DNA from: an uncultured Verrucomicrobiota bacterium
GTDB taxonomy: Bacteria > Verrucomicrobiota > Kiritimatiellia > SS1-B-03-39 > UBA6053
Length of the DNA stretch: 64,000 nt
NCBI GenBank assembly: GCA_937127435.1
Contig: CAKZLZ010000156.1
Span: 10,554 to 74,553 of the forward strand
Direction: 5' to 3'
Shown: in pieces, positions 1-64,000 of the stretch
Position numbering within the stretch: position 1 is the stretch's first letter
How the letters are laid out: every line of letters begins with the position of its first letter
Made by a program: the position numbers and the translations under genes
Notes under the pieces: model-generated
What the model was told of the DNA's origin: nothing
Seen by the model: the letters and a program-made list of their open reading frames with translations, nothing else
Database searches by the model: none

Positions 1-67
1 GTGCCTGGCGGGATGTAGAGGAAGTACAGGAATTTTTAGCCGAAGCCAAAAAGAGAGAAACCGGATT

Positions 68-1486
68 ATGAAACCTTTCATTCACGATGATTTTATCCTG
101 CAAACTGAAACGGCCAAACGCCTCTATCATGATTTTGCAGAAACCATGCCGATTATTGACTATCACTGTCATTTGAGTCCCCAGGAAATTGCCGAAGACA
201 AACGCTGGGAAACCCTGACCCAAATCTGGCTGGGCGGCGACCATTATAAATGGCGGGCCATGCGCAGCAACGGTATCACTGAGGAATATTGCACCGGTGA
301 CGCGGATGATTGGTCCAAATTCGAAAAGTGGGTGGAAACCCTCGAGGCCTGTTACAAAAATCCCCTTTTCCATTGGAGTCATTTGGAGTTGTCACGCTAT
401 TTCGGCATCGATGATATTCTGACTTTGGATAACGCCCGCGAAGTATATGACAAATGTAATGCCTTGCTGGCATCCCCCGACTTCTCGGCCCGCGGATTGA
501 TTCGTAAATCCGGTGTGAAAGTGATTTGCACCACCGATGACCCTATCGACGACCTGCACTGGCACCGTCAAATCCGTGAAGACGGATTTGAAACCAAAGT
601 CCTGCCCGCATGGCGTCCGGATAAAGCCATGGCCGTGGAAAATGCATCCGGGTTTAAAGCTTATGTGGCCAAATTGGCCGAAGCCGCAAATCTTGAAATC
701 ACCGATTTTGATTCGTTTATGGCTGCTCTCAAAGCACGTCACGATTTCTTCCATGCGGAAGGATGCCGTCTTTCCGATCACGGACTGAATCGTTTTTATG
801 CGGCGGATTACGGGATGGATGAAATTAAATCCATCTTCAGCCGGGTGATGGCGGGCGAATCGGTCTCCGAGCTGGAAGATGATAAATTCAAATCCTGTAT
901 GATGGTTGAATTCGGCATCATGGATCATTCCCGGGGATGGGTTCAACAGTTCCACGTAGGCGCGTTGCGCAACAACAGCAGTCGCCTGTTTGAAGAACTC
1001 GGACCGGATGTGGGTTTCGACAGCATCGGTGATGAACGCCTGGGCAATCAGCTCTCCAAATTTCTGGACCGTCTGGACAGCAACGACCAGTTGGCTCCGA
1101 CCATTTTGTACAATCTGAATCCACGCGACAACCATTTGATGGGTACCATGATTGGTAACTTCCAGGACGGATCCCGTCCGGGCAAAATGCAACACGGCAG
1201 CGGCTGGTGGTTCCTCGACCAGAAACACGGCATGGAACAGCAAATGGAAATCCTGTCTCAGTTGGGTCTGTTGAGCCGTTTTGTCGGCATGTTGACCGAT
1301 AGCCGGAGCTTCCTCAGCTATACCCGTCATGAATATTTCCGCCGTATCCTCTGCAATATGCTGGGCAACGATGTGGAGCAGGGTTTGCTGCCCGCGGATA
1401 TGAAACGACTGGGCGCCATGGTGCAGGATATCTGCTACAACAATGCCGCCAACTATTTCGATTTCGGGGTTTCCCCCCTCACTTAA
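68..1486 (+). CDS. uxaC: Glucuronate (uronate) isomerase
   Basis: 472 aa; IIDYHCHL metal motif, W..GDHYKWRAMR, VICTTDDP, GMLTDSRSFLSYTRHEYFRRILC and ICYNNA..YF, all typical of UxaC. Confidence 0.97.
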   Translation: MKPFIHDDFILQTETAKRLYHDFAETMPIIDYHCHLSPQEIAEDKRWETLTQIWLGGDHYKWRAMRSNGITEEYCTGDADDWSKFEKWVETLEACYKNPLFHWSHLELSRYFGIDDILTLDNAREVYDKCNALLASPDFSARGLIRKSGVKVICTTDDPIDDLHWHRQIREDGFETKVLPAWRPDKAMAVENASGFKAYVAKLAEAANLEITDFDSFMAALKARHDFFHAEGCRLSDHGLNRFYAADYGMDEIKSIFSRVMAGESVSELEDDKFKSCMMVEFGIMDHSRGWVQQFHVGALRNNSSRLFEELGPDVGFDSIGDERLGNQLSKFLDRLDSNDQLAPTILYNLNPRDNHLMGTMIGNFQDGSRPGKMQHGSGWWFLDQKHGMEQQMEILSQLGLLSRFVGMLTDSRSFLSYTRHEYFRRILCNMLGNDVEQGLLPADMKRLGAMVQDICYNNAANYFDFGVSPLT

Positions 1487-1505
1487 CCTATAGGAATTCC
1501 TTCAC

Positions 1506-2627
1506 ATGTCTGACAAAAAATCTCTCGTGATCCGGGTCGCGGAAGCGATCGCTCAAACCCCCGCCGATAAAGAAGTTCTGATTGGCTTCGACGGTTTCAT
1601 TGATGAAATCATCCGTCTGGTGGACACCCGCCAGTCCGGCGATGAATTCACGCCGATTGGCACCATCACCCAGTTCGGGCAGCGCGTTACCGCCGCCGCC
1701 GGAAAAAGCTGTAATATTGAAATGGTTCAGCAGCAGATCAAACTCGGTGGCAACGGGCCTATCATGGCCAACAACCTGGTGGAGCAGGGCTACACCGTTA
1801 ATTACTGCGGCGCTTTGGGTGCTGACGGGATCGTGAATTCTATTTTCACCGACTTTACCGACCGCTGTAAGGAAGTGATCACCCTGGCGGACCCCGGATA
1901 CAGCGAAGCGCTGGAATTCGACGACGGCAAAGTGATCATGGGCAAAATGACTTCTTTGGCCCAGGTAAACTGGGAGAGCGTTCTGGCGCAATTGCCCGAA
2001 GATAAACTGGCGGCCATGATCGAAAAAATGGATCTGATTGGCTGCGTCAACTGGACCATGCTTCCCAACATGAATTCCATCCTTAAAGGATTGGGCGGAT
2101 TGTTGGCCAAGCGCAGCAGCCGCGCAAAACTGTTTATTGATTTGACCGACCCGCGCAAACGCAGTCAGGCGGACATCAAAGAAGTCCTCACGATCCTCCA
2201 GGAAATTCAATCCGGCGTGGATGTGATTCTCGGACTCAACGAAGACGAGTCTATTCAGGTAGCCACGGTGCTCTTCGGTGACGAAGGGGACGACCTCACC
2301 GCCCGCGCCCAGAAGATCCGCACCGAATTGGGATTATTCCAAGTTGTGGTGCATCCGACCCGCTCCGCCGCCGTGGCTTCGGCCGAAGGCGAATGGTTTG
2401 TGGAAGGTCCTTTTACGCCCAAACCCAAACTGACGACCGGTGCCGGCGATAACTTCAATGCCGGATATTGTAACGGTCTGCTCAGCGGACTGGATCCCGA
2501 AGCCTGCTTGGTGACCGGTGTCTGCAGTTCCGGATTTTATGTGCGCAACTGCCGTTCCGCCAACCGCGAAGAATACGCGACCTTCATTCAAAGCTGGGCG
2601 GATGCCGGCTGCGGCGAAATGCCATAA
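1506..2627 (+). CDS. PfkB/ribokinase-family carbohydrate kinase
   Basis: 373 aa; GGNG.IMA near N-terminus and C-terminal TTGAGDNFNAG PfkB signature; 19 bp after uxaC, probably co-transcribed. Confidence 0.8.
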   Translation: MSDKKSLVIRVAEAIAQTPADKEVLIGFDGFIDEIIRLVDTRQSGDEFTPIGTITQFGQRVTAAAGKSCNIEMVQQQIKLGGNGPIMANNLVEQGYTVNYCGALGADGIVNSIFTDFTDRCKEVITLADPGYSEALEFDDGKVIMGKMTSLAQVNWESVLAQLPEDKLAAMIEKMDLIGCVNWTMLPNMNSILKGLGGLLAKRSSRAKLFIDLTDPRKRSQADIKEVLTILQEIQSGVDVILGLNEDESIQVATVLFGDEGDDLTARAQKIRTELGLFQVVVHPTRSAAVASAEGEWFVEGPFTPKPKLTTGAGDNFNAGYCNGLLSGLDPEACLVTGVCSSGFYVRNCRSANREEYATFIQSWADAGCGEMP

Positions 2628-2648
2628 GTGAAAATGAATTCACGTGAG

Positions 2649-2681
2649 AAAGAGGGAAGAGCATGCTCTTTCCTCTTTTTT
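2649..2681 (+). terminator. Probable intrinsic terminator after the kinase
   Basis: AAAGAGGGAAGAGC / GCTCTTTCCTCTTT stem followed by a T run. Confidence 0.6.
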
Positions 2682-2707
2682 GTGCCGAGGAGCCCTTCTA
2701 GATAGAC

Positions 2708-2760
2708 GTAGTTCCACGGCCCCCGTGGTAAACGATTTACCGCGGGGGCCGCGGAACTAC
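2708..2760. repeat. GTAG-type REP doublet (inverted repeat)
   Basis: GTAGTTCCACGGCCCCCGTGGTAAA-CGA-TTTACCGCGGGGGCCGCGGAACTAC; same family recurs at 55852-55926. Confidence 0.75.
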
Positions 2761-2773
2761 GAAGACTGTCGAT

Positions 2774-3298
2774 TCATTTTCCGCCCCGATAAATCCCCAG
2801 GATCTTGGTCACATAACGGCGGGTGCTGGGGAAGGGGATGCCTTCCACAAAAGGGATGCCGGGGAGTTGGAGATCTTCCCAGGCCCGGACCCTGCTGGGT
2901 CCTGCGTTGTAATAGGCCAGGGCGTAGGCAGTCGGATCTTCCTTGTTGGCAAATTCGTCCAGTCCTTCCCGCAAGTACCAAGCCGAAATGTTGGCATTCA
3001 CTTTTAGTTTAAAAAGTTGTTTTTCGCTCGGGACTTTATGATCGGTTTTTTGTGCCCAGTGTTTCGCGGTGTTGGGCATGATCTGAAACATCCCGATTTC
3101 CCCGGCCGCGCCCACAGCTTTGGGGTTGAGTCGGCTCTCGGTGATACCGACGGCGCGGAGCAATAGGGGATCTACGCTGTTTTTCCGCCCGGCCCGCCAG
3201 ATGTGCCGGTCGATATGATGCGTCCGCAGGCCGACGACTCCCAGGGCCAATAACAGCAGGGCGGAAACGATTTGGAGATTGGAAAGGCGCTTTCTCAT
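2774..3298 (-). CDS. Lytic transglycosylase (SLT domain) with N-terminal membrane anchor
   Basis: AVGITESRLNPKAVGAAGEIGMFQIMPNTA (catalytic Glu, GxMQ-like), ALAYYNAGP, ETRxYV-like STRRYV; start moved to ATG 3298 (MRKRLSNLQIVSALLLL) to avoid overlap with priA. Confidence 0.85.
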   Translation of the reverse strand: MRKRLSNLQIVSALLLLALGVVGLRTHHIDRHIWRAGRKNSVDPLLLRAVGITESRLNPKAVGAAGEIGMFQIMPNTAKHWAQKTDHKVPSEKQLFKLKVNANISAWYLREGLDEFANKEDPTAYALAYYNAGPSRVRAWEDLQLPGIPFVEGIPFPSTRRYVTKILGIYRGGK

Positions 3299-3335
3299 CT
3301 TTCTTTCTCCTGTAGATTCTGGCAAACGAACAGGA

Positions 3336-5588
3336 ATGTCAAACCCACCCACAGATAAAGCGTCCTTTCCTCCCATCGCCCGGGTGGTGGTGGATGTGGC
3401 GTTGGACAAAGAATTTGACTACCTTATTCCGGTGGAAATGCGCGGGAAGCTGTTGACCGGAATGCAGGTAAAGGTTCCCTTCGGACGCAGGGAAACCGAA
3501 GGTTTTGTACTGGGGTTTAAAGAGAAATCAGATTTCAGTGGCTTAAAGTCTATTTCCGGATTGGCGCAGGAAGGTGCCTTGCTCTCCCCAAAAATCATGG
3601 AATTGGCCAAGTGGATGGCGGACTATTATGTGGCCCCTATCGAACATGCGGTCAAAACCGTTTTGCCCGGCGCAGTACGTAAACGGGGTGCGGGGTTCAA
3701 AAAACAACTCTTTGCCACCCCCGGTGAAAAATCTGCAATCGAAAGTGAATTGGTGCCGTTGCGGCGACAAGCACCCAAACAAGCGGCGGCCCTGGATATT
3801 TTGCTGTCCGGCGAGCAAATGTTGATGTCTGATTTGGTGCGTGCCGCCAAAGTGACCCATGGCACTTTACGTTCGTTGGAGAAAAAAGGATTCATTCAAC
3901 TTACGGAAGGGGTGCAGGGACGGGATCCGCTGGCCAATCAGGAATTTTTGCGGACCAAAGATCTGAAACTGAACAGTGAACAGTCGGATTGTCTGGGGAA
4001 AATCAATGTGGGCATTGATAGTGGAAATTTAAAAGTGGTGCTTTTGCACGGGGTGACCGGCAGCGGAAAAACCGAAGTCTATTTGCAGGCACTTTCCCAC
4101 GCCCTGGCTTTAGGCAAGGGGGCGATTGTGTTGGTGCCGGAAATTGCATTGACCCCGCAGACGGTGGAACGTTTCCGCGGTCGCTTCGGCGAATGTCTGG
4201 CGGTTTTGCACAGCCACCTGTCCGACGGGGAACGCCACGACGAATGGCACCGGGTAAAACGGGGCGAAGCCACGGTGGTGGTGGGCGCACGATCGGCTTT
4301 GTTTGCGCCGGTCAAAAATTTAGGGCTCATCGTGGTCGATGAAGAACATGAGTCGACCTATAAACAGGAGGAAAGCCCACGCTACCACGCCCGCGACTTG
4401 GCGGTAATGCGTGGGCATCTCGAAGGCTGCACGGTGGTGTTGGGTTCGGCGACCCCGTCCGTGGAAAGTTTGGAAAATGTGCATCAGGGAAAATACGAGT
4501 TGGCGAAACTGGGGATCCGCGCGGATGACCGGCAGTTGCCTTTGGTCAAAGTGGTGGACATGCGTCATCAACGTTATGAAGGCAAACCGACATTGTTTTC
4601 CAACGATTTGGTGGAGGGGATTCGCCTGCGCATCAACTTAGGGGAGCAGGTCATGTTGTTTCTCAACCGGCGGGGCTACTCCAAAAATTTGACTTGTCCG
4701 GAATGCGGATTTGTCCCCGAGTGTCCGGACTGTTCGGTGGCGCTGACCTATCACAAGCGGCTGGGATATTTACGCTGTCACTTTTGCGGACACGCGGAAC
4801 GGGTACCCGACCGCTGTCCGCAGCCGGATTGCAAAGCGGAAGACTGGCAATACATGGGCTCGGGCACCGAGAAGATCGAAAACCAGCTGGCCCGCATTTT
4901 TCCTCATGCCCACATCCGTCGAATGGACAGTGACACCATGACTTCCAAGCACGCCTATCATCATGTGTTGGGTGCTTTCCGGAAAGGGGAGATCGATATT
5001 TTGATCGGCACCCAGATGATTGCCAAAGGCCTGCATTTTCCCAATGTGACTTTGGTGGGAGTGGTGAATGCGGATGCGACTTTGCATATGCCGGATTTCC
5101 GGGCGGGAGAGCGGGCTTTTCAATTGTTCACCCAGGTGGCGGGGCGGGCCGGACGTGGAGATGTGGCGGGAGAAGTGTTGATTCAAACCTACACGCCCAC
5201 CCATCCGGCGGTACAGGCCGCGCGGCGGGGGGATTTTGATGTATTTATCGACGAAGAACTCGAAGCCCGCAAGATGCTCAATTATCCTCCCTATTGCCGG
5301 TTGATCTGTGTGCATTTTAAAGGGGAGAATGAACAGCAGGTGGATTTTGTATCCGGTCAGGTATTTAACGAACTTGATCGGCTGCTGGGCGAAAATCCCG
5401 ATGTGAATTTGGCCCCGCCGGTCCCTTCACCCATTGCGCGTATTCAGAAGAATTACCGCTATCAGATGATCGCCCGGGTCCCGCGCACCAAACTTTTTAC
5501 AGTGCCCTTGCGGCATGTTCTCGACGGGCTCAAGCTCCCCCGGCAGGTCCAAATCATCGTGGATGTGGATGCGATCAGTTTGATGTGA
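3336..5588 (+). CDS. priA: Primosomal protein N' (replication-restart helicase)
   Basis: LLHGVTGSGKTEVY, IVVDEEHE, LGSATPS, FLNRRGY, paired CxxC zinc motifs, QVAGRAGR, IIVDVD at C-terminus; start taken at ATG 3336. Confidence 0.97.
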   Translation: MSNPPTDKASFPPIARVVVDVALDKEFDYLIPVEMRGKLLTGMQVKVPFGRRETEGFVLGFKEKSDFSGLKSISGLAQEGALLSPKIMELAKWMADYYVAPIEHAVKTVLPGAVRKRGAGFKKQLFATPGEKSAIESELVPLRRQAPKQAAALDILLSGEQMLMSDLVRAAKVTHGTLRSLEKKGFIQLTEGVQGRDPLANQEFLRTKDLKLNSEQSDCLGKINVGIDSGNLKVVLLHGVTGSGKTEVYLQALSHALALGKGAIVLVPEIALTPQTVERFRGRFGECLAVLHSHLSDGERHDEWHRVKRGEATVVVGARSALFAPVKNLGLIVVDEEHESTYKQEESPRYHARDLAVMRGHLEGCTVVLGSATPSVESLENVHQGKYELAKLGIRADDRQLPLVKVVDMRHQRYEGKPTLFSNDLVEGIRLRINLGEQVMLFLNRRGYSKNLTCPECGFVPECPDCSVALTYHKRLGYLRCHFCGHAERVPDRCPQPDCKAEDWQYMGSGTEKIENQLARIFPHAHIRRMDSDTMTSKHAYHHVLGAFRKGEIDILIGTQMIAKGLHFPNVTLVGVVNADATLHMPDFRAGERAFQLFTQVAGRAGRGDVAGEVLIQTYTPTHPAVQAARRGDFDVFIDEELEARKMLNYPPYCRLICVHFKGENEQQVDFVSGQVFNELDRLLGENPDVNLAPPVPSPIARIQKNYRYQMIARVPRTKLFTVPLRHVLDGLKLPRQVQIIVDVDAISLM

Positions 5589-5589
5589 A
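5546..5589 (+). repeat. priA 3' end; left copy of a 44-bp direct repeat (right copy 14483-14526)
   Basis: GGTCCAAATCATCGTGGATGTGGATGCGATCAGTTTGATGTGAA vs GGTCCCAATCATTGTGGATGTGGATGCGATCAGTTTGATGTGAA, 42/44 identical. Confidence 0.95.
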
Positions 5590-5612
5590 CGTTCCCGTCT
5601 GTTGAGTGCAGG

Positions 5613-5641
5613 TTGACATGGTCATTTAAAATGACTATATT
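5613..5641 (+). promoter_or_regulatory. Sigma70-type promoter of the TA operon with palindromic operator in the spacer
   Basis: TTGACA (5613-5618), 17 bp, TATATT (5636-5641); spacer holds near-perfect palindrome GTCATTTAAAATGAC (5621-5635). Confidence 0.75.
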
Positions 5642-5647
5642 GAAATT

Positions 5648-5875
5648 ATGAAAACCATGGCCATTACTGAATTTAAATCGCATGCCCTGAAAGTTCTGAA
5701 TGATCTTTCGAAAGATCAGGAATCTATTGTGATCACCAAACGGGGCAAACCCATTGCGGAAGTCGTTGCCTACAAAGAAAAACCCCTTCAAATGGGGAGT
5801 TTACGTGGGACGGTGCTTTATGAGGGGGATATCATTTCTCCACTGGGCGAAGAGATGTGGGATGCATGTAAATGA
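5648..5875 (+). CDS. Phd/YefM-family antitoxin
   Basis: 75 aa; ITEFKSH...L.......ESIVITKRGKPIAEVV Phd-type N-terminus; 4-bp overlap with the PIN gene. Confidence 0.9.
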   Translation: MKTMAITEFKSHALKVLNDLSKDQESIVITKRGKPIAEVVAYKEKPLQMGSLRGTVLYEGDIISPLGEEMWDACK

Positions 5876-6270
5876 AGTATGTATTGGATACACATACTTG
5901 GATATGGTGGAATGCCAATCCTGATAAATTATCCATTGATGTAAAAGAGTTGCTGGGTAACCCAGACCGGTTTTCAGAGATCCTTTTATCGGCAATTTCT
6001 CCATGGGAATTTTGTAAACTGATTGAGAAAAAGAGATACCTTATTTCTAATCATCCCCTCGAATGGATCGATCAGGCTTTGAAAATGACTAAATTACGGC
6101 TGGTACCCTTGACGCCTGCAATCAGCTACCGGTCAACCTCTCTTCCAGGATCTTTTCACGCGGATCCGGCCGATCAAATCATTGTCGCCACAGTAATGGA
6201 AGAAAATGCCATCCTTATCACCAAAGACGGACTGATTCAAAATTACCCACACCTGCGTACCCTATGGTAA
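5872..6270 (+). CDS. PIN-domain (VapC-like) toxin
   Basis: 132 aa; YVLDTHTWIWW, SAISPWE, HADPADQIIVAT, LITKDG. Confidence 0.92.
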   Translation: MKYVLDTHTWIWWNANPDKLSIDVKELLGNPDRFSEILLSAISPWEFCKLIEKKRYLISNHPLEWIDQALKMTKLRLVPLTPAISYRSTSLPGSFHADPADQIIVATVMEENAILITKDGLIQNYPHLRTLW

Positions 6271-6292
6271 AGATCCCGAGTTCCGGATGTTA

Positions 6293-7411
6293 TTATTCCG
6301 ATACGAGGCTGCTTAACGGTTCCTGATCCAAGTGACGAACCACGGGGCGTTTTTTGGGAGAGCGGGTGGTGCTCCCCGAGCACCAAAACCCGGGATTGAG
6401 CGCGAACACCGGATGCTCCGGCGTTCCCCGTTCCGCCCGGTGTATCTGACCAATCAGAATATCCATCATGGTTTGCAACTGACTTTCCATATCCTGATTG
6501 ATCCCGGTCACATCCTCCGATCCTTCCCCCCACTGGTCCAAGGTGGCGTAGCCCAGGTCCTTCGGAAATTTGATCCCCTCCTGCAGCAGCATGCGGTATA
6601 CCTCCTGGCCCGGACTGACCACAACATCGAGACGGTTTTTATCGATCCAGGCCAGGAGTGCGTTCGCATCATATTCTTCCGGAACAAAGATCGGGAGTTC
6701 GTTCATTACCCCTCGAAGTTGTTTCCAAAGGAGGTAGGCCGCGGACCAACGGTGATGCGTGCGAAGTTCCACATCCTGCCACATGGTGAGTCCGATTCGT
6801 TTGTATCCATCCGCTTCAAGCTCTGCCAAGGTCGTTAACATTCCCCTGAAGTGGTTATGCCGGACCCCACTGATCCGGGGGACCATCAGGGTATCGGAAA
6901 ATTCCACTGCACAGAATTTATCCCATTCCACGGGCAACGTTCTCACCCCCTGATGAAACATTTCCGGATGGATCATGGGGATGATGATTCCTTCGATTCC
7001 ACGTGTCCACATGATCCGGTTGATTCTCTCCGGAGTTGTGTCGGGATTATTCAGCCAAAAGGATTCCAGTTGGTATCCCCGGCTGTCTGTGATCTCCGTA
7101 AGCTTCGAGAAAATCTTTTGTTCCACAGGGTTCCATTCCTCGGTGGGGCCGCTGCGGATAAATCCCAAGGTCCCCTGATCTTTTAACGGTCCCTTTTTGG
7201 TGCTGGACATCAGTTTGGAGAGATGCGGGTTTGGTCGATAGCCCATCTCTTTGGCCAAAAATTTTATTTTTTCTTTGGTGGTCTTGGAAATTCTCGGGTG
7301 TCCTTTCAGAGCGAGGGAAACCGTGGCCTTGGATACCCCGGCCCGGTCGGCGATTTGCTGAAGAGAAACACTTTTGCGCTTTTGCATTCTTGGATTAGAT
7401 GCCGAATTCAC
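6293..7411 (-). CDS. LacI-family transcriptional regulator
   Basis: VSLQQIADRAGVSKATVSLAL...GYRPN helix-turn-helix plus periplasmic-binding-protein-like effector domain; true start may be a few codons later (MQKRK). Confidence 0.9.
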   Translation of the reverse strand: MNSASNPRMQKRKSVSLQQIADRAGVSKATVSLALKGHPRISKTTKEKIKFLAKEMGYRPNPHLSKLMSSTKKGPLKDQGTLGFIRSGPTEEWNPVEQKIFSKLTEITDSRGYQLESFWLNNPDTTPERINRIMWTRGIEGIIIPMIHPEMFHQGVRTLPVEWDKFCAVEFSDTLMVPRISGVRHNHFRGMLTTLAELEADGYKRIGLTMWQDVELRTHHRWSAAYLLWKQLRGVMNELPIFVPEEYDANALLAWIDKNRLDVVVSPGQEVYRMLLQEGIKFPKDLGYATLDQWGEGSEDVTGINQDMESQLQTMMDILIGQIHRAERGTPEHPVFALNPGFWCSGSTTRSPKKRPVVRHLDQEPLSSLVSE

Positions 7412-7485
7412 AGGGGAGTCAACGTTAACTTAGCTCGCGGATAAAATATCTACCAAATCAATGAAAAGAGATTTAGACTGGTGAC

Positions 7486-8595
7486 ATGATGAAAATACAA
7501 CTCCTTCCCACGATCGTTCTTTCCGCTGTCTGCTTCACTTCACTCTTCGCTCAGACCAACACTGATTGGAATGGAGGGGGGGCTACTGATATTTGGTCTG
7601 ATGCCGCCAATTGGAGTGCGGGTACGCCTGATACCAATAGTGAAGTGGCTCGTTACCTCTCTTTCCCAACCATTGATATTGAGGTGGACAGCGACCACAC
7701 CATTAACAGTTACCTCGATGGTTTCGACGGGGCGGGGCAAACAACGACCTTTTCCGGCACGGGTGTGCTTACGGTTGACCGAAACCTGGCTGGCTATAGC
7801 GTGGGTATCAACAACGCAACGGGTGGTGTGGGTGGGACGTTGAAATTCAGCGGCAAGGTCACGATCGATAATTCGCTTGGTGGAGCCACTGCCGTCCAAA
7901 ACTCGAATGGCACGAACAATATTACAGAGTTTGCTGCTGGAAGCACTTTGACACTAAACACGAATTTCCAAATTAATAACAGTGGCAGTTACCTGTTTAA
8001 CGGCACACTGGCCGGCTCTGCTGATTTTATCGCCGCCTCTTCGCCCGGTATATCCTTTGGGGTTGGGCACGATAGTAGCGGTTACACGGGTAATGTAATT
8101 TATTATTCAAACGGAAAGGTGGCGATTGATGGAGGCACTGTACTCAGTAACAGCCAAAGGTTTCAAGTGAATGGCAATAACAGTGAATTGGAGTTAAACG
8201 CTGCAGACGCGATCAATGGTGCAGGTATATCCATTGCGGGAACCAATACATTCCTCCTTGATGCGAATGCGAATCAGGATGACATGGGATTTCTTAATTT
8301 AGGTGAAGGCACATTAAATCTTGATCTTGCTGCCGGAGTAACGGGTCTCTCTTTCGCTGACAGTTCTGCGTTTGACTGGACGGGCGGTACCGTAAATATT
8401 ACCGGTTTCCGCGAAGGCGTGATTAAATTCGGGAACGATGACACCGGTCTAACCGCTGGCCAACTCGACACCATTGATGACGGAATTTACAGTCTTACCG
8501 ATGAGGGGTATCTCACCATACCCGAACCCGGCACCATCCCCTTGTTTCTGATCTTCGGTTTCGGTCTGCTGTTTTCCCGCCGCCGGAAAAACTGA
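7486..8595 (+). CDS. PEP-CTERM surface protein with beta-strand-repeat passenger-like body
   Basis: Signal peptide, WNGGG....WS..ANW motif, G/N/T-rich repeats, C-terminal IPEPGT + hydrophobic stretch + RRRKN. Confidence 0.88.
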   Translation: MMKIQLLPTIVLSAVCFTSLFAQTNTDWNGGGATDIWSDAANWSAGTPDTNSEVARYLSFPTIDIEVDSDHTINSYLDGFDGAGQTTTFSGTGVLTVDRNLAGYSVGINNATGGVGGTLKFSGKVTIDNSLGGATAVQNSNGTNNITEFAAGSTLTLNTNFQINNSGSYLFNGTLAGSADFIAASSPGISFGVGHDSSGYTGNVIYYSNGKVAIDGGTVLSNSQRFQVNGNNSELELNAADAINGAGISIAGTNTFLLDANANQDDMGFLNLGEGTLNLDLAAGVTGLSFADSSAFDWTGGTVNITGFREGVIKFGNDDTGLTAGQLDTIDDGIYSLTDEGYLTIPEPGTIPLFLIFGFGLLFSRRRKN

Positions 8596-8683
8596 AACTT
8601 TTCCCCTTCTTCTTGTCCTTCGAATCTATCCCTCCTTCGGGAGGGAACGGATGAGACTTGTAATTCAACTCAGATAAATCTTT

Positions 8684-10339
8684 ATGCGTATTTTCCGATC
8701 AGCGATATTTATATCCTCAGTGCTCATAAGCCTGGCGGCTCTGGCACAACCCAACATTGTGTTCATTTTGACGGATGATGTGGGAACGGGCTGGATTCCG
8801 CCTTACGCGGAAAAACTGACGGTGGCGGATATCGAACCGGAAATTGTAGGGCAATATCAACAGACGCATGGCCATCAGGGGGCGGTCGACCTCGAAGCCC
8901 ATCTGGCGGCGGCAAAAGTGAGCATGCCCACGCTCTCCAAACTGTCCAAACAAAGTGCCGTCTTCCACCGGGCTTTTGCCACGGCTTCTCTCTGCTCCCC
9001 CAGTCGGGCGGGGTTGCTCACGGGGAGTTTTCAACAGACCTGGGGCGCTTACTGGAATAAGGATGTGGATGACCACGGAATCCCCGCCGACCGCACTTTA
9101 CTTTCCGAATCCCTTCATAAAGCCGGATACCGTTGTGGCATTGTCGGGAAATGGCATGTGGCCAAGCAGGATCCGCGAATCATGGAGAAAGCCTGGGTGG
9201 AGGAATTGGGTGAAGAGCTGCCCATCCCAAAATATTACGGAGGGAAGTGGCCGCAATTGCAGAAGGCCATGCGTGCCAATGCCTGGAAAACTTCATCCGC
9301 ACCCGGCCAGCATCCCTTGGACCGGGGATTTGACTACTACTTCGGCTACAACAGTTATGATGATCAGGATTATGGCTCCGAAACCCTTTGGGAAGGGTGG
9401 GCGCGGGTTCCCAAAAGACCGGAGGGCGAATTTCTAACTGATCTGTTTAACCGCAAAGCGGTGGAATTTATTGAAAGCTCACTGGACCGGAAAAAACCAT
9501 TCTTCCTCTATTACGCCCCTAAAACCCTTCACGGCGGCATTAAACGTCCACCGGAATCTTACGTGCAAAACTTTGATACCGGCAACAGGTTCAGTGACCT
9601 TTTCGCGGGGCACCTGTTGGCGTTGGATGACGGAATCGGAAAAATTTTACAGACCCTGGAAACCAGAAAACAGCTGGAGAACACGCTGATTATTTTTACT
9701 TCAGACAATGGATTCACCCTCTACAATGTCCCGCCCTACAATGCCCCCAACCGGGGAGGAAAAGGAAGCGGATGGCTTGGAGGATTGAATGTGCCCCTGA
9801 TCATCTGGAACCCCAAACTGATCCGGCCGGGAGAGTACAATGACATTGTCAGCCTGGCGGATCTTATGCCCACCATTCTGAATTTCGTGGGAATGGATCC
9901 GCCGTCCGGAATTGACGGAATAAGTTTGTTTCCCTATCTGATCGGGGCCAGCGACAGGCCTCCGCGGAAATCACTCGGCGCGGCGGGAATTCATTCTTCC
10001 CGCTGGTCCTATTCATATGAAACCCATGGCGAAAACAACACCAAGGATGCCATGGAAGCCCCCATGTATGCCTGGGTTCTGGAAGAAGATATGTTGTTGA
10101 TGCAGATCACAGAAACGCCTCCCGGATTGTATGAAAATTTACCCGAAGGACTTCCCGGGAGAACGCTGCTATTTGATATAGAAAGCGACCGCGCGCAGCG
10201 TGAAAACTTGGCTGAAGCGTTTCCGGAAAAGATTCCTCTCCTTCAATCCCGCGTTTCAGAATGGTTGCAACACACGGCTGAACCCCTAACATCCCAACAG
10301 GATGCATATGAGCATCTCCAACAACCGGACACCCCCTGA
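8684..10339 (+). CDS. Formylglycine-dependent (S1) sulfatase, secreted
   Basis: PNIVFILTDD, CSPSRAGLLTG (CxPxR), GKWH, RGFDYYFG, IFTSDNG; signal peptide. Confidence 0.93.
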   Translation: MRIFRSAIFISSVLISLAALAQPNIVFILTDDVGTGWIPPYAEKLTVADIEPEIVGQYQQTHGHQGAVDLEAHLAAAKVSMPTLSKLSKQSAVFHRAFATASLCSPSRAGLLTGSFQQTWGAYWNKDVDDHGIPADRTLLSESLHKAGYRCGIVGKWHVAKQDPRIMEKAWVEELGEELPIPKYYGGKWPQLQKAMRANAWKTSSAPGQHPLDRGFDYYFGYNSYDDQDYGSETLWEGWARVPKRPEGEFLTDLFNRKAVEFIESSLDRKKPFFLYYAPKTLHGGIKRPPESYVQNFDTGNRFSDLFAGHLLALDDGIGKILQTLETRKQLENTLIIFTSDNGFTLYNVPPYNAPNRGGKGSGWLGGLNVPLIIWNPKLIRPGEYNDIVSLADLMPTILNFVGMDPPSGIDGISLFPYLIGASDRPPRKSLGAAGIHSSRWSYSYETHGENNTKDAMEAPMYAWVLEEDMLLMQITETPPGLYENLPEGLPGRTLLFDIESDRAQRENLAEAFPEKIPLLQSRVSEWLQHTAEPLTSQQDAYEHLQQPDTP

Positions 10340-10344
10340 TTCCC

Positions 10345-11043
10345 ATGCATGGTTCTCAAACCCATTCCAATAAGGCCCGCCAATCCGACGCTTTCACGCT
10401 GATTGAAATGCTGGTGGTGATTGCGATTATTGCCCTGTTGGCATCACTGATTATCCCTGCGGTCACGGGAACCCTCGCAAGGGCCAAAAAAACCTCCGCC
10501 ATGAGTAATCTGCGGCAACTTGGAATCGGCGTCGTGGCCTATGCAACAGATAATAATGGCAGGTTTCCCCGGGGCGGTTTTCAGCCCTTATACTGGCATA
10601 ATGACATTTATCCTTATGTAGGAAATGATCCCTCCGTGTTCCGGGATCCGGCGGGTCATACAGAATATGGTGACCCCTGGGTACAATTTGAAGAGGATGG
10701 TGAAGATCTTCCTTTTGACTTTGGATACAATGCCCATATCAATCCTTATTCAGGCTCCGAACTGGTAAATGAAAAACCCTGGAACCAGGGCCCAAGAGAT
10801 CTCTCGGATATTATGGGGTATCCGGTGCCTCTCATTCACACCATCGTAAACCAAAACAACTTTGTTTTCTGGACCTTCTCACTGCCTGAGAACTCCGGGA
10901 ACCGGCAGGCCTACGACCCGCGCCATTCGGGCAGAGGACTCGTGCTCTGGACCGACAGCAGTATCTCCTCGCCCACCTATGCGGAATACATGCAGATGGC
11001 CGAAGACCGGGGTGGGCCTTCAGCTTTTGTCACGGGCCAATAA
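10345..11043 (+). CDS. Prepilin-type N-terminal cleavage/methylation domain protein (pseudopilin-like)
   Basis: AFTLIEMLVVIAIIALLASLIIPAV...ARAKKTSAMSNLRQLG; C-terminal RH.G...LW.D motif of the PVC-expanded class. Confidence 0.88.
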   Translation: MHGSQTHSNKARQSDAFTLIEMLVVIAIIALLASLIIPAVTGTLARAKKTSAMSNLRQLGIGVVAYATDNNGRFPRGGFQPLYWHNDIYPYVGNDPSVFRDPAGHTEYGDPWVQFEEDGEDLPFDFGYNAHINPYSGSELVNEKPWNQGPRDLSDIMGYPVPLIHTIVNQNNFVFWTFSLPENSGNRQAYDPRHSGRGLVLWTDSSISSPTYAEYMQMAEDRGGPSAFVTGQ

Positions 11044-11047
11044 TAAA

Positions 11048-12733
11048 ATGAATCAACCTGGAATGTTTTACCTGAGAGTCTTCAGATTTTTAAAACGGCC
11101 TGCCTTATTTACCGGTTTGGCTTTGCTCGGTGGATGTATGCCGACGGTCAACCAAAACTCAAAACTCGAATTGAAATCAGAACAGAAAGCTGAACCCAAA
11201 CCAGAATATAACGCCTCGCGGGAACTTCCGAATCTCATCAGGGCGGGCATTGAAAGTGGACAAAAAATCATCCGCATTCCGGAAGGGCGTTATCACGTTC
11301 TTCCGAGTGAAGGAATTCATTTGGAGCTCCGGGATCTCCAGGGGTTCACGCTGGATATGCGCGGGGTGGAAATGATCTGCACGGAAAGCACCCTTGCCCT
11401 GCGGATCGAAAATTGTGAAGGGCTCACCATCCGCGGTCTGACCGTCGATTATGATCCGCTTCCTTTCACCCAAGGGGAGCTGATCGAAATTTCTCAAGAC
11501 CGTAAGACGCACCTGATCAAGCTGGCGGAAGGATTTCCACCGGCGGAAGCGGTGATAGCCTCCAAATACATTCTTTTTTCCCCCGACGGCGATCTGCGAT
11601 ACGGAAGCTATTATCAATTTGAAACAGAGGGGCTTCCCGATAACCATCTGCGGATCAGCGGTCTGCATCCCCGGAAAGACGGCGGCGAACAGACAGGCGA
11701 TCTGATTACCATCTCTGCCCAGCATCTGCAGGGACGTTTCAGACCGCATGCCATTCACTTGGAACGATCAGTAGGCACGGTGTTGGAGGATATCACCCTT
11801 TATGCTTCTCCCACTTTCGGGTTTTTTGAAACCCACTGTTCGGGATCCGTGTACCGGAGGTGTATCGTGGACCGTAAAGACAAGCGTCTCCGCTCTCTGA
11901 ACGCCGACGGATTTCACAGCAAGTTCGCCGAAGTGGGGCCGTTACTGGAAGAATGCCTGGCCTATTGGCAGGGGGATGACGGCATCAATATTTGCGGTGC
12001 GTATCATTTGGTCATCGGTTCAGAGGGGGATCGGCTGCGGGTATTGGCAAAACGTGAAATGGATATCCTGCCCGGGGATCCCGTGCAATTGGTGCAGCTC
12101 GGCGGGCGCCCCTTACCCAATGCCAAAGTCCTCTCCGTTACCGAGACAGGACCTGCCACGGAAGCGCAACTCAACAGCCTTGAGGGCGTTCCTGTCCTGC
12201 AAAATGTGAAGCAGCTTCTCACGACGGCGTATGAAATTCAGATCGACACCCCGGTAGAAATGGAACCCGGTGGGGTCATCGGATCTCTCAACCGAATGGG
12301 AAATGGCTTTGTGATCCGGGGCTGTGAATTTGGATTTATTCGTTCCCGGGGGATTCTGGTAAAAGCCAGTAACGGTTTGATCGAAGACAATCTCCTGGAC
12401 CATTGCGGGATGCAGGGCATCAAGGTGGCCCCCGAGTATAATTGGTTGGAGTCTGGATTCAGTGAAAACGTCACCATAAGAAACAACCGCATCATCCAAC
12501 CGGGAAAAGAGGGCATTCTGGTGGACAGCATCGGGCCTCACCCCATGCACCGGAACCTCGAGATTTTAAACAATACCATTACCACCCAAAACCTTCCTGC
12601 GGTGCGTATCCAAGGTGTAAGCGGGGGAAGCTTTCTGGAAAACGAGATCCGTGGGTTCTCCGCCGGACAAAATGAGTCCGCCGTTTCCGTGAGTGATTCC
12701 TCTCACTTCCGCCGGGACCAACAGAATCCCTAA
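11048..12733 (+). CDS. Right-handed beta-helix protein, GH110-like (alpha-galactosidase-like), probable lipoprotein
   Basis: TVDYDPLPFTQGELI, NADGFH, QGDDGINICG, IRSRGILVKASNGLIEDN; lipobox-like LLGGC; start at ATG 11048, not the 10862 ORF start inside the previous gene. Confidence 0.7.
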   Translation: MNQPGMFYLRVFRFLKRPALFTGLALLGGCMPTVNQNSKLELKSEQKAEPKPEYNASRELPNLIRAGIESGQKIIRIPEGRYHVLPSEGIHLELRDLQGFTLDMRGVEMICTESTLALRIENCEGLTIRGLTVDYDPLPFTQGELIEISQDRKTHLIKLAEGFPPAEAVIASKYILFSPDGDLRYGSYYQFETEGLPDNHLRISGLHPRKDGGEQTGDLITISAQHLQGRFRPHAIHLERSVGTVLEDITLYASPTFGFFETHCSGSVYRRCIVDRKDKRLRSLNADGFHSKFAEVGPLLEECLAYWQGDDGINICGAYHLVIGSEGDRLRVLAKREMDILPGDPVQLVQLGGRPLPNAKVLSVTETGPATEAQLNSLEGVPVLQNVKQLLTTAYEIQIDTPVEMEPGGVIGSLNRMGNGFVIRGCEFGFIRSRGILVKASNGLIEDNLLDHCGMQGIKVAPEYNWLESGFSENVTIRNNRIIQPGKEGILVDSIGPHPMHRNLEILNNTITTQNLPAVRIQGVSGGSFLENEIRGFSAGQNESAVSVSDSSHFRRDQQNP

Positions 12734-12749
12734 TTTTTTCACCCCCGCT

Positions 12750-14411
12750 ATGAAGAACAGTATGCTTGAACAGACGACCTTGGCCCCGACGCCGGAATCC
12801 TCAGCGCTTTTGACGTTGAAACCTGAAAACGGCAAAACGCTCCTCCTTCCCAAAGGTGTGCACCATTTATTTCCGGGGGACTTTCCTTTCCGCCACCTGC
12901 ACATTTCCAACAATGATGACGGGATTAAACATATTGTGTTTGATCTTTCCGGCATGGAAAATGTCACCATCGACGGAAACGGTGCCGAACTGATCCTGCA
13001 TGGTCATCTGATTCCTTTCTATATGCGGGATGCGAAGAACATCACCTTGAAGAATCTCACCATCGATTGGGAGCATCCCTTTTGTGCCCAGGGGGAAGTG
13101 GTGGACGCGGGTCCGGGTTGGGTGGAGATAAAACTCGAAGAAGCATATGACCTCCGGGTTTGCGATGGACGTCTACAGGCGCACACGCCTGATTGGATGT
13201 ATCCAGTGGGTATTCATAATCTGAATTATATCGACCCGGTCCGCGGGGAGCACGCATATCAGTCCACCGACGAATATGGGATGTTCACCCATGAGGACTA
13301 TACCGCGATTCAAAAGGAGGCGCGGGTCCTCCGGCTGGAGTCGGATGTGATGCGGAACAAACCCCAAGTCGGTCAGGTCGCGGTCTTCCATTTTGACGGC
13401 CGGACTTCTCCGGTGGTTTCGGCACAAAACTGCGAAGGCATCCGCATCGAAAACAGCACAATTTTTCATGCGGGGGCGATTGCAACCATCTTCGAAGGAT
13501 GCCGCGATGTTTATTTAGATCATCTTGAAGTCAGGCGCCGGGGGAAGCGATGGTTTTCTTCGTTGAATGACGCAACCCACTTTGTGGAGTGCAAAGGGAA
13601 TATATTCCTGACTAACTGTCTTTTTGAATTTCAAAATGATGATGCCACCAATATCCACGGGATCTACAGGTCTGTCGATGCCGCATTGAACGAAGATACC
13701 CTGCTTCTCCGCCTCATGCATTTTCAACAGTTGGGGGTTGATACCATTGGCCCCGGAGACAGCCTGGCCCTCTGCGATTGCAATTCTTTGAAGACCCTGG
13801 CCATCCGCAGGGTGTCCAAAGTTTTGCCTCAGGATCACCAGTGCACGGCCTATCAGTTTTCGGAAAAGCTTCCGGATCTGGACTGGAACCATGTAGTGGT
13901 CATGCGTTATGAAAGCGACGTGCACGTGCTGATTCAGGGCAATACCATCCGCAACAACCGTGCGCGGGGCATTCTGATCACCAGCATGGGGAAAGTGGAA
14001 ATCAGGGACAACTTTTTTCATACGCCGGGACCTGCCATTCAGATTGAATACGGGGTTACCGGAAAGTGGTTTGAATCCGGTCCGGTTGAAGATGTGGAGA
14101 TCACGGACAATATCTTTGATCAGTGTAACTTCGGGTGTTGGGGGAATGCTTTGTTTTTGCTTGGCCCCATGCATGGCGACCCCACATCGGAAAACATCCG
14201 GATTCATGGAAACCGCATTCATCACATCTACAAACCGCTGGTCCGCATCTCCAATGTGGATGGCTTTGTGTTTTCCGACAATGAGATCGTGCCCGGTACC
14301 GATTATCCGCATTGGGAAAGTTCTCCCGACATGCTGGTCCTTGGCCCCGGGGTCACAAACGAGGTCCTTTCGGATTTTACGTCAAACCGCGAAGCCGGTG
14401 ACACAGTTTGA
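12750..14411 (+). CDS. GH110-family alpha-1,3-galactosidase-like beta-helix protein
   Basis: HISNNDDG.KHIVFDL....NVTIDGNGAELILHG, IDWEHPFCAQGEV, NDATHF, QNDDATNIHG, NNRARGILI, GKWFESGPVEDV; start at ATG 12750. Confidence 0.82.
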   Translation: MKNSMLEQTTLAPTPESSALLTLKPENGKTLLLPKGVHHLFPGDFPFRHLHISNNDDGIKHIVFDLSGMENVTIDGNGAELILHGHLIPFYMRDAKNITLKNLTIDWEHPFCAQGEVVDAGPGWVEIKLEEAYDLRVCDGRLQAHTPDWMYPVGIHNLNYIDPVRGEHAYQSTDEYGMFTHEDYTAIQKEARVLRLESDVMRNKPQVGQVAVFHFDGRTSPVVSAQNCEGIRIENSTIFHAGAIATIFEGCRDVYLDHLEVRRRGKRWFSSLNDATHFVECKGNIFLTNCLFEFQNDDATNIHGIYRSVDAALNEDTLLLRLMHFQQLGVDTIGPGDSLALCDCNSLKTLAIRRVSKVLPQDHQCTAYQFSEKLPDLDWNHVVVMRYESDVHVLIQGNTIRNNRARGILITSMGKVEIRDNFFHTPGPAIQIEYGVTGKWFESGPVEDVEITDNIFDQCNFGCWGNALFLLGPMHGDPTSENIRIHGNRIHHIYKPLVRISNVDGFVFSDNEIVPGTDYPHWESSPDMLVLGPGVTNEVLSDFTSNREAGDTV

Positions 14412-14487
14412 TGCCGAACTCAAAAGGCTCGGTACAGACATGATTTCCACCATGTGGGAAGAAGAGGGGGATCGGACTGGCCGGTCC
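14374..14487 (+). pseudogene. Displaced internal fragment of a peptide deformylase gene
   Basis: 14407-14487 matches def 15349-15428 at 75/80 plus a 1-nt insertion; upstream codons read ILRQTAKPVTQFD vs resident VLREKAAPITNFD. Confidence 0.9.
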
Positions 14488-14526
14488 CAATCATTGTGGA
14501 TGTGGATGCGATCAGTTTGATGTGAA
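14483..14526 (+). pseudogene. Displaced copy of the priA 3' end, including the stop codon
   Basis: 42/44 identical to 5546-5589; encodes IIVDVDAISLM-stop. Confidence 0.93.
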
Positions 14527-14532
14527 ATAAAA

Positions 14533-15108
14533 TCAATTATGGGGATCGTATAAATCCGAACCCAGCCAACTGAGGTCGCTCAGCGCCTGTTGTGCCAAGA
14601 CGCGCGTTTTATTTTTCCACTCGACATTCAACTCCAAATAATTCCGCTCCATTTGAGCACCTAATCTCCGTTTGGGCTTGTTGTATAAAGCCTCATAGCG
14701 ATCATAATAGACGTGCCGTATATCTTCGATTTGAATCATGGCCTCAATGAAGGAAACCACATGCTGTGCATCTTCAGTGGTGAGGATATCCTGTTTGTGC
14801 ATTTCCTGCCCGTCTTTCCATGCCTGCTTTAATTCGCCTTTTTTATATAGCCTTTTGATGACTTGGTTTGAGGGATCGTCCTCGACAATATCACTGGTTA
14901 ACACTTCAAAGATATCTTCCAAATTACGGACGTATCTATTTTTGTTCGGAACGGGTACCCGCGTAGGTACAGGGGTTGGAACGGTTGGTATTTGAATGAC
15001 CGGCGTGGGAACCGGTGCCGGTAGAGGGGCGACAGATTTCGAAGGCCAGAACTTGAAAATGATGAAAGCGGTAAGGACGGTGATGATAAATTGGAAAAAA
15101 ATTTTCAT
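14533..15108 (-). CDS. Hypothetical membrane-anchored protein with Pro-rich linker
   Basis: 191 aa; hydrophobic N-terminus, PLPAPVPTPVIQIPTVPTPVPT linker; AT-richer than neighbours. Confidence 0.65.
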   Translation of the reverse strand: MKIFFQFIITVLTAFIIFKFWPSKSVAPLPAPVPTPVIQIPTVPTPVPTRVPVPNKNRYVRNLEDIFEVLTSDIVEDDPSNQVIKRLYKKGELKQAWKDGQEMHKQDILTTEDAQHVVSFIEAMIQIEDIRHVYYDRYEALYNKPKRRLGAQMERNYLELNVEWKNKTRVLAQQALSDLSWLGSDLYDPHN

Positions 15109-15282
15109 GAGCTGATTCCGATTCGATGGAAAGCAGGAAGCCTAACCCATTAGATACAAAGAATAAACGGGATATAAAGAATATATACAAATGGAAATGC
15201 GGAATGTTGGGTTCTTTACAGTGCTGAAGCTGGTTGAACACTTCTTTTTGACATGAGGAAAAGTTCAGGTTAGAGGTTTTCT

Positions 15283-15825
15283 ATGATTTATCCTCTTTGT
15301 TATTTTGGAAATTCGGTGCTTCGCGAAAAAGCTGCGCCGATTACGAATTTTGATGCCGAACTCGAAAAGCTCGGTAAAGACATGATTTCCACTATGCGGG
15401 AAGAAGAGGGGATCGGACTGGCCGGTCCGCAAATTGGGAAGTCCCTGCGAATTTTTACCATGGAAGTTCCGGTGGATATGGACGAAGATGAAAACGGCCA
15501 ACCGCTTAATGCGGGATTGGAAAGTCCGCTGGTGGTGGTGAATCCGGAAATTGAAGTTGTGGGGGACGTCGAGGAGGAAATGGAGGAGGGGTGTCTCTCT
15601 ATTCCCGAAGTTCGCGGAAAAGTGATTCGTCCTTTTGCCATCAAATTGAGGTATCAGAATGTGAAAGGCGAAAGCAAGGAACTCGAACTTCAGGGCTTGG
15701 CCGCCCGCTGTGTGCAGCATGAAACGGATCATTTGAACGGGGTGTTGTTTATCGACTATTTAAGTTCAGTCAAAAAAATGTCCATCAAAGGCAAGCTTAA
15801 GAGAATTAAGCAAAATTATGGTTAA
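15283..15825 (+). CDS. def: Peptide deformylase
   Basis: GIGLAGPQIG, EGCLSIP, QHETDHLNGVLFID motifs. Confidence 0.97.
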   Translation: MIYPLCYFGNSVLREKAAPITNFDAELEKLGKDMISTMREEEGIGLAGPQIGKSLRIFTMEVPVDMDEDENGQPLNAGLESPLVVVNPEIEVVGDVEEEMEEGCLSIPEVRGKVIRPFAIKLRYQNVKGESKELELQGLAARCVQHETDHLNGVLFIDYLSSVKKMSIKGKLKRIKQNYG

Positions 15826-15830
15826 GTGCC

Positions 15831-15956
15831 ATTTAGGGGAGATGATTTAGGGCAGGATGATTTAGGGCAGGATAATTTAGGGCAGGATAATTTAAGGCAG
15901 GATGATTTAGGGCAGGATGATTTAGGGGAGCATAATTTAGGGCAGGATAATTTTTG
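15831..15956. repeat. 15-bp tandem repeat, 8 units plus a degenerate ninth
   Basis: Unit ATTTAGGGCAGGAT(G/A) starting at 15831, 15845, 15860, 15875, 15890, 15905, 15920, 15935; two related inverted units at 16019-16045. Confidence 0.9.
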
Positions 15957-16116
15957 AGGGGAGTCAAAGAAGAATGTTTCCCTGGCCGTGGCTCGCGCCA
16001 CACGCGGGTAGGCAGATCAATCATCTTGCCCAAAATCATCTTGCCTCATGTTGTGGAATATCATTTTGCCTCTTAGAAAGCTTGCTATTCAAATGTAGTC
16101 CTTTCATACTTTTTTT

Positions 16117-17718
16117 ATGATTGGGCAAGAGGATTTTTTCAGTGACGGGTCAGACGAAGGCAACAACTTAAGTTTGGCGAGGATCCATTCTGCCGCGGTA
16201 CTGGGGGTGGATGCGATTCCGGTGGAGGTGGAGGTCAATGTCAGCCCCACCCAGGAAAACAAATTTCAACCCAACATCGTGGGACTGCCGGATGCGGCAG
16301 TAAAAGAAAGTCTGGACCGGGTAAGCACCGCCCTGGCCAACAGCGGATTGGAAACGCCTTTTGCGATGAGATGGCTCATCAACCTCGCGCCTGCGGATCT
16401 CCGCAAGCAGGGGCCCAGTTTTGATTTACCGATTGCTTTGGCGACCTTGTCCGCATTGGAAGAGCTGACGCAGGAGCAACTCAAGGGAGCGATGGCGGTG
16501 GGGGAGTTGGCACTGTCCGGCAATTTACGTCCGGTGCGCGGGGTGTTGCCTATTGCGCTGCGGGCAAAGGAGATGGGAATTCAAAGGCTGTTTGTGCCTG
16601 AGGAAAACGGCGAAGAGGCGGCGGTGGTGGAGGGGTTAAAGGTGTATCCGGTGAAACATCTGCGGGAGGTTGTGGATTTCCTGAAAGGGGATTTAGAACT
16701 GCAAGCGCTGTCGCTGGATCTGGACAAGATGTTCGATCAGTATCAACAATACCCACTCGATTTTGCGGAAGTGAAAGGACAGGAAACTGCGCGGCGGGCT
16801 TTGGAGGTTTCGGTTGCGGGAGGTCATAATTTGTTGATGATCGGCTCTCCGGGCACGGGTAAAAGCATGATCGCTAAACGCATTCCCACCATACTGCCTC
16901 CGCTCAATTTGGCGGAATCATTGGAGGCAACCAAAATACATTCGATTGCCGGGACCCTGCCCGCACATCAGGCCCTGGTGGCACAACGGGCCTTTCGTGC
17001 GCCTCATCACACCGTTTCCGACGCGGGACTTTTAGGCGGAGGAACCTATCCCATGCCCGGAGAAGTAAGTCTGGCCCATCACGGGGTATTGTTTCTCGAT
17101 GAACTTCCTGAATTTGCCCGCAACGTATTGGAAGTGATGCGTCAACCTTTAGAGGACGGGGTGGTCAATATCAGTCGGGCGGCGGCCTCGGTTACCTTTC
17201 CCTGCAGTTGCATGCTCGTCGCAGCAATGAACCCGTGTCCCTGCGGTTATTATGGTGATCCCAAACGTAAATGCCATTGCACCCCCCAGCAGATTCAGCG
17301 CTACCGCAACCGGGTGAGTGGACCGTTGTTGGACCGTATTGACATTCAGATTGATGTACCGGCAGTCCGTTACGAAGAATTGACTTCACTCGAAAAAGGA
17401 GAAAGCTCCGCCGCCATTCGGGAGCGGGTCATCCGCGCCAGAAAAGTGCAGGAAGAACGCTTTGCCGACAATGACCGCATTCACTGCAACGCCAATATGG
17501 GCACCAAAGAACTGAATGAAGTTTGCCGCCTGGATGAGCAGGGGCATCAAATGTTGCGCATGGCCATGGACGAGTTAAACCTTTCCGCCCGCGCCTATGA
17601 CCGCATCCTCAAAGTCTCCAGAACCCTCGCCGACCTGGAGGGTGCAGAAGACATTCAACCCCACCATCTCGCCGAGGCCATCCAGTACCGGAGTTTAGAT
17701 CGGCAGGGGTGGACGTAA
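16117..17718 (+). CDS. comM: YifB/ComM-family Mg-chelatase-like AAA+ ATPase
   Basis: [93 protein letters not shown]. Confidence 0.93.
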
Positions 17719-17870
17719 CGCAGCCTTTCAGGCTGAAGGGCAGGGGCTTTCCAGCCTTTTCTTCTCTTAGCGGTAAATAATGGGGAAAAAATGCGTCTAA
17801 GAGCCTTTTAAGCTCTAAAAATCTTCCTAAGTTTTTGGCCGACAACCGAAACCTGTGGCCAGCCCCCGCT
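17541..17870 (+). repeat. comM 3' end plus about 150 bp downstream; left copy of a diverged direct repeat
   Basis: Aligns to 19525-19821, which has small deletions including one that removes the stop region. Confidence 0.92.
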
Positions 17871-17873
17871 GTC

Positions 17874-19388
17874 CTAAAGTTCGAATTCGACATCCTCATC
17901 TTCTGGTGGGGTGGCCCCGCCGGGTTGCAGATTGGGTTGGGTAATGTTTTCGGCCTGGGTGGTGGGCAGATAGCGGTAGGTCACCATCAGGGCCAATGCG
18001 CTGAGGCTTGTGTCCAACACCAGTCCCTGTTCAGGGGACTCTCTGGAAAAATTATTCCAGTGACCATCGTCCGCCTGATTTTTCACCAGCGCTTCTACCA
18101 TCTTCGGGTAGAATTTTCTGAAATTCGACCCGTTCCGGTTTTCCTGAAAAAAGGCCTGCACGGCGTAATACCAAAACATCAGTTCTCCCCCGTACTCATC
18201 ACTTCCGATCCTGCTGACACCCCATTCCGGCAGCCAGTCCTGTTTGGTGTGACGTTCCATGTATTTTAGAATTTCACGTGCCTCTTTCCGGTCACCGTTT
18301 CCGGTAAGGTACATGCCCAACAGGCCGGCGGCGGACAGAATTTCTCTTCGGGAGGAAGCCTTGGGTGAGGTTTCAATCGAAAGGCGGTAGCCGAAACCCC
18401 GTCCCAAATCATCTTTCATCGATCCCAGCAGCATCCCCTCCATGGCCCGTTGCTTATACACATTCAGTTTCGGATGATCCGGGAGGGCGATGCTTGCCGC
18501 TTTCAAAGCTTGAACATGCCAGGCATCCACCGAAACGTCATGGGTGTCCGATTTTTCATATTTATATTCATAACCGCCTCTGGGATGCTGAGATTCAATC
18601 ATCACCTTAACTGCCCGTTCCAAGGGAGCGGTCAACAGGGGGTTTTGCGTCATAGTGGAAGATTCGGCAAGGGCATAGGTGGCCATGGCATGGGCATAAA
18701 CCACATGTCGGCCCACCGGCTGAAGCAATCCGCGGGAATCCTGATTTTCAACCAGAAACCTGATGCCATTGGCAACGGTTGAACCGAATTCCCGTGATGC
18801 GGGAGTTTCTCCGTGTGCCAAAAATGCCAGCAATGCGAGGCCTGTGTGTCCCGAATCACCTTTTTTTCCCTCTGCTCCCCACGATCCGTTCTCATGCTGA
18901 TTCTCTTTCAACCATCTGAGGGCTTTGAGTACTGCAGGTTCTGAAACGCCGCCCAGTCCCCGTCCGTATTGTTTTAGCGCCTTTGCGCGTCCGACGGAGG
19001 TTCGACCGGCCAATAAATTTGTCATATGTACCGGACTGGATATATCCGACATCAGGTCCGAGAGGCTGCTGACATCGGTTTGCACAGATTCTACAACCGG
19101 TTCCGGATCTTGTTCCATGTCCGTATCGATGGGTGTATCAAAGGCGAGGTCGCTGAAATTATCTATATCATCAGGATCGACGACCATCTCGGGTTCGATT
19201 TCCTCTTCGATTTCATCAATAAGTTCTTTGTCCATGGCTTCGATGACAATTACCGTAGTGTTATCCCGTTCCTGCTTGTCCTGAAAAGTAATGAAGGTGA
19301 TCAGGAGCATGATCAAAATGCCATTGATGATCAGGGAAACCAAAACACTCGAGGTGTGGGCCATTCGAAGGTATCGTTGTACGTTCAT
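17874..19388 (-). CDS. Prenyltransferase/squalene-oxidase-repeat (alpha/alpha-toroid) protein, membrane anchored
   Basis: 504 aa; N-terminal TM, acidic linker, ALRWLKENQHENGSW, TGLALLAFLAHG, GIRFLVENQ, NQADDGHW repeats. Confidence 0.8.
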   Translation of the reverse strand: MNVQRYLRMAHTSSVLVSLIINGILIMLLITFITFQDKQERDNTTVIVIEAMDKELIDEIEEEIEPEMVVDPDDIDNFSDLAFDTPIDTDMEQDPEPVVESVQTDVSSLSDLMSDISSPVHMTNLLAGRTSVGRAKALKQYGRGLGGVSEPAVLKALRWLKENQHENGSWGAEGKKGDSGHTGLALLAFLAHGETPASREFGSTVANGIRFLVENQDSRGLLQPVGRHVVYAHAMATYALAESSTMTQNPLLTAPLERAVKVMIESQHPRGGYEYKYEKSDTHDVSVDAWHVQALKAASIALPDHPKLNVYKQRAMEGMLLGSMKDDLGRGFGYRLSIETSPKASSRREILSAAGLLGMYLTGNGDRKEAREILKYMERHTKQDWLPEWGVSRIGSDEYGGELMFWYYAVQAFFQENRNGSNFRKFYPKMVEALVKNQADDGHWNNFSRESPEQGLVLDTSLSALALMVTYRYLPTTQAENITQPNLQPGGATPPEDEDVEFEL

Positions 19389-19524
19389 AGAAGTATTTGT
19401 TTTTGCATTTGTGTTTTTGTGTCCGGAATTTGTGCTGAAGTGAGCGTACGCAATTTACATGCTAATGTTTAGAATTTTCCCAATAAATCGGCACGAATGG
19501 TTAAAACGTACCTGAAATAAACGT

Positions 19525-19821
19525 GGGGCATCAAATGCTCAGCATGGATGAATTCAACCTCTCCGCCCGCACCTACGACCAGATCCTCAAAGTTTCCCGT
19601 ACCACCGCCGACCTGGATGGGCCAGAAGATATTCAACCAAACCATCTCGCCGAAGTTGTCCCATACCGCAGCCTTTCAGGCTGAAGGGGAGGGGCTTTCC
19701 AGCCTTTTTCTTATCTTAGCGATAAATAATGGGGTGAAAAAATGCGTCTAAGAACCTTTTAAGCTCTGAAAATCCTCCTAAGTTGTTGTCCGACAACCGA
19801 AAGCTGTGGCCAGCCTCCGCT
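19525..19821 (+). pseudogene. Displaced, diverged copy of the comM 3' end and downstream region
   Basis: Reads MDEFNLSARTYDQILKVSRTTADLDGPEDIQPNHLAEVVPYR vs resident [42 protein letters not shown]. Confidence 0.92.
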
Positions 19822-19939
19822 TTAGCGGGTCCGTTAATTTGAAAAGCGAAAACCTCTGTTGGAAGCCGCACAGGGGTCAAGCAGTACACTCTATCATTCT
19901 GATATAATATATGACCCTGTGTTCTAGCATCCCTCCTTT

Positions 19940-20299
19940 TCATTCTTTTTTATTTTTAAACCGGGGATGTTCGTTCACATGGACATACATTTTTAAATGG
20001 GTATCCAACAGAAAGACCTTGTCTCCTTCACTTTCATATAAACCCAGAATGAAAGCCCCATTGGGGGTATGGATGGTGAAAGAACGCATTCCATTCTCTA
20101 ATGTCAGACCCCATGCACAACTGGGTGGCATCAGCCTTCTACGTGAAAATCGTTGCGGGACGGCTTGCATTTTTTGAAGTGGTGCCAAAATTTTTTCTTC
20201 GACGACCTTCTGGGCGCGCTCATCGGCGGGGGGCTGCTCATCGGCGGGAATGAAGAGTGGAAGCAGGCATAGTAAGAGGAGGGGGGAGTACTTTTTCAT
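19940..20299 (-). CDS. Small secreted hypothetical protein
   Basis: MKKYSPLLLLCLLPLFIPA signal peptide at ATG 20299. Confidence 0.6.
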   Translation of the reverse strand: MKKYSPLLLLCLLPLFIPADEQPPADERAQKVVEEKILAPLQKMQAVPQRFSRRRLMPPSCAWGLTLENGMRSFTIHTPNGAFILGLYESEGDKVFLLDTHLKMYVHVNEHPRFKNKKE

Positions 20300-20939
20300 G
20301 AGGGAATTTTCCTTGAGGGTTGGTTTTTGGGTTGAAATAAAAGTGGATGATTCCTTCGGCAATCAAAAGATTTAGAAGGGTGCTTGCCCATGTGCTGAGA
20401 GAATAATTCAAGGTATATGAAAATCCGGCGTAGTATCCGCTTAGGTACAGCAATCGAAAAGTAAGGGCACTGAGGGCCACTGCATAACTCCGTACCATCC
20501 AACGGGTATGTGAGCGTATATGACATCGGCATAATTCATAAAGGCCGAGGAGGGTCACCGAGGTCATCCAGCATCCGGTAAGAAAAAAGCCTAATCGCCC
20601 TATAAAACCTCCGTGTGCATGTAAAGAGAGCCACAACCCTGTAGGCAACATCACTCCCAGTGTGCTAAAAGCATAAATGCTCCCCATGACGGCATGCGTG
20701 ATTCGTTTTTTAAGCAGAGGGATAAAGAGGAAAGGGCCTGTGAACAGGCAAAGCATGCCAGCCAAAACATGGGCAATCAGAACTTGCCTCCAGCCGGGAG
20801 GCGCGTCCTGAATCCGCTCCCGGTAGAACACAACCGTTCGAGGGTCAGATAAATATCCCCGGCTGTTCCAAAATAACAAACCCGTCAAAGTGAGAACAAA
20901 GGTCCAAAAGAGAAGAGGGAGTAAATGTTTTGCATGCAT
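20238..20939 (-). CDS. DUF2306-like predicted membrane protein
   Basis: Multiple TM helices; HVLAG...L..GP, HIRSHTRWMVRSYAVALSALTFR. Confidence 0.7.
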   Translation of the reverse strand: MHAKHLLPLLFWTFVLTLTGLLFWNSRGYLSDPRTVVFYRERIQDAPPGWRQVLIAHVLAGMLCLFTGPFLFIPLLKKRITHAVMGSIYAFSTLGVMLPTGLWLSLHAHGGFIGRLGFFLTGCWMTSVTLLGLYELCRCHIRSHTRWMVRSYAVALSALTFRLLYLSGYYAGFSYTLNYSLSTWASTLLNLLIAEGIIHFYFNPKTNPQGKFPHEKVLPPPLTMPASTLHSRR

Positions 20940-21258
20940 CCTCTATAAAATAATTGGAATGGCCGCAGAGGTTGTCATGGAATTGTAAAAGGTTTGTAAA
21001 TAAACCCTTTGAAAGCTGCCGGGTCAAAAAAAGTTCCGGCCGGTAATTGTTGTTCAAAAAATCTATTTGAGACCGGACTCTATGTTATTTGATTCATCCC
21101 TTCAGTTTTGATTTCCCGACAGTCTCAATACCGCCGTTTCGATAGCCAGAGTTAGATGTGATTATAGATCTAAAAAATAATTCGGATGATTTTTCCCGTT
21201 ATCAGATTTAAATTTTTTTCTATTCTTTTTTTCTGACGGTTCCGGGTAACCTGAGCTT

Positions 21259-22401
21259 ATGAGTCTAAACATTGACAGTTCCTTTCCCGGCGGGAATATT
21301 GTGGTGGAACGCATAGAGGGAAACACCATATTTTTGCATCAGGATCTCCGCACGACAAAAGGGGAGTGGTTTTATTGGTACTTTCGTTTGCGGGCGACAG
21401 AAGTGTCTCGCTTGAAATTTCATTTTACCCGGGGCCTGGCGCTGGGCGTACGCGGTCCGGCAGTATCTTTAGATAGGGGCCGTACTTGGGAATGGTTGGG
21501 TGAGGAATCGGTGGTGGGGAATTCTTTTGTGTACGCTGTGCGGCAAGCGGATGCGGAAATCCGCTTCAGTTTTGCCATGCCTTATGTGGCGTCGAATTGG
21601 CGGACTTTTCTTGAATCTCTGCCGCAGAATATATTCATCAAGCAAGGCGTCCTGTGCCGGTCGGAAGAGGGCCGGGATGTTGAGGCCTTGATCGTTGGCC
21701 CACAGGATACTGACCCCTTACACCGGATTGCCCTCACTTGCCGGCACCATAGCTGTGAGATGATGCCGAACTACAGTTTGGAGGGACTGGTGGGCTGGGT
21801 GCTGAAAGATCCTTCTAAAGATGCGAGGTGGTTACGCAGCCATGTGCAAATGCTGCTTGTCCCGTTTATGGATAAAGATGGTGTCGAGAATGGGGATCAG
21901 GGCAAAAACCGGCAACCCAGAGATCACGGACGTGACTATACGGGGACCAGTCTGTTTTCGAGTACCCAGGCGCTTCGGGATTTTCTACCGGAATGGAGCG
22001 ATGGCAAACTACGGGTATGTCTGGATCTGCACTGTCCATGGATCGCCGGTGATTTAAACGAAGAAATTTATTTGGTGGGTCGTCCTGAAGCGGAAAACCA
22101 GTGTGAACAAAAACGGTTTTCAAAAATCCTTGAGAAGGTAAAGCAGGGTCCTTTGCCTTTTTCCCATTTAAATTTTTTGTCTTTTGGCACCCACTGGAAT
22201 ACGAACGAAAATTTTACCCTGGGAGAATGCTGTGCCGGTTGGGCCTACACTTTGCCGGAAGTTCTGTTCGCTACAAGTGTGGAGCTCCCATACGCAAATG
22301 CCGGAGGTGTAGAGGTCAATCAGGAATCCGCAAGGCGGTTCGGTGAAGATCTGGGCCGAGCCCTTTCGTCATATTTGCAGAAGCAGGATGCTGGGGGATG
22401 A
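21259..22401 (+). CDS. M14-family zinc carboxypeptidase-like protein
   Basis: FPGGN N-terminus, WFYWYF, CRHHSCE (HxxE variant), DGVENG..GKNR, LDLH, VELPY. Confidence 0.75.
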   Translation: MSLNIDSSFPGGNIVVERIEGNTIFLHQDLRTTKGEWFYWYFRLRATEVSRLKFHFTRGLALGVRGPAVSLDRGRTWEWLGEESVVGNSFVYAVRQADAEIRFSFAMPYVASNWRTFLESLPQNIFIKQGVLCRSEEGRDVEALIVGPQDTDPLHRIALTCRHHSCEMMPNYSLEGLVGWVLKDPSKDARWLRSHVQMLLVPFMDKDGVENGDQGKNRQPRDHGRDYTGTSLFSSTQALRDFLPEWSDGKLRVCLDLHCPWIAGDLNEEIYLVGRPEAENQCEQKRFSKILEKVKQGPLPFSHLNFLSFGTHWNTNENFTLGECCAGWAYTLPEVLFATSVELPYANAGGVEVNQESARRFGEDLGRALSSYLQKQDAGG

Positions 22402-22490
22402 TCGAAGCCTTCTGCGCCAAATCCCTGTCAACTGTCTAAGGGGGCCGCTATCATTTTCACGATATTTCCTGATTTAGAATAAGATTTACA

Positions 22491-23303
22491 TCAGGGTAAG
22501 AGCGATTCGACAGCTTCCCTGGAAAGGGGTTGGCGCCCCTCATCGGCCACTTCAGGAATGGGCCCCTTGCGTAGAACTTTTTTCTTTTTCGGAATCCAGT
22601 ATAGTTCTTCGAAATTTGGGTCATCAATGGTGGTGACAAGGGCATAGCCGAAAAATTTGGGTTCGGCGGTGATTGTCACACCTGTTCCTCCTAAATGCTG
22701 GGCCAGTAGTGTTAATGTACTTTCCGTCTCGGATTCTGAGGGGAATGAAATAATAGCGAGGTCAACTGTCAATTTAGCGGGGACTAAAAATGCAGTTTTA
22801 TCATGAAAAGGTTCTTTAATTGTATCTGAGACACTGAAGTCGATTGGGCAGTCCTCGACAAAAAGAAGGGTAGAGGCGGAAGCGGTGGCCGCAATCTCTT
22901 TTGAGATGGCTTTCATTCTACCCGGCATCTTGTACCGCGGAAATTTTTCGAGAGGCATTTCACTAATAATGGTTTTGAGTTCTTCCCGGGTACTCATGGC
23001 ATACCCCTGTTCCAGTAATACGCGGTCCGCGACCTCTGTGAGTACAACCATGTCCCCATGATTCGGATTTTGAGTGATGTAGCGAACGCGGTCACGAATC
23101 ATTTCATGTATGACGGCCTCGCTCAGAACCACAACTTTACCAGCCTTTTCGGGTGTGGGGAATGTTGCGGCCGGAGGGGGGGCAAGTTGTGCGTTTATTC
23201 TGAAGGATTTCGGAGGAGGCGGACTTGAACATCCAACCAGAATAAAGGTGGATATTATAATTAAATCAATTGCCACGTGTCGAAGAAATGATGTTTTAAA
23301 CAT
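22491..23303 (-). CDS. Hypothetical lipoprotein
   Basis: 270 aa; lipobox ILVGC followed by SSPPPP. Confidence 0.6.
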   Translation of the reverse strand: MFKTSFLRHVAIDLIIISTFILVGCSSPPPPKSFRINAQLAPPPAATFPTPEKAGKVVVLSEAVIHEMIRDRVRYITQNPNHGDMVVLTEVADRVLLEQGYAMSTREELKTIISEMPLEKFPRYKMPGRMKAISKEIAATASASTLLFVEDCPIDFSVSDTIKEPFHDKTAFLVPAKLTVDLAIISFPSESETESTLTLLAQHLGGTGVTITAEPKFFGYALVTTIDDPNFEELYWIPKKKKVLRKGPIPEVADEGRQPLSREAVESLLP

Positions 23304-23432
23304 TTTATTTAATAGGTTGAATTTGTTACTTGTATAGGTATCCCGAGATAATAATCAAGGGCAATCGCTGATCTCAGCCTGCTTCCAAACCTATAAGTTG
23401 TGCGACAAATTGCTTAATCGGAGATAGATAAT

Positions 23433-25352
23433 ATGAACTGCTACTTTTCCCCCTTCCGATCCACTTTTATTCGTACAGTATATTTTTTATGTGTGGCACT
23501 TTGCATCTTCAGAGTCGGAAATTGTGAAGAGGCGATTATCCGTATCAAGTACAGTAAATTACCCTCACGGGCCACGGTCAGGTTGGATGGAGAGTCTCTG
23601 GGACGCATCGATGATGAGTTCGAGCCGGACAAGGATGTTGATTATAAAGAGATGACGATTAAAAACCTGGATGATACTCCCCACACCCAGTTCAAACTGC
23701 TCACGTTGGATTTTGAAGATGACCGGAGCGATGATTTTCATGTGTTCATTCCCGTTACTGTGGGAGAGGCGAATCCAAGGCCCATTGAAATTTCGTTATC
23801 AGAAATCGCACCTCTGAGTTTCTATTTTCGCCGCACCATTTTTGAGTCTGCGCCTCATCTCGTGGCAGGCGATAAAGTCAGTATGTTTGCAAACGATGCT
23901 GCAGATAAATACGAACGGCTCATTTGGCTTGCGGTTCCCAGTGTTCAGGAAAAAGGGGAGGAGGGCTCAGAGAGTGAAGTTTCTTCTGTGGTGATGGAAG
24001 AACACGACTACGGTGCCTTCTTGTTGATACGGAAAATTATTCGTCGGCAACTTGCCGGACTTGCTGACCGGGGTGGAAATGGTTTGATGTTCAGTCAAAA
24101 AGCAGATTTTCGAATAAATTATGTGATGGGGACAGGCGCGACTGCGGAGTGGCTTCCGGAATATGAAGGACAGGTTCGGATTTACCTTATCGGGCAGACC
24201 AAAGGAGACGACCCGCGCTGGATGGTGGTAAGTCGTCTGTTTAACATTGTCGATATTCGCCCCACGGTTTGGTTACGTCCACAACTTGTCAGCCGGACCA
24301 ATGTTGATGAAATGGCGGCCTTGACCCGGGAAGCCACGCGTATCAATCGGTTTTCTCCCATTCAGCATTCTTATTTGATCTTCCGCGCATTCGCGGAGAT
24401 GGAGTTTCAGGCAGAAGAGGGATCAGAGATTCAGTTTGATGTGATGCAGGGACCCTTTTTGAACGCCGAAGTCCCGGTGGATTCACTTGTCGTGGCGGTG
24501 GATGGTGAATCCGTAGCCCTCGAAACAGACGCTACGTTGTTTCGGCATACCTTTAATACGCCTGGACTTCGAATCATGGATTTCACGGTAAAGGATGTTC
24601 ACGGACTTACCCGTACACAGAGGATTCAAGTGAATGTTCTTCCTAAAAGTATTGCTGCGGGGAAAAGGCGTGAGGCACTGGATAAAATCCATGAATACTC
24701 GGGCGATTCTTTCTGGTTAGTGAATCTTGCGATGTTGGAATGGGCTGAAAAGGTGACCGCTATGGACTCGTGGAAAAATGTTCCTGCTGGAGCAAAAGTT
24801 GCAATTTCACATCCTGACAACCTCCCGGATCAACTGGAAGTGAATCTGAATGGAGTTCATCGTGACGTTGGAGATCTAGTAGACTTTCACCTTGTTGAGG
24901 CGCTTAGGCGTCGGGGTACTCCGGTTGTGGAACGTGATGAAGGTTGGGTGACGGCCGCAAGGGGGGCCGTAGGGGATGAGGGACCGCTCCCGGGGCCGGA
25001 TGTACTGCTGTTATATAAGTTGAAACAGGCGGTAGTAGAGGTGGATACCACGGGTCCCGTCTCTTTCCGTCGGGCAAATATTCTGGCCATGGTTCGGGTT
25101 CTCGATCCCGAGACGTTTGAAGTTTTGGAAAATAGGATGATTGATGCTTCCGCAAGTGATTTCACGGTGGATGTCAACTACGGTGCCCGGGACTTACGTG
25201 CTGTTGATCGGTATGCTGACGGTTTCCTGCAAACGATCCGCAGGGTCAAAAGCGCGACAGGCTCAGGCGATATGTCTTCTGTCGGTCTCACGCGGGAGGA
25301 ATACGAACGGAGTGAGGAGCGACGGGATAAAAAAAGCTCGAGCACCCGATAA
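23433..25352 (+). CDS. Hypothetical exported multidomain protein with PKD-like module
   Basis: 639 aa; signal-like N-terminus; HTFNTPGLRIMDFTVKD PKD-like motif. Confidence 0.6.
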   Translation: MNCYFSPFRSTFIRTVYFLCVALCIFRVGNCEEAIIRIKYSKLPSRATVRLDGESLGRIDDEFEPDKDVDYKEMTIKNLDDTPHTQFKLLTLDFEDDRSDDFHVFIPVTVGEANPRPIEISLSEIAPLSFYFRRTIFESAPHLVAGDKVSMFANDAADKYERLIWLAVPSVQEKGEEGSESEVSSVVMEEHDYGAFLLIRKIIRRQLAGLADRGGNGLMFSQKADFRINYVMGTGATAEWLPEYEGQVRIYLIGQTKGDDPRWMVVSRLFNIVDIRPTVWLRPQLVSRTNVDEMAALTREATRINRFSPIQHSYLIFRAFAEMEFQAEEGSEIQFDVMQGPFLNAEVPVDSLVVAVDGESVALETDATLFRHTFNTPGLRIMDFTVKDVHGLTRTQRIQVNVLPKSIAAGKRREALDKIHEYSGDSFWLVNLAMLEWAEKVTAMDSWKNVPAGAKVAISHPDNLPDQLEVNLNGVHRDVGDLVDFHLVEALRRRGTPVVERDEGWVTAARGAVGDEGPLPGPDVLLLYKLKQAVVEVDTTGPVSFRRANILAMVRVLDPETFEVLENRMIDASASDFTVDVNYGARDLRAVDRYADGFLQTIRRVKSATGSGDMSSVGLTREEYERSEERRDKKSSSTR

Positions 25353-25836
25353 CACAATCCTGATTCTTAACCGGAAAAACCGTGACCAGAGGGTTGAGTA
25401 GGCGCGGGCCCTTCCTTACGGAAGGATTTCAGAAGTAATTTTATTTGATCGGAGCGTCTGTTTACCCAGGTTCAACTCCATCGGGCCGTAGGTCATGGGC
25501 CCCGCTTCTTCAGGGCGGTGACCTATCACTAAAATAAAATTTCTCTGTTTGGAATATTTCCGGGTGGGTCCCGGAGGGTTTTCGCTACGATCTTCCACAT
25601 GAATATTTTTGAGTTTGAGGATGAGTGTCGCGTAGTTGGCAACCTGGAGGGTTTTACGGTTCGCACCTTGTGCAGTTTCCAGTGTGAGTTCTGAAGGCTG
25701 AGCATGAAGACAAAGGGTGATTGCATATGGACCCAGGGTGAAGCCGCCACTTTTTTCCAGGGAGATTAATATCACATATGAAAAACTTTGGCATGGCAAA
25801 TGTTGACTTCGGGCCATCAAAAGTACATCTACGGGC

Positions 25837-26484
25837 ATGAGGATTTTCCTGACTTTCATCTGTTTAAATTTCTGCGTTGCCCATGCGGCATTGGTTACAT
25901 TGTCCCCCACGCAGGACACATACACGACTTCACGTACCGATACCTCGCCTTTTTGGACCCAATCGTATTTTCGTACAAAAAATGATTCGGGTACGAACCC
26001 CCGTTTGGGCTTTGTTGAATTTGACAGCACTGCGGTTGGAACGGCGAGTGCCGCTACTTTGAATCTGACCCCTGAAAATTCGGAGCTTGGTGATGACCCG
26101 ACAGGTACTGCTGTGTTTGAAGTATTTGGAATAGATTCAGATGTGACCCCCTGGTCGGAAACCACCCTCACGTATTCGAATGATGACAGTTTAATCGCGG
26201 CAGGGACATCACTCGGGACTTTTAATCTTACGGACACTGGTGCGGGAAGTCCGGTAAATTTCAGTTCCGCGCCGCTGTTGAGTTTCTTAAATGCGAACCC
26301 CGGGAAAGTCACTTTTCTCATCGAGCGCATCTCCTTCACAGGTGGCAGTTATGTTCACCAGTTTAAATCCAGTAACGCCGCCAGCGGATCTCCGACACTT
26401 GATCTGATTGTGGTTCCGGAAATTTCCAGTCTGGCGCTGCTGATGATGGGCTTCGGTCTGGTTGTTTTGAACCGGCGACGCTGA
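25837..26484 (+). CDS. PEP-CTERM protein with DNRLRE/CBM96-like domain
   Basis: Signal peptide, LSPTQDTY, RLGFVEFD, ATLNLT, WSETTLTYSN, P.L.L; VPE + hydrophobic stretch + NRRR. Confidence 0.8.
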   Translation: MRIFLTFICLNFCVAHAALVTLSPTQDTYTTSRTDTSPFWTQSYFRTKNDSGTNPRLGFVEFDSTAVGTASAATLNLTPENSELGDDPTGTAVFEVFGIDSDVTPWSETTLTYSNDDSLIAAGTSLGTFNLTDTGAGSPVNFSSAPLLSFLNANPGKVTFLIERISFTGGSYVHQFKSSNAASGSPTLDLIVVPEISSLALLMMGFGLVVLNRRR

Positions 26485-26528
26485 AGGTTGATTCTTTTTC
26501 ATGTCGCCCGGTTAACGTACCCTTCCTC

Positions 26529-26897
26529 ATGAAAAAGAATGTAAAAAATGACGTCTCTGTAGAGAAGGAGCTATGGGTTGAGGAATCAGTAGCGCTCTTG
26601 GCTTCAGGCCGTGGGCATAGTGGAATCATCAACATGCTGCGTCTCAAAGGAATGGATCTCGAGATGGCACAGCGTGTTTCAGGGGAATTATTTGATGTCG
26701 CGAAACCACGGCTGGTGAAGAAGCAACGCCCCATGCTGATTCTGGGTTGGCTCTTTATTTTGATTGGGATTCTGATGCCCATCGTCATGTTCTTCAGTGG
26801 CATTGGTTATTACATTGTCTCTTTTGCGCCCTGTGCATTGGGCCTCACCATGCTTTCAAAAGTCCACAATCCGGAGCGATTGCCTGTAGGGGATTAG
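26529..26897 (+). CDS. Hypothetical membrane protein
   Basis: 122 aa; two C-terminal hydrophobic helices. Confidence 0.6.
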   Translation: MKKNVKNDVSVEKELWVEESVALLASGRGHSGIINMLRLKGMDLEMAQRVSGELFDVAKPRLVKKQRPMLILGWLFILIGILMPIVMFFSGIGYYIVSFAPCALGLTMLSKVHNPERLPVGD

Positions 26898-27084
26898 GAC
26901 CCGTTATTTTTTCACTCCGCATTTGAATATAACCAAGCGGATACACGCTGCAGTCTAGACAGATTGCATGGCCCGGCTTTTTCCAACAATTATCAGCAGG
27001 ATCCTTTCATTTTCGGGGTAATAATATTCCTGTAAGCAAACGTTTTATATTGACAGTTATCATTGAAAAATTCATTTTTGGATA

Positions 27085-27894
27085 ATGAAATCTATGAAAT
27101 GTTGGATCCGCCTCATTCTTATATCTGCAGCTTTTTTCGCTGTAAGTGATGCCGCGGTGATTTTAAGTGATACCTTTGATCGAGGGGCGGTGGGAGCCAA
27201 TGACAATGCATTGGGGGGAACGATCACCCAGAATTACATATCGGGTGGGGACGCTACTCGTAGTGTGGGTATTTCTTCCAATGAACTTGCGTTGTCCGTA
27301 TCCGCCGGAACCGCTTGGGCGATGATTGATTACGATTTTAATACCAATACCGATATTGTGAATGCAGGGGGCTTTACCGTGCAATTCGACATGGATTCAC
27401 TCCCTGTTGGGGGAGGGAGTTACGCAGGAGATCCCTGGGTCGCCTTCGCGTTAGGATTGCCTCAACTTGCGACCTCGACTTCATTTGCCGTTGTCAATGC
27501 AGGCACCTCGATGGGATCAGTTTATAAACCGACCCAGGATGGAAGTTTGGCGACCCGCGTAAACGGGGTGGTGCAAAGTCCGTTTGCTACCGTAGCCACT
27601 ACGGGAACTTACACCTTTTTATATACGGTCACCTCGAATGATTTTTCGCAAGACGGCAGTGCAACGGTTTCATTAAAGGTGAATGGCCTGGATGTCGCCC
27701 TCGGAGATGCCGGTGCGTTGTCGAACGAATTTACCTGGGAAAGCGACAACAATTATCTTTATCTGGAAAGCCGGGTGGGAGGAACCTTTGATAACTTAAT
27801 TGTCAGTACAATTCCCGAACCGCAAAGCTTTACGCTAATCGCTTTGGCCGGTAGCGCGTTAATCCTGATGGGTGCATTCCGTAGCCGGAAATGA
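27085..27894 (+). CDS. PEP-CTERM surface protein
   Basis: Signal peptide, VILSDTFD, FDNL..STIPEP + hydrophobic stretch + RSRK. Confidence 0.85.
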   Translation: MKSMKCWIRLILISAAFFAVSDAAVILSDTFDRGAVGANDNALGGTITQNYISGGDATRSVGISSNELALSVSAGTAWAMIDYDFNTNTDIVNAGGFTVQFDMDSLPVGGGSYAGDPWVAFALGLPQLATSTSFAVVNAGTSMGSVYKPTQDGSLATRVNGVVQSPFATVATTGTYTFLYTVTSNDFSQDGSATVSLKVNGLDVALGDAGALSNEFTWESDNNYLYLESRVGGTFDNLIVSTIPEPQSFTLIALAGSALILMGAFRSRK

Positions 27895-28128
27895 TCTTCA
27901 AAAGTGGGGGGGAGCCCTTCAGGAAAACGGTAAAAACAGCATCGTCGGTGGGGGCAGGGGGTTAGCTGTTCACGTTCTGTTCATTCGCCATTCTGTTGTG
28001 TTTTATTCATCCCTTCAGTCTTTTTGCTCCCTTCTTTTCCTTGAAAATAACCAAGCGGATGGGCTTCGTTGTCTTGACAGATTGCATGGCTCGAAATACC
28101 GAGAGGGAAAACGATCCAAGGATATTCT

Positions 28129-29238
28129 ATGAGTGCTTCCCCTTATCATCACCCCGACCAGCCTGTTCGACACAGTTATCCTCTCGCCATTGAAAATGCG
28201 AGTTTGGGTACCGCCATGGGCCTGCTCCTTAAAACCCTTCCTTATGCTTTGGTACGGTTCGGTATCTTATTGGCCTTTAGTGTGGGAACCATTATTTGGT
28301 TTGGCATTGTTTTTGGAGGTGCGGCCCTGCTTTCAAAACTGCATGAAATTTTTGGCGGGATCTGGATGATCGGTGGCATTGGGGTTTATGGCTGGTTTTT
28401 TTGGACGGTGATTCGTTATTTCCTCTACATGATCAAGGCCGGACACATTGCGGTGATTACCGAATTGGTGACGACGGGGTCTATCGACAATGGTGAAAAG
28501 AAAATGTTCGAATACGGCAAGGATGTGGTCAAAGAACGCTTTAAAGAGATTTCGGTTTTATTTGGACTCGATCTGCTGATCACCGGGGTGGTCAAATCTT
28601 TCAACCGAACCTTGGAAGGGGTGGCGAATTTCCTCCCCATTCCCGGTCTCGATCAACTGGCAAAAGTAGTGGGTGTAATCCTGCACGCCATGACCACATT
28701 TATTGATGAAACCCTCTTTTCCTACAACTTGGCAAGAGGGGATGACAATCCTTGGCGTTCGGGCCGTGACGGTTTAATTTATTACGCGCAAAATTCCAAA
28801 GAAATCCTCAAAACCTCCTTGTGGATTGTGGTGTTGGAAAAAGTATTGGTGGTGTTGGCCTGGATCCTTTGCATGGCACCGGCAGCGGTCTTTGCTTATC
28901 TGATGCCCGGCAATGAAAGCGGAACCTTGTGGATGATCGGTATTGCCGCGCTGTTTGCATGGAATATTAAAGCCGCCTTTCTGCATCCTTTATTTTTAAT
29001 CATGATCATGATTAAATTTCATGTCTCGGTGAAAGGGCAGGCGATTGATGAAACCTGGGACGACCGCCTTACCCGCGCCAGCGATAAGTTTGTGAAGATC
29101 AAAGACAAAATGAAAGGTTGGGCCGGCGATACCTTCGGGTCAAAAACGGCTACTCCTGAGGAAGCTCCCGCTCCCAGTGAAAATCTTCTTCCGTCAGAAG
29201 CGGAGACGCCTCCTGAACCGCCTGAGATAAAATCCTGA
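28129..29238 (+). CDS. Hypothetical integral membrane protein
   Basis: 369 aa; four clear TM segments and a Pro/Glu-rich tail. Confidence 0.7.
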   Translation: MSASPYHHPDQPVRHSYPLAIENASLGTAMGLLLKTLPYALVRFGILLAFSVGTIIWFGIVFGGAALLSKLHEIFGGIWMIGGIGVYGWFFWTVIRYFLYMIKAGHIAVITELVTTGSIDNGEKKMFEYGKDVVKERFKEISVLFGLDLLITGVVKSFNRTLEGVANFLPIPGLDQLAKVVGVILHAMTTFIDETLFSYNLARGDDNPWRSGRDGLIYYAQNSKEILKTSLWIVVLEKVLVVLAWILCMAPAAVFAYLMPGNESGTLWMIGIAALFAWNIKAAFLHPLFLIMIMIKFHVSVKGQAIDETWDDRLTRASDKFVKIKDKMKGWAGDTFGSKTATPEEAPAPSENLLPSEAETPPEPPEIKS

Positions 29239-29367
29239 TATTCGGTCTGTCGAAGTACAGGCAAAACAGCTGTAAACAACGAGGAAGTCAGCGCTTGGGG
29301 GAAAATAGAGGGATGTCCGCAAGTATTTGATCCTTGATTCTTATATGGATTCCTAAAGGGTTTACGG

Positions 29368-30657
29368 ATGTCTATTTCCTTTGCTTTGGATCGCTTCAAT
29401 TATCTTCTGAACCGGGTTCGTGAACGTTTGTGGGTCAAACCCTTGTGTACCTGTGTGTTTTCAGTGCTGGTCATTGTGATTGCGGAGAGCTTTGATGGCC
29501 ACGAAATGTTTCAGGGCCTGCCGGAAGTGACCAACAAATCAGTGGAAACGTTGCTGTCGATTTTAGCCGGTGGCATGCTGGCGATTGCGACTTTTTCGGT
29601 AGGCGCGATGGTTTCGGCGTACGGTTCGGCTAGCAGCAATGCGACCCCGCGTTCTTTTGCGGCGGTCATATCGGATGATACCTCCCAAAATGCGTTGTCC
29701 GTGTTTATCGGCTCGTTTATTTTCAGTGTGGTTGGATTATTTTTCCTGCAGAATGAGGTGTTGGGACCCGTATCCCGAACCCTGGTATTTATTTTATCCG
29801 TCATCACCTATGTGATGGTCATTTATACTTTTGTCCGCTGGGTGGACCGGATTGCCAGACTCGGGCGGATGGGAACCACCATCCAAAATGTGGAGAAGGT
29901 CTGTCTGAAAGCAGTGAAGCGAAGAAGTCTCCATCCGCATATGGATGGTTGTCCGCCAACTTCGCGGGATCCTGAAACTTCAAAAGCCATTATGGTCACC
30001 GAGATTGGATACTTGCAACGTATTGACTTGGCCGCCTTGCAGAAACTCGCGGTAGAATTTGATGCCCGGTTTCAAGTGCAGTCCCTTCCGGGTGAATATT
30101 TAGGGCAGGGGGAAGCGCTTTGCCGGGTTTGGGCGGAAAAAGAAGAATGGGATGATGCAGAAATTGCGAAAATTCAAGCCGCCTTTCAGATCGACCGGCG
30201 AAGGATCTTTGATGAAGACCCGCGGTTCGGAATCGTGGTTTTATCGGAAATCGCCAGTCGGGCATTGTCGCCGGGGGTTAATGACCCCGGAACCGCTATC
30301 GATGTCATGGGAAGTTTACACCGCCTGCTGGCCGCCTGGCAGGAGGGAACTGATAAACGCAAGGAGGGCGATCCGGGTTTTGACCGGGTTGAAGTGCCCG
30401 AATTGTTAATCGAAGAACTGATGGCCGATGCGTTTGCTTCCATGGCCCGGGACGGTGCGGGAAACATTGAAGTCAGCTCACGCTTGCAAGAAGTTCTGGG
30501 ATCTTTATCTACGCTCAAGGATCCGGGTTTTTACAATGCCGCCAAGTCCCAGTCTGAAATGTCATTTGCACGTGCCAAAATCGCGATGAATTTTGAACCG
30601 GATATTGTGGCCTTGGAAAAAATCCGGAACCAGCATTTCGCGCAAAATTTTGAATAA
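29368..30657 (+). CDS. DUF2254-like predicted membrane protein
   Basis: LLSILAGGMLAIATFS, SSNATPR, EIASRALSPGVNDPGTAI motif. Confidence 0.82.
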   Translation: MSISFALDRFNYLLNRVRERLWVKPLCTCVFSVLVIVIAESFDGHEMFQGLPEVTNKSVETLLSILAGGMLAIATFSVGAMVSAYGSASSNATPRSFAAVISDDTSQNALSVFIGSFIFSVVGLFFLQNEVLGPVSRTLVFILSVITYVMVIYTFVRWVDRIARLGRMGTTIQNVEKVCLKAVKRRSLHPHMDGCPPTSRDPETSKAIMVTEIGYLQRIDLAALQKLAVEFDARFQVQSLPGEYLGQGEALCRVWAEKEEWDDAEIAKIQAAFQIDRRRIFDEDPRFGIVVLSEIASRALSPGVNDPGTAIDVMGSLHRLLAAWQEGTDKRKEGDPGFDRVEVPELLIEELMADAFASMARDGAGNIEVSSRLQEVLGSLSTLKDPGFYNAAKSQSEMSFARAKIAMNFEPDIVALEKIRNQHFAQNFE

Positions 30658-30722
30658 AAACAAAGAAACCCGGCCCGGCCAATTTCGGACAGGATGATAT
30701 TTGGATATGGAGAAGTGAATTT

Positions 30723-31544
30723 ATGGAATCTTCTGAGGTTGAAGTATTACAAAATGTGAAGGTACAGGAAATAGACAGTTATCAGCAGTTTATGAGCATT
30801 TATCGCCCGGCCTCCCGGTCCGCTTCTCTTTCGCCGGCGTTGCTTTACGTGCATGGGGGCGGATTTCAGAATGGCCATCCTGATGAAGCGGCTTGGGTAG
30901 GGGAGTATTTGGTCAAGGAATTCGGGATGACGGTATTTTCAACCTCGTATCGTCTGGCCACCCCCGAAAATCCGACCTTTCCTCAACCGGTGCAGGATGT
31001 CGCGGATGCCTGGCGTTGGGTGCAGGCGCATGCGGAGGATTGGGGAATTGATGCTCAGAATGTGGGCATTGGAGGGTCTTCTGCAGGGGGCATGTTATCG
31101 ACCATGGTCACCCTGACGTCACAGCTGCCGGATTTAGCGGGAGGCGGCAACATACCGGGGGCCGAAATCCGGCCGGCCTATTTGTTGGATTACTGGGGCC
31201 CGCTTGATTTTATTTCCCGCTGGTTTGATAACGGGGAATCTCCGGGTGCGGAAAGTGTGATGTTGGGATGTGCATATGAAAAGAATCCCACGCTTTATCA
31301 TTTTGCGAGTCCACTCAGCTATGTCCGGAGCGGTTTACCCCCGGCATTATTGATGTATGGCAAACAGGATCCGGTGGTGCACCCGAGGCAGGCGAAGTTG
31401 GGAGCGGCCGCCTGGCAGGCCTATGGCAACCGGGCCGAAGTTGTGATGGTGGACAATATTGGTCACGGCGTCGTCGGCGACAATTTGGATTCACGCCTGG
31501 CCCAGCTTCACCACACGGCTGCGTTCCTGAAATCCCTTGCCTAG
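30723..31544 (+). CDS. Alpha/beta hydrolase (HSL-like esterase)
   Basis: HGGG oxyanion motif, GGSSAGG nucleophile elbow, catalytic Asp (QDPVV) and His (GHG). Confidence 0.85.
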   Translation: MESSEVEVLQNVKVQEIDSYQQFMSIYRPASRSASLSPALLYVHGGGFQNGHPDEAAWVGEYLVKEFGMTVFSTSYRLATPENPTFPQPVQDVADAWRWVQAHAEDWGIDAQNVGIGGSSAGGMLSTMVTLTSQLPDLAGGGNIPGAEIRPAYLLDYWGPLDFISRWFDNGESPGAESVMLGCAYEKNPTLYHFASPLSYVRSGLPPALLMYGKQDPVVHPRQAKLGAAAWQAYGNRAEVVMVDNIGHGVVGDNLDSRLAQLHHTAAFLKSLA

Positions 31545-31732
31545 TGTACTCGCCATTGCAGAAATGCAGGGTATCGTCGACCGGATGCCGGGAAAAGAAT
31601 GGGTTAAACTTTTCCCGCCCAAACCGATAAAAGGCTTCCTATGGCAATTGGAAGACAAATGGGTTATGATGTTGAATTCATATCCCATTTCCACCCCGAT
31701 ATATTCATGACAGGGGAGGGAGCTCTATAATT

Positions 31733-32269
31733 TCAGGCAAGCAGTTTCAGGTAGGCCATGTCGATTTCCATGGCGACCGTTTGCTGAATCATATCCAGGC
31801 GCAAGAGAACCGTGGTTTTCCCTTTGATTTCAGTAACTTCCGCCTCTAAGCCCTTCATGGCCCCACCGGTTATCTGAACTTTCCGTCCGGGTTCAAAGTC
31901 CGGAAAAACTTCCAGGTTCATACCGCTTTGCAGGGCTTCGGCAATGGCCTTGAGCGGGGCGAGAAAGTGCGCTTCGTCCACCACTTCTAAAATATTGGCG
32001 ACATTGGCATTTTGTTGAAACCAGCGCCGGTCCTCTTTTTGGATCATGCCAAACACGTATCCGGTGAACATCGGAATCTGATTTACCCGCTTGCGTGCAC
32101 CGTAGTTATGAATCCGTTCGATGCAGGGGAGGAAGATTTTGGCCGGCCGGAGACGCTGGAGACTTTCCACCTTTTTTTCACATCGGGGTTTGCTGTGAAA
32201 CACGACCCATTGCCACCCTTCAGGGGCGGGATGAAGAAAATCTGGGATACTGGGGGTGGGGTCACTCAT
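31733..32269 (-). CDS. NusG paralog of the UpxY/RfaH type (NGN + KOW)
   Basis: WVVFHSKPRCEKKV, PMFTGYVF, PGRKVQITGGAMKGLEAEV; start at ATG 32269. Confidence 0.8.
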   Translation of the reverse strand: MSDPTPSIPDFLHPAPEGWQWVVFHSKPRCEKKVESLQRLRPAKIFLPCIERIHNYGARKRVNQIPMFTGYVFGMIQKEDRRWFQQNANVANILEVVDEAHFLAPLKAIAEALQSGMNLEVFPDFEPGRKVQITGGAMKGLEAEVTEIKGKTTVLLRLDMIQQTVAMEIDMAYLKLLA

Positions 32270-32434
32270 GGGGCTTGGTTTACAGAGGGACTGCATTTTT
32301 GCAAGGATAGGTAAAAGGAGAATGGGAGTCCAAATTTGTATCCCGAGACTCAGAATACACAGGGAAAGTGCGCGGTTCTCCTTTCTTGCTTTCGCTTTAC
32401 AAGTTTCCTGTTCTCATGCAGGTTAGCCGTCCAA

Positions 32435-34195
32435 ATGACACACACCACTTTTTCAACAAAACTGCGCCCGATTCGGGACTATCTTCGCCTGCGCTTGTTG
32501 CTGGGGACGGTATTGTTGACCTTGGTGGCCTCGGTTTTGGCCTTGTGGTTGCCGCGTCTGCTGGGGGATTTGGTGGATGGTTTAGTGGACGGCTCTTTTT
32601 CAAAAAGTGCACTGTTAAAGCAGGTGGGTATTTATATGGGGGTTGCGCTGATAGGAGCCTTGTTCAGCAAATGGATGCGGCAGTTGCCCATGCGCTGGGG
32701 ACCGCGGGTGGGGCATCAGTTACGCATCCGGTTACACCGTCATTTATTGCAGTTGGATGAAAACCAGATTCATGACCGGCGGGTGGGGGAATTGATGAGC
32801 CGGTTGCAGTCCGATGTGAATTCAGTGGCGGATATGTTGTCGATGGGCGGACAGAGCTTGGTGAGGGCGGTTTTCACTTTGGGAATCGGATTTACCATTA
32901 TGTTCCGCCGCTCACCTTCTTTGGCTTTGATGGTGAGTTTATTGTTGCCACTCCTGATGTTTATCGGCTTTCTGCTTATTCATTCGATTCGCTTCCGCCA
33001 TTTGAAAGTGCAGGAACAGTTGGGTCTTATCTCCAGTTTTTGCCAGGAATCTTTTGGTGGTTTAAGGATTTTGAGAGGTTTGGGATTAGGAAAGATCCGG
33101 ACCGAACGTTTTAAGATTTTAAATCAGGAGTTTATCCAACGGAATTTATCTTTAAGCCGGATTGAGGTTTTTGCGATGCCACTGATCCATGCGGGCTTCG
33201 TATTGGGGAATGTTTTGTTGTTGTGGATGGGAGGGGTACAGGTGATCCGGGGCCAAATTCAAATCGGTATGTTGGTTGAGTTTCAACAATACCTGATGAT
33301 CATGCAGTGGCCGGCCCTGTCGATTGCCTGGACCCTGAGTTTGATTTTGCGGGGGCGGGCGAGCCAGGGGCGTTTGCAGGAAATACTGGATGCGGTTCCC
33401 CAGGTTACTGAAAGCAAGACCCGGGTGACCTCAGCACCGGAGAGCTTACAAAGTATCCGTTATGAAGACGTGAGTTTGACCCTGAATGAAACCCGGGTGC
33501 TGAAAAATATTTCCTTTGAAGTGCAACCCGGACAACGATTGGGAATTACCGGTCCGACCGGATCCGGCAAAACCGTTTTAATGCAGCTGCTTTTGCGGAG
33601 ACAGGATCCGGATGTAGGACGGATTCTTTTGGGCGGATATGATTTACGGGATCTGTCCTTGGACTTGCTTTATAATCAAATTCGAATCGCGCCCCAGGAA
33701 CCGATCTTATTTTCGATGTCGCTGGAAGAAAATATAAAACTGGCGGAAGGGGACGTGTCGGATGAGAATTTAGAACGTGCACTGTATGTGTCAGCACTGG
33801 ACCGTGATCTTCCCCAGCTTGCCGAGGGATTAAAAACCCGCATCGGAGAACGCGGGGTTACCCTTTCCGGTGGACAGCGTCAACGTTGTGCCATTGCCCG
33901 GGCGTTGCTTTCGAAGCCCGAAGTGCTTTTGCTGGATGATTCCCTCTCCGCAGTTGACACTTCCACCGAGAGTTTGATTTTGGAACGGCTTTTGTCTTCG
34001 TTGGACCGGCAAACCCTCTGTCTGATTAGTCACCGCTATGCCGCATTGCGTCATTGTGATCAGGTCCTGGTCTTACGTGACGGAGAAATTATTGAGCGCG
34101 GAGCTCCGGATGATTTGCTGGAAGCCGGCGGGGCTTTTGCCGACTTGGCGGAGCGGCAACGTTTACAGGCCGCATTGGAGGTGGGGGATGAGTAA
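32435..34195 (+). CDS. ABC exporter, TMD-NBD half (MdlA-like)
   Basis: GPTGSGKT, LSGGQRQR, LLLDD, ISHR; start at ATG 32435. Confidence 0.92.
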   Translation: MTHTTFSTKLRPIRDYLRLRLLLGTVLLTLVASVLALWLPRLLGDLVDGLVDGSFSKSALLKQVGIYMGVALIGALFSKWMRQLPMRWGPRVGHQLRIRLHRHLLQLDENQIHDRRVGELMSRLQSDVNSVADMLSMGGQSLVRAVFTLGIGFTIMFRRSPSLALMVSLLLPLLMFIGFLLIHSIRFRHLKVQEQLGLISSFCQESFGGLRILRGLGLGKIRTERFKILNQEFIQRNLSLSRIEVFAMPLIHAGFVLGNVLLLWMGGVQVIRGQIQIGMLVEFQQYLMIMQWPALSIAWTLSLILRGRASQGRLQEILDAVPQVTESKTRVTSAPESLQSIRYEDVSLTLNETRVLKNISFEVQPGQRLGITGPTGSGKTVLMQLLLRRQDPDVGRILLGGYDLRDLSLDLLYNQIRIAPQEPILFSMSLEENIKLAEGDVSDENLERALYVSALDRDLPQLAEGLKTRIGERGVTLSGGQRQRCAIARALLSKPEVLLLDDSLSAVDTSTESLILERLLSSLDRQTLCLISHRYAALRHCDQVLVLRDGEIIERGAPDDLLEAGGAFADLAERQRLQAALEVGDE

Positions 34196-36032
34196 AAAAT
34201 CTACCCGGAGCGGGGGCGCCTCCGCCCCCACATCAAATGAAATCAGCGGGAACAGAGGGGGGCGGGGGCGCCCCCGCTCCGACCGTCACTACCTGAAGCG
34301 TATGCTTCATTTTGCCAAACCCTATCGCTTGGGTTTGGTTGTGGGCTTGATTCTGCTTTTGTTGCAGGTCATCAGCACCAACGTGATGCCCCTGTTAATC
34401 AAAAAGGCGATAGATGGCTATTTATCCCCGGGGGCGGCGGAACTTCCTGAAGCGGATCGGATCGCCGGACTCAAACAGTTGGCCATCTGGATGGGTGCGA
34501 TGGCGGGAGGCATGTTTGTTTTTCGAATTTCCCACGCGTACTTGATGACCTGGGTGGGACAGCATGTGCTTCGGGATTTACGCATGGAGGTTTTCCGCAA
34601 AGTGTTGTCATTGCCCATGCGGCGAATTGATCAGTTGCGGATTGGACGATTGATGACCCGGGCGACAAGTGACTTGGATGCGCTGCAGGATTTGATCCGT
34701 AACGGGTTTATAGGTTTGTTGGCCAATATGCTGTTGTTGGTGGGGGCGATGATTTTCATCTGGTTAATCGAATGGCGTTTGGCGCTGGCATTTTATTTGG
34801 TTATTCCGGTGCTGGTGGGATTGTTGACTTTCATCAATCGGCGAAGCCGAAAAGCGCAACGCGAAGCGCGGTCGGCGGTTTCCATGCTGAACAGCAGCAC
34901 CCAGGAAAGTTTAAGCGGGTTGTTTACCTTGCGGGTGTTTAATCAACGGGACCGGATGCGGGAACGTTTGGTGACGCAAAGTGATGAATTCCGTGCGGCC
35001 CGCACGCGGGTGGTTGATTGGAACACCTGGCACTTTCCCATTTTGGAAATCACCCGTGCATTTGCGGTTGGCATTTTGGTTTTGGCTTGCGGATGGTGGG
35101 CACCCGCACAGACCGGAAGTCTGGTCGCCTTTCTGTATTTTATTCGTTACTTCTTCCGGCCACTGGAGGAATTGGCTGAGCAGTCTCAACAGCTGCAAAG
35201 TGGACTGGCATCGGCAGAACGGGTGTTTGCATTGTTAGACGAAGAGGAAATCCCCCCCGATCCCGAACAGCCCCAGCGCTTGGATCACGTGGAAGGGCAA
35301 ATTGAATTTAAAGACGTGAACTTCGCGTATGAGGAGGCACATCCTGTTTTGAGGAATCTTAGTCTCAAAATTCAGCCCGGACAATTTGTGGCCGTGGTAG
35401 GTGCCACCGGGGCGGGCAAATCCACATTGCTCAGTTTACTGAACCGGTTTTATGATGTGGAGTCGGGAGAGATATTATTGGACGGTTTTAATATTCAATC
35501 TTTCACTTTAAGTGATCTGAGAAAACACTTGGGAATGGTGCAGCAGGATCCCATGCTGTTCTCCGGAACGGTGGCGGACAACATCGGCCTGGGCCGGGAA
35601 GGGGCCGATCAAGAGGCCATTGAAGCCGCCGCCTGCCGGGTGAATGCCCACCGGTTCATTGAAAAAATGGAGAAGGGGTATCAGACGGATTTGGGCGAAG
35701 GCGGGTACCGTCTTTCCACCGGACAAAAACAACTCATCGCGCTGGCACGGATTTTGTTGCAGGATCCTGAGGTGATCCTGATGTTGGATGAGGCCACCGC
35801 CTCAGTGGATTCCGAAACCGAACTCCTGATTCAGGAAGGGTTGGAGGCGGTGCGGAATGGGCGGACCTGTATTGCCATCGCCCATCGCCTGTCCACCATT
35901 CAGCATGCTGATTTAATTCTGGTGATGCGCCACGGCAAATTGGTGGAGCAGGGTACCCATCAACAGCTGTTGTTGTCGGACGGATATTACCGGAGCCTGG
36001 TGGAAGCCATGCGGATTGGGTTGAAGGTGTAG
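34188..36032 (+). CDS. ABC exporter, TMD-NBD half (MdlB-like), partner of the upstream gene
   Basis: GATGAGKS, LSTGQKQ, MLDEATA, IAHRLST; start at ATG 34188 overlapping the previous stop. Confidence 0.92.
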   Translation: MSKKSTRSGGASAPTSNEISGNRGGRGRPRSDRHYLKRMLHFAKPYRLGLVVGLILLLLQVISTNVMPLLIKKAIDGYLSPGAAELPEADRIAGLKQLAIWMGAMAGGMFVFRISHAYLMTWVGQHVLRDLRMEVFRKVLSLPMRRIDQLRIGRLMTRATSDLDALQDLIRNGFIGLLANMLLLVGAMIFIWLIEWRLALAFYLVIPVLVGLLTFINRRSRKAQREARSAVSMLNSSTQESLSGLFTLRVFNQRDRMRERLVTQSDEFRAARTRVVDWNTWHFPILEITRAFAVGILVLACGWWAPAQTGSLVAFLYFIRYFFRPLEELAEQSQQLQSGLASAERVFALLDEEEIPPDPEQPQRLDHVEGQIEFKDVNFAYEEAHPVLRNLSLKIQPGQFVAVVGATGAGKSTLLSLLNRFYDVESGEILLDGFNIQSFTLSDLRKHLGMVQQDPMLFSGTVADNIGLGREGADQEAIEAAACRVNAHRFIEKMEKGYQTDLGEGGYRLSTGQKQLIALARILLQDPEVILMLDEATASVDSETELLIQEGLEAVRNGRTCIAIAHRLSTIQHADLILVMRHGKLVEQGTHQQLLLSDGYYRSLVEAMRIGLKV

Positions 36033-36062
36033 ACCTATGGGTAAAGACCATATTGGGGCGGT

Positions 36063-36091
36063 TTGACATAAATCAGATCATTTGATATATA
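36063..36091 (+). promoter_or_regulatory. Sigma70-type promoter of the second TA operon
   Basis: TTGACA (36063-36068), 17 bp, TATATA (36086-36091); imperfect ATCA...TGAT palindrome in the spacer. Confidence 0.65.
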
Positions 36092-36098
36092 TTTATGC

Positions 36099-36341
36099 AT
36101 GAGAACGACCATAGATATGCCTGATAGCTTAATGCAAAGAGTTAAAGCTGTGAGTGTTTCCCGAAAAACCAGTTTTAGAGCGTTGGTAATTGAAGCATTG
36201 GAAAAGAGTTTGGCGCAAAGCGAAAGCTCTTTTGAATTACCTGATGCATCTGCCGGAAAAGCGAAAAAGAAACCGCAGGTGACGGCTTCGCAGGTGAATG
36301 CGGAAATTGATCAGCTCCGGGAAGGGGCTTTTCGAGGATGA
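36099..36341 (+). CDS. VapB-type antitoxin (ribbon-helix-helix)
   Basis: MRTTIDMPDSLMQRVK...SFRALVIEALEKSL; 4-bp overlap with the PIN gene. Confidence 0.85.
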   Translation: MRTTIDMPDSLMQRVKAVSVSRKTSFRALVIEALEKSLAQSESSFELPDASAGKAKKKPQVTASQVNAEIDQLREGAFRG

Positions 36342-36772
36342 ACTGTCTGGATACCAATTTACTGGTCCATGCCCATCAACGCGAATCCGCATTGCATGAA
36401 CCCGCAAAACGTTTTGTTAAAAAAGTGGCTGAAACGTCAACACCATGGACCATTTGTTATCACAGCCTTATTGAATTTTATGGGATTGTAACCAAAAAAT
36501 CTTTTTGGGAAATCGCGACAACTCCGAAACAAGCATTTGATCAAATCCATGCTTGGAAAGCTTCCCCGAGTTTAACCATATTAAACGATTCGGGGACCAC
36601 CTTTGAGATACTGGAAAAAATTGTTCTCAAAGGAAAAGTTTCAGGACCTATGGTGCATGATGCACGTATTGCGGCCTGTTGTTTATCCTATGGTGTCAGC
36701 TGTCTTTATACTGTAGACCGGGATTTCAGTCGCTTTCCCCAACTGAAAACTTTGAACCCGCTTGTTGGCTAA
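36338..36772 (+). CDS. VapC-family PIN toxin
   Basis: CLDTNLLVHAH, VHDARIAACC, TVDRDFSRFPQLKTLNPL. Confidence 0.9.
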   Translation: MNCLDTNLLVHAHQRESALHEPAKRFVKKVAETSTPWTICYHSLIEFYGIVTKKSFWEIATTPKQAFDQIHAWKASPSLTILNDSGTTFEILEKIVLKGKVSGPMVHDARIAACCLSYGVSCLYTVDRDFSRFPQLKTLNPLVG

Positions 36773-36830
36773 AGTGAAATATTTCCCTTTTGACTGGCGG
36801 GTTCAGTTGTTTTGGCATTGGATTCATTTG

Positions 36831-37211
36831 ATGAAAATAGAACATCTTGCGTTTAATGTCGAAGACCCGATTGCGGTGGCGGCCTGGTATGGAGAACAGT
36901 TTGATTTAAAAATCGTCAAACATCTGCCCGAGCCCAACCAAACACATTTTCTGTCGGATGGTCAGGGGACGATTATTGAAATTTATAACAATCCACCGGA
37001 TGAAGTTCCTGCGTATGCGTCGATGAATCCTTTAATTTTTCATTTGGCATTTGTCTCCGTGGATCCGTTGGCAGATGCAGAACGTTTGAAAGCCGCTGGC
37101 GCGATAGGGGTGACGGAAGTTCTTCCGGGGGATGGATCCCATTTGATTATGATGCGTGATCCCTGGGGCTTGTCGATTCAACTTTGCAAACGTGCCAAGG
37201 CAATGCTTTAG
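36831..37211 (+). CDS. VOC (glyoxalase/bleomycin-resistance) family protein
   Basis: MKIEHLAFNV, IIEIY, FHLAFVS, MRDPWGLSIQL; start at ATG 36831. Confidence 0.88.
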   Translation: MKIEHLAFNVEDPIAVAAWYGEQFDLKIVKHLPEPNQTHFLSDGQGTIIEIYNNPPDEVPAYASMNPLIFHLAFVSVDPLADAERLKAAGAIGVTEVLPGDGSHLIMMRDPWGLSIQLCKRAKAML

Positions 37212-37220
37212 TTGTTTGGT

Positions 37221-37259
37221 TTTAACGGTCACAATGTGACCCTGCATGAGTTTGCCCAT
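37221..37259 (+). pseudogene. Displaced internal fragment of the downstream MtfA-like peptidase gene (covers the HEFAH codons)
   Basis: 38/39 identical to 39839-39877. Confidence 0.93.
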
Positions 37260-37309
37260 TCACAACTGTGGCACTGGAGGGTTATTACCGGAGCTTGGTG
37301 GAAGCGATT
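37255..37309 (+). pseudogene. Displaced, diverged copy of the ABC exporter 3' end
   Basis: 37283-37305 is 22/23 identical to 35985-36007; reads HSQL-ALEGYYRSLVEAI (1-nt deletion) vs resident HQQLLLSDGYYRSLVEAM. Confidence 0.85.
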
Positions 37310-37468
37310 GCGATGTGTATTGTTGTGATTGTGGGTAAGGATGGGTGCGGTTTGCGATTCAGAGAGAGCCGTGCCTTCAGCACTCATCCGGTGAGTTTTG
37401 TTTGTTCCCGGCCCTTGCGGACCGGGCTGCAGAGAGGCGTCCGTACCGGACTCGGAGAGTGGGATGGT
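37304..37468 (+). repeat. Left copy of a ~165-bp direct repeat (last codons of the DUF5685 gene plus downstream DNA)
   Basis: Aligns to 38647-38813 with about 7 substitutions and one 2-nt indel. Confidence 0.93.
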
Positions 37469-37619
37469 CTTGCAAAGTACAAATTTCTGGTAAGGCTAAA
37501 GTTCTTCTAAACTGTTTTATATATTCTGCCGGGACAAGCCCAACGCTTGGGGAAAATGGGGAAAGTCCTCTCTCATTTTATCTTGGCACATTTTATATGC
37601 TCAGACATAGATCATCATC

Positions 37620-38681
37620 ATGTTTGGTTTTCTCAGTGCCCCATGTTCCGGCTGTAGTGGTCAGAATCATTCCATCTACCAGTCCCATTTCTGTGGATTG
37701 TGTAACCGCTTGCGTCAGGACTACGGCTTGCCCATGCGGTTTTTAGTGAACCGTGATGCCACTTTTCTGTCGTTGTTGGGGAATGCGTTAGGCGAGAGGC
37801 CTGCGGTTCCGGTACGCGCCACTTGTTGTAACCCTTTGGGAAAACCACGTCAGTTGGTGCAGGAGGGGGATGCTGTTTCTTATGCGGCGGCGGTAACCAT
37901 GTGCGGGCTGAGAGCAAAATTGGACGACGAAGTAACGGACCGTCGCTTTCGTCCTGCGCGTTTCGCATTCCGAGGGGTGCGTGGTATTCTGTCCCGACCT
38001 ATCTCGCGGGCGGAGATGTTCTTAAATCAGCATGGGTTTCCGGTGGATGCGGTAAGAGGAAATTTGAGTGAGCAGTCGTCGGTTGAGCAACAGGCCGTGT
38101 CGCGTCGGGATCCGGATTTGGATGCCTTGAGTTTTCCTTCTGCGTTTGCTTTCGGGAAAATTGTCGCTCATAGCAGTGAGCAGGCACGGGATGCTTTGGA
38201 ATTGATGGGCAATAGTCTGGGACGTTTAATTTATACGCTGGATGCATTTGTTGACCGCAAGCGGGATCAGAAAACCGGTCAGTTTAATCCTTTTTTATTA
38301 CAGCCGGGTTTGGTGAATATCCTTCCGGATTTCATGGAGCGGGATTTGTCGGCAATTTCTGTTCATCTGGGACGTTTACCCCTGAAGTGTCATCGGGAGA
38401 TTTTGGATCAAATTCTGGGCCGGAATTTACAACGGACCTGTATATCAATTTTAGACGGAAAAGCGCCTGCTCACCAGCGCAATGAAAGGCGGAAAAAACG
38501 GAATAAGTCACAGAATAATAATGGATGTGTTTGTTGCGACGGGTGGTATGCCTGTGACTGTTGTGATGTGATCTATTGTTGTGATTGCCCTGATTCAAAC
38601 AGCGGATGTGATGGTTGCTCCGCTTGTGATTGTGGCGATGTGTGTTGCGATTGCGATGTGTGTTGTTGTGATTGCGGGTAA
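37620..38681 (+). CDS. DUF5685-like protein with Cys/Asp-rich tail
   Basis: YQSHFCGLCNRLRQDYG...RFLVNRD..FL, GRLIYTLDAFVD...D.KTGQFNP; 20 Cys in the last ~51 aa. Confidence 0.75.
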   Translation: MFGFLSAPCSGCSGQNHSIYQSHFCGLCNRLRQDYGLPMRFLVNRDATFLSLLGNALGERPAVPVRATCCNPLGKPRQLVQEGDAVSYAAAVTMCGLRAKLDDEVTDRRFRPARFAFRGVRGILSRPISRAEMFLNQHGFPVDAVRGNLSEQSSVEQQAVSRRDPDLDALSFPSAFAFGKIVAHSSEQARDALELMGNSLGRLIYTLDAFVDRKRDQKTGQFNPFLLQPGLVNILPDFMERDLSAISVHLGRLPLKCHREILDQILGRNLQRTCISILDGKAPAHQRNERRKKRNKSQNNNGCVCCDGWYACDCCDVIYCCDCPDSNSGCDGCSACDCGDVCCDCDVCCCDCG

Positions 38682-38813
38682 GGATGGGTGTGGTTTGCGA
38701 TGCAGGGAGAGAGCCGTGCCTCCAGCACTCATCCGGTGAGTTTTGTTTGTTCCCGGCCCTTGCGGACTGGGCTACAGAGAGGCGTCCGTACCGGACTCGG
38801 AGAGTGGGATGGT
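38647..38813 (+). repeat. Right copy of the ~165-bp direct repeat; an internally deleted third copy lies at ~39000-39060
   Basis: Matches 37304-37468; 39000-39060 joins the GATGG.TGCGGTTTGCGA part to the CAGA.AGGCGTCCGTA.CGGA.TCGGAG..TGGGATGGT part. Confidence 0.9.
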
Positions 38814-39206
38814 TTTTAACCAGGTGATTTCGGGTGGAGCTGCGGCTCACCTGTTTGTGAAAACTTAGAATATGAATCCCGAAGGGATGGCTCTCCACAG
38901 GCCAGTCCGTCAGGGCTGGTAATGTTGACAGAGGAGGATGGGGAGTGCTGTAAGTACGGCTCTCATACTTGCAGGTCTCAATGGGATAGGGGAGTTGAAG
39001 ATGGTTGCGGTTTGCGAAGCACAGAAAGGCGTCCGTAGCGGAATCGGAGGATGGGATGGTTTTAGGGAGTCCCCCCCTTGCGGACGGGATACATATATGC
39101 GTTAAATTGCGTTGCGAATATGCGTGCGTTGATCCTCTGATAAAGATACTTTTTTACTTTAAACTGACTCGTTTTGTCAGATGAGATGACTTCACCCGGA
39201 GCAACT

Positions 39207-39359
39207 ATGAAAATTGAAACCCTTGCATTGAACGTATCAGATCCGGTGATGGCAGGGGCTGAAGTTTTTCCCGGTGAAATCTCGCATCTACTATGGTTGC
39301 ATGATCCCCGGGGAGTGGCGCTTCAACTTTATAAATCTTTCAGTCCCTTGGGAAAATGA
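39207..39359 (+). pseudogene. Internally deleted, diverged remnant of a VOC gene
   Basis: MKIETLALNVSDP...AEVFPGEISHLLWLHDPRGVALQLYK matches the first ~13 and last ~30 residues of the 36831-37211 protein. Confidence 0.82.
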
Positions 39360-40162
39360 CGGTTTTCATTTGTATGCTTCTTATAGGAAGTGCCGGGTAT
39401 GGCTGGTACTTTATCAAACGCAAAAAACGTCGAGAGACTTTGTTGGCATCGCCTTTTCCGGAAACGTGGGATCAAATTTTATTGAAAGGCTGGCCGGTGT
39501 ATACGACCTTACCCGACGAAGTAAAAAAACGCTTGCAGGGCTATACCCGGGTTTTTGTGGAAGAGAAAAATTTTGAGGGCTGCGGTGGATTGGAGATGAC
39601 GGAAGAAATCAAAGTGACGGTGGCCGCGCAAGCCTGCCTGTTGTTGGCGGGGCGGGAGATGAAGAAGGTCTATTCCAACCTGAAATCAGTTTTGGTTTAT
39701 CCGCATACGTTTGTAGCAGGCGGGAAAGGAATTTTTGGCGGAAAATATGATGAACCCTCCGCCCGACTGGGGGAATCCTGGCAAACCGGAACCGTGATTC
39801 TCTCCTGGCATTCGGTACAGGGCGGGGCGCAAAATATTTTTGACGGTCACAATGTGACCCTGCATGAGTTTGCCCATCAACTGGATCAGGAGGACGGGGT
39901 TGGCGACGGCGCTCCGAACCTGCACGGCAAGACCGCCCGTACCTGGGCCGGATGTTTTCAGCATGAGTTTAAGGACTTTCTGGCGCAAATAGAGAAAGGG
40001 AAACGAACCGTCATCGATGACTACGGCGCCACCAACGGGGCGGAGTTTTTTGCCACTGCAACCGAGGCTTTTTTTGAAAAACCCAAACAGCTCCAGGAAA
40101 AAAGACCGGAGCTGTATCATGAACTGAAAACGTATTATCAGATGGACCCGAACGGGTGGTAA
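39356..40162 (+). CDS. MtfA/M90-family zinc-dependent peptidase
   Basis: IAAQAC-like VAAQACLLL, GESWQTG.VILSW, HNVTLHEFAHQLD, IDDYGATN.AEFFA.ATEAFFE. Confidence 0.88.
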   Translation: MTVFICMLLIGSAGYGWYFIKRKKRRETLLASPFPETWDQILLKGWPVYTTLPDEVKKRLQGYTRVFVEEKNFEGCGGLEMTEEIKVTVAAQACLLLAGREMKKVYSNLKSVLVYPHTFVAGGKGIFGGKYDEPSARLGESWQTGTVILSWHSVQGGAQNIFDGHNVTLHEFAHQLDQEDGVGDGAPNLHGKTARTWAGCFQHEFKDFLAQIEKGKRTVIDDYGATNGAEFFATATEAFFEKPKQLQEKRPELYHELKTYYQMDPNGW

Positions 40163-40247
40163 AGGGATTGGCTCCCTCCTCCTTTCATGGGTGAGTTCAT
40201 AGATCTGTACTTGCCTTTTGGGGATGAGGCTTCAAAGGGTTGGCGTT

Positions 40248-42194
40248 ATGGACTCTGAAAAAATCCCTCTCCAAACCGCTGATGTCTCTGCTGACCGTAT
40301 TGCCCGCGCCCGTGCCCGGGTGAATGATCCTGAATGGAAATGGGTAACTGCCGATGTCCTCAGAGAGTTGGAACAGTGGGATCCGCAAGCGGTTCCCTTT
40401 CCCGATTATGATGCATCCTGGTACCGTCCGGAGCAGCCTTATGCGGAAACCTATAAACAATTTCACAAGTATCTTCCCGAAGAGTTCACCCGGGATGTCT
40501 TTGATCAAATTCGCAAACGCATACTCGGCGGATTAATTTATGACCGGGAAAGTTGGCGGCGGGAAGCTATTGTACTGGGTTTGCGGCATGCGGAAGCTGT
40601 GGATTTTTCGGTAAAGCATTATGATGCGGGAATGATGTATTCCTTTTACGCGTGGTTGCTTTGCGATATACAACTGGGAGCGTCCGATTTATTGACGGAT
40701 GATGAGCAAGTACGGCTTTCAGCCAGATTGCGGATGGCCGCGGATGCGATCACGGATAATTCAGAACTGTGGCGCAGCGAACTTTCGCATATGGCGTTTA
40801 ACAATCACCGGATGTGTCACATGGCCATATTGTTGGCGTTGGGAAAAGTGCTGGACGATCCGACTTTGTACGAGCCGGTTTTTGATCCTGCGGATGACCG
40901 GAGTTTTTTCCATTATCTGAACGGATGTATGATGGATCACGGCCTTTGTTATGAATCAAGCACGATGTACCATTATGCCACCGCTTCGTTTTTACTTTCA
41001 ACCGCCATGGTGTCAGACGCATTATATGAACCGGATGAAAATTTGTTTTATCACTCTGCCGCCAATGGTTTGGGTTTGTATGATCTCCTGGAAAGTCCGG
41101 CTGCGCTTTGTTTTGCCAATGGAATCCGTCCCCGCTCAGGAGACACCTATGGAAGAAACATGGAGCTTTCACGGGCGGCAGGTCAATTTATGATTGCGCA
41201 AGGCATCTACGGAAAAAATCCTTTAGGTGCTGACCTGAAAAATCATCTTTCTCCACATGCTTTATCCGCATTGTGTTGGTTGGATGTGTTGCCGGAAGGA
41301 GACGAGAAACTTGCGTCACCGTCTTCCCGTATTTTTCCGGAACATGGATATGCGGTGCTGTGTCAGATGGCTAAACAGGCTTTTCTCAGTGGAGATGCGA
41401 ACGGGATTCATCACCATCGGGAAGGTCTCCAACTTCAGGTGGAGATGGAAGAGGTTTTGATTTTGGGTACGACGGATGTGCTTGCCCATACAAGTCATTC
41501 CTTTTCTGACTCGATTCATGAACATTTTAACCGGCATCCTTTTGCCCATAGTCAGTTGCAAGTGGATGGCCAGGACCAAAACCTTCGGCCACTCCCCATT
41601 CCAATACGCACATGGGAGCCGGAGGGAAGGGACGGGGTTGTGCGAATGTCGATGGTCGATGACCGGGGGGAGTTGAATGAGGGCGTTCACCAAGGCCGTT
41701 TTATTTTTATGGCGGACAACTGGGTGTGTGACTGTGTGTTTGGGATGGCGGACCGCGTACGGGACTGGCGATTGTTTTATCATTTGCCGGCAGGGGAGGC
41801 GCAGAGCCCTGACTTTTCTGCTGTGGAGGGGCAGCCAGATTTTCCCGCGCCGTTGATGCGGGTGGATGCATCCCTTCCCGACGGGAAAAATGCAGTTTGG
41901 GAAAGCGGCCCCTGTCAATTTGAATGTGCTTGTTTGGAACCCAGCCGCTTTGACCGGTTTGTGGTCGAGCGGGATGGGGTTTCCGTTGCCAACGGATTGG
42001 TTGCGGAGGGACCTGGCGTAATTGCGGCCTTTATTACTTTGATGCAGCCGAAAGCGGGGGAGGCGAGAATTGAAGACCTGCAATTTGTAGCGGCCGGGAA
42101 TGAGGGGTTTTTACGCTGGTCGATTCAGACCCCCGGGGGGAATAAGGATCTGCAGGCCAGAATGCGGAGGGTAGTAAATCAATCGATGGATTGA
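40248..42194 (+). CDS. Heparinase II/III-like (alginate-lyase-type fold) polysaccharide lyase candidate
   Basis: FNNH motif, GLCYESSTMYHY, P.SGD, FPEHGYAVL, HHH, AHSQLQVDGQDQ; start at ATG 40248. Confidence 0.65.
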   Translation: MDSEKIPLQTADVSADRIARARARVNDPEWKWVTADVLRELEQWDPQAVPFPDYDASWYRPEQPYAETYKQFHKYLPEEFTRDVFDQIRKRILGGLIYDRESWRREAIVLGLRHAEAVDFSVKHYDAGMMYSFYAWLLCDIQLGASDLLTDDEQVRLSARLRMAADAITDNSELWRSELSHMAFNNHRMCHMAILLALGKVLDDPTLYEPVFDPADDRSFFHYLNGCMMDHGLCYESSTMYHYATASFLLSTAMVSDALYEPDENLFYHSAANGLGLYDLLESPAALCFANGIRPRSGDTYGRNMELSRAAGQFMIAQGIYGKNPLGADLKNHLSPHALSALCWLDVLPEGDEKLASPSSRIFPEHGYAVLCQMAKQAFLSGDANGIHHHREGLQLQVEMEEVLILGTTDVLAHTSHSFSDSIHEHFNRHPFAHSQLQVDGQDQNLRPLPIPIRTWEPEGRDGVVRMSMVDDRGELNEGVHQGRFIFMADNWVCDCVFGMADRVRDWRLFYHLPAGEAQSPDFSAVEGQPDFPAPLMRVDASLPDGKNAVWESGPCQFECACLEPSRFDRFVVERDGVSVANGLVAEGPGVIAAFITLMQPKAGEARIEDLQFVAAGNEGFLRWSIQTPGGNKDLQARMRRVVNQSMD

Positions 42195-42272
42195 TTTGAC
42201 AGCCTTCCCGTCTTTGTTTTGAATATGCCGTCATACACAGAATAGTTTTACCTTTTAACGACAGGACAGAAT

Positions 42273-44339
42273 ATGAAATCAACCCTCTTATGGATGAGTC
42301 TGATTGGATGCTTGAGTTTTACGTCCCTCCATGCGGAACCGGACGCAAAAGCGTTTTTAAAAAGCACCCTTGCGAATCCCACTTTGCGGAATGGACAGTA
42401 TGGTGAGCAGTACTGCTGGTATGTGAATTTCAGCGCGGGTGCATTTTTGGATGCGTATGAGGCATATAAAAATCCGGAATGGCTGGAGGCGGCCGCCGCT
42501 TATTATGATGCGGCCATAGAAAATCTTTCGACGGATCCGGATGGCTATCCGGGTTGGATTGGAATTCCGATTGGCACGAAGGCACCACAGCCTTATCTTA
42601 CCGACACGGTGGTGGGGGATGCGATTGTTCTGAATCACTTTGTTCGGTTTGCAGAAATCGTGAAGTCGGATACTTCTCTGAATAATCGGTTTGGTGCGAA
42701 AGCAGATGAATATATTGCCCTGGCCACCAAAATTGCCTGGGATAAATTTGAGGCCCGCGGACAAACCTATCAGTGCGAAGACGGTTACGTCAGTTATCCC
42801 ACTTATTCCAAAATGGTGGATGCCAAAACGGGAGAATGGGTGGAGTTCCCCAGCCGGGTGATCAGTAACAATCTGAACAAACATTATGATATTGGGATCA
42901 CCTTGTTACGTTTGTGGCGGGTGACCGGCCGCGAAGAGTTTAAAGAACGGGCGATGCGGATTTTTGCCCGGAACAAAGCGATGATCCGTTATTATCCTGA
43001 AGAGGACCGGGTGGTGTGGAATTTTTGGATGCCCCACGGACCTTATGATATTGTGGGGAGTTCCACCAAGAGCTGGGTATCCGTTCATCCCAGCCGCAGC
43101 GGATATCAGAATGGCGAAGTGAAAATGTTTGTAGAGATGTATAACTCGGGGTTGGTGTACACGCCTGAAGACATTGAACGCATGGTAAGGACCAACATTT
43201 GGATGTCCGAAAACGGATGGAAGAACGCGGAAGGGGGAACGGCAGGTCAGTTGTGGAGCCCGCTGGTACGTTTCAGTCCGGAGCTCCGGGCGATGTACGA
43301 GAAAAAAATTGCCCAGGCGGGAAGCGCCCGTGATGAGATCACCCGGGATTATTTCCAGAATGTGACGGCCAAGCATTTGAACTTTGACCGGCTCTATGTG
43401 AAGGATCCGAATCAGGTGCAGGTGGTGAACCCTCCCTTGCAACCCGGGGTGGAATTGAGCATGGCGTTGCCGATACCGAACCGGCTTGAGCTTCAGGGAG
43501 CCAGCATTCAGTTGGCTTGTAAAACCCGTAGTGCGGGTGAACTCACGATCGATTTATTGGCGGCAGACAAACAAACCGTATTGCAGAATCTCAATACCAT
43601 TTCGGTGAATGCCAAAACCGGTGAGTATGCGGCACCCCTCTGGGATGGCAGTGGCGCGAACAAACCGGGTGAATATTACATCCGCTGGACCATAAACGGG
43701 GAGAGCCGTATGGAAAGGGTAGTGGTCGCTGAAGCTTCGGCAAATGCCTCTGCGGATACGGATCCAGCCTTAAAACCCGGTCAATCGGTGAAGGTTGATT
43801 TTGAAAAAGAACTGGATGCCCGAATCTGGACGGTGGAAGATGCGGAGGTCAGCGAGATGATGGCGCACGGCGGAAAGGCCTCTCTGGAAGTGAAACGCAA
43901 TGCGGTTTTGAAATTCGGCCGCGACAAACATAAGGACCTGCCGGTAAAAGTTTCGATGTGGGTTTATGACAGTGGCGTACAGAATCGCGGGAATGGCAAC
44001 GGACCCGCCTGGGGGATTTTGGATACTCTTGGCAATAAATTCTGCATTCGCATGGTGTGGCGCGGATACCTGAACGGCAATCAACAATACAGTTGGTTAA
44101 ACACCGGCGAGAATCAATGGTTCACTCCCCACGGTACCGGGATTGGCCGGAGCAAAGGATGGAATCAATGGATCTTTGATTTTACCGGTGAACGCACGAC
44201 CGTCACTTTAAACGGAAAAGAAATTCGTGAAGCGGACAGTAAATTTATTCCTGAAGGGGCCGTGGGGATTTATTTGCTGAACGGGAATCCGGGTGGGCCG
44301 CTGTATGTGGATGATGTGGAAGTTACGTATCCGCAGTGA
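42273..44339 (+). CDS. Large secreted hypothetical protein (helical N-domain, WDG/FlgD-like Ig module, lectin-like C-domain)
   Basis: Signal peptide; DPDGYPGW; WDG....PGEYYIRW; GW.QWIFDF...TVTLNG...LYVDDVEV. Confidence 0.6.
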   Translation: MKSTLLWMSLIGCLSFTSLHAEPDAKAFLKSTLANPTLRNGQYGEQYCWYVNFSAGAFLDAYEAYKNPEWLEAAAAYYDAAIENLSTDPDGYPGWIGIPIGTKAPQPYLTDTVVGDAIVLNHFVRFAEIVKSDTSLNNRFGAKADEYIALATKIAWDKFEARGQTYQCEDGYVSYPTYSKMVDAKTGEWVEFPSRVISNNLNKHYDIGITLLRLWRVTGREEFKERAMRIFARNKAMIRYYPEEDRVVWNFWMPHGPYDIVGSSTKSWVSVHPSRSGYQNGEVKMFVEMYNSGLVYTPEDIERMVRTNIWMSENGWKNAEGGTAGQLWSPLVRFSPELRAMYEKKIAQAGSARDEITRDYFQNVTAKHLNFDRLYVKDPNQVQVVNPPLQPGVELSMALPIPNRLELQGASIQLACKTRSAGELTIDLLAADKQTVLQNLNTISVNAKTGEYAAPLWDGSGANKPGEYYIRWTINGESRMERVVVAEASANASADTDPALKPGQSVKVDFEKELDARIWTVEDAEVSEMMAHGGKASLEVKRNAVLKFGRDKHKDLPVKVSMWVYDSGVQNRGNGNGPAWGILDTLGNKFCIRMVWRGYLNGNQQYSWLNTGENQWFTPHGTGIGRSKGWNQWIFDFTGERTTVTLNGKEIREADSKFIPEGAVGIYLLNGNPGGPLYVDDVEVTYPQ

Positions 44340-44345
44340 GTCGGT

Positions 44346-44602
44346 GATGCATCCCTTCAGGATGCAATTGGGTTTGGTGAACTATTCCCCGGGTACGCTT
44401 CGCGACCCGGGGCTACGGTGAGGCACCCGCTTCGGGGTGCAAATTCAGGGGGAACACACAGTAACAGGGGAAATTTAGTTGCGGTATCCATTTCGGGCCG
44501 CCCATGTTTGATGTTCGCACCCCGAAGCGAGTGCCTCACCGCCCCCGGGGGCAACACCCCTTGATGGGGCCGAAATGAATTTGCAACCTCAAGGGATGCT
44601 TC
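44346..44602. repeat. ~257-bp nested inverted-repeat element between convergent genes
   Basis: Outer arms 44346-44367 / 44581-44602 (19/22); inner arms 44417-44440 / 44517-44540 (23/24). Confidence 0.8.
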
Positions 44603-45887
44603 ACCCTTGTTTCGGTACAATCCCGCCCTGATTTTCGATGGCCTGTTTCCAATCGGCTTTGGGGACTTGTTGGGCATCGTGTATGCCTGCTTTTGCTGCG
44701 CAGGCCGCGACGGCGCCCACGGCTTGGCCCATGGCCATACAGGATCCCTGGACCCGGAAGGCGGAGTTGGCGAGGCGGTCGCCACTGATGCAGCGTCCTG
44801 CCACCAACAATTGTTTGCGACCTTTGGGAATCATCGCGGACAAGGGCAGGGTGGGAAAAGTTCCGGGGGAGAGGATTCGGTAATCCAATCCTTCGTCGGT
44901 ATGCAAATCGATGGGATAGAAGCTGTAGCAGAGGGAATCTTCCCACAGGCGTCCACTCATATAATCATCGACGCTGACTGAAGTTTCTCCGACAATCGTG
45001 CGGGTTTCGCGTATCCCGCATTCCGATGCGCACCAGGATATTTTCAGGTCTTCCATTCCCGGCTGTTTCTTGAGGAAACGGACAGCCCGGATCACCGCTT
45101 TGCGGGCAGTGAGTTCGATTTCCGTTTTGCCCTGGCTGTCCATGGCATTGACTTTCGGGATATGAATCGAATTTTGTCCGTAGGTCTGGATGAGGTGGGC
45201 GAGAGATTTTCCTCCCCAGCCCAAATCGCTGGCATGGAGTTCTCCGGAGCGGAGGGCTTCAGGAATTTGGGCGTCAATGGCGGGGATGTCGAGTTCGGAG
45301 CTTTTATAGCCTTCCAGTTTAAACATCAGTGTGCCGGGTTGAAGTTCAGGGGGGAGCAGAAGCTCACAGCCGGCGATGGCCGAGAGATTGGCGTCTCCGG
45401 TGCAATCGATCAGCCATTTAGCAGAGACGGATTGTAATCCATCTTTGCCACAGAGTTGAACCTGCCAGTCTTCGCCTTCACCCCCGCTGACAGAGGCGAC
45501 CATGGTATGCAACTGCAGTTTGCATCCTGATTCGAGTACGGCCTCGTCGATTAATAACGCCAGCGTGGTGGGGCAGAGGCGGATCTGATGGTGCCAATGA
45601 CGTTCGGCCACTTCACTGAAATCAGGCAGGGCTTTGCCTGAATCCAGGGCTGCCTGTTTGACCAGGTTCCAACCGATGCCACTGATGACCTGTTTGCCCC
45701 AGGCATCAAATAATCCGGGAAAAGCTACGCCATTCAAGGTGGTGGTGCCACCCAGCATCCCGCTTTTTTCAACCAACAAAACGTTGGCGCCCTGTCGGGC
45801 GGCTTGAATGGCTGCGGGAAACCCAGCCGGGCCTCCACCGCAAACCACGACATCATAATGAGAATTTTCGTTGTTCGTGCTGTTCAT
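44601..45887 (-). CDS. FAD-dependent oxidoreductase (PF12831-like)
   Basis: DVVVCGGGPAG, LIDCTGDA, IRETRTIVGE, LLVAGRCIS, CMAMGQAVG. Confidence 0.88.
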   Translation of the reverse strand: MNSTNNENSHYDVVVCGGGPAGFPAAIQAARQGANVLLVEKSGMLGGTTTLNGVAFPGLFDAWGKQVISGIGWNLVKQAALDSGKALPDFSEVAERHWHHQIRLCPTTLALLIDEAVLESGCKLQLHTMVASVSGGEGEDWQVQLCGKDGLQSVSAKWLIDCTGDANLSAIAGCELLLPPELQPGTLMFKLEGYKSSELDIPAIDAQIPEALRSGELHASDLGWGGKSLAHLIQTYGQNSIHIPKVNAMDSQGKTEIELTARKAVIRAVRFLKKQPGMEDLKISWCASECGIRETRTIVGETSVSVDDYMSGRLWEDSLCYSFYPIDLHTDEGLDYRILSPGTFPTLPLSAMIPKGRKQLLVAGRCISGDRLANSAFRVQGSCMAMGQAVGAVAACAAKAGIHDAQQVPKADWKQAIENQGGIVPKQG

Positions 45888-46026
45888 AAATTTTTGGGGG
45901 GATGTTTTTTCTACCTTTGTAGCTTTGGGAAGGATTTACATTTTTTTCAAAACAATTCAGTACATTGATTTGACAGAACTTGTCAGAGTAGGCTTTTATT
46001 GAATCCAGACACACTCCCAAGGTCCC

Positions 46027-47583
46027 ATGAAAAAATATATCCCCATCATTTGTAGTTTCTTTGTTTGTTTCCCTTCGTTTGCATCCCAGGTCATCGCCAA
46101 CTGGGATCTGGTTCCATTTCAGGAAGTGAGGGAGGCCATGCCTATCGGGGTGGTCGCTTTTCACGAAACGGGTGTGACTGTAGAATTTTTTGTGAATGGA
46201 GAAAAGGTGGCGGAATCAAAAATGCCCACGCCGAATCCGCGGACGCGGGTGGTGGAATATCAGTTTACGCTCGACCCTGCAGCATATGCCGACGGTCCCC
46301 TCTTACTGACGGCTACCGCACAACCGAAAGGAGAAGGGCACGAGTCGCGAGTGTTGGCCGAGCTCACCCTGTATGCAAACTCCGGGGGAAGCTTATCCAT
46401 TGATCATGTGCTGTGGGCGGATGCGGAAAATGGAAGTGATGAAACCGGAGATGGAACGGAAACATCCCCCTTTGCGACCCTTCAAAAAGCAGTGGCGGAA
46501 GTGGCGGAGGGAGGAACCGTTTACCTTAAAGCGGGTAAAAACTATAAACTCACTTCATTGACGAAAAGCAAAGAAAAGCGGTGGACCACCATTTCCTCCG
46601 CACCGGGGCTGACCGCAGATGATGTGCATATTCTCACCTATGGGCCGGATAAAAGTTCCTCCGGCCGTTATGGACGTTCAATGGTTCGATGGAAGAATGT
46701 CAGTGTTTATTGTGACCGTCCGAAGGCGGGGTACGGGAATATTATGTATTTTGAAAAGGGGATGCTGACCTGGTTTGACGGGTCGGTGATTTATGATGCG
46801 AACGGCCGCTTTGCAGGAACCCAGCCTTTTAACGGCAAAGGGGCAAAGGTTTATCTGACCGACAGCCTGCAACGGGATCTCGCCAATGCCGGAGGGGGTT
46901 TTCAGCGGAACGTGAAAATGAAAGATATCTGTTCCGACATTTTCCGGGCCCACTCGAATTTGGTGGCGATCAATGTGAGCATTGACACCATTGACCGCGG
47001 GGACACCGCCGCGCATCCGGATTTTTTTCAACTGCACAGCCCGAATGGGGTCGAGGAGAACCTGATTGTCTACAATGTGCGGGCGGTCAATATGGGGGCG
47101 CAGGGGATCTTTGGCGGTGGCGGTGAAGTGAAAGATGCGGCTTTCGTTAATATTCTGCTCGAGAAACGTCCGAAGGACAGTCATCTGAAATCGCAATTAA
47201 CCGGGACCTGGACCCATGTTTTGTTTTGGAATATGACCATCGATTCCCAGACTTTTATGTTCAGGAGAGTTGCCGGATTGACGGAAATCGACGTGCGGAA
47301 TTGCATTTTCCAGAATGTCACTTCGGAAGATCCGGCGCATCCGGGCATCAGGGTACAAAATTCCCATTTCAGTTCGAGTAAGTTGAAGCTGGGTGAGAAT
47401 GCGACCCAAGGGGATCCGGAGTTTGTTAGTCAGGAAGAATCCGATTATCGACTGAGCAAAACGTCTCCTGCCTATCAGAGCGGTGAACCGCTTCCCGGCG
47501 TGCCTGCGGATATGGATGGATATCCGTATGATCCGGCGCGCCCGAACCGCGGGGCGTTCTCGGTCTCAAATCCCGGGAAATAG
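46027..47583 (+). CDS. Secreted beta-helix protein (DUF1565/pectin-lyase-like fold)
   Basis: Signal peptide, Ig-like N-terminus, GSDETGDGTETSPFATLQKA, HPDFFQ, GDPEFV...DYRLSKTSPA. Confidence 0.65.
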   Translation: MKKYIPIICSFFVCFPSFASQVIANWDLVPFQEVREAMPIGVVAFHETGVTVEFFVNGEKVAESKMPTPNPRTRVVEYQFTLDPAAYADGPLLLTATAQPKGEGHESRVLAELTLYANSGGSLSIDHVLWADAENGSDETGDGTETSPFATLQKAVAEVAEGGTVYLKAGKNYKLTSLTKSKEKRWTTISSAPGLTADDVHILTYGPDKSSSGRYGRSMVRWKNVSVYCDRPKAGYGNIMYFEKGMLTWFDGSVIYDANGRFAGTQPFNGKGAKVYLTDSLQRDLANAGGGFQRNVKMKDICSDIFRAHSNLVAINVSIDTIDRGDTAAHPDFFQLHSPNGVEENLIVYNVRAVNMGAQGIFGGGGEVKDAAFVNILLEKRPKDSHLKSQLTGTWTHVLFWNMTIDSQTFMFRRVAGLTEIDVRNCIFQNVTSEDPAHPGIRVQNSHFSSSKLKLGENATQGDPEFVSQEESDYRLSKTSPAYQSGEPLPGVPADMDGYPYDPARPNRGAFSVSNPGK

Positions 47584-47638
47584 AACAGGCGTTTTTCGGC
47601 CAGGGGGCATCCCTGCCCGATGTATTCTGTCTTGCGGT

Positions 47639-49243
47639 TTAGTCTGCTTTCTGTTCGAGGACTTGTCCCTCTGCCAGTAGCTTTTCCCGTAGCTGTGGAT
47701 AGTCCAAATCCTGTAAGGCGCAGGTACTTTCCAGCGCAAGGTCGGCCGCCACTGCGGCACTGTGGGCCATGGCCATAAATACCGGTTCCATGCGCACGGA
47801 TCCATAGGCGATGTGGGAAGAGGAAAGGCAAACCGGTACCAGGATGTTTTCACATTCACCTTTGGCGGGGATGATGGAACGGTAGCTGACGCCGTAGGGG
47901 GCTTTGGGTTTTAACTGCACATCCCCCTCGTTCATCACCCGTCCGTCCCGAACGAAGCGTTGGCAGTTGTGACTGTCCATCGCGTAGGATCCCATGGCGA
48001 TGGGGTCGGCGGGCTGACGGAAATGTTGGGTGTCCTGTTCATTCAACACGTAGTCGGAGATCATGCGGCGCCCTTCACGGACATAAAGTTGATGGGGCCA
48101 GTGGGCAGTGTCGGTAAACTCATCTTTGGGAAGTCCCCAGCGGGCGTAGCCTGCGCGATAGCGCTCTGGAATAGAAGGGTCATTGGCCATAAACCAAAAT
48201 TGTCCTTTGATGTAGGTGACGTGATCCTGAAAGATTTTTTCACGCTCCTGATACCCCGCTTCGGGCCAGGCGTAGTTTGCACCAATATAATCGCTGGAGA
48301 CCGGACCGTGATTGTTGGTATCGGTTTTGGAAAAGCCCCCGGCAGTTTTCGGGCGCAGGATATCAAATTTCATCAAACGGTCCCCGGGTTTTGCATCCGG
48401 GTCCCGCAGGTGTTCGTTATACCAGTCTTTCTCGGAATTGAACCAGCGGCGGGCCAGCTCGTATTCTTCCGGATTGTAGTTTTCGGGTTTTTCCCAATCG
48501 ATTTTGAGATCGGGATCATCGGTCATGCAGACCCGGAAATTGTAGGCCTGAATTCGATGGTCGCCGGAACCTGAAGGATTACAGTCTTGCTCATTGATCC
48601 AGGGCAGGGTGCCGCTTTGAGGATCACCGGGGATCACATAGGGATCGACAAAATGGCTGAACTGATGTTTGTCGCGGTACTGTACGCCGTTAATGGTCTC
48701 ACCGTAGACGGAATTCGCTTCGCGTCCGACGTGGTAACTTACTCCTGCCTTGGCGTAGAGGTCACCTTCGTAGGTGCAGTCCATAAAGTAGGAACCACTC
48801 ACTTCCAATCCGCCCAGCATTTTGATCGAAGTGATACGGTTGTTTTCCAGTTTCACCTGATCCAGGTACTGAAGTTGATAAACGGTGATGCCCTCGGTTT
48901 CGGCATAGCGGTCTATAACCGCTTGGGCGGCTTTGGGTTCAAACAACCATTCAGGTTCCTCCAGACCGTAATAGTCGCCTAAATCTTTGTAGAAAAGGTA
49001 GGACATACCACCGATCACGCCTTTTTTGCCGAAGTCTGTCCATCCCAAACCGCCGGTGGTCATGCCGCCGAGGTGGCGGGCCGGATTGAGAATGACGACT
49101 TTGCGTCCTTTTTCAGCCAGGTTCTTGGCGGCGATAACCCCGGCGGCGGTGCCGCCGTAAATGACGACTTCGGTATCAATTTTTTCAGTGCGGGTTTGAA
49201 TCCATTCCGGAAGAAAATAGTGGGGGGCATTGGGTGTGTTCAT
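47639..49243 (-). CDS. FAD-dependent oxidoreductase (PF12831-like)
   Basis: VVIYGGTAAG, HLGGMTTGGLG, DCTYEGDL, QAYNFRVC, LYVREGRRM, GSVRMEPVFM. Confidence 0.9.
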   Translation of the reverse strand: MNTPNAPHYFLPEWIQTRTEKIDTEVVIYGGTAAGVIAAKNLAEKGRKVVILNPARHLGGMTTGGLGWTDFGKKGVIGGMSYLFYKDLGDYYGLEEPEWLFEPKAAQAVIDRYAETEGITVYQLQYLDQVKLENNRITSIKMLGGLEVSGSYFMDCTYEGDLYAKAGVSYHVGREANSVYGETINGVQYRDKHQFSHFVDPYVIPGDPQSGTLPWINEQDCNPSGSGDHRIQAYNFRVCMTDDPDLKIDWEKPENYNPEEYELARRWFNSEKDWYNEHLRDPDAKPGDRLMKFDILRPKTAGGFSKTDTNNHGPVSSDYIGANYAWPEAGYQEREKIFQDHVTYIKGQFWFMANDPSIPERYRAGYARWGLPKDEFTDTAHWPHQLYVREGRRMISDYVLNEQDTQHFRQPADPIAMGSYAMDSHNCQRFVRDGRVMNEGDVQLKPKAPYGVSYRSIIPAKGECENILVPVCLSSSHIAYGSVRMEPVFMAMAHSAAVAADLALESTCALQDLDYPQLREKLLAEGQVLEQKAD

Positions 49244-49315
49244 GGGGAAAGCTCTACTGAATATTGGCTGGACTGCTACATTAAATCCGGGGAAATTTTG
49301 GAAGGTAACTTGTCG

Positions 49316-52222
49316 ATGAAAGGTTTTGATCTAAAGGCTGTCTACTCTATAACCCCCGTTCTCATGCTTTTAGTTTACCAATTTTATGCCGTAGATTCCC
49401 TTCATTTGAGTGTACGTTGTTTTTCGCTGGATTTGCCTCAGGGTGACCGTTGGACGGGTACGGCTTATCCTTTAAAGCTGGATCACATCCTTGCCGGAAA
49501 GGTGAAAGGGTTACGCGTCACCAAGTTGGATCGCAAAATCCTGACCTCCATGCAAATGCATCAAAAGATTGGGGGAAATGAGAGTCTTTTTCAGGGTTTG
49601 GATGTAACGCGTCTGTTGGACCGGCTCATTGAATCGGGTCGGGCTTATCCCGCGGGCAAAAAAAATGCCTGGCCGCTCTCCGCCGGGGAAAATCCGGAAC
49701 CGAGCCTGGAATGGGTTCTGGAACCTGAAGGGTTAAAAACGACCGTAAACCTGGAGGAGGGCTGGCATTTGATTCCGGGGAGACCGGCCTATGGGTTGCA
49801 TGCGGATACCGGAAAGTGCGCTTCCGTGAAGTTGACGGTTTCCGATAAAGTGTTGTGGAAATGGATCACCATGCCCCTGATGACTGAACAGGCGGCCACT
49901 GATTTTTGGATAAAATTGGGTGAAGAATTTCCAGAAGATCTTTTGCCCGCACCTCCCAGTTTGAAAGTGAAGAGGAAAGAAGGGGTGAGGCCGGTACCGG
50001 TGCTTGAAGTGATGGAGCCGGATCAGACTTTGCAGATTCCGCGCACCGCGCGTCTGATGTTTCAATACGGGAAACAAATCATCTGCATTGATCAGGAGGG
50101 CGAGCTGGTGCGTTGGCTGGAAAAGGGCGGGGGAGTCGAGGTACAAAGAGACCATGCGGAGGAAGCAAAATATAAAAAGGTTCTGCCGACGATGGGTTTG
50201 CGGGAGTATCAAACGGCTTCCGACCAATTGTTTGCGGTTTCGCTGCCTGAAACCCGCTATGAATTGGATCCGGCTGCGCATAGTAGTTGGGATCTGTTTG
50301 TGATGAATGCGGAACCCGACTTTCGGGAAGCGGGCTGGCTACTGAATTTACCGCAGGCTTTGCGTCCGACCTGGGTGGACAACGATCAGTGGTACCGCAG
50401 TTTTGAGTCGGGCGGGAAAGAGGGGCTTTGTTATGAGCAGGGGATTGAAGTGGACGGGAAGCGGATCAATCTTCTGCCGGTGTTGCAGGATTTTTTGATG
50501 TATCGCAAACAAAATTCACTGGGAGAAATTTTAGAGGAGATTGGTACGGGGTCTTTTCCTCTACATAGTGAAGTGGGCTTGTTGATGATTGATGCGGGTC
50601 GTTTTCAGCAAATGGTGAAAACCTTATTCGAGTTGTTTGGGGGCGGCAGCCTGGATCGGCAAAACCGCTTGCGGATCAGCGACTGGCGGGCGGCGGAATT
50701 GTACGACGAAGAGGTCGAAGGATGGCAGCCGACCCCGGAACTGCTCAAAGCGGTGGAAGGCTTGGGGGCGCAGGATTTGCAGGTGCAGAGCCTCGAACCA
50801 CCGACAGGTTTTGTCGGCGAGTTGCGGGATTATCAAAAACGGGGCTTAGGCTGGATCGATTTTCTTTCCAAGTACCATTTGGGCGGCATCCTGGCCGATG
50901 ATATGGGGTTGGGGAAAACGGTGCAAGTGATTGCGGCTTTCTTGGAAATAAAAAATAATGTCTCAGGTGAGACATTATTTTTGGTGGTTTGTCCGACCAG
51001 TGTTCTGCCCAACTGGAAATCGGAAATAAAAAAATTTGCGCCGGGTTTACGAGTCCACACCCATCACGGCAGCGACCGGAATCAGCGTCAGGACAACTTG
51101 CGCAATGCGGAGGTGCTGATCACCACGTACGGAACCTTGCTGCGGGATGAAGGCCAATTCAAAGACATGAAATTTTCGGGCATCATTTTGGATGAAGCCC
51201 AGGCGATCAAAAATCCCCGGGCAAAAATCAGTAAAGTGGTCTGCGGATTACAGGCGGATCTGCGATTGGCTTTGTCGGGGACTCCCCTGGAAAATCATTT
51301 GGGTGAACTACGCTCGCTGTTTCAGTTTGCTTTGCCGGGATATTTGGGAAGTGAAAAGATTTTTAATGCGGTGATCCGTCATCCGATTGAAAAAGACAAT
51401 TCGTCCCGGGCGAAAGAATTGTTGCGTCAGAAGACCGCGCCCATCCTGTTGCGCCGCAGCAAAGATGCGGTGGCCACGGAGTTGCCTCCCAAAACGGAGA
51501 TCGTGCAGGAGCTGCCTTTAACGCCCCAGCAAGTAGATCTATATGAAGTGATTCGGGCCGCAGGTGAAAAGGATTTAATGGAAACCATCCAGGATCAGGG
51601 TTTTGAGCGTTCGCAGATTCAGGTCTTGGATGTGTTGTTGAAGTTGCGGCAGATCTGTTGTGATCCGCGGATTTGTAAAGCGGTTCCCAAAGATGTGAAA
51701 TTGGAGTCGCCGGTGAAGATCCAGTGGTTGCGGGAAGTCTTGCCGGAAATGCTGGAAGAGGGACGGCGGATTTTGTTGTTCTCCCAGTTTACTTCGATGC
51801 TGGATTTGATTCAGGTGGAAATGAAGGATCTGAAGATTCCCTTTGTGGAGATTCGGGGATCGACCAAAGACCGGGAAAAACCGGTGAAAGATTTTCAAAG
51901 TGGAAAGGTGCCGGTGTTCCTGATCAGCCTCAAAGCGGGTGGAACCGGATTAAATCTGACGGCGGCGGATACGGTGATCTTCTTTGATCCCTGGTGGAAT
52001 CCGGCGGTGGAAGCGCAGGCCGCCGATCGCGCGTACCGTATCGGACAGGACAAGCCGGTATTTGTGTATAAACTGATTTGTGCCGGCACGGTGGAGTCAC
52101 GGATCATCGAACTGCAAGAGCAGAAGAAGGCTTTGCAGGATGTGCTTCATTCGGATGCGGGTGGCGGCATGAAACTCAGTGAAGACGATTTCCGGGCCCT
52201 GCTGTCTCCGCTAGAGAAGTGA
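49316..52222 (+). CDS. SNF2-family helicase-like ATPase
   Basis: LRDYQ, GILADDMGLGKT, ILDEAQAIKN, LSGTPLENHL, LFSQF, SLKAGGTGLNLT, DRAYRIGQ; start at ATG 49316 after GAAGGT. Confidence 0.92.
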   Translation: MKGFDLKAVYSITPVLMLLVYQFYAVDSLHLSVRCFSLDLPQGDRWTGTAYPLKLDHILAGKVKGLRVTKLDRKILTSMQMHQKIGGNESLFQGLDVTRLLDRLIESGRAYPAGKKNAWPLSAGENPEPSLEWVLEPEGLKTTVNLEEGWHLIPGRPAYGLHADTGKCASVKLTVSDKVLWKWITMPLMTEQAATDFWIKLGEEFPEDLLPAPPSLKVKRKEGVRPVPVLEVMEPDQTLQIPRTARLMFQYGKQIICIDQEGELVRWLEKGGGVEVQRDHAEEAKYKKVLPTMGLREYQTASDQLFAVSLPETRYELDPAAHSSWDLFVMNAEPDFREAGWLLNLPQALRPTWVDNDQWYRSFESGGKEGLCYEQGIEVDGKRINLLPVLQDFLMYRKQNSLGEILEEIGTGSFPLHSEVGLLMIDAGRFQQMVKTLFELFGGGSLDRQNRLRISDWRAAELYDEEVEGWQPTPELLKAVEGLGAQDLQVQSLEPPTGFVGELRDYQKRGLGWIDFLSKYHLGGILADDMGLGKTVQVIAAFLEIKNNVSGETLFLVVCPTSVLPNWKSEIKKFAPGLRVHTHHGSDRNQRQDNLRNAEVLITTYGTLLRDEGQFKDMKFSGIILDEAQAIKNPRAKISKVVCGLQADLRLALSGTPLENHLGELRSLFQFALPGYLGSEKIFNAVIRHPIEKDNSSRAKELLRQKTAPILLRRSKDAVATELPPKTEIVQELPLTPQQVDLYEVIRAAGEKDLMETIQDQGFERSQIQVLDVLLKLRQICCDPRICKAVPKDVKLESPVKIQWLREVLPEMLEEGRRILLFSQFTSMLDLIQVEMKDLKIPFVEIRGSTKDREKPVKDFQSGKVPVFLISLKAGGTGLNLTAADTVIFFDPWWNPAVEAQAADRAYRIGQDKPVFVYKLICAGTVESRIIELQEQKKALQDVLHSDAGGGMKLSEDDFRALLSPLEK

Positions 52223-52223
52223 T

Positions 52224-52320
52224 GGAGCGCGGACACTCCTGTCCTAGCAGAACCTCTAGCATAAGCCACAGCATAAGAAACATGCGGGAGGTTTCGCCAG
52301 GACAGGAGTGTCCGCGCTCC
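52224..52320. repeat. REP-like element with perfect 22-bp terminal inverted repeats
   Basis: GGAGCGCGGACACTCCTGTCCT (52224-52245) / AGGACAGGAGTGTCCGCGCTCC (52299-52320). Confidence 0.85.
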
Positions 52321-52343
52321 GTTAAACTACGTTTTTTATTCTA

Positions 52344-53354
52344 TCACGACGGTCTCAAGCTGGACCCCTCCACCCATTTTCCGTTGTGAAGCAGGGTTTT
52401 GGGGATTTCGGGGATGCCGGTTTCTTTGCGTAGACGGGCGTTCATCACTAGATCTACTGCTGATTCCGCAATGAGCGCGAAGGGCTGAAGAATGCCTGCG
52501 ATGATGCCGTCATCACGAAAACAGCTCATAGATGCAAACCCCATCTCAGGACAATGCGCCTTCTGAAAGGCGTGCCATTGAGACTTGTTCCCTATGATCA
52601 TATCTGGATCCATTTTCTTTAACCAGCCGACTTTTTCAGATGCATTTTCTATTTTCGATCTGAAAATTCTGTTTTCCCCACCTGTTTCCCAGGCCATAAA
52701 GGCTGCGGAGTAGGCCCGGTGGGTCCGCGCTTCAAAATCCATATCAAGCATGAGCACGGGTCGTCTGTAGCCCTTTTGATGGATTTGTTCTAAGGCATGA
52801 ATCATCGAATAAAAGTGGCTGACTTGTGACCGGTGCAAGGGGGGATCTTTCAAACTGCTTCCAATGTGAACGGCACTGAAGTCCTGCCAATCCAATTCAG
52901 GTGCCGGAATATCTGCATCATTTGAAGGCGTGATGATGATACTTTGGATGCCTCGTGCTTTTAGAATACGGTTCAGGGCTTTTGCGTTTAAATCTGGCGT
53001 GAGTGGAATGTGTTCCAGTTTAAATCCATGATGTTGAGCGCCGCTTTCCAGACCCTTACAGGTTTGTTGAGCGTAGCTATGCATGTTTTTAACCCCTTTC
53101 CAGCGGGCGGGCCACCAAATGACGGCCACCGTTTCCTGATAGGTTACAGGTTTTCGGGCCGCGAAACTACTCATTAATTCGCTCACCATATGATCAGGTT
53201 TGTAGCCCATCTCCTCAGCCTTTTTGAGGATTTTCACCCGCATTTCTGGTCGAATGGATGCTTCGGGTGAGAATGCCCGTGACACCATCATACGAGAAAC
53301 GCCAACGGCTTCTGCAATTTGGCGCAGAGAGGGAGGAGGGCTTGAATTATTCAT
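52344..53354 (-). CDS. LacI-family transcriptional regulator
   Basis: SLRQIAEAVGVSRMMVSRAF...MGYKPD helix-turn-helix; same subtype as 6293-7411. Confidence 0.88.
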   Translation of the reverse strand: MNNSSPPPSLRQIAEAVGVSRMMVSRAFSPEASIRPEMRVKILKKAEEMGYKPDHMVSELMSSFAARKPVTYQETVAVIWWPARWKGVKNMHSYAQQTCKGLESGAQHHGFKLEHIPLTPDLNAKALNRILKARGIQSIIITPSNDADIPAPELDWQDFSAVHIGSSLKDPPLHRSQVSHFYSMIHALEQIHQKGYRRPVLMLDMDFEARTHRAYSAAFMAWETGGENRIFRSKIENASEKVGWLKKMDPDMIIGNKSQWHAFQKAHCPEMGFASMSCFRDDGIIAGILQPFALIAESAVDLVMNARLRKETGIPEIPKTLLHNGKWVEGSSLRPS

Positions 53355-53465
53355 AGAGGTGTTTTGCTTTGTGACAGTAACAAAATCAAGAAGCTATTTG
53401 ACGCCGTTTATCCATGGTATGAGAGATTTACACGTATGCCTAACGCTACGAAAGGAGCCTTCTCT

Positions 53466-54164
53466 ATGAAAAAACTAAAACGCACCCTTCTTTGTACAGC
53501 ATCTGCAGTCCTCTGCTTAACACCTGCTCGCACAGATATCCTGGTTCATTATGCTTTCACGGGTGGTTCCTCAGCCCCGAACAGTGAGTGGACGGGTGTC
53601 GATGCCGATAATTTTGTTGCCAACTTTGGTGTAAATACATCTGCCTCGTCGGGCGATGATGCCGGGTTTTCTTCGTTCTCAGAAAATGCCTATATCCGGA
53701 CGGATGCCACGGGTTCAACTGAAGCAGCAGCGCTTTCAGATGATGATTATTTCAGCTTTGAGATCTCAGCCGCAAACCCAGGAGAATTCCTGAATTTGGC
53801 ATCACTCGTGTTTGATTTTGGCGGTTCTTCGGGTTCGGAATATGATAGCGAGATTTATGTGCAGTCAAGTGTGGGTGGATTCGGTACTGGAAACCCAGTC
53901 ATTTTTACCAGTACCCATACTGTGCCTGCAAGTTCAGCGGATGCTGCGGGATTGACCTCTGGAACATCCGTAGATCTGACAGGATTTGCTCCTGTGGAAA
54001 CGATCTCTTTTCAATTTCGTTTTTCAGATGATGCAGGTACTCTCAGCCAATTAAATCGTCTCGACAACGTGATCTTAAATGGGGCGGTGGTAATTCCTGA
54101 GCCTTCTTCCCTCTTTTTACTGAGTATTGCTGTGCTGGGTCTAATCTTTTATAAAAGAAAATAA
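53466..54164 (+). CDS. PEP-CTERM surface protein
   Basis: AAGGAG RBS, signal peptide, RLDNVILNG, IPEPSS + hydrophobic stretch + YKRK. Confidence 0.87.
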   Translation: MKKLKRTLLCTASAVLCLTPARTDILVHYAFTGGSSAPNSEWTGVDADNFVANFGVNTSASSGDDAGFSSFSENAYIRTDATGSTEAAALSDDDYFSFEISAANPGEFLNLASLVFDFGGSSGSEYDSEIYVQSSVGGFGTGNPVIFTSTHTVPASSADAAGLTSGTSVDLTGFAPVETISFQFRFSDDAGTLSQLNRLDNVILNGAVVIPEPSSLFLLSIAVLGLIFYKRK

Positions 54165-54166
54165 AT

Positions 54167-55759
54167 ATGTTTGATATCGTCATTTACGGTGGAACGAGTG
54201 CAGGGGTCATGGCCGCGATCCAGGCCGCTCGGATGGGTAAATCTGTTGCATTAATTGAACCTGGAAAACACCTCGGGGGCATGACCACCGGGGGACTCGG
54301 GTGGGTGGATGTGGGAAATCCGCAAACCATCGGCGGACTTGCCCGGGAGTATTTCCACAGCGTTTGGAAACACTATCAGGATGAAGCCGCATGGAAATGG
54401 GAGACCAAGCGGCAAATGAAGGGACAGCATGCTCCGCTGTCTCCTGATGAACAAACCATGTGGATACTTGAACCTTCCGTCGCGGAGCACCTGTTTGAAA
54501 AAATGGTGGGCGAAGCAAACGTGTTGGTTTTACGCAACCAGTGGCTGAACCGCGAAAGCGGGGTGAAAATGGAAGGAGAAAAGATCGTCAGTATCGGTAT
54601 GGAATCGGGCCGGATTTTTGAAGCAAAGATGTTTATTGACGCCAGTTATGAGGGAGATCTCATGGCAGCTGCAGGGGTCTCGTATACAGTTGGACGCGAA
54701 TCAAATAGTCAATACAACGAAACCGTAAATGGAAAAACATCTCTGCCAAAAGCAGGGACCCTGCCCGATATAGATCCTTATCAAATACCAGGAGATGCGA
54801 GCAGCGGACTCCTGCCCCGCATTCATGCCGACAGGGGTGGAGAAGTGGGCGGGGGCGATCAGGAAGTACAAGCGTACAACTATCGAATGTGTCTTACAAA
54901 GGTTCCTGAAAACCGTATAAGCATTGAAAAGCCCGCCACATACGACGAAAAAAACTACGAGATCGTATTCCGCTTCATCGAAGCGGGTGGAATGGAGAAT
55001 GATTTTTTCATACATCATCTGCATGGGTCCATACTCAAGAATGACCCGCTCCCCAATGGAAAGACGGACACCAATAACAATGGATATATTTCCACGGATT
55101 ATGTGGGAATGAGCGGGGAGTATCCAGAGGCGGATTACGCCACCCGTAAGCGCATTGCCCACGCACATGAACAATGGCAAAGAGGCTTGGTCTGGACCCT
55201 GCAAAATCATCCGCGCATTCCCGAACCCCTGCGCAATCAATACGCGCCATGGGGTCTGGCCAAGGACGAATTTATCGATAACGGGCACTGGCCCACCCAG
55301 CTGTATATTCGGGAAGCCCGCCGAATGATCTCAGATCATGTTATCACTGAGCATATCGCCCGTAGCAAAGAAATTGCCCCGGATCCATTGGGACTGGGTT
55401 CTTATGCCATCGATTCTCATGCGACAAAATGGTTCGTTTCCCCTGAAGGCTTTATGAGCCGGGACGGCGGCATGTTCCACAGACTGCCTCAACCCTTTGG
55501 AATCAGCTATCGTGCCCTGATACCCAAACGCAATGAATGCCAAAATCTCTTGGTGCCTGTCTGCGTCTCCGCCACCCATGCCGCATATGGATCCATTCGG
55601 ATGGAACCGGCTTTTATGGTGTTGGGACAATCCGTTGCGACTGCCGCAAGTCTTGCGATTGACCGTAATAACATCCCCTTGCAGGATTTACCCTACGATG
55701 TGCTGCGGGCGTGTTTATTGTCGGACGGGCAAATTATCGATTGGCCAGCGGGGGAATGA
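54167..55759 (+). CDS. FAD-dependent oxidoreductase (PF12831-like)
   Basis: DIVIYGGTSAG, HLGGMTTGGLG, DASYEGDL, QAYNYRMCLT, LYIREARRM, GSIRMEPAFM. Confidence 0.9.
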   Translation: MFDIVIYGGTSAGVMAAIQAARMGKSVALIEPGKHLGGMTTGGLGWVDVGNPQTIGGLAREYFHSVWKHYQDEAAWKWETKRQMKGQHAPLSPDEQTMWILEPSVAEHLFEKMVGEANVLVLRNQWLNRESGVKMEGEKIVSIGMESGRIFEAKMFIDASYEGDLMAAAGVSYTVGRESNSQYNETVNGKTSLPKAGTLPDIDPYQIPGDASSGLLPRIHADRGGEVGGGDQEVQAYNYRMCLTKVPENRISIEKPATYDEKNYEIVFRFIEAGGMENDFFIHHLHGSILKNDPLPNGKTDTNNNGYISTDYVGMSGEYPEADYATRKRIAHAHEQWQRGLVWTLQNHPRIPEPLRNQYAPWGLAKDEFIDNGHWPTQLYIREARRMISDHVITEHIARSKEIAPDPLGLGSYAIDSHATKWFVSPEGFMSRDGGMFHRLPQPFGISYRALIPKRNECQNLLVPVCVSATHAAYGSIRMEPAFMVLGQSVATAASLAIDRNNIPLQDLPYDVLRACLLSDGQIIDWPAGE

Positions 55760-55809
55760 AACGCAGCGAAGACGATTTTCGCAAGGTGCTGTCGCCGCTT
55801 GAGAAGTAA
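55756..55809 (+). pseudogene. Displaced, diverged copy of the SNF2 gene 3' end
   Basis: 43/54 identical to 52169-52222; MKRSEDDFRKVLSPLEK-stop vs MKLSEDDFRALLSPLEK-stop. Confidence 0.9.
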
Positions 55810-55851
55810 AAGGTTTCGTTCATTCCGCTACAGCATTCGTTTTGCAAAAAC

Positions 55852-55926
55852 GTCGTTCCACGGCCCCCGTGGTAAACGAATGCTTCGGCTTTGGATTCGG
55901 TTTTACCACGAGGGCCGTGGAACGAC
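55852..55926. repeat. REP doublet of the same family as 2708-2760
   Basis: GTCGTTCCACGGCCCCCGTGGTAAA ... TTTACCACGAGGGCCGTGGAACGAC (24/25 inverted). Confidence 0.8.
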
Positions 55927-55940
55927 CTGACCCAGATCAG

Positions 55941-56342
55941 CTATCGATGTTTGATCCATTCGCAATCATACAACTCAAATTGGCGGTCGGAGGAAAACAG
56001 GGGAATGCTTTTTGAAATGGAGAGTGAAAGAATCATCCTGTCAACCGGATCCTTATGGTGCATGGGTAAGCTTTCGGCATGGCAGGCATTTTGAGCGTCT
56101 AAGCTGTACCAGGTTAATTGGAAATGGGTCATAACCTCTGTTAAAAATTCAGAGAGGGTCTCCGTTTCACAGGGAAGTGACAGTTTTCCGATTCTTAATT
56201 TTCGGGCGATTTCCCATGCCGATAAGCTGTGTACAACCGGGTGGGTGGCATTTTCCAGTTCTTGGATGGCAGATTGGTTTTGCCATCTTCCGGCCACAAG
56301 GTCCACTAAAGCACAAGTATCCAGAACATGCGTAACTCTCAT
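55941..56342 (-). CDS. PIN-domain (VapC-like) toxin
   Basis: VLDTCALV, SLSAWEI, HHKDPVDRMI, SSDRQF. Confidence 0.88.
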   Translation of the reverse strand: MRVTHVLDTCALVDLVAGRWQNQSAIQELENATHPVVHSLSAWEIARKLRIGKLSLPCETETLSEFLTEVMTHFQLTWYSLDAQNACHAESLPMHHKDPVDRMILSLSISKSIPLFSSDRQFELYDCEWIKHR

Positions 56343-56563
56343 TCCTCATCCCACTCGGATTCCCACAGGGCTTCATCCGAAACCGAAGTTTGGGCTTTCC
56401 ATTCCGCTACCGGCTCCAAGCAACGTGCGGGTGGGTTTTCCACCGCCACAATTCGGAAAGCCTGTCCGTAAACGCCTCTACGAATAAACACCGATTCTCC
56501 CTCTTCTACTTTTTTCAGTAGAGCAGATAATTGTGTTTTGGCTTTGTGTACAGTTACTTCCAT
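56339..56563 (-). CDS. Phd/YefM-family antitoxin
   Basis: VTVHKAKTQLSALLKKVEEGESVFIRR; 4-bp overlap with the PIN gene. Confidence 0.88.
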   Translation of the reverse strand: MEVTVHKAKTQLSALLKKVEEGESVFIRRGVYGQAFRIVAVENPPARCLEPVAEWKAQTSVSDEALWESEWDEE

Positions 56564-56570
56564 ATAGCTA

Positions 56571-56582
56571 AGTTAGCTAACT
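56571..56582. promoter_or_regulatory. Probable TA autorepression operator
   Basis: Perfect 12-bp palindrome AGTTAGCTAACT 8 bp upstream of the antitoxin start. Confidence 0.55.
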
Positions 56583-56678
56583 TCTATGGATGTTGCAAGA
56601 TGAAATTAGGTCCATAAAAGAACGCAGGTTCGTAAACGGTGCATTCTGAACGAATGATCATGTTGAAGACGGCGCCAT

Positions 56679-56706
56679 AAAAAAACCCCGGCGCAGGCCG
56701 GGGTTC
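56679..56706 (-). terminator. Intrinsic terminator of the gap-pgk-tpiA-secG operon
   Basis: AACCCCGGC-GCAG-GCCGGGGTT stem with an A run on + (U run on -) next to the secG stop. Confidence 0.8.
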
Positions 56707-56729
56707 TTAGGTGAAGAAGGGTACAGAGG

Positions 56730-57113
56730 TTATTCTGCAGCTTCAGCTTCTTCGGTCGCGGTTTCCACAGGTGCTTCCACAGGAGTTTCAACCTCTGCAG
56801 GCAGCGTTTCAGCTTCAACCGGCGCAGACATTCCCGGAGGAGGCGCCATTTCCGGTACGCTGTATTCGCTACCGCGGGAATAAAGTACCGCCAATGCAAT
56901 CGTGTTCAACAGAAAGACAGAGGCGAATACGATCGTCGCTTTGGTGAGCACATTTCCGGTGCGGGCGCCAAAGAGCTGTTCGCTCATGCCGCCTCCACCC
57001 AATGCGCCACCCAGTCCGCCTCCACTTTTGGAAGGTTGAACCAGGATGATCAAGGTCAGCAGGATGCTGACCAGGATCTCGACCACAATTAAAAGTCCGA
57101 TAAGAATGTTCAT
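56730..57113 (-). CDS. secG: Preprotein translocase subunit SecG
   Basis: ILVQPSKSGGGLGGALGGG, LFGARTGNVLTKAT; follows tpiA. Confidence 0.92.
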   Translation of the reverse strand: MNILIGLLIVVEILVSILLTLIILVQPSKSGGGLGGALGGGGMSEQLFGARTGNVLTKATIVFASVFLLNTIALAVLYSRGSEYSVPEMAPPPGMSAPVEAETLPAEVETPVEAPVETATEEAEAAE

Positions 57114-57122
57114 ACCGGTCTC

Positions 57123-57884
57123 TTACGCTTCAATCGCGGCTTTGACAATCCCAATAAAGGATGGAGCGTCCAGAGCGGCACCGCCGATCAATCCGCCGTC
57201 AATGTCGGGTTTAGACAGCAATTCCGCTGCATTTGCGGGTTTCATGCTGCCGCCGTACTGAATGCGCACGGTATCTGCGATGGCCTGACTGCTCAGTTCA
57301 ACCAGCAAAGAGCGGATGAAAGCGTGAACTTCCTGTGCCTGCTCGGGGCTGGCGGTTTTGCCGGTGCCGATGGCCCAGACGGGTTCGTAAGCCACTACCA
57401 GGTTTTTGAAGTCGGCTTCAGACAGCCCGGCGAGTCCGCCGTTGATCTGGGTGCGAATCACGTCCTGGTATTTGTCCGCTTCACGTTCTTCGAGGGTTTC
57501 ACCTACGCAAACGATGGGTTTTAAGCCGGCAGCCAGGGCCGCTTTGGTCTTTTGGTTGACGGATTCGTCGGTTTCACCGAAGTACTGGCGGCGTTCGCTG
57601 TGTCCGAGGATCACGTAGCGGCAGTATTGCTCGCGCAGCATTTCCGCGGAGATTTCACCGGTGTAAGCGCCGGAAGCTTCGAAGTGCATGTTTTGTGCAC
57701 CTACGGCGATCTGGGTGCCGGATACGGCCTGACTCACTGCGCTGATGGCGGTGAAGGGAGGGCAAAGGACTACGTCGACTTTGGCTTCGGAATCGAGATC
57801 CCGTTTGATCGCGTCCGCGAGGTTTTGGGCCTCGGAGACGGTTTTGTTCATCTTCCAGTTACCTGCAATAATTTTTTTTCTCAT
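57123..57884 (-). CDS. tpiA: Triosephosphate isomerase
   Basis: IAGNWKMNK, GHSERR, AYEPVWAIGTG, YGGSMKP, GGAAL. Confidence 0.98.
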   Translation of the reverse strand: MRKKIIAGNWKMNKTVSEAQNLADAIKRDLDSEAKVDVVLCPPFTAISAVSQAVSGTQIAVGAQNMHFEASGAYTGEISAEMLREQYCRYVILGHSERRQYFGETDESVNQKTKAALAAGLKPIVCVGETLEEREADKYQDVIRTQINGGLAGLSEADFKNLVVAYEPVWAIGTGKTASPEQAQEVHAFIRSLLVELSSQAIADTVRIQYGGSMKPANAAELLSKPDIDGGLIGGAALDAPSFIGIVKAAIEA

Positions 57885-57901
57885 AATTTTTCTCGGTTGA
57901 T

Positions 57902-59107
57902 TTATTTGTCGGAAAGGGCGTCAAGTCCGGGGAGAACTTTGCCTTCCATTAATTCCAAACTTGCACCGCCACCGGTGCTGATGTGGGTAATTTTGTCATC
58001 GAGGCCGGCCAGTTTGATGGCCGCCACGGAATCACCGCCGCCGATGATACTGATACATTCGGTGTTGTCTGCAACCGCCTGGGCAATGGTATTGGTACCG
58101 GAAGCAAAGGGGGCCATTTCGAAGCAACCCATGGGGCCGTTCCAAACCACGGTTTTTGCAGAAGCAATTTCCGCAGCAAACAGTGCCTGGGTTTTGGGTC
58201 CGATGTCCAAACCTTCCCAACCGTCGGGAATGTCGCCATCCACGATGTCGGTGTTGGCGGATTCACTGAAGTCATCCCCGATTTTATTATCGATGGGCAG
58301 GAGCAGTTTTACGCCTTTGGCTTTGGCATCGGCCATGATCTGGGTAGCCAAATCGAGTTTGTCATCTTCATGGATGGATCCGCCAATCTTCTGGCCCATG
58401 GCTTTGAAGAAGGTGTATGCCATGCCGCCACCGATGAGGATGGTGTCGCATTTGTCCATGAGATTGATGACCACATCAATTTTACCGGAGATTTTTGCGC
58501 CGCCGATGATGGCCACAAAGGGATGCTCGGGGGCTTCCAGGGTTTTAGACAAATAGTTGATTTCTTTTTCCAGCAGGAGGCCGGCCGCACATTCTTCAAT
58601 GTATTCCGTGACCCCGGCGGTGGAGGCGTGGGCGCGGTGGGCGGTGCCGAAAGCATCGTTCACGTAGACTTCGCCTAAAGAAGCGAGGGCTTTGGTGAAG
58701 GTGGTTTTGGCTTCGTCGGTGCAGCCTTTGCCTTCTTCTTCGGCGTAGAAACGCAGATTTTCGAGCAAAAGAATTTCTCCGGCCTGCAGGGCCGCAGCTT
58801 TGGCCTGTGCATCTTCACCGACAGAGTCGCTGGCGAAGGCTACCGGTTTCCCGAGTTTAGCAGACAGGGCCGCGGCCACAGGTTTCAGGGTAAATTCGGG
58901 TTTTACTTCACCCTTCGGACGGCCGAGATGGCTCATCAGAATGATCGAAGCATTTTGTTCCAGCAAGTACTGGATGGTCGGCAGGGCGGCCTCAATCCGG
59001 GTGTCGTCGCCGACAGATCCGTCTTCATTCACGGGCACGTTAAAATCGACCCGCATCAGGACTTTTTTGCCCTGAACATCAATATCTTTTACTGTTTTTT
59101 TGTTCAT
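57902..59107 (-). CDS. pgk: Phosphoglycerate kinase
   Basis: RVDFNVP, SHLGRPKG, LENLRF, NDAFGTAHRAHAS, WNGPMG, HISTGGGASLE. Confidence 0.98.
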   Translation of the reverse strand: MNKKTVKDIDVQGKKVLMRVDFNVPVNEDGSVGDDTRIEAALPTIQYLLEQNASIILMSHLGRPKGEVKPEFTLKPVAAALSAKLGKPVAFASDSVGEDAQAKAAALQAGEILLLENLRFYAEEEGKGCTDEAKTTFTKALASLGEVYVNDAFGTAHRAHASTAGVTEYIEECAAGLLLEKEINYLSKTLEAPEHPFVAIIGGAKISGKIDVVINLMDKCDTILIGGGMAYTFFKAMGQKIGGSIHEDDKLDLATQIMADAKAKGVKLLLPIDNKIGDDFSESANTDIVDGDIPDGWEGLDIGPKTQALFAAEIASAKTVVWNGPMGCFEMAPFASGTNTIAQAVADNTECISIIGGGDSVAAIKLAGLDDKITHISTGGGASLELMEGKVLPGLDALSDK

Positions 59108-59132
59108 GTGTATTCTTTTCCTAAGCGCAACA

Positions 59133-59166
59133 CATCCCGAAGCCTTCCGTGGAAGCCTTCGGGATG
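59133..59166. other. Intercistronic hairpin between gap and pgk
   Basis: CATCCCGAAG ... CTTCGGGATG perfect 10-bp stem; no clear U tail. Confidence 0.5.
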
Positions 59167-59190
59167 CGAATTAGTTCATCTGGAGGTTGT

Positions 59191-60246
<1,056 letters not shown>

Positions 60247-60346
60247 CTATTCTGCAGACTTGCGCGATATAACCCAGCATTGCCCGTAGGTCAAACAAGT
60301 TTCGGGAGTTTTTTCTGATAATTCAGACAAACGATATCTTATATTA

Positions 60347-61135
60347 TTAGGTTTCGATGAGCTGCACGCTGATGTTTTGGGACAGAACGGTGGCCGGGGG
60401 GCCGAATTGATTGTAGACGGCAACGTCGGCCGCATCCCGTCCATAGCCGATGGCGACATATCCGCCGGTCAGGTTATATTGGGTGGCGTCAAAAGCGTAC
60501 CAGCGGCCGGCCACATAGGCTTCGAACCACGCATGCAGGGCCATGGGTTCCAGTCCGTATAAATAACCGACAGCCATGCGTGCGGGAATGCTGAGGCTTC
60601 GGCACAGGGCAATCCCCAGGTGGGCAAAATCCCGGCACACCCCCCAACCGCGCTCATTGATTTCTCCGGCGGACAAAAAACTGTCGCTTCCAAAGGGTTC
60701 GAAGCGGATCGAATTGCGCACCCAGCTCTCAATCGCTTTCACTTGGTCATAACCGGGAATACAGTTGCCGGTAATTTCAGCCGCCAACTGGCCAAAGCGT
60801 TCCGATTCACAATAGCGGCTGGGCAGAAGATAGCTCAACACCCCGTCCGGCAAACAGCCGATTTCAACATAGGGCGCTCCCGGGGCCTGCTCGACCTGGT
60901 CATGGGTTTTTACTTCCGCCGAGGTGTACACCCCGAAGACGCCGGGCGGGGCGATCAGTCGTTGGCAAAGATTTCCATGGGTATCGGTAAATTCAAAGGC
61001 CGGCACACTGGGTACGATCTTGTATTCTTCCCGTGCGATCCAATGCTGTGCACCGCCGCGGGGGCGCAACATAAGTACAAAGGGGGTGGGCACTTGAATG
61101 TCGAATACCAGGTCACAACTTGTTTTGAGCCACAT
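60347..61135 (-). CDS. Transglutaminase-like superfamily protein
   Basis: GVCRDFAHL, LHAWFE, FDAT catalytic triad motifs. Confidence 0.88.
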   Translation of the reverse strand: MWLKTSCDLVFDIQVPTPFVLMLRPRGGAQHWIAREEYKIVPSVPAFEFTDTHGNLCQRLIAPPGVFGVYTSAEVKTHDQVEQAPGAPYVEIGCLPDGVLSYLLPSRYCESERFGQLAAEITGNCIPGYDQVKAIESWVRNSIRFEPFGSDSFLSAGEINERGWGVCRDFAHLGIALCRSLSIPARMAVGYLYGLEPMALHAWFEAYVAGRWYAFDATQYNLTGGYVAIGYGRDAADVAVYNQFGPPATVLSQNISVQLIET

Positions 61136-62092
61136 TTATAACCACCAGTATTGTGATTGTTGTTGCTGTTGCTGGTGTAAAGACTGATGTTGGGGGCGAT
61201 TTTGTTGGGCCTGGATGATTTCGCTTTCGGGAATCATATCGACCTGGGCATGTACGGTATGTTTGCCGCCTCCAAGTAACACGCCTTTGGCGGGACTGAC
61301 ATCCTGATAATCCCGGCCCCAGCCCAGAGTAATGTATTGTTCATCCGCCATCTGATTGTTGGTGGGGTCGAGTTCCAGCCAGCCGGCCTGCGGACAATAG
61401 ACCGAGACCCAGGCGTGGGAAGCGTCCGCTCCGGCGAGACGGGCCTGACCCGGAGGAGGGGCGGTTTGGATATAACCGCTCATGTAGCGTGCCGCCAATC
61501 CGACACTGCGCAGGCAGGAGATCATGGTATGGGCAAAATCCTGGCAAACCCCGCGGCGGTTCTTCAGCACTTCCGTTACCGGCGTGGCGACGGTGGTGGC
61601 CTTGGGGTCAAAAGTGAAATCCGTATCGATTCGTGCCATCAGTTCGGTGGCAACCGCGTGGATGGACATTCCCGGGCGGCAGGAGGAGAGGGCATAGGCG
61701 CGGGCTGCTTCAAGAGGTTTGGCATAACGCGATCCAAAGCTGTATTGGTAGGCGTCCAATCCGTTGGCGGTGGTGTCTGCCCGCATGATATGCTGGGCGG
61801 TATCCCAGGGAATACTGGGTTGCAGGGCGGCCGGACGGGGCAGCACTTCAATAATGGACTGGGTTGTCACCTTCATGGCATCATGCGGAGAATGAATCAT
61901 AAAGAAGGTGGTGCTGTTGCCAAAATAGTCGATGCCCTCGGTTTGAACCGCCGGTTCAGGTTCGATCTCCAGTTTGAAGGTCTTTATTTTTTGCCAAGGC
62001 AGCTCCCGGGGCTTTAAATGCAGCATGTTATAAACAAAGGTTACCGGGTGGGTATAACGGAATGAGGTCAGATGCCGGAGATGATAAATCAT
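61136..62092 (-). CDS. Transglutaminase family protein with Gln-rich tail
   Basis: HLTSFRY N-terminus, GVCQDFAH, SHAWVSV, LDPTN, GRDYQDVSP. Confidence 0.9.
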   Translation of the reverse strand: MIYHLRHLTSFRYTHPVTFVYNMLHLKPRELPWQKIKTFKLEIEPEPAVQTEGIDYFGNSTTFFMIHSPHDAMKVTTQSIIEVLPRPAALQPSIPWDTAQHIMRADTTANGLDAYQYSFGSRYAKPLEAARAYALSSCRPGMSIHAVATELMARIDTDFTFDPKATTVATPVTEVLKNRRGVCQDFAHTMISCLRSVGLAARYMSGYIQTAPPPGQARLAGADASHAWVSVYCPQAGWLELDPTNNQMADEQYITLGWGRDYQDVSPAKGVLLGGGKHTVHAQVDMIPESEIIQAQQNRPQHQSLHQQQQQQSQYWWL

Positions 62093-64000
62093 TCTTCATC
62101 CTCCTCACCGTCCCAAATTTCAGATCCGAAAGCCGAGGTGAGTTTGCTGGTGGTATCCACGTGCGACAGATAGCGCCGGGTCACCAGGGTGCTGAGTTCC
62201 TGCACGTATCTATTAATGTCACCAAGCAGCGTATTGAGTAATCTACGCCGTCCTTTGGCATCGGTTTGAATGAGCGTATGGAGATCACAGCTTTTGATCC
62301 GTTGCACCAGTTCGTCGGTCAGACTCTGCTCGGGTTGCACACCGGATCCGGACATTTCCGAGAGGGCGCGAATGTGTTGGCTGATCATCACCAACTGATA
62401 GGTGATACTCCGCGGGTTGGACTCATCGCAAAGTAAAAGGTCGAGCAGTGGCAAGGGAGCGACCCGGCTTTGATAGCGTGAACGGTAAGTCATGGAGCTG
62501 TTGGCCACTTCAAGAATGGCATCGAGCATGGGGGCTTCGTACTTAAAGGGTTTGATGAGGAGTTCTTGTAGCAATTGCGCACTCATCACCGCCCGCTCCA
62601 TCCGAAATCCCATGTCCATGAAGCGCCAGCCATAGCCGTGGGTCATGCTTTCGGAACTGAGTCCTGAAAAGGCGGCCAGCGACATCAGTAACTGGTCGAG
62701 CATATCGAGTGCATCCGAAAGATCCCCGTCGCCGGATGCGGATTGCAGTTCACTGTTCATACGGTCGAGAATGTGCCAGGTATCAATACTGATTCGTTCG
62801 CGGACGGTGGAGGCGATGCTGCAGGCGCTGGTGAGGGCGCTGTGCAGGTTTCCGGAAAGATTGGGATCAAAAATGATCCCTAAGAGAAAGGCTTTTGTTT
62901 CGGGGATCTGGTTGTCTACATCCGTAATCAAAAGTGAATCAGGCAGGTCCGTGGTCATTTTGGAAAGTGCCCGAAACAACTCCGGAAGTTCGGGCGATCC
63001 GTTGGGCCTGTTTTCTTCGGTAAGCCAGCGAAGAATGGTGCGCAACAAACGCGCGTCCATATCGGCACGCTGGACATAACGCCCCAGCCACAGAAGATTG
63101 TCAGCCACGCGGCTCGAGAGATTGGTGTCGCTGCGTGATGGTTCGATGTCATATTCGTCCGGCGGGAGTAAGCTGACGTGTTCGACCACACCCCGGGCCT
63201 GCACCCATGCGTCTTTGGAGCCGCCGCCCTGTTCAATATTCACCAGCGGGGAGTCTGCCTGTTGCGAAGTCCGAACCAGACCGCCGGGCATCACTTTCCA
63301 TCCGTCGCGGGTGGCAACGATGAATGCGCGTAACATAATATTGCGGGGAACAAGTTTCGAATCCTGCCAGCAGGGGGATGACGAAAGGACGACGCGTTCC
63401 TGGGCAATATATTGTTGGGGAGCGGCCTTGATCTGGCTGGCCAGGATACTGCGGTCGGCAGGGGAGAGGGAGCGGACAAATACGGCTTTTTCCCGTGGAT
63501 CGGAAAAGGCGCGCTTGATCACCCATTGGTCAAATTGGTCGAGCACTTGCTTGCATTCTTTTTCCTGACCGCACCAGAAGGTAGGCGTGGTTTGCAAGCG
63601 GGGTTCTTCACCGGTAAGATTCCGGCAGAGGGTCGCGAAAAAGGGAAGCAGGGCCGGGGTTTCCGCCAAGCCACTGCCAAGAGAATTGGCAATCGCCACT
63701 TTGCCGGCGATGGCGGCCTGAACCAGTCCGGGAACACCTAAAAGTGAATCGCCTGACAGTTCCAGCGGGTCGCAAAGGGTATCCGCCTGTCGGCGGAGGA
63801 TCACATCCACCTTGCGCAGGCCTGCCAAAGTTTTGAGAAAAACCTCGTTCCCGCGTACGGTAAGGTCGTTGCCAAGAACCAGTGGAAATCCGAGGTAACG
63901 GGCAATGTAAGCGTGCTCAAAATAGCTGCTGCTGTGTGCGCCGGGGGTCAGAACCACAATATGCGGATTGTTTGTCCAGTCCCCCGCGAGGCTTTCCAGG
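62089..64000 (-). CDS. Circularly permuted type-2 ATP-grasp protein fused to an alpha-E domain (5' part outside the window)
   Basis: LTPG....YFEHAYIARYLGFPLV.G.DL, DPLEL.GDSLLGVPGL, VMPGGL.R, GGGSKDAWV, then LLWLGRYVQRA alpha-E; frame continues to the window edge. Confidence 0.9.
   Translation of the reverse strand, partial: LESLAGDWTNNPHIVVLTPGAHSSSYFEHAYIARYLGFPLVLGNDLTVRGNEVFLKTLAGLRKVDVILRRQADTLCDPLELSGDSLLGVPGLVQAAIAGKVAIANSLGSGLAETPALLPFFATLCRNLTGEEPRLQTTPTFWCGQEKECKQVLDQFDQWVIKRAFSDPREKAVFVRSLSPADRSILASQIKAAPQQYIAQERVVLSSSPCWQDSKLVPRNIMLRAFIVATRDGWKVMPGGLVRTSQQADSPLVNIEQGGGSKDAWVQARGVVEHVSLLPPDEYDIEPSRSDTNLSSRVADNLLWLGRYVQRADMDARLLRTILRWLTEENRPNGSPELPELFRALSKMTTDLPDSLLITDVDNQIPETKAFLLGIIFDPNLSGNLHSALTSACSIASTVRERISIDTWHILDRMNSELQSASGDGDLSDALDMLDQLLMSLAAFSGLSSESMTHGYGWRFMDMGFRMERAVMSAQLLQELLIKPFKYEAPMLDAILEVANSSMTYRSRYQSRVAPLPLLDLLLCDESNPRSITYQLVMISQHIRALSEMSGSGVQPEQSLTDELVQRIKSCDLHTLIQTDAKGRRRLLNTLLGDINRYVQELSTLVTRRYLSHVDTTSKLTSAFGSEIWDGEEDEE

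Follow-up and report, generated by a model that had tools for sequence, protein, structure and literature searches.

Displaced 3' ends of core genes beside stacked cargo blocks at four loci of an uncultured Verrucomicrobiota bacterium

Four core genes followed by copies of their own 3' ends

The window analyzed here is the whole of a 64,000-nt stretch from an uncultured Verrucomicrobiota bacterium (assembly GCA_937127435.1, contig CAKZLZ010000156.1, positions 10,554–74,553 of the forward strand). Within it, priA, comM, an ABC exporter gene and an SNF2 helicase gene are each followed, 1.3–8.9 kb downstream, by a diverged copy of their own 3' end. These four repeat pairs had been pointed out in a preliminary description, and their positions were confirmed. 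As a control for chance, the terminal 80 nt of 28 plus-strand genes were each compared with the next 20 kb; the same four genes were singled out (E = 1e-15, 5e-6, 5e-6 and 7e-4), and the remaining plus-strand genes gave no significant 3'-end copy within that distance (E of at least 0.017 throughout). The four pairs have no sequence in common with one another.

The arrangement can be written A-X-(B')/A'-Y-B, where A is the core gene, X and Y are cargo blocks without common genes, A' is the displaced end of A, and B' is a piece of the next core gene, B. The resident genes are full length when compared with their orthologs. The cargo consists of ordinary sugar-utilization genes and toxin-antitoxin pairs; at three of the loci a Phd/VapC pair stands directly after the end of A or A', and these VapC proteins are not related to one another. 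At two loci a piece of the next core gene (def' or mtfA') adjoins the A' copy at a 9-nt microhomology, GGC[C/A]GGTCC at def'/priA' and CCCATCAAC at mtfA'/ABC'; a match of at least 8 of 9 positions at a random join has a probability of ~1e-4. The cargo-side joints are irregular, have no common core, and interrupt coding sequence a few codons from the end of the last cargo gene. Searches for an integrase or transposase were negative in the 40 main ORFs of the window (Pfam) and in its unannotated ORFs (NCBIfam, PHROGs). The earlier reading of the structure, with microhomology joints, intact resident genes and a window free of integrases, is upheld.

Layout and strain variation at each locus

The priA–def locus comprises:

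3279–5588, plus strand: priA (core gene A1), full length, with Pfam PriA domains
5590–14367, mixed strands: X1 cargo (Pfam, NCBIfam), made up of the next eight genes
5648–5875: Phd antitoxin
5872–6270: VapC/PIN toxin
6293–7411, minus strand: LacI
7486–8595: PEP-CTERM protein
8684–10339: sulfatase
10345–11043: prepilin-type N-methyl protein
11063–12733: beta-helix protein
12750–14411: GH110-like alpha-1,3-galactosidase, native stop lost
14368–14487, plus strand: def' (B1'), def nt ~29–148, with a +1 G frameshift
14479–14526, plus strand: priA' (A1'), displaced last ~40–48 nt of priA
14533–15108, minus strand: Y1, a 191-aa protein
15283–15825, plus strand: def (core gene B1), Pfam Pep_deformylase

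Over 769 aa, the priA product is 94% identical to that of the relative B1221 and 89% identical to that of B12222. The repeat (5546–5589 against 14483–14526; copy 1 is given as 5542–5589 in the feature list) is identical at 42 of 44 positions, with a 31-nt identical stretch common to both copies, and the ATT codon of priA' is also found in B1221 and B12222. The GH110-like gene runs 13 codons into def', and its C-terminus is ~10 aa longer than in all homologs. The def' fragment, which encodes ...RILRQTAKPVTQFDAELKRLGTDMISTMWEEEG, is 87–93% identical to the resident def core; it had been taken for a 76-nt internal piece, and while the fragment is real it spans ~14368–14487. Its joint with priA' falls within the microhomology at 14479–14487, where def reads GGCCGGTCC and priA reads GGCAGGTCC. 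Sediment run X1 has this joint too (contigs 14332–14494 and 14469–14777). A strain in seawater run X2 (~95% identical) carries a single-ended priA-Y1-def allele in which X1 is absent and Y1 lies directly 3' of the priA end; the contig joins 5558 to 14496, with exactly 8,937 nt missing. Mismatch counts suggest that this single priA end resembles copy 1, not priA', so that a deletion between the repeats could also have produced the allele. Strains ~95–99% identical differ in whether they carry the priA event; priA and def are directly adjacent in B12222 and L007, and other inserts lie between them in L005 and L008.

The comM locus comprises:

16117–17718, plus strand: comM (A2), extending with a conserved downstream spacer to 17870 (Pfam, alignment)
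17874–19524, minus strand: X2 cargo, a 504-aa prenyltransferase/terpene-cyclase-like protein (17874–19388) and its upstream region
19525–19821, plus strand: comM' and spacer' (A2'), the last ~150 nt of comM with the stop lost, and the spacer copy

Here 17541–17870 (copy 1) is repeated at 19525–19821. The coding part is ~80% identical and has two deletions (6 and 30 nt); of its 28 differences, 16 are at third codon positions. The 150-nt downstream spacer is 91–96% identical to its copy. In the run X2 strain the X2 cargo gene is present and comM' is missing; upstream of the gene, the sequence becomes unrelated at 19501. Single-ended alleles of the kind predicted in the preliminary description therefore occur in other metagenomes at both priA and comM.

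The ABC exporter–mtfA locus comprises:

34038–36032, plus strand: ABC exporter (A3; Pfam), of which 35956–36010 is repeat copy 1
36099–37211, plus strand: X3 cargo (Pfam), made up of the next three genes
36099–36341: antitoxin
36338–36772: VapC/PIN toxin
36762–37211: glyoxalase-family protein
37220–37263, plus strand: mtfA' (B3'), a 40-nt internal piece (nt 483–522) of the M90 peptidase gene
37255–37308, plus strand: ABC' (A3'), displaced 3' piece of the ABC exporter gene without its last 22 nt
37304–37471, plus strand: DUF5685-type gene-end remnant (last 11 codons, Cys/Asp-rich, stop at 37335–37337) and spacer repeat R1
37620–38681, plus strand: Y3, DUF5685 protein gene (Pfam)
39356–40162, plus strand: M90/MtfA-like peptidase gene (core gene B3; Pfam)

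The B12222 ortholog of the exporter aligns as far as 36032, and in that relative mtfA follows ~400 nt after the exporter gene. Both repeat copies (35956–36010 and 37255–37308) encode (D/E)GYYRSLVEA, with synonymous changes. The mtfA' fragment is identical to the resident M90 peptidase gene at 39 of 40 positions and ends in the joint microhomology CCCAT(TCAC); we place its joint with ABC' in the motif named above, which is found in both parent genes and lies at 37255–37263 within the scar. The repeat reported earlier is real, and the locus is more layered than was then described: ABC' breaks off 22 nt short of its end and continues as the final 11 codons of a DUF5685-type gene, and the spacer repeat is present in three copies (R1; R2, 38647–38816; R3, 39000–39063) whose number varies by strain. 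In a run X1 strain 36031 is joined to 36776, and the vapBC pair is thus missing; one form in run X2 lacks the Y3 gene (joint from 37452 to 38873).

The SNF2–secG locus comprises:

49073–52222, plus strand: SNF2-family helicase (A4; Pfam), with orthologs in B1221 and B12222
52344–55749, mixed strands: X4 cargo (Pfam), made up of the next three genes
52344–53354, minus strand: LacI
53364–54164: PEP-CTERM protein
54167–55759: FAD-dependent oxidoreductase, its last codons and stop coming from SNF2'
55750–55809, plus strand: SNF2' (A4'), final 58 nt from an SNF2 allele, displaced
55845–55927: palindromic element with two ~27-nt arms, between SNF2' and Y4
55941–56563, minus strand: Y4, VapC/PIN (55941–56342) and Phd antitoxin (56339–56563) (Pfam, NCBIfam)
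56730–57113: secG (core gene B4)

The repeat copies (52163–52222 and 55750–55809) are 79% identical, whereas SNF2' is 87% identical over 47 nt to the end of B1221's SNF2 gene; the comparison with other strains that had been suggested thus bears out a closer match outside the resident gene. Seawater run X2 has the X4/SNF2' joint as well (contig 55640–55923), in a strain ~95% identical. B1221 carries X4 at 88–90% nucleotide identity, with the native stop codon of the FAD oxidoreductase retained and much of the Y4 vapC gene deleted. Because X4 stands beside Y4 there without SNF2' at this place, the remnant is not needed for their stacking, and it may record a later one-sided exchange instead of the arrival of X4. 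In B12222, SNF2 and secG are separated by an 8.6-kb block of other content. A second copy of the palindromic element lies at 2700–2760.

Origin of the fragments and competing explanations

Differences between copies and resident genes fall at codon positions 1, 2 and 3 in the ratio 22/16/40 (n = 78; chi-square ~12), an enrichment at third positions which argues that the fragments are alleles from another lineage and not decayed local duplicates. Since relatives have the core genes adjacent or carry other inserts there, the four loci count as integration hot spots of a marine Kiritimatiellota chromosome, where the content between conserved genes varies. The four events are not uniform, and their ages differ, as the polymorphism of the priA event and the sharing of the SNF2' joint with a strain ~95% identical show. 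The def'/priA' and X4/SNF2' joints recur in independent samples at 95–99% identity, and mtfA'/ABC' and comM' were seen only in assemblies of one sample. No remnants were found in the relatives' independent inserts at these hot spots, and, with sequenced relatives 10–25% diverged, recombination breakpoints within the A genes could not be mapped.

A purely intragenomic origin would involve a microhomology-mediated tandem duplication, the commonest spontaneous bacterial rearrangement, of the segment from the end of A to B, with one copy later replaced or diverged. The mtfA' and priA' fragments (39/40 and 42/44 identical to the resident genes) could both be recent local copies of this kind. The proposal, one of two offered earlier, is nonetheless disfavored and in our view unlikely: X and Y differ in content, the third-position differences in comM', SNF2', ABC' and def' leave the protein conserved as in foreign functional alleles, SNF2' is nearer to the B1221 gene than to the resident one, and swapping the content of exactly one copy would still require import of X by further recombination. 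We judge it decidedly unlikely that the blocks are decayed or trans-mobilized islands, inserted by a tyrosine or serine recombinase that targeted gene 3' ends with a replacement end and was then lost or acted from elsewhere. Direct repeats around an insert and replacement of an otherwise intact target's 3' end are the classic signature of such islands, as at tRNA, tmRNA and comM targets; the 31-nt priA stretch could act as a core, and the clade does have recombinase-borne elements, one of which, beginning with a large serine recombinase, splits comM of B12222. That insertion, however, lies at ~aa 380, away from the comM' boundary at ~aa 475. The window searches gave no recombinase, the repeat pairs provide no common core, the cargo is ordinary, its last gene is shortened by a few codons, and def' and mtfA', at the far joint between cargo and A', come from downstream core genes, pieces of which would not travel on a discrete element.

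That a dedicated, novel integrase-free mechanism adds cargo at gene 3' ends, perhaps tied to toxin-antitoxin modules or palindromic elements, appears very improbable. Four cases within 50 kb, the recurrent position of Phd/VapC after A or A' ends and the palindrome beside SNF2' might point that way; against this, the three VapC proteins are mutually unrelated and PIN toxins are RNases, not recombinases, the joints are heterogeneous, the relatives' inserts are free of remnants, and known general recombination accounts for the structure. The least probable account is that a metagenome assembler chained co-occurring haplotypes, A-X-B and A-Y-B, into one contig. The source is indeed a metagenome, several strains occur together in related samples, the sole other assembly with these sequences is a 100% identical one from the same sample, and two of the joints (mtfA'/ABC' and comM') are without independent support. 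De Bruijn chimeras, however, need shared k-mers of at least 21–127 nt, not microhomologies of 2–9 nt; the frameshifts and deletions in the fragments are of the kind common in old pseudogene fragments; and the recurrence of the def'/priA' joint in run X1 and the X4/SNF2' joint in run X2, at 95–99% identity, places these joints in different strains.

Probable homologous exchange combined with an illegitimate join

The best explanation, and one we consider probable, is one homologous exchange in or near the flanking core gene combined with one illegitimate join at a microhomology, stacking two alleles head to tail. The starting alleles would have been A-X-B and A-Y-B, their gap contents having evolved in different lineages. 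Ordinary homologous exchange within or beyond a flanking core gene would be accompanied by an illegitimate join of non-homologous DNA at a short microhomology, the end of the incoming piece meeting a point in gene A 40–180 nt short of its terminus. With this join inside A and a complete A end coming from the other parent, the product would be A-X-(B')/A'-Y-B, with gene A intact and both cargo blocks retained; the displaced A end, at times with a piece of B, would persist as a decaying fossil. This could come about by homology-facilitated illegitimate recombination (HFIR), with a linear fragment as substrate, or the fragment might first form a circle at the microhomology and then integrate through one crossover, as had been suggested earlier, with the same product. 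Both routes are compatible with the data and fit them equally well here; the donor side, the route of DNA entry and the form of the intermediate are inferred. Since mtfA' is an internal 40-nt piece and def' is without the first ~28 nt of def, a simple one-step event fails at the left edges of the B' pieces, where extra deletions or additional joints must be assumed. Homologous exchange between lineages ~80% identical, as the divergence of the copies implies, should also be rare.

HFIR needs no recombinase: one homologous anchor is combined with one illegitimate joint, which falls on a short GC-rich microhomology. The loci described here resemble it in each respect, with foreign DNA placed beside the anchor. 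Laboratory HFIR events, as summarized in later papers for Acinetobacter baylyi, Streptococcus pneumoniae and Pseudomonas stutzeri (de Vries & Wackernagel 2002; Prudhomme et al. 2002; Meier & Wackernagel 2003, cited in PMC5361080 and PMC2884548), are insertion-deletions, whereas here the joint lies inside the anchor and the anchor end is consequently duplicated. The present events are moreover natural, old, and between lineages ~80–95% identical, and natural transformation is unproven in Kiritimatiellota. In an E. coli conjugation assay, a circularized, partly deleted molecule integrated by single crossover and duplicated 109–950 bp of its homologous anchor (Amarir-Bouhram et al. 2011, PMC3240628), so that anchor copies flank the inserted DNA in the same A...A' topology. 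The substrate there was a plasmid; here it would be a chromosomal fragment with the A end, X and part of B, and the circle is hypothetical.

Displacement of Rhs C-termini was reportedly described by Jackson and colleagues in 2009. In polymorphic-toxin loci, with their displaced C-termini and orphan arrays, namely those of Rhs, CDI (PMC3150448) and T6SS (PMC5361080), a new 3' end with cargo likewise arrives by integrase-free recombination in a conserved upstream part, the old end being pushed downstream and retained. In those systems, what is displaced is another toxin domain together with its immunity gene, maintained by selection for immunity; at the present loci it is a homologous tail of a housekeeping gene, without function, and the cargo has no relation to gene A. 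HFIR has been proposed for the displaced-3'-end arrays of Vibrio cholerae T6SS effector-immunity genes (Kirchberger et al. 2017, PMC5361080) and also to account for dimorphic variable segments (PMC2884548). Where hot spots lack mobile elements, the core genes beside them recombine more, and repair genes are often found at their flanks (2017, PMC5635113); our loci share with them the integrase-free variable gaps between conserved genes, content that varies by relative, and flanking repair or recombination genes. That model invokes a double homologous crossover, scarless and replacing the content; with one side illegitimate, as here, content is added rather than replaced and a scar is left. The novelty implied by the preliminary description is not supported: joining by homology and illegitimate recombination is established, displaced 3' ends are a known footprint of it (PMC5361080, PMC2884548), and the four loci are a clean natural example of a known process, not a new mechanism.

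Four displaced gene ends and their cargo

Alignment confirmed all four gene-end copies at the positions claimed for them in the preliminary description. The end of priA (5546–5589) is repeated at 14483–14526 (priA') with 42 of 44 positions identical. The last ~180 nt of comM, together with 150 nt of downstream spacer (17541–17870), recur at 19525–19821 (comM'); the coding part of this copy has deletions of 6 and 30 nt and is ~80% identical to comM, against 91–96% for the spacer part. The end of an ABC exporter gene (35956–36010) recurs at 37255–37308 (ABC'), and the end of an SNF2 gene (52163–52222) at 55750–55809 (SNF2', 79% identity). To control for chance matches, 28 plus-strand genes had their last 80 nt compared with the 20 kb that follow. 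Significant downstream copies were found only for priA, comM, the ABC exporter gene and SNF2 (E = 1e-15, 5e-6, 5e-6 and 7e-4, respectively), and the remaining genes gave no significant end copy within that distance (all E at least 0.017). An Rfam scan of the window, run to account for the comM spacer being conserved above the coding part, gave no family match.

The fragments of downstream core genes reported next to two of these copies (def' and mtfA', the latter from a gene for an mtfA-like M90 peptidase) both exist. Each cargo block X is placed after an intact core gene whose end is homologous to the displaced copy, with no break on that anchor side.

Cargo at the four loci (X, between the intact gene and its displaced end; Y, between the displaced end and the next core gene)
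X1, priA to priA': Phd/VapC pair, LacI, PEP-CTERM protein, sulfatase, prepilin-type protein, beta-helix protein, GH110-like galactosidase (Pfam/NCBIfam)
Y1, priA' to def: 191-aa protein without assigned function
X2, comM to comM': one terpene-cyclase-like gene
X3, ABC exporter gene to ABC': VapBC pair and a glyoxalase-family gene
Y3, ABC' to the mtfA-like gene: 37620–38681, DUF5685 protein
X4, SNF2 to SNF2': LacI, PEP-CTERM protein, FAD oxidoreductase
Y4, SNF2' to secG: Phd/VapC pair

No integrase or transposase was detected in the window, either by Pfam among the 40 main ORFs or by NCBIfam and PHROGs among the unannotated ORFs, which upholds the preliminary description on this point.

Pairs of a Phd-type antitoxin and a VapC/PIN toxin sit right after the end of an intact gene or of its copy at three of the four loci (5648–6270, plus strand; 36099–36772, plus strand; 55941–56563, minus strand). 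The idea that the three joint-side VapC toxins are one mobile cassette was rejected, since the toxins are unrelated to each other. Elsewhere, a 53-nt direct repeat (26923–26975 and 28041–28093, 79% identical) lies 5' of two adjacent genes of no assigned family (27085–27894 and 28129–29238); this could be one more remnant, or a regulatory leader that the two genes share.

Joints and alternative alleles

The four loci are hot spots, with variable gaps in relatives. Their joints are heterogeneous, cut coding sequence and have no common core. At the priA–def locus, the def' piece is present as previously described but is longer than first read: past GAAGAAGAGGGG it goes on, carrying one extra G, as ATCGGACTGGCCGGTCC. 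Because of this continuation, the def'|priA' joint falls inside a 9-nt microhomology at 14479–14487, with 8 of 9 positions matching (def, GGCCGGTCC; priA, GGCAGGTCC). The left edge of def' lies at approximately def nucleotide 29 (window ~14368). The native stop of the GH110-like gene is gone, its frame stays open for 13 codons of def', and the C-terminus of its product is ~10 residues longer than those of eight homologs.

PriA is 94% identical to that of the Kiritimatiellota strain B1221 and 89% to that of strain B12222 (complete genome CP120722.1). The gap between priA and def is only 50–100 nt in B12222 and in a further relative's record (L007), and it holds other inserts, of 2.6–2.9 kb, in records L005 and L008. 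A 2,074-nt contig from a seawater metagenome (run X2), ~95% identical to the window, joins position 5558 straight to 14496, with exactly 8,937 nt absent and 31 nt assignable to either side; the single-ended allele priA–Y1–def, which had been predicted, therefore exists. The def'|priA' joint is itself present in a sediment metagenome (run X1), in contigs covering 14332–14494 and 14469–14777 at 97–99% identity. A codon in priA' reads ATT, as in B1221 and B12222; resident priA has ATC. Sliding identity of priA against five relatives gave no clear step, these relatives being too diverged to show one, and no gene-end remnants were found in the relatives' independent inserts at the priA and SNF2 hot spots. 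A parental allele with X1 directly between priA and def was sought via the closest GH110-like homolog; the nearest block has 76% amino acid identity and lies in another context, where neither priA nor def is close by. The spacer between def and comM contains a 15-nt tandem repeat (TTTAGGGCAGGATGA-like, ~9–10 copies, 15817–15966), in which a contig of metagenome run X3 lacks 14 nt at 15831.

At the comM locus, the strain in run X2 has the X2 cargo gene, with an upstream region that departs from the window at 19501 instead of continuing into comM'; cargo lacking a displaced end had likewise been expected. In B12222, comM is broken at approximately residue 380, a site different from the comM' boundary. 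The interrupting DNA (14534–21704 of the B12222 record L006) is probably a prophage or other integrated mobile element; its first gene encodes a 538-aa large serine recombinase, and genes for a radical SAM protein and a D12-class adenine methyltransferase come next. ComM peptide-pattern scans of genome and metagenome contigs returned, among the matches listed, distant phyla at no more than 63% identity and no close relatives, the patterns being universally conserved motifs. A 33-nt element 5' of comM (16013–16045) occurs twice at the head of the B1221 mtfA contig (L083, 15–47 and 78–110, 88–91% identical), and that contig breaks right where the two elements sit.

At the ABC exporter–mtfA locus, the mtfA'|ABC' joint lies within CCCATCAAC, a 9-nt microhomology present in both parent genes (9 of 9). 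The mtfA' fragment, 40 nt long and genuinely internal to its gene, begins 8 nt past the glyoxalase stop. ABC' breaks off 22 nt short of the gene's end, where it runs into the final 11 codons of a DUF5685-type gene, which encode a Cys/Asp-rich tail. Beyond this fusion comes a spacer repeat that is found again after the intact DUF5685 gene and at 39000–39063. The exporter and peptidase genes are ~400 nt apart in B12222; in metagenome contigs, a run X1 strain is without the vapBC pair that follows the ABC gene, and other strains are without the DUF5685 gene. None of the contigs of runs X1, X2, X4 and X7 spans the mtfA'|ABC' joint. Exact-protein look-ups for this region returned only an ENA assembly, 100% identical, which gives no independent support because it derives from the same sample.

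Several further features were seen here. The ~130-nt spacer unit occurs in three copies 3' of DUF5685-type gene ends (37338–37471, 38682–38816 and 39000–39063), and contigs of runs X2 and X4 vary in its copy number and include forms without the DUF5685 gene. The protein encoded at 37620–38681 has an unusual Cys/Asp-rich tail (...CDGCSACDCGDVCCDCDVCCCDCG). In ENA assembly ERZ928327, the two MEGAHIT contigs match the window at 100% identity but stop and start within the ABC exporter gene (~35458–35475), where the window is continuous; the same sample must therefore have been assembled or scaffolded differently to give the window.

At the X4|SNF2' joint, the last codons of the FAD oxidoreductase gene are gone and its stop is taken from the ATGA of SNF2'; the B1221 gene retains its native end. 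This joint is crossed by a run X2 contig (55640–55923). The order in B1221 is SNF2–X4–vapB(remnant)–secG, with SNF2' absent, and B12222 has between SNF2 and secG a different 8.6-kb block with LuxR-type regulators and a 1,828-aa PEP-CTERM protein. SNF2' is 87% identical over 47 nt to the B1221 SNF2 end, a better match than to resident SNF2. The gene order in B1221 suggests that a segment comprising SNF2' and an adjoining palindrome came into a chromosome already carrying X4 beside Y4, with its anchor on the Y4/secG side.

That palindrome, whose arms of ~27 nt both include CCACGGCCCCCGTGG, is found at 2700–2760 (between a ketohexokinase gene and priA) and at 55845–55927 (between SNF2' and vapC), and looks like a REP element or terminator. 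The SNF2'-plus-palindrome segment is absent from B1221, where the vapC near secG is mostly deleted. Three FAD_oxidored-family paralogs lie within 11 kb (44601–45887 and 47639–49243, minus strand; 54167–55759, plus strand); the one at 47639–49243 is ~41% identical to the X4 copy. Several other genes (40218–44339 and 46027–47583) are not in B12222; the window thus has further variable gaps.

Origin of the fragments and rival explanations

Over all copy pairs, the first, second and third codon positions account for 22, 16 and 40 differences (40 of 78 at the third; chi-square ~12 with 2 degrees of freedom, by our own arithmetic on these counts), and several fragment stretches preserve the encoded peptide, such as (D/E)GYYRSLVEA in ABC'. 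Given this third-position excess and the preserved peptides, the fragments diverged mostly inside working genes of another lineage, and decayed only later by frameshifts and deletions. The signal of foreign origin is weak for priA' and mtfA', with 1–3 differences each. Intragenomic duplication followed by replacement of one copy, an option in the preliminary description, draws on the near-identity of those two pieces to the resident genes; the third-position excess makes it unlikely, at least for the comM, SNF2, ABC and def fragments, and it is less improbable for priA' and mtfA'. A simple tandem duplication would have equal content in both units, and X and Y have no genes in common.

Mobilization by a lost or trans-acting integrase is slightly less probable still: the window holds no recombinase within or at the edge of a block, the joints share no core, pieces of host genes (def' and mtfA') lie at the far joints between cargo and displaced end, and the GH110-like and FAD oxidoreductase cargo genes have been cut short at their ends. 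Polymorphic-toxin displacement arrays have a variable toxic tip with an immunity gene; here the genes are priA, comM, an ABC exporter gene and SNF2, and each displaced end shares homology with the resident one and codes for identical residues. An assembly chimera is the least credible explanation. Two joints (mtfA'|ABC' and comM') are supported by one sample only, but the joints lie at 2–9-nt microhomologies and two of them (def'|priA' and X4|SNF2') recur in other samples. A dedicated new mechanism is hardly more credible than a chimera, and nothing in the data requires one.

The arrangement is instead probably that of homology-facilitated illegitimate recombination (HFIR). A homologous anchor lies on one side of each X block; new joints fall at microhomologies of 9 nt (def'|priA', mtfA'|ABC') or at 2–5 shared nt (X4|SNF2', ABC'|DUF5685'); and the parts come from different genomes, as indicated by the codon-position excess, the closeness of SNF2' to B1221 and the single-ended alleles of other strains. 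Such a product would arise from an unequal join of two hot-spot haplotypes, one parent giving the core gene, X and any fragment of the next gene, and the other the displaced end through Y and that next gene. In a haploid cell this would take DNA from outside, a single homologous exchange within or past either flanking gene, and a single illegitimate join at a microhomology. Additional deletions or joins would be required for the ABC'|DUF5685' fusion and for the left edges of def' and mtfA', and these extra truncations fit non-functional DNA decaying in a hot spot. The one gene visible in the window that bears on RecA or on DNA entry by transformation or conjugation is comM.

HFIR has been proposed for displaced 3' ends of the same kind in Vibrio cholerae T6SS arrays and Rhs loci (PMC5361080) and for dimorphic variable segments (PMC2884548). 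In E. coli, a circularized fragment integrating by single crossover, with 109–950 bp of anchor duplicated, has been seen (PMC3240628). The circle and single-crossover route put forward in the preliminary description is thus plausible and yields the same product as linear HFIR, but it is already known and constitutes no new mechanism.

Gene gain at hot spots

In this window of a Kiritimatiellota chromosome, homology-assisted illegitimate recombination has probably left a clear natural footprint that spans several loci and is polymorphic in populations; the mechanism is one already known. Hot spots without mobile elements show raised recombination of flanking genes and tend to be flanked by repair genes (PMC5635113), a pattern that priA, comM and SNF2 fit. 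We consider it very doubtful that hot spots in Kiritimatiellota, or in this lineage, grow by a recombinase-independent process of accretion rather than replacement, with breaking and rejoining preferentially a little way within the 3' ends of genes for replication and recombination (priA, comM, SNF2), perhaps promoted by joint-side toxin-antitoxin pairs or palindromes; if so, allele stacking would be a regular, selectable gain of cargo without risk to core genes.

Gene gain at hot spots without mobile-element genes is usually only inferred from raised recombination of the flanking genes. Here the scars are legible at base level, in microhomologies of 9 nt, in displaced gene ends and in cargo genes cut short, and parent-type alleles are still found in wild populations. 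The signature is simple to search for (a diverged copy of a gene's last 40–300 nt within 20 kb downstream), and its genome-wide use would give the frequency of this route. The loci provide concrete evidence from nature, in a marine phylum of the uncultivated majority, that cargo is added rather than swapped by homology-assisted illegitimate joining.

Follow-up and report, generated by a model that had tools for sequence, protein, structure and literature searches.

Gene order between priA and def

The window, that is, the whole 64,000-nucleotide stretch of DNA that was analyzed, belongs to a Kiritimatiellota bacterium whose PriA protein is 94% identical to that of strain B1221 and 89% identical to that of B12222. 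Downstream of uxaC and a ketohexokinase gene (both assigned with Pfam/NCBIfam) lies an intact priA gene (3279..5588, plus strand, 769 aa; Pfam PriA_3primeBD, DEAD, Zn_ribbon_PriA, and PriA_C), and an intact resident def gene of 180 aa is found further along the same strand (15283..15825; Pfam Pep_deformylase, E 2.5e-50), followed on its 3' side by a 15-nt tandem repeat and then comM. The interval between priA and def is occupied by two cassettes. Cassette Y (5590..14374, plus strand, 8.8 kb) contains genes recognized with Pfam and NCBIfam for a Phd antitoxin (5648-5875), a PIN toxin (5872-6270), a LacI protein on the minus strand (6293-7411), a PEP-CTERM protein (7486-8595), a sulfatase (8684-10339), and an N_methyl (prepilin-type) protein (10345-11043), as well as two beta-helix GH110-like genes of the alpha-1,3-galactosidase B family (the first at about 11063-12733; the second, bh2, at 12750-14411, where homologues were also compared). 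Cassette X (14527..15282, minus strand, ~0.75 kb) consists of o191 (14533-15108, minus strand) and the spacer upstream of def. The o191 gene encodes a lineage-restricted protein with a hydrophobic N-terminus, whose sole relative among 5.8 billion proteins is a 98% identical copy on contig L084 (described below); JGI metagenome contigs scanned with o191 gave no match. The two cassettes have no similarity to each other. Since the GC content of cassette Y (0.51) equals the window mean, its source was probably a related organism. Read from left to right, the locus comprises a priA tail, cassette Y, and a def head, followed by a second priA tail, cassette X, and def.

Structure of the scar

Where the two cassettes meet, about 150 bases are made up of a dead piece of def and a spare end of priA, a scar that is both real and non-functional. 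The def piece (def'; 14375..14487, plus strand) is a 113-nt internal segment of the gene flanked by two illegitimate joints; it covers only codons ~12-48, is mosaic, and carries a +1 frameshift caused by an extra G at 14466. With blastn, positions 14394-14487 align with resident def at 15336-15428 (88% identity over 94 columns, E 8.7e-29), and 10/94 aligned positions differ in addition to the single indel; with tblastn, the protein-level match extends back to 14374 and covers def codons 12-43 (E 6e-11). The priA piece (tail copy 2; 14488..14526, plus strand) comprises the last 13 codons and the stop codon of priA and is out of frame with def'. Its counterpart, tail copy 1 (5542..5589, plus strand), is the end of the intact gene with its stop codon. 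Compared as 14479-14526 and 5542-5589, the two tails are identical at 45/48 positions (E 9.3e-16) and have an identical run of 31 nt in common, forming imperfect direct repeats to the left and right of the insert; alternatively, the def heads (14375-14487/15317-15428) can be taken as the flanking repeats. Alignment revealed no further copies of the def head or the priA tail within the window. A def fragment and a priA end had both been placed here in the original prediction, and the alignments bear out both copies.

The def and priA pieces meet at joint J2, where they overlap by GGTCC only (14483..14487, plus strand; common to def 15424-15428 and priA 5546-5550). This microhomology, correctly named beforehand as the only overlap and as present in both parents, is part of a longer stretch in which 8/9 positions match (GGCNGGTCC). 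Within that stretch the fourth base is of the def type, which places the crossover within GGTCC, and the base just after GGTCC (14488, C) matches neither parent. An overlap of 5 nt is estimated to be expected in well under 1% of random joints. The joint couples def codon 48 to priA codon 757 in a head-to-tail order, a topology that supports the earlier remark that the downstream gene precedes the upstream gene as at a duplication or circle junction.

The idea of a chimeric gene, in contrast, does not stand, as the parts are out of frame and the def part lacks a start codon, is frameshifted, and is without the catalytic, metal-binding motifs (EGCLS, HExxH). The ORF that spans the scar (14044-14520) has no Pfam match, and a functional fusion was rejected because this ORF has no family match, overlaps bh2 in another frame, and crosses the frameshift. 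The reading frame through GGTCC in def is not the one used in priA, and for this reason the scar never encoded a fusion protein. Scanning for promoters and terminators around the scar returned nothing above chance. The stretch is a non-coding recombination scar and not a gene.

At the other end of def', joint J1 (14369..14375, plus strand) fuses bh2, minus its last 4 codons, to def codon ~12. A contig from run X7 matches 14265-14374 with 2 differences and then continues with CGTAAAGGGGTAA into the native end of bh2 (..LSDVKG and a stop codon); since it departs there, the border between cassette Y and def' can be set at 14374|14375. In the window, bh2 instead continues with 11 foreign codons and terminates at a new stop codon (14409-14411), so that the tail FTSNREAGDTV replaces VKG. 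Homologues of bh2 end 6-9 residues past the GVT motif, as against 17 residues in the window protein, and DNA homology to L082, a 76% relative of the Y operon that sits in another context, stops near 14355. The same altered tail is found in protein P0001 from another record. On the def side, def' begins without the start codon and the first ~11 codons. Because bh2 is 4 codons short and def' is ~11 codons short, the Y/def' border must itself be an illegitimate joint or the product of a later deletion. For the same reason, the proposal that the 8.8-kb block came from a genome in which it abutted def is not sustained. The native sequence 3' of bh2, as known from X7, is absent from the window, and JGI metagenome contigs scanned with the native bh2 end of X7 gave no match. 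GGTCC was also considered as a marker of both joints and was rejected for J1, as the nearest copy (14363-14367) lies 7 nt inside native bh2. The left-hand joint of def' (14374|14375) had been missed in the original prediction.

The two ends of def' differ in their affinities. Its 5' part (14374-14406) matches resident def at 17/33 positions and the def of L084 at 20/33, while its 3' part (14407-14487) matches at 74/80, a contrast that is significant for both comparisons (Fisher P 2.6e-6 for resident def and 1e-4 for L084). The distance of the 5' part from the resident and L084 genes is comparable to that of def genes of other species, and the residues that it encodes are typical of def (ILR; TAKPV as in relative L004; PV as in relatives L005 and L006). 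Because these residues are still encoded, the 5' third derives from a working foreign allele and not from decay. The switch between alleles falls at block 14407-14421, which is identical across all close alleles. Judged by sequence, def' is a mosaic whose 5' third comes from a foreign, functional-looking allele and whose 3' two-thirds are resident-like, in agreement with an earlier hint of a foreign def at 14374-14406. A protein search with the frameshift-corrected def' peptide gave no candidate for the donor allele.

The priA-def spacer in relatives

Accessory-gene hot spots between core genes are known to exchange their contents by homologous recombination in the flanking genes. Among relatives drawn from 80 loci fetched with priA, the contents of the priA-def spacer vary in this manner. 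In L005 (complete genome CP120722) and L006, def directly follows priA after spacers of about 100 nt and about 50 nt, respectively, which confirms the expected adjacency of the two genes in relatives; the adjacency is also known in Bacillus subtilis (priA-def(-fmt)). In L004 a rhamnosidase gene, and in L007 genes for a PAS histidine kinase and a response regulator, lie between priA and def. The priA gene is followed by LacI and FAD oxidoreductase genes in L002, by a polysaccharide synthesis gene in L003, and by the end of the contig 188 nt on in L001, and run X11 has yet another sequence right behind the priA stop. Since relatives differ in content there, the spacer can be regarded as a hot spot for accessory DNA. 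The locus resembles other hot spots between core genes in that each relative has different content and in that the core-gene end beside the cassette is mosaic. It is unlike them in having two stacked cassettes separated by a visible seam that consists of fragments of both flanking genes, and no extra priA tail or def head was found in any of L001-L007 (0/7). It also differs from an integrase-borne island or prophage: no integrase or transposase (Pfam, NCBIfam) and no tRNA were found in or beside the cassettes, the repeats are imperfect, and no plasmid or phage match was found for cassette Y. Homology to all relatives ends within 1-2 bases of the priA stop (5589|5590), as expected if Y came attached to the 3' end of priA, and no breakpoint was placed inside priA.

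The empty site is represented by L084, a 2074-nt Logan contig from seawater run X4 that was located through the sole relative of o191. This contig, which is ~95% identical to the window, carries priA, o191, and def without cassette Y and without the def piece, and a contig from run X6 has the same priA-to-o191 link. Identity between the window and L084 is 94.5% in priA, 97.7% in o191, 87% in the spacer before def, and 95% in the def head. The priA tail of L084 is identical to tail 1 of the window (48/48), whereas tail 2 departs from these two sequences at a pair of positions, 14488 and 14495, and relatives are polymorphic (T/C) at the second of them. The possibility that tail 2 is the native tail of the recipient is unsupported, given that the L084 tail equals tail 1 and that the T/C site is polymorphic in relatives. 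The arrangement in L084 could reflect a site into which Y was inserted, and it is also compatible with a later deletion between two priA tails. Cassette Y with an intact bh2 end occurs elsewhere, in run X7.

Origin of the scar

The scar is best explained as a recombination seam between two accessory cassettes that became stacked between priA and def, a reading to which we assign a probability of roughly 0.85. Two processes together account for the seam: illegitimate recombination mediated by microhomology, and homologous recombination in the core genes on either side. The order of events, the cassette that came second, and the enzymes involved are matters that we infer, and the newcomer may be either Y or X.

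The most likely route would be a one-sided homologous import or its circular equivalent. In the former (HFIR), the other cassette would have come in on DNA of a related strain, which would have recombined homologously in one flanking core gene and been joined at its far end through GGTCC. In the latter, the fragment would have recircularized at GGTCC before a single crossover inserted it. In either case J1 would be another illegitimate joint, for which the simplest explanation is a later deletion of the last 4 codons of bh2, a spacer, and the first ~11 codons of the def head. The def head and the priA tail would have been left buried between the cassettes because survival requires that both priA and def remain whole.

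Taken alone, the one-sided import is a tentative choice that falls short of even odds. HFIR has been described for natural transformation in Acinetobacter baylyi, Streptococcus pneumoniae, and Pseudomonas stutzeri, and its joints have 3-10 bp of microhomology (PMC3240628, PMC6382021). The locus is similar in that foreign DNA adjoins a homologous anchor gene and its far end lies at a short, GC-rich microhomology, with the 5 nt of GGTCC falling within the range of 3-10 bp, and in that mobility genes are not needed. However, classical HFIR in the laboratory usually couples insertion with deletion of recipient DNA, whereas here 39-48 nt of the priA anchor are duplicated, and the priA tail would have offered just 39-48 nt of homology to a single crossover. 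An L084-like recipient would also predict that tail 2 equals the L084 tail, and it is instead tail 1 that does so, tail 2 having two differences. No donor with the order priA-Y-def was found, the empty-site relative could be the result of a secondary deletion between tails rather than ancestral, and J1 requires an extra event in every model.

Microhomology-mediated tandem duplication junctions are a known event in bacterial chromosomes. The locus is like such junctions in that downstream sequence stands ahead of upstream sequence with few bases in common, and unlike a simple tandem duplication in that the whole unit is not doubled and only its ends are repeated. Because the repeats enclose two units that are unrelated (8.8-kb Y versus 0.75-kb X), plain duplication does not suffice as an account. 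A duplication followed by a swap is possible, if on the unlikely side. In this scheme, a 945-bp unit bounded by the GGTCC copies of priA and def would have doubled in tandem, by way of this microhomology, in an L084-like priA-o191-def genome, giving priA-X-def'|priA'-X-def; the first X would then have been exchanged for Y from a donor by double homologous recombination, one crossover falling in priA and the other near codon 22 of def'; and a later deletion would have made J1. The scheme gives a direct account of the mosaic def', whose switch lies at the fully identical block 14407-14421, and of the near identity of both priA tails. An ancestor of the L084 type exists, and identity to L084 is higher for o191 (97.7%) than for priA (94.5%, P 0.002), which is what import of the 3' part of priA would lead to. 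Nevertheless, duplication is at present confined to the ends of the unit, the second copy of X being gone, and a 945-bp tandem duplication is unstable, as is well established, and would have had to last until a rare import. Additionally, no donor with Y beside def was found, and the J1 deletion is still required.

Somewhat more doubtful is a Campbell-type event, in which the stretch between the GGTCC of priA and the GGTCC of def in another strain was circularized at the microhomology and entered by a single homologous crossover, either as a Y circle through the 39-48-nt priA tail or, in a priA-Y-def genome, as an X circle (tail, o191, and def head) through the def head of ~146 nt. Such an event yields what is seen here, an insert flanked by direct repeats of the homologous segment with the illegitimate joint inside, and for an X circle a crossover inside the def head predicts a mosaic def'. 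The same product arises from recircularized molecules in the lacZ system of E. coli, where a single crossover duplicates the homologous segment around the insert and the duplications span 109-950 bp (PMC3240628). The likeness to that system lies in the direct repeats that flank the insert and the recircularization joint inside it; the difference is that the experiment used a plasmid, whereas here the site is a natural chromosome, with a repeat length of 48 nt (priA) or about 113 nt (def). The X circle further predicts that codons 1-22 of resident def are nearest to L084, yet they are more divergent (6/66 versus 3/122 differences), the Y circle needs recombination through less than 50 nt, and no excised circle or circle junction was seen among the contigs of the low-depth runs.

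A site-specific event at GGWCC, through either cutting and rejoining by an AvaII-type restriction enzyme or the core site of a recombinase, is very improbable. The joint at GGTCC is clean, five plus-strand GGTCC sites are clustered in 14079-14487 (scan P about 0.006), and GGTCC/GGACC are under-represented in the window (107 observed versus 150 +/- 12 in shuffles), but a Markov estimate shows only modest depletion (44 versus 63 and 63 versus 77). The nearest GGTCC stops 7 nt short of J1, as native bh2 in X7 runs to 14374; the base after J2 matches neither parent; and no recombinase or restriction gene was found in or next to the cassettes. It is accordingly hard to credit that an AvaII-type enzyme of this lineage cut def and priA and that the matching GTC/GAC overhangs were religated; if a GGWCC enzyme did act, the scar would be a natural record of a restriction-driven rearrangement.

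Support for the assembly

The arrangement of the locus recurs outside the window. ENA contig L081, which is 99.995% identical to window 7565-25825 (18.3 kb), carries bh2, def', the second priA tail, o191, and def in this order, and ENA contig L085 (uxaC, khk, priA, Phd, PIN, and LacI) supports the left border of Y. In an independent sediment run (X1), two Logan contigs cross J2, one of 163 nt (14332-14494) and one of 309 nt (14469-14777) that has GGATCGGACT ahead of the priA tail, and a Phd contig has no differences. No contigs spanning priA to Phd were found in the low-depth runs X1, X5, X7, and X11, and it is L085 that settles this border. The number of differences from resident def (10/94 aligned positions and one indel) shows that def' is not a collapsed repeat. 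Misassembly, which had been raised as a means of refutation, is contradicted by the presence of the joint in L081 and in the X1 contigs, and no reads contradict the assembly. That co-occurring strains (one with priA followed by Y and one with priA-o191-def) were falsely merged at their common priA tail is the least credible of all the readings: the window is metagenome-derived, the tails have the 31-nt identical run, and the ENA assembly breaks inside Y at 7565-7580, but collapsed tails cannot yield the bh2-def'-priA'-o191 joint, which is also found in the unrelated run X1, def' is distinct from resident def, and the priA-Phd link is found in L085.

Significance and annotation of the locus

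The event is of a known kind and is unusually well documented; it involves no new mechanism and no new gene. It is rare for a natural genome to reveal a scar of illegitimate recombination while every piece involved is also available; here the pieces are both parent sequences, a relative with an unfilled site, a relative with the intact operon end, and sister species in which the two core genes are adjacent. The locus provides a worked example, from Kiritimatiellota, a marine phylum that has received little study, of how an operon for polysaccharide degradation and a toxin-antitoxin pair are added beside essential genes without the machinery of mobile elements, and it shows how the ends of core genes beside a hot spot turn mosaic. 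For annotation, 14375-14526 should be labeled as remnants of pseudogenes, and bh2, the second GH110-like enzyme, ends in 11 residues that are not native.

Genes and assembly breaks around the priA-def spacer

The spacer between priA and def carries different accessory genes in different relatives. In a distant relative (L045), homologues of Phd and PIN (43% and 60% identity; positions 8892-9517 of L045) adjoin priA, but lie upstream of it and are encoded on the other strand. The contig of strain B1221, the closest cultured relative, is just 3053 nt long and stops 188 nt past priA; therefore, the B1221 assembly breaks at this hot spot. In the ENA assembly made from the window's own sample, the sequence is interrupted at 7565-7580, inside the PEP-CTERM gene of the 8.8-kb cassette, with one contig (L085) ending at 7580 and another (L081) starting at 7565. 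Since a contig from metagenome run X1 (matching 7353-7581) extends across this break with ~4% differences, the interruption may be due to strain variation.

Between the ketohexokinase gene and priA, the window contains a plus-strand ORF of 122 aa (2644-3012), for which a search for a family match returned none. The annotation of L085 places a minus-strand lytic transglycosylase (PF01464 SLT; 2774-3409) here instead of the plus-strand ORF. Between the scar and def lies o191 (14533-15108, minus strand), an orphan whose N-terminus is hydrophobic and which has a proline-rich linker. In a search of 5.8 billion proteins, the sole relative of o191 was its counterpart (98% identity) in L084, a close relative of the window that lacks the cassette. 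One contig from run X2 spans 14553-15024 of o191 at a depth of 11, which hints that the gene is transcribed, X2 being flagged as possibly RNA.

Short motifs and repeats

Across the whole window, GGTCC/GGACC is under-represented (107 observed versus 150 +/- 12 in shuffles). Despite this depletion, five plus-strand copies of GGTCC, the motif at which the def piece and priA tail of the scar are joined, fall within 410 nt (14079-14487; scan P ~0.006), covering the end of the second beta-helix gene and the scar, and the final 130 nt of priA hold three copies.

A second scar in the style of that at priA/def was observed at comM, where the 3' end of the gene (last ~178 nt) and ~150 nt of the downstream spacer are duplicated. 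The two copies (17541-17870 and 19525-19821; 262/333 identical) are separated by a minus-strand prenyltransferase/cyclase-like gene (17874-19388; 504 aa), and share ~80% identity, with deletions, in the coding portion and 91-96% in the non-coding portion.

Immediately 3' of the def stop codon, a 15-nt unit, TTTAGGGCAGGATGA, and its variants form ~10 tandem copies (15817-15966). Short contigs from unrelated metagenome runs match this repeat at high depth (up to ~70), indicating that the motif is widespread or multi-copy.

Follow-up and report, generated by a model that had tools for sequence, protein, structure and literature searches.

A single gene between direct repeats of the comM 3′ end in a Kiritimatiellota bacterium, probably the fixed scar of an old duplicative rearrangement

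Just downstream of comM in a marine Kiritimatiellota bacterium, a single gene is enclosed by two diverged direct copies of the comM 3′ end, which raises the question of whether the gene is the cargo of an element that can still leave or the product of a past rearrangement. The original prediction favoured a homologous single-crossover product that could loop out again by RecA. The analysis of the window, that is, the whole 64-kb stretch of DNA under study, points to an old duplicative rearrangement that left a fixed scar, and not to an active mobile element, with a probability of roughly 0.75. The features of the locus, in window coordinates, are these:

16117..17718, plus strand: comM, encoding an intact 533-aa YifB-family Mg-chelatase-like AAA+ ATPase (Pfam, TIGR00368)
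17541..17870, plus strand: left repeat, made of the last 178 nt of comM (17541-17718) and a 152-nt spacer, 'element E' (17719-17870)
17742..17769, plus strand: terminator-like hairpin and T-run directly after the comM stop (consensus scan, pattern match only)
17874..19388, minus strand: sandwiched gene, 504-aa protein (Pfam SQHop_cyclase_C, 29.1 bits, cut-off 26.1)
19389..19510, minus strand: upstream region native to the sandwiched gene, which moved along with the open reading frame (alignment with the upstream region of the ortholog in B1221)
19511..19524, no strand: segment that links the moved unit to the right repeat (alignment with the B1221 region and sister strains)
19525..19666, plus strand: pseudo-coding part of the right repeat, a 5′-truncated comM fragment with 6-nt and 30-nt deletions and about 12 codon replacements
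19667..19821, plus strand: spacer part of the right repeat (element E copy 2)

The segment 17541-17870 is directly repeated at 19525-19821, giving flanking direct repeats of 297-330 bp. A single gapped BLAST alignment joins the two copies over 333 columns (76.9% identity, E = 6e-73), and diagnostic sub-motifs of the repeat occur exactly twice in the window, against 0.00 occurrences expected by chance. ComM carries the ChlI, Mg_chelatase and Mg_chelatase_C domains of Pfam, scores 624 bits against the YifB/ComM model TIGR00368 (cut-off 362) and is 93% identical to its counterpart in Kiritimatiellaeota bacterium B1221, the closest genome to that of the window's host. The alignment, the sub-motif counts and the profile score thus bear out the direct repeat around a single gene, with comM intact, that had been claimed for this DNA. 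Only the minus-strand gene lies between the repeats, and its stop codon (17874-17876) does adjoin the left one, at a distance of 3 nt and not of the 4 bp first given. The repeat boundary falls inside comM and shows no recognisable core site. The terminator-like hairpin behind comM has a counterpart in the right copy (19686-19710); in the consensus scan, hairpins of this kind were no more numerous than in shuffled sequence.

An assembly artefact was ruled out by an independently assembled metagenome contig (L081, ERZ928327), which is 99.994% identical over 17.6 kb and has the same architecture, and by contigs of sister strains that span both junctions. Both junctions are common to these marine sister strains, whose identity in the gene is about 95%, but the lesions differ. 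The marine runs coded X2-X6 contain no fewer than three variants of the locus. They also have an additional 31-36 nt between the spacer and the stop codon, which matched neither the right flank of the window nor the region downstream of comM in B1221. In strains X3 and X6 the junction takes a variant form, which reads ...CTCTATAAACG up to the joint and AGGGACATCC... beyond it. No empty-site or circle junction was found in metagenome contigs from six runs; contigs are blind to rare forms, and none of these runs contains the exact strain. Nor was an empty-site allele with the right flank of the window found, the sister-strain contigs having no coverage of window positions 19835-20400.

The 504-aa product of the sandwiched gene has an N-terminal membrane helix, an acidic linker and an alpha/alpha-toroid repeat domain similar to those of prenyltransferases and squalene cyclases, and it belongs to an expanded Kiritimatiellota family. 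The cyclase-like match is confined to a QW-repeat stretch of about 75 residues. In the PDB, only the QW-repeat region of squalene-hopene cyclases was matched (best E = 1.6e-5), and the scores against TIGR01787 (32.8 bits, cut-off 322.7) and TIGR01507 (24.5, cut-off 431) stay far below the thresholds. Judged from its sequence, the protein is not a bona fide squalene or terpene cyclase.

Comparison with B1221 reveals where such a gene resides in a relative. The B1221 ortholog, P0122 (89% protein identity, 83% DNA identity), occupies a different locus, on a contig other than that of comM, where its neighbours are a pseudopilin-like gene and a SIS/CBS gene. The sandwiched gene is absent from the comM locus of B1221, where a GH113 gene fills the slot. 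Because the B1221 ortholog lies elsewhere and none of the orthologs at 80, 75 and 66% identity adjoins comM, the comM-adjacent position is derived. The insertion is lineage-specific, in line with the original prediction. The slot downstream of comM is different in every Kiritimatiellota lineage examined. The divergence of the cargo is typical of the genome (83% against 80% nucleotide identity between the window and B1221). Homology to the B1221 ortholog reaches precisely to the stop codon on one side and stops some 120-135 nt before the ATG on the other, so the moved unit consisted of the open reading frame and its own 5′ region.

These comparisons show the course of events. It took place in the common ancestor of the window strain and its marine relatives, once the B1221 lineage had branched off: a single chromosomal gene, moved or copied from elsewhere, came to lie directly behind comM, on the strand opposite to it. 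With the open reading frame went about 120-135 nt of its own 5′ region, and some 300-330 bp of the target, namely the comM 3′ end and the downstream spacer, were left on both sides. The left copy remained within the functional comM, and the right copy lost its function and is decaying, with replacements at invariant residues and strain-specific indels. The spacer copies have probably been partly homogenised by gene conversion.

The decay is visible in the coding part of the repeat, where 31 of 147 aligned nt differ (78.9% identity). Across the stretch of 42 codons that runs from M-D-E to Y-R, 11 codon differences are synonymous and 10 non-synonymous, close to the approximate ten and ten noted earlier, and the 49 codons compared contain 12 of each. 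That the copy stays in frame over these codons, and that a deletion of about 30 nt has removed the comM stop region, was confirmed: the 30-nt deletion is followed by a frame that ends with YRSLSG and a stop at 19682-19684. A further in-frame deletion of 6 nt has removed codons M-A; in sister strain X5 the right copy retains these 6 nt and has a 1-nt deletion. Polarisation with outgroups assigned 13 changes to the right copy. Two of them lie in the boundary codon; of the other 11, nine replace amino acids that do not vary among ComM relatives down to 70% identity. The left copy has eight specific changes, nearly all synonymous, and at the approximately 80% nucleotide identity to the outgroups the polarisation of synonymous sites is unreliable. 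Both copies have window-lineage states in common. The replacements at invariant residues and the shared states show that the right copy is a decaying duplicate of the same lineage, a pseudo-fragment that has lost its function. A foreign or otherwise different functional comM allele was ruled out by the polarisation. The in-frame comM fragment of 53 codons at 19523-19684 should accordingly not be called a gene in annotation.

The non-coding part of the repeat behaves differently. The duplication of about 150 bp of non-coding DNA, as described before, is real: 155 nt can be aligned with 11 mismatches and three gap columns (92.9% identity), so that divergence is significantly lower in the spacer than in the coding part (11/155 against 31/147, or 7% against 21%; Fisher p = 4e-4). 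The spacer is also conserved downstream of comM in B1221 (L082, 2358-2475), and is therefore ancestral to the comM locus. Although the duplication is older than the strain split, the two window copies differ from each other at about 10 sites and each differs from the spacer of a sister strain at about 15. The copies give the tree ((L,R),sister), and they cluster by genome at 11 sites against one and one. In sister strain X5 the right copy is much closer to the left copy, and recognisable spacer is apparently missing from it. These patterns, seen in about 100 nt of sequence from Logan contigs of low coverage, indicate that the spacer copies were probably partly homogenised by gene conversion, with a tract ending at the 30-nt deletion. 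Might the similarity have been kept by selection, with element E acting as a small RNA, a regulatory site or a recombination site? The lower divergence of the spacer, a 73-nt core that is 89% identical between the two spacer copies of B1221, and a spacer hairpin that tolerates C-to-U changes only when read on the plus strand would agree with such a role. It is nevertheless very unlikely: copies group by genome and not by position, sister strains about 95% identical in the gene differ by 10-13% in the spacer, and X5 seems to do without the right-hand spacer. Folding z-scores of -1.35 to +0.65 denote no unusual stability, only one of 25 pairs is compensatory (consensus folding of both strands gave 1-2), and no Rfam family was matched at gathering thresholds over the whole window. 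No tRNA or tmRNA was found in the window either; with these searches and the near-zero z-scores, a structured RNA or tRNA target was ruled out. A dispersed repeat or MITE was rejected as well, the spacer motifs occurring only twice in the window. An nhmmer search of all loci returned only the known copies, and pattern scans of genome and metagenome collections only the two of B1221.

An important consequence concerns the mobility of the gene. The spacer tree and the right copy of X5 seem to support homologous interaction between the repeats, so that this part of the original prediction stands. Excision by RecA at present is, on the sequence, unlikely, because the longest uninterrupted identity between the repeats is 22 nt, located within the spacer and not at the boundary. 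With an overall identity of 77% and no empty-site or circle junction in the metagenome contigs, the suggestion that the gene could loop out again was not sustained. Nothing in the structure appears to encode or recruit a recombinase, and it is probably no longer realistically excisable.

Known mobile elements leave other traces. Pfam scans of neighbouring genes (about 45 kb scanned, window 68-42194) found no transposase or integrase, and none of 18 inverted pairs forms terminal inverted repeats. The locus lacks the transposition genes of Tn6022/AbaR elements (tnsABC/tniABC-like), their interruption of comM and their 5-bp target-site duplication. Site-specific integrative elements would bring an integrase and a short att core, and here neither is seen and the cargo is the ortholog of a chromosomal B1221 gene. 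For an integron cassette, too, the integrase is missing, the repeat holds 178 nt of comM coding sequence and the folding of the spacer is ordinary. Elements do enter comM elsewhere. In the relative B12222 it is split by an island, next to a tRNA-Met 3′-half remnant and defence genes (the 5′ part of this comM was not recovered). Records of Acinetobacter and Evtepia also show a split comM, the 546-aa integrase of a temperate phage has a ComM fragment as its neighbour, and in B1221 a 7-kb block has one of the two spacer copies on either side, with a toxin-antitoxin pair and an IS256-type transposase after it. The B12222, phage and B1221 cases lend some substance to the idea that the window holds the remnant of a site-specific element or island that targeted comM and supplied a replacement 3′ end, the repeats being attL and attR and the integrase lost or acting in trans. 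This has little probability, since no integrase lies in or near the structure, no element DNA is left besides an ordinary chromosomal ortholog at genome-typical divergence, the spacer occurs only twice in the B1221 genome and was found nowhere else, and the boundary inside comM has no core site.

The comM structure has company. About 3 kb from it, a def fragment (14394-14487) is followed by a 191-aa gene and then by intact def, and in a third case a DUF5685 gene is flanked by 170-nt repeats, the last 11 codons and the spacer lying upstream of the intact gene. Two more cases of one gene between repeats in the same window point to a generic process at work in this genome, one that is not specific to comM. 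Similar scars were found at comM in three other phyla (loci L078, L021 and L058), with an integrase between the copies in none of them; L078 has a 5′-fragment duplication on one side of comM and a 3′-fragment duplication on the other. Of the examples outside the window, that in Prevotellamassilia is fresh, with repeats 97-98% identical on both sides of comM, and those in two other phyla are older. The link that had been drawn to comM as a hotspot found no statistical support. Among the first 84 loci outside the window, comM accounted for three of about nine repeat-bearing loci (p = 0.066, or 0.017 counting the window), and with 41 further loci, many of them close relatives, for three of about 13 against 10.7% of the sequence (binomial p ~0.16), the non-comM cases including tandem paralogs. 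The same architecture is also seen at def, 3 kb away.

The scar could have arisen in several ways that fit the data: by integration of DNA with a comM 3′ homology, either of the Campbell type or through homology-facilitated illegitimate recombination, by a tandem duplication with a later deletion, or by template switching during replication. No model explains how the gene was first joined to a comM fragment or to the spacer. A circle carrying the gene and comM 3′ homology could have integrated by a single RecA crossover, or linear DNA by homology-facilitated illegitimate recombination after uptake, with loop-out possible thereafter. The topology is exactly that of an insertion-duplication with a 3′-terminal fragment, the repeats show signs of homologous interaction, and the two duplications at L078 are what circles with terminal fragments would give. 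The original prediction was right about the topology, but a single crossover is one of several origins that would give it, and it requires a circle in which two illegitimate joints had already linked the gene with a comM fragment. With a right copy that is no foreign allele, at most 22 nt of unbroken identity and the circle and empty-site joints unseen, this origin can be held only tentatively. An equally tentative place belongs to a tandem duplication running from the comM 3′ end through a gene already beside comM in the ancestor, after which the second gene copy was deleted. Tandem duplications with subsequent remodelling are the commonest bacterial rearrangements, and the DUF5685 case resembles such a remnant. 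Three events are required, though, including an unexplained earlier translocation, and the deletion must have stopped no more than about 35 nt from where spacer and gene meet. Searches by tblastn and sensitive blastn for traces of a second gene copy found none to the right of the right repeat or in the rest of the window, although a clean deletion would leave none, and no relative with two full copies was seen among the contigs examined.

Template switching in one step would yield the whole architecture from a single event: the nascent strand would have abandoned its template where the comM spacer ends, used the native locus of the gene as template instead, and resumed 330 nt upstream of the point where it had left. 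A terminator region rich in hairpins ends at this exit point, and the unmatched filler of 31-36 nt at the left junction of the sister strains is typical of illegitimate joints. It is nonetheless improbable, and kilobase-scale events of this type seem to be poorly documented in bacteria. A more speculative proposal, to which a similarly low probability attaches, is that of integrase-free 'homology cassettes', in which the portable homology accompanying a gene would be the end piece of a conserved host gene (comM or def), and one homologous crossover would suffice for integration, for instance after natural transformation. The intact host gene would be regenerated, a truncated copy left behind, and the cassette passed on for as long as the repeats stay similar. 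Such cassettes would unify the three structures of the window, the Prevotellamassilia example and the older cases in two other phyla.

Whichever origin applies, the fixed scar is a well-documented example of the relocation of a single gene in a bacterial genome without mobile-element machinery, in the poorly studied Kiritimatiellota lineage. It also documents the fate of the by-products, a pseudo-fragment and a duplicated spacer that then underwent decay, strain-specific indels and probable gene conversion. Homology cassettes moving between strains, if true, would amount to recombinase-free gene mobility tied to natural transformation, which the present data do not establish.

Among known systems, the Tn7-like transposons of the Tn6022/AbaR type and the prophages and islands at comM have only the target gene in common with the window. 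Here comM is intact, transposition and integrase genes are absent, a single housekeeping-type gene forms the cargo, and the repeat is about 300 bp long in place of 5 bp or a short core site. The minimal mobile elements of Neisseria are single-gene cassettes with conserved genes on both sides, and transformation with homologous recombination allows them to be swapped. Like the sandwiched gene, they are single genes without mobility functions in a variable slot beside a conserved gene; unlike it, they are not known to be flanked by duplicated target sequence. Remnants of tandem duplications share with the window a truncated pseudo-copy of a gene end, in direct orientation, 1-2 kb from the intact gene. 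The DUF5685 case fits this pattern well, whereas the duplicated comM segment flanks a different gene and shows no trace of a second copy. Insertion-duplication of the Campbell type, as with suicide plasmids that carry a terminal gene fragment, and homology-facilitated illegitimate recombination in transformation and conjugation are treated in PMC3240628. The insert in the window differs from such integrations in that it is a gene native to the chromosome and comes without any vector or foreign DNA; no circle or donor is known for it, and its repeats, now 77% identical, are probably inert for crossover. The likeness lies in the order of the parts, that is, an intact target, an insert and then a 5′-truncated direct copy of the target's 3′ end, so that one complete and one truncated copy flank the insert, and in the fact that no recombinase gene is needed and the repeats may later recombine by homology.

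Sequence comparison within the window revealed two direct repeats, which lie on either side of a single gene and align with gaps over 333 columns at 76.9% identity (E = 6e-73). The features concerned are the following.

16117-17718: intact comM/yifB (Pfam ChlI, Mg_chelatase and Mg_chelatase_C; TIGR00368, 624 bits)
17541-17870: left repeat, made up of the last 178 nt of comM and 152 nt of downstream spacer
17874-19388, minus strand: the sole gene between the copies
19525-19821: right repeat

The right copy keeps the reading frame for about 50 codons, and its lesions are an in-frame 6-nt deletion and a 30-nt deletion that takes out the stop region, after which the spacer resumes. Over 49 codons, 12 synonymous and 12 non-synonymous differences separate the copies. 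A metagenome contig (ERZ928327) has the identical layout, with 99.994% identity across 17.6 kb, which together with the alignment confirms that the repeats flank one gene beside an intact comM. The original prediction had estimated about 10 codon changes of each kind over 42 codons, where 11 synonymous and 10 non-synonymous were counted, and it had correctly described the deletion of about 30 bp in the stop region; the stop codon of the gene does lie close to the left repeat, at a distance of 3 nt and not 4 bp. The whole structure is best read, with a probability of roughly 0.75, as the fixed scar of a duplicative rearrangement and not as an active element.

Protein searches assigned the window to Kiritimatiellota, with 'Kiritimatiellaeota bacterium B1221' as the nearest genome (identity 93% for ComM and 89% for the sandwiched protein). 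When the differences between the repeats were polarised against B1221 and an 87%-identity lineage, 13 were specific to the right copy, two of them in the boundary codon. Nine of the remaining 11 replace residues that do not vary among 23 ComM relatives (L to F, A to T, R to Q, L to T, AIQ to VVP), whereas the eight differences specific to the left copy are nearly all synonymous. Because the GGG, AAC and GAC codons, which are states of the window lineage, are common to both copies against the outgroups, and because invariant residues have been replaced, the right copy is a decaying duplicate of its own lineage's comM end. The same polarisation excludes that it represents another functional comM allele.

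The sandwiched protein belongs to a large paralogous family within Kiritimatiellota. It consists of an N-terminal membrane helix, an acidic linker and a domain matching only the QW-repeat stretch of squalene-hopene cyclases, slightly over the Pfam cut-off and ten-fold under the NCBIfam cyclase cut-offs. A cyclase identity was dropped on these grounds, and the protein is treated as a putative membrane-anchored alpha/alpha-toroid repeat protein.

The upstream synteny priA-def-comM is kept in relatives, and the gene downstream of comM is different in each lineage examined. In B1221, a GH113 glycosidase occupies this slot; the gene orthologous to the sandwiched one sits on a different contig, with a pseudopilin-like gene on one side and SIS/CBS-BacA genes on the other. 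Other orthologs, with 80%, 75% and 66% identity, have neighbourhoods that are different again, none with comM. Judged from these neighbourhoods, the position of the sandwiched gene next to comM is derived. The DNA of the B1221 ortholog is 83% identical to window 17881-19489, a genome-typical value (comM 80%), and in fine alignments homology ends precisely with the stop codon on one side and runs out about 120-135 nt before the ATG on the other. Since the orthologs lie away from comM, the divergence is genome-typical and the boundaries are gene-sized, a native gene was relocated or copied together with its own 5′ region; it did not come in from afar. Further upstream, the window carries about 9 kb between priA and def (5589-15282), with a LacI regulator, a 369-aa protein, a sulfatase, a pseudopilin-like N_methyl protein and two beta-helix proteins; in a lineage with 80% ComM identity (loci L149 and L150) priA adjoins def.

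At least two sister variants, about 95% identical in the gene, are present among the Logan contigs of marine metagenomes (one in runs X3, X4 and X6, the other in X5). Their order is comM 3′ end, spacer, 31-36 extra nt, gene, the same right junction and the beginning of the comM-like fragment. The extra nucleotides matched neither the right flank of the window nor the corresponding downstream region of B1221, and look like junction filler. In X5, the right copy retains the 6 nt lost in the window and has a 1-nt deletion, and the left copy has 10-nt and 36-nt deletions. As the junction is common to the sister variants but the lesions are strain-specific, the event is older than their divergence; it is younger than the split from B1221. 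The sister contigs all leave window 19835-20400 uncovered, so the right flank differs from strain to strain.

The spacer is also kept downstream of comM in B1221, where a second copy without comM remnant lies in direct orientation 7 kb further on; by pattern scan, the genome collection has no copies besides these two, and the metagenomes have none at all. The two spacer copies of the window differ at 11 of 155 sites, compared with 31 of 147 in the pseudo-coding part (Fisher p = 4e-4). Selection on an RNA is not supported, as no Rfam family matched, folding z-scores ranged from -1.35 to +0.65 and covariation was negligible. About 10 sites distinguish the two window copies, and about 15 distinguish each of them from the left-position spacer of one sister strain; this sister spacer agrees with both equally (4:4). 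Among the copies of the window and B1221, 11 sites group by genome, against 1 and 1 otherwise. Because the duplication is older than the strain split and yet the spacer copies cluster within each genome, gene conversion inside each genome is indicated. On the little sequence available, conversion would fit the spacer similarity better than RNA selection, and its tract probably stops at the 30-nt deletion.

The B1221 spacer copies (locus L082, 2358-2475 and 9308-9445) enclose about 6.9 kb encoding GH113, PEP-CTERM-type proteins, a LacI-like regulator and a 907-aa TPR protein, followed by a BrnT/CopG toxin-antitoxin pair and an IS256-family transposase. This block may represent an insertion-duplication at the same place that is both larger and older. 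The spacer between def and comM holds its own repeats: 8.3 tandem copies of the 15-nt unit ATTTAGGGCAGGATA at window 15831-15953 and inverted partial copies about 70 nt downstream of the array (16019-16046). In B1221 (L082 1-624), the expanded motif forms higher-order arrays (54 nt and 39 nt) that face opposite ways.

The genes scanned (window 68-42194) include no integrase, transposase or relaxase; the window has no tRNA, and the repeat search gave no terminal inverted repeats. Of the origins considered, a decayed site-specific element ranks lowest in likelihood. The copies share no uninterrupted identical stretch longer than 22 nt. Efficient RecA recombination in E. coli usually takes roughly 25-30 nt, so excision by crossover is now unlikely. 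Contigs from six metagenome runs, none of them listed as holding this strain, showed neither an empty site nor a circle joint, though contigs cannot reveal rare forms. The RecA loop-out formerly proposed is thus improbable at present.

Any candidate origin has to include two illegitimate joints, one at 17870/17874 and one at 19524/19525. Campbell-type or homology-facilitated integration would yield the topology directly and agrees with the evidence of homologous interaction, but it requires a precursor in which the gene and the comM fragment were already linked, and is a tentative candidate. Tandem duplication followed by deletion, which is just as tentative, invokes common kinds of event, but the remnant of a second copy was searched for and is absent. 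Replication template switching, where a single step would suffice, is improbable. The original prediction of a single-crossover product is thus partly supported: the observation and the insertion-duplication topology stand, and present-day RecA excision is unlikely. A foreign functional allele and a special role of comM are not supported.

Two further genes in the window lie between repeats.

14394-14487: piece of the def 5′ region with a frameshift, matching 15336-15428 at 88% identity and lying about 940 nt upstream of the intact gene
14533-15108, minus strand: 191-aa gene without Pfam match, between the fragment and def
15283-15825: intact def
37304-37471 and 38647-38816: 170-nt direct repeat, 94% identity, around a DUF5685 gene
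37620-38681: DUF5685 gene, the only one flanked by this repeat

The upstream beta-helix ORF (12693-14411) now ends inside the def fragment. The left 170-nt copy corresponds to the last 11 codons (Cys-rich CDCDV(Y/C)CCDCG, then stop) and about 135 nt of spacer of a DUF5685-type gene, and by its sequence the pair looks like the remnant of a tandem duplication. Both cases point to a general process of duplication in this genome that works without a recombinase.

Interrupted or duplicated comM genes were also found elsewhere.

L097 (Kiritimatiellota bacterium B12222, CP120722.1 877280-897807), about 9500-10528: comM remnant, a 175-aa C-terminal fragment from residue 373
L078 (Prevotellamassilia timonensis), 5857-5979 and 7990-8112: 5′-fragment repeat upstream of comM, with two small lipoprotein-like genes between
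L078, 8889-9571 and 11386-11751: 3′-fragment repeat downstream of comM, with an AAA_14/DUF4143 ATPase gene between

In B12222, comM is cut beside a block of defence-type genes (DNA methylase, BrxR/WYL, PycTM, cpYpsA), with a tRNA-Met 3′-half remnant immediately before the fragment; the 5′ part was not located. Split comM genes occur in phage and island records of Acinetobacter and Evtepia. The temperate Acetoanaerobium phage ANDSL2_ph1 (PP197248.1 15550-17710, locus L152), sequenced from culture supernatant, has a 546-aa integrase gene whose end overlaps a ComM-like fragment (residues 214-376); this suggests a comM-targeting attachment region. A tblastn screen of comM loci in other genomes yielded three with the architecture of the window, none with an integrase: L078, L021 (cargo of two genes) and L058 (an RHH-PIN pair). 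The L078 repeats are 97-98% identical, both events there being recent, and the 3′ fragment has lost 310 nt internally at a microhomology of 4 nt. In a control of 125 non-window loci, about 10 had dispersed direct repeats elsewhere, against 3 at comM, which makes up 10.7% of the sequence (p ~0.16); this argues against comM being a hotspot for such duplications. Overall, the structure in the window is an ordinary sort of rearrangement by-product, seen here in unusually fine detail.

Follow-up and report, generated by a model that had tools for sequence, protein, structure and literature searches.

A mosaic of neighboring gene fragments beside a toxin-antitoxin islet in an uncultured marine Kiritimatiellota bacterium, probably a stack of illegitimate-recombination joints

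RESULTS

Gene content and repeats of the locus

The window, that is, the whole stretch of DNA analyzed here, comprises 64,000 nucleotides (nt) from an uncultured marine Kiritimatiellota bacterium. Pfam searches identified two ABC exporter genes (32336 to 34195 and 34038 to 36032), a DUF5685 gene (37620 to 38681), and a Peptidase_M90 gene, mtfA (39356 to 40162), and all genes from the ABC exporters through mtfA lie on the plus strand. Directly after the second ABC gene comes a low-GC islet (36033 to 37211, plus strand; Pfam and GC scan) that carries a putative antitoxin gene with weak ParD/VapB matches (36099 to 36341), a PIN toxin gene (36338 to 36772; Pfam PIN, 5e-12), and a VOC/glyoxalase gene (36762 to 37211; Pfam Glyoxalase, 5e-10) whose likely start is Met-24 at 36831. 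The GC content of the islet (0.438) is the minimum of all 1,179-nt windows in the 64 kb (mean, 0.509; standard deviation, 0.027), which is consistent with acquired DNA. The VOC gene is separated from the DUF5685 gene by a 408-nt spacer, and it is in this spacer that the mosaic patch described below is found.

The neighborhood of DUF5685 and mtfA also contains three copies of a repeat unit, all on the plus strand. Unit R1 (38682 to 38816, by self-search) follows DUF5685; R0 (37339 to 37471, about 134 nt) is a copy of R1 that lies within the patch and has a two-hairpin motif; and R2 (39000 to 39063, by self-search) is internally deleted. All three copies end at GGGATGGT(T/C)TT, and the motif CCYTKRCGGACNGG occurs four times in the window, at this locus only. 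Sequencing run X2 has a 318-nt deletion between the repeat-unit hairpins, and in run X3 the third repeat unit is full-length; the locus is structurally unstable in the population. Just upstream of mtfA is a 50-amino-acid remnant of a second VOC gene (39207 to 39359, plus strand), recognized by BLASTP against the intact VOC protein (50% identity; E = 2e-7). Its residues 1 to 17 resemble residues 24 to 40 of the intact protein and its residues 18 to 43 resemble residues 118 to 143, such that the N-terminal 17 amino acids are fused to the C-terminal 26 and about 77 internal codons have been lost, a loss that would fit the decay of one member of a redundant pair. The stop codon of the remnant overlaps the mtfA start (ATGA).

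The closest relatives of the DUF5685 protein are from Kiritimatiellota, at no more than 67% identity, and no synteny with the window was shared at the loci of DUF5685 homologues. A scan of genome contigs with DUF5685 gave no match, and the same scan with mtfA gave a single one, Kiritimatiellaeota bacterium B1221, whose scaffold stops about 240 nt upstream of mtfA within unrelated tandem repeats; the priA genes of B1221 and the window are 94% identical. Two scans of metagenome contigs did not find a close relative, and none of the relatives L010 to L021 has the mosaics.

The patch is assembled from fragments of three neighboring genes

The original prediction described positions 37221 to 37468 as a three-way mosaic of an mtfA fragment, an ABC exporter end, and a DUF5685 end, and a blastn self-search of the window combined with pairwise alignments confirmed this composition. 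The first segment had been given as 37221 to 37259 with 38 of 39 identities; the match stood, and its extent was revised to 37220 to 37259 on the plus strand, where 39 of 40 positions match 39838 to 39877 (E = 7e-15), inside the mtfA gene (by self-search, alignment, and Pfam). This segment is in frame with native mtfA, and its translation, F(N/D)GHNVTLHEFAH, contains the HExxH zinc motif (HEFAH).

The second segment (37255 to 37308, plus strand) aligns to the 3' end of the resident second ABC gene (35956 to 36010, plus strand; self-search and alignments) and is clearly the weakest of the three matches. When 37255 to 37305 is aligned to 35956 to 36007, 41 positions agree, 10 disagree, and one gap of 1 nt is needed. 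The core (37276 to 37308) matches the ABC end at 29 of 33 positions, and the stretch at 37260 to 37275 matches at only 9 of 16 and may have a source other than ABC. The segment carries a 1-nt deletion and ends 22 to 25 nt before the position of the ABC stop codon. It reads THSQLWH..EGYYRSLVEA, compared with THQQLLLSDGYYRSLVEA in the resident protein, and when one frameshift is allowed it plausibly still resembles the ABC C terminus.

The third segment is the longest: 37304 to 37468 corresponds to 38647 to 38813 with 94.6% identity over 167 columns, and the match can be extended to 37471 and 38816 (94%). Its parent (38647 to 38816, plus strand, by self-search) consists of the DUF5685 3' end and the 135 nt that follow it (unit R1), and 37304 to 37471 and 38647 to 38816 thus form 170-nt direct repeats on either side of DUF5685. 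Within the segment, 37304 to 37338 (plus strand) matches the last 35 nt of DUF5685 coding sequence, stop codon included (38647 to 38681), and is followed by R0. The encoded tail is CDCDVCCCDCG*, with one codon changed to Y in the patch copy. Because this Cys/Asp tail is native to the DUF5685 family, in which homologues end in ...CDCDVCCCDC(S/G), segment 3 derives from the DUF5685 gene end.

Between the VOC stop codon and the mtfA segment lie 8 nt (37212 to 37219, plus strand). Positions 37213 to 37223 (TGTTTGGTTTT) are identical at 11 of 11 positions to the first DUF5685 bases (37621 to 37631) and may represent a fourth fragment, although the match alone is not significant (E = 6 window-wide; rough within-locus P of about 0.02 to 0.05). 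For the three main segments, the concern that the matches might be no better than chance was addressed with 100 dinucleotide-preserving shuffles of the window. No segment's real score was reached: the real scores were 71.9, 34.2 to 38.2, and 244 bits for segments 1, 2, and 3, and the shuffle maxima were 28 to 30 bits (28 for segment 2).

The patch is present in independent assemblies and in a sister strain

Misassembly had been named as a possible refutation of the mosaic. The window was assembled from short metagenomic reads, and this part of it is repetitive. However, a metagenome contig in ENA that was assembled independently and has other end points matches the window at 100% over 13.2 kb; two independent assemblies agree base for base. 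In addition, Logan contigs from seawater metagenomes represent sister strains at about 91 to 99% identity, and one of these, a 214-nt contig from run X6 (a different study and year), covers 37122 to 37335 and thereby both junctions. The contig begins in the end of the VOC gene, runs through the mtfA and ABC pieces, and reaches into the first part of the DUF5685 piece; ...GCTTTAGTTGTTTGG and TCACAACTGTGGCACTGGAGGGATATTACC flank its mtfA piece. It differs from the window at seven positions without gaps (97% identity). The pieces are, moreover, diverged copies of their parents and not exact k-mer repeats. The patch is real DNA and no assembly artefact; we regard the chance that it is an assembly chimera or a product of strain mixing as negligible.

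Three of the seven differences fall inside the patch (37224 A>G, 37254 G>A, and 37282 T>A, window to X6), and at all three X6 has an mtfA or ABC parent state. The G at 37224 is the mtfA parent state, the A at 37254 differs from the mtfA parent and is ABC-like, and the A at 37282 is likewise ABC-like. These parent states indicate that the patch is older than the split of the strains and is drifting in the window's strain. They also bear on a claim that the ABC piece had acquired three synonymous changes, which stood only in part: GGA>GGT (37282) proved to be recent and private to the window's strain.

A further strain comparison concerns the 170-nt repeats. At 37398 and its counterpart 38743, both window copies have T, and G is found in R0 of one sister strain (X5) and R1 of another (X2). 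This pattern hints at gene conversion between the repeats, which would make segment 3 look younger than it is.

Repeated gene ends flank accessory DNA elsewhere in the window

A second mosaic lies at 14394 to 14526 (plus strand), where a def fragment and a priA 3' end are joined at GGC[C/A]GGTCC. The def fragment (14394 to 14487) resembles def at 15336 to 15428 (88%), with differences distributed 4:2:4 over the codon positions, no clear third-position bias, and conservative replacements; the priA-end fragment (14479 to 14526) matches 5542 to 5589 (94%). Read along the strand, the sequence passes from 14393 to def 15336 to 15428, to priA 5542 to 5589, and on to 14527. The two 48-nt priA-end repeats bracket an 8.9-kb island (5590 to 14478) that encodes a Phd/PIN pair, LacI, a sulfatase, and beta-helix proteins, and the mosaic sits at its right edge, with the def fragment on the inner side. 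The idea that the two PIN toxin-antitoxin (TA) modules form one mobile family was rejected, as the modules have no relationship to each other (BLASTP E = 0.08).

Contigs from X1, X2, and X5 lack both the island and the def-priA joint: the priA coding sequence runs directly into 14527 onward, and the X1 contig reaches def with the spacing of the window. The island is therefore a strain-variable insertion, and the priA-end fragment and the sequence to its right belong together as one uninterrupted native block. The distance between priA and def is 9.7 kb in the window, 100 nt in the closest complete relative (B12222), 50 nt in UBA6053, and 2.6 to 2.9 kb in two other relatives; the mosaic is absent from all four. 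The 52-nt priA end of X5 agrees fully with the resident copy, which is not true of the fragment, and priA of X1 is 95% identical to that of the window throughout, with no breakpoint visible.

A third displaced 3' end was recognized by alignment and translation at 19525 to 19821 (plus strand), a decayed comM C-terminal fragment with downstream DNA. It repeats 17541 to 17870, the last 175 nt or so of comM and about 150 nt beyond, at 77% over 333 columns, and the two copies flank an extra minus-strand gene (17874 to 19388).

The two ABC-end copies (35956 to 36010 and 37255 to 37308) are likewise direct repeats that bracket the TA-VOC islet, with the patch at its right edge. Sister strain X1 also has the islet, with ABC, TA module, and VOC gene contiguous, and its resident ABC 3' end is stable, with only two synonymous differences. 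Because no strain without the islet or with an intermediate form was found among the sister-strain contigs, the insertion history of the islet rests on its GC content and the def-priA analogy. In our reading, the ABC piece is an ABC end of greater age, either displaced or duplicated, to which younger joints would have been added later; it may be the original gene end pushed aside by the islet and not a copy of the resident end.

These arrangements also raise the question of whether the repeated gene ends are the attL and attR sites of integrase-less, CIME-like islets at the 3' ends of ABC, priA, and comM. Direct repeats of a gene 3' end bracket accessory DNA three times, TA modules lie at the left end of two islets, and one island is strain variable. 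However, no integrase or recombinase was found in or near any of the islets, and the repeats are 48 to 330 nt long, only 77 to 94% identical, and unrelated between islets. A mobile element would also not be expected to carry a right-arm fragment of the current downstream gene (def or mtfA). We consider site-specific integration of this kind very improbable.

All joints are direct, and the segments probably differ in age

Followed from left to right, the patch leads from 37219 to mtfA 39838 to 39877, to ABC 35956 to 36010, to DUF5685 38647 to 38816, and back to 37472. Two of its joints are forward jumps, of the deletion type, and two are backward jumps, of the type made by a tandem duplication or by the join of an excised circle. 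The original prediction that this locus repeats the def-priA architecture with further events layered on top was borne out, both by the shared topology and by the unequal divergence of the segments: each mosaic sits between its own donors and begins with a piece of the downstream gene, to which the upstream gene's 3' end is attached. Counted over both mosaics, all seven joints are direct, and each is of either the deletion or the duplication type. Three joints connect the end of a unit to its start (mtfA 39877 to ABC 35956, R1 end 38816 to 37472, and def 15428 to priA 5551).

Short microhomologies lie at three of the junctions. The parents of the mtfA/ABC joint had been predicted to share sequence, and the 9-nt CCCATCAAC is indeed common to both. 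A 6-nt overlap at GCGATT had been proposed for the ABC/DUF5685 joint; this did not hold, as the ABC gene reads GC followed by CATGCGGATT and only the 2 nt GC are exactly shared. The def/priA joint has five exact nucleotides (GGTCC) and matches at eight of nine over GGCNGGTCC. No second copy of any duplicated unit is present in the window; every gene is single copy, and only remnants of 40 to 170 nt remain at the joins. Because two full copies are absent, any duplication can only be a collapsed one.

The segments have diverged from their parents to different degrees: the ABC piece at 11 of 52 columns, the mtfA piece at 1 of 40, and the DUF5685 piece at 8 of 166. The ABC piece is thus about 5 to 8 times more diverged than the others (Fisher P = 0.0005; P = 0.012 against mtfA alone), which argues that the patch is not a single event that copied present-day genes. 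This distinction matters for the main rival explanation, one-step serial template switching (FoSTeS/MMBIR-like) or the templated synthesis of filler DNA where two ends were joined. There, a polymerase at a stalled fork or broken end would have copied 40 nt of mtfA, about 50 nt of ABC, and 170 nt of the DUF5685 end, all within ±2.6 kb, before the end was finally rejoined upstream of DUF5685. The pieces are indeed short, local, and from several donors, both scorable joints show microhomology, and four switches would account for the four joints without lost intermediates; template switching and MMBIR are also an established source of complex rearrangements (PMC2583991; bioRxiv 10.64898/2026.05.22.727201). 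A single event, however, predicts segments of equal age, and the divergence of the ABC piece speaks against this, although part of the contrast may stem from gene conversion between the 170-nt repeats. Template switching also often yields inverted pieces, whereas seven of seven joints here are direct, and the native block next to def-priA in island-less strains fits insertion or duplication but not filler synthesis. Given the unequal ages and the all-direct orientation, we disfavor the one-step explanation and consider it unlikely.

Tests for function and for dedicated enzymes

The patch could in principle have acquired a function, either as a chimeric protein of 38 amino acids (TTG start at 37212) or 80 amino acids (37268 to 37510) or as RNA, in the form of a regulatory 5' leader of DUF5685 or a small RNA built from the duplicated 3'-untranslated-region repeat unit. 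The mtfA piece is in frame right after the VOC stop codon and retains HExxH. Against a protein, all three differences between X6 and the window within the patch are nonsynonymous in the 38-amino-acid frame, and a 2-nt insertion in run X5, whose sequence covers 37308 to 37525, breaks the 80-amino-acid open reading frame (ORF). We see no coding constraint on the patch.

For an RNA, the hairpin motif of R0 shows some compensatory changes and a weak similarity to Acido-Lenti-1 RNA (RF01687), and coverage in run X3, a putative RNA data set, is deeper over the repeat-unit regions than over genes. The X3 contigs over the repeat, however, belong to other loci with unlike flanks. The RF01687 scores of the repeat-unit hairpin (26.8 bits at 38875 to 38920 on the minus strand and 24.3 bits at 38752 to 38797 on the plus strand) are below the gathering threshold of 37 bits and amount to resemblance only, and no Rfam family reached threshold. 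Predicted folding of the patch and of its parent was no better than that of shuffled sequences (z-scores, -0.4 and -1.0), and no promoter or terminator signals exceeded those of shuffles. Collectively, these data make a functional protein or RNA improbable, and the patch is most likely without function. For annotation, 37212 to 37471 and 14394 to 14526 are better labeled as pseudogene fragments than as genes or RNAs.

Among the approximately 50 ORFs of the window, Pfam searches found no integrase, transposase, recombinase, or reverse transcriptase. The last of these bears on an RNA-mediated origin, in which a reverse transcriptase would have copied the 3' end of DUF5685 mRNA and switched to the ABC and then the mtfA mRNA, with the chimeric cDNA being integrated. 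Every piece reads in the same sense as the transcribed plus-strand genes, and segment 3 ends where all three repeat-unit copies end (GGGATGGTTTT), a possible RNA 3' end. A search for a terminator at the repeat-unit end (38816) did not find one, though, and the unequal segment ages and the def-priA mosaic, which is explained by insertion at the DNA level, also speak against this route; we hold it to be scarcely credible.

DISCUSSION

In this study, we describe a patch of about 250 bp that consists of fragments of three nearby genes. Our preferred explanation, to which we assign a probability of roughly 0.65, is that the patch has no function and consists of stacked joints from illegitimate recombination, at the right-hand end of a TA-VOC islet gained by horizontal transfer. 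The fragments, their order and orientation, the microhomologies, the occurrence in two strains, and the lack of coding constraint are observed, and from these we infer the donor and an order of events. In the first step, DNA containing an ABC 3' end, the TA module, and the VOC gene would have entered beside the ABC gene. Entry could have involved a pair of crossovers, one homologous and the other guided by microhomology, as in homology-facilitated illegitimate recombination (HFIR), or a circularized segment that integrated through a single crossover. This would have produced the two ABC 3'-end direct repeats around the islet, with 37255 to 37308 as the displaced, decayed copy. In the second, the mtfA-to-ABC joint at CCCATCAAC would have arisen as the join of a tandem duplication or excised circle that extended from the ABC end to about codon 174 of mtfA, most of which would later have been deleted to leave 40 nt of mtfA. 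With only 0 to 1 differences in 40 positions from resident mtfA, this piece fits a duplication within the lineage better than a foreign donor. In the third, the DUF5685 end, R0, and the region upstream of DUF5685 would be the join of a tandem duplication of a 1.35-kb DUF5685 unit, whose first copy was presumably trimmed by a deletion that fused its end to the ABC fragment through the 2-nt microhomology. The underlying process would be RecA-independent, microhomology-guided recombination, with redundant copies removed by later deletions.

This scheme requires at least three to four separate events within 250 bp.

A broader reading is that the lineage may recurrently, and in a semi-regular manner, take up accessory cassettes next to the 3' ends of conserved genes with no integrase involved. 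The cassettes, many of them headed by a PIN TA module, would be circularized, or copied by copy choice between the next gene downstream and the upstream gene's end, before a single crossover integrates them and leaves the signature of a downstream fragment followed by an upstream 3' end, of which there would be three to four in 64 kb. If true, the scars would be a record of the ends of donor fragments in natural gene transfer in an uncultured marine clade. We consider this generalization doubtful and offer it very tentatively.

Illegitimate-recombination scars are rarely kept in bacterial genomes, as deletion quickly removes them. Here, two to four scars survive in a 64-kb stretch from an uncultured marine PVC bacterium. 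Each of them marks an edge of accessory DNA, and one was caught as a presence/absence polymorphism between sister strains. They offer a natural view, at the level of sequence, of the way in which small islets (TA pairs, a VOC enzyme, and a polysaccharide-utilization block) enter beside conserved genes without integrases, and they also display the later trimming of redundant copies.

Several known systems resemble the patch in part. A nearby repeat of a gene 3' end is a feature shared with diversity-generating retroelements. We rejected this reading, as the mismatches here are mixed (A/G, T/C, C/T, T/G, and others) and not adenine specific, the repeat runs past the stop codon, and no reverse transcriptase was found. 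FoSTeS/MMBIR and templated insertions (PMC2583991) likewise string together several short nearby segments with microhomology; here, in contrast, the segments are unequally diverged and none is inverted, which points to separate events. The joins of tandem duplications (PMC3411829; the "Tandem" tool preprint, 10.64898/2026.05.22.727201) share a direct end-to-start joint and microhomology of 5 to 25 bp (CCCATCAAC and GGCNGGTCC here), and duplication junctions in Salmonella have 7 to 27 bp of microhomology (PMC3411829). In our case, only remnants are left at the join point and the two full copies that define such a duplication are gone.

The displacement of gene 3' ends leaves orphan gene ends in Rhs, CDI, and type VI secretion system (T6SS) effector-immunity loci (PMC5361080; for C-terminal displacement, Jackson et al. 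2009, as cited there). As at those loci, an incoming module brings its own gene end, the old 3' end is pushed downstream, and strings of orphans result. The genes involved here, however, are ordinary ones (ABC exporter, priA, and comM), the displaced ends are tiny (48 to 330 nt) and come without an immunity gene, and there is no sign of diversifying selection.

A further parallel is with HFIR (de Vries and Wackernagel 2002, Prudhomme et al. 2002, and Meier and Wackernagel 2003, as cited in PMC5361080). Both HFIR and single-crossover integration leave a portion of the homologous locus in two copies, and in Escherichia coli the single-crossover products had 109 to 950 bp duplicated (PMC3240628). 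In HFIR, foreign DNA comes to lie beside a conserved anchor gene, with its other end at a short GC-rich microhomology, and in the window the ABC, priA, and comM ends are duplicated around accessory DNA. The present case differs in that it is known from sequence alone, in that the illegitimate joint was made with internal sequence of the next conserved downstream gene, and in that the patch has extra duplication and deletion joints stacked on top. The patch is thus most likely a further instance of a known process, of modest interest for the recurrence of its scars and for the one that is polymorphic between sister strains.

Repeats around the DUF5685 gene

The surroundings of the DUF5685 gene (37620-38681) contain two kinds of repeat. 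The first is a two-hairpin motif consisting of CCYTKRCGGACNGG and a short second hairpin. It occurs four times in the window (37412-37425, 38757-38770, and 39075-39088 on the plus strand and 38902-38915 on the minus strand), is confined to this region, and shows a few compensatory changes among the four copies. Its likeness to the Rfam family Acido-Lenti-1 is below threshold, with matches of 26.8 bits at 38875-38920 (minus strand) and 24.3 bits at 38752-38797 (plus strand), against a gathering score of 37. The minus-strand hairpin copy, 48 nt long, has many unrelated flanks across metagenome contigs from sister strains, which makes it a dispersed repeat of this group of bacteria. The second is a unit of ~134 nt that begins and ends with GATGG and is present in three copies (37339-37471, 38682-38816, and 39000-39063), all of which share the terminus GGGATGGT(T/C)TT. 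The third copy has an internal deletion in the window, whereas it is full length in run X3, one of the sequencing runs holding sister strains. In another such run, X2, 318 nt are deleted between hairpin copies (38757-39074).

A further element of ~43 nt (37529-37571) lies 50 to 90 nt upstream of the DUF5685 start and occurs once in the window. It matches several unrelated contigs of runs X1 to X3, with unlike flanks, and may represent a promoter or another regulatory motif that is dispersed.

The region upstream of mtfA

An open reading frame of 50 amino acids (39207-39359), whose stop overlaps the start of mtfA, is a VOC paralogue with an internal deletion that joins the N-terminal 17 amino acids to the C-terminal 26; it is 50% identical to the intact VOC gene (36762-37211). 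In the closest cultured relative, Kiritimatiellaeota bacterium B1221, gene order is conserved from mtfA through a 658-aa gene to a 688-aa gene. Scaffold_77 (L005 1-160) ends within tandem repeats of ~60 nt, the break lying ~240 nt before mtfA; thus, the upstream region is repeat rich in B1221 as well.

Separately, a GC-rich, near-perfect hairpin (34206-34281; 24-nt arms, 96% complementary) lies just past the stop of the first ABC gene (34195), within the longest open reading frame of the second (34038-36032). Its matches to miRNA families in Rfam are spurious and caused by the GC-rich hairpin.

Other probable displaced gene ends and repeats

The def|priA mosaic (14394-14526) marks one edge of an 8.9-kb island (5590-14478), which was inserted between the ancestrally adjacent priA and def and is absent from sister strains X1, X2, and X5. 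The island encodes Phd/PIN, LacI, a PEP-CTERM protein, a sulfatase, and two beta-helix proteins, and the stop codon of gene 12693-14411 falls within the def-derived fragment of the mosaic. Directly 3' of def is a tandem array (15817-15966) of about 9 to 10 copies of the 15-nt unit TTTAGGGCAGGATRA.

The 3' end of comM and the DNA downstream of it (17541-17870) recur at 19525-19821 with 77% identity, the coding part being decayed but still recognizable. The copies flank a gene on the minus strand (17874-19388) that has a weak squalene-hopene-cyclase-like domain. This repeat is a third displaced gene end in the window.

Finally, a palindromic unit of ~30 nt, GTCGTTCCACGGCCCCCGTGGTAAACGA, is found at 2706-2735, 55850-55879, and 55902-55926, and also at 2649-2678. 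Its copies lie 53 kb apart and include an inverted pair adjoining a third PIN gene (55941-56342, minus strand), and the unit looks like a REP-type repeat.
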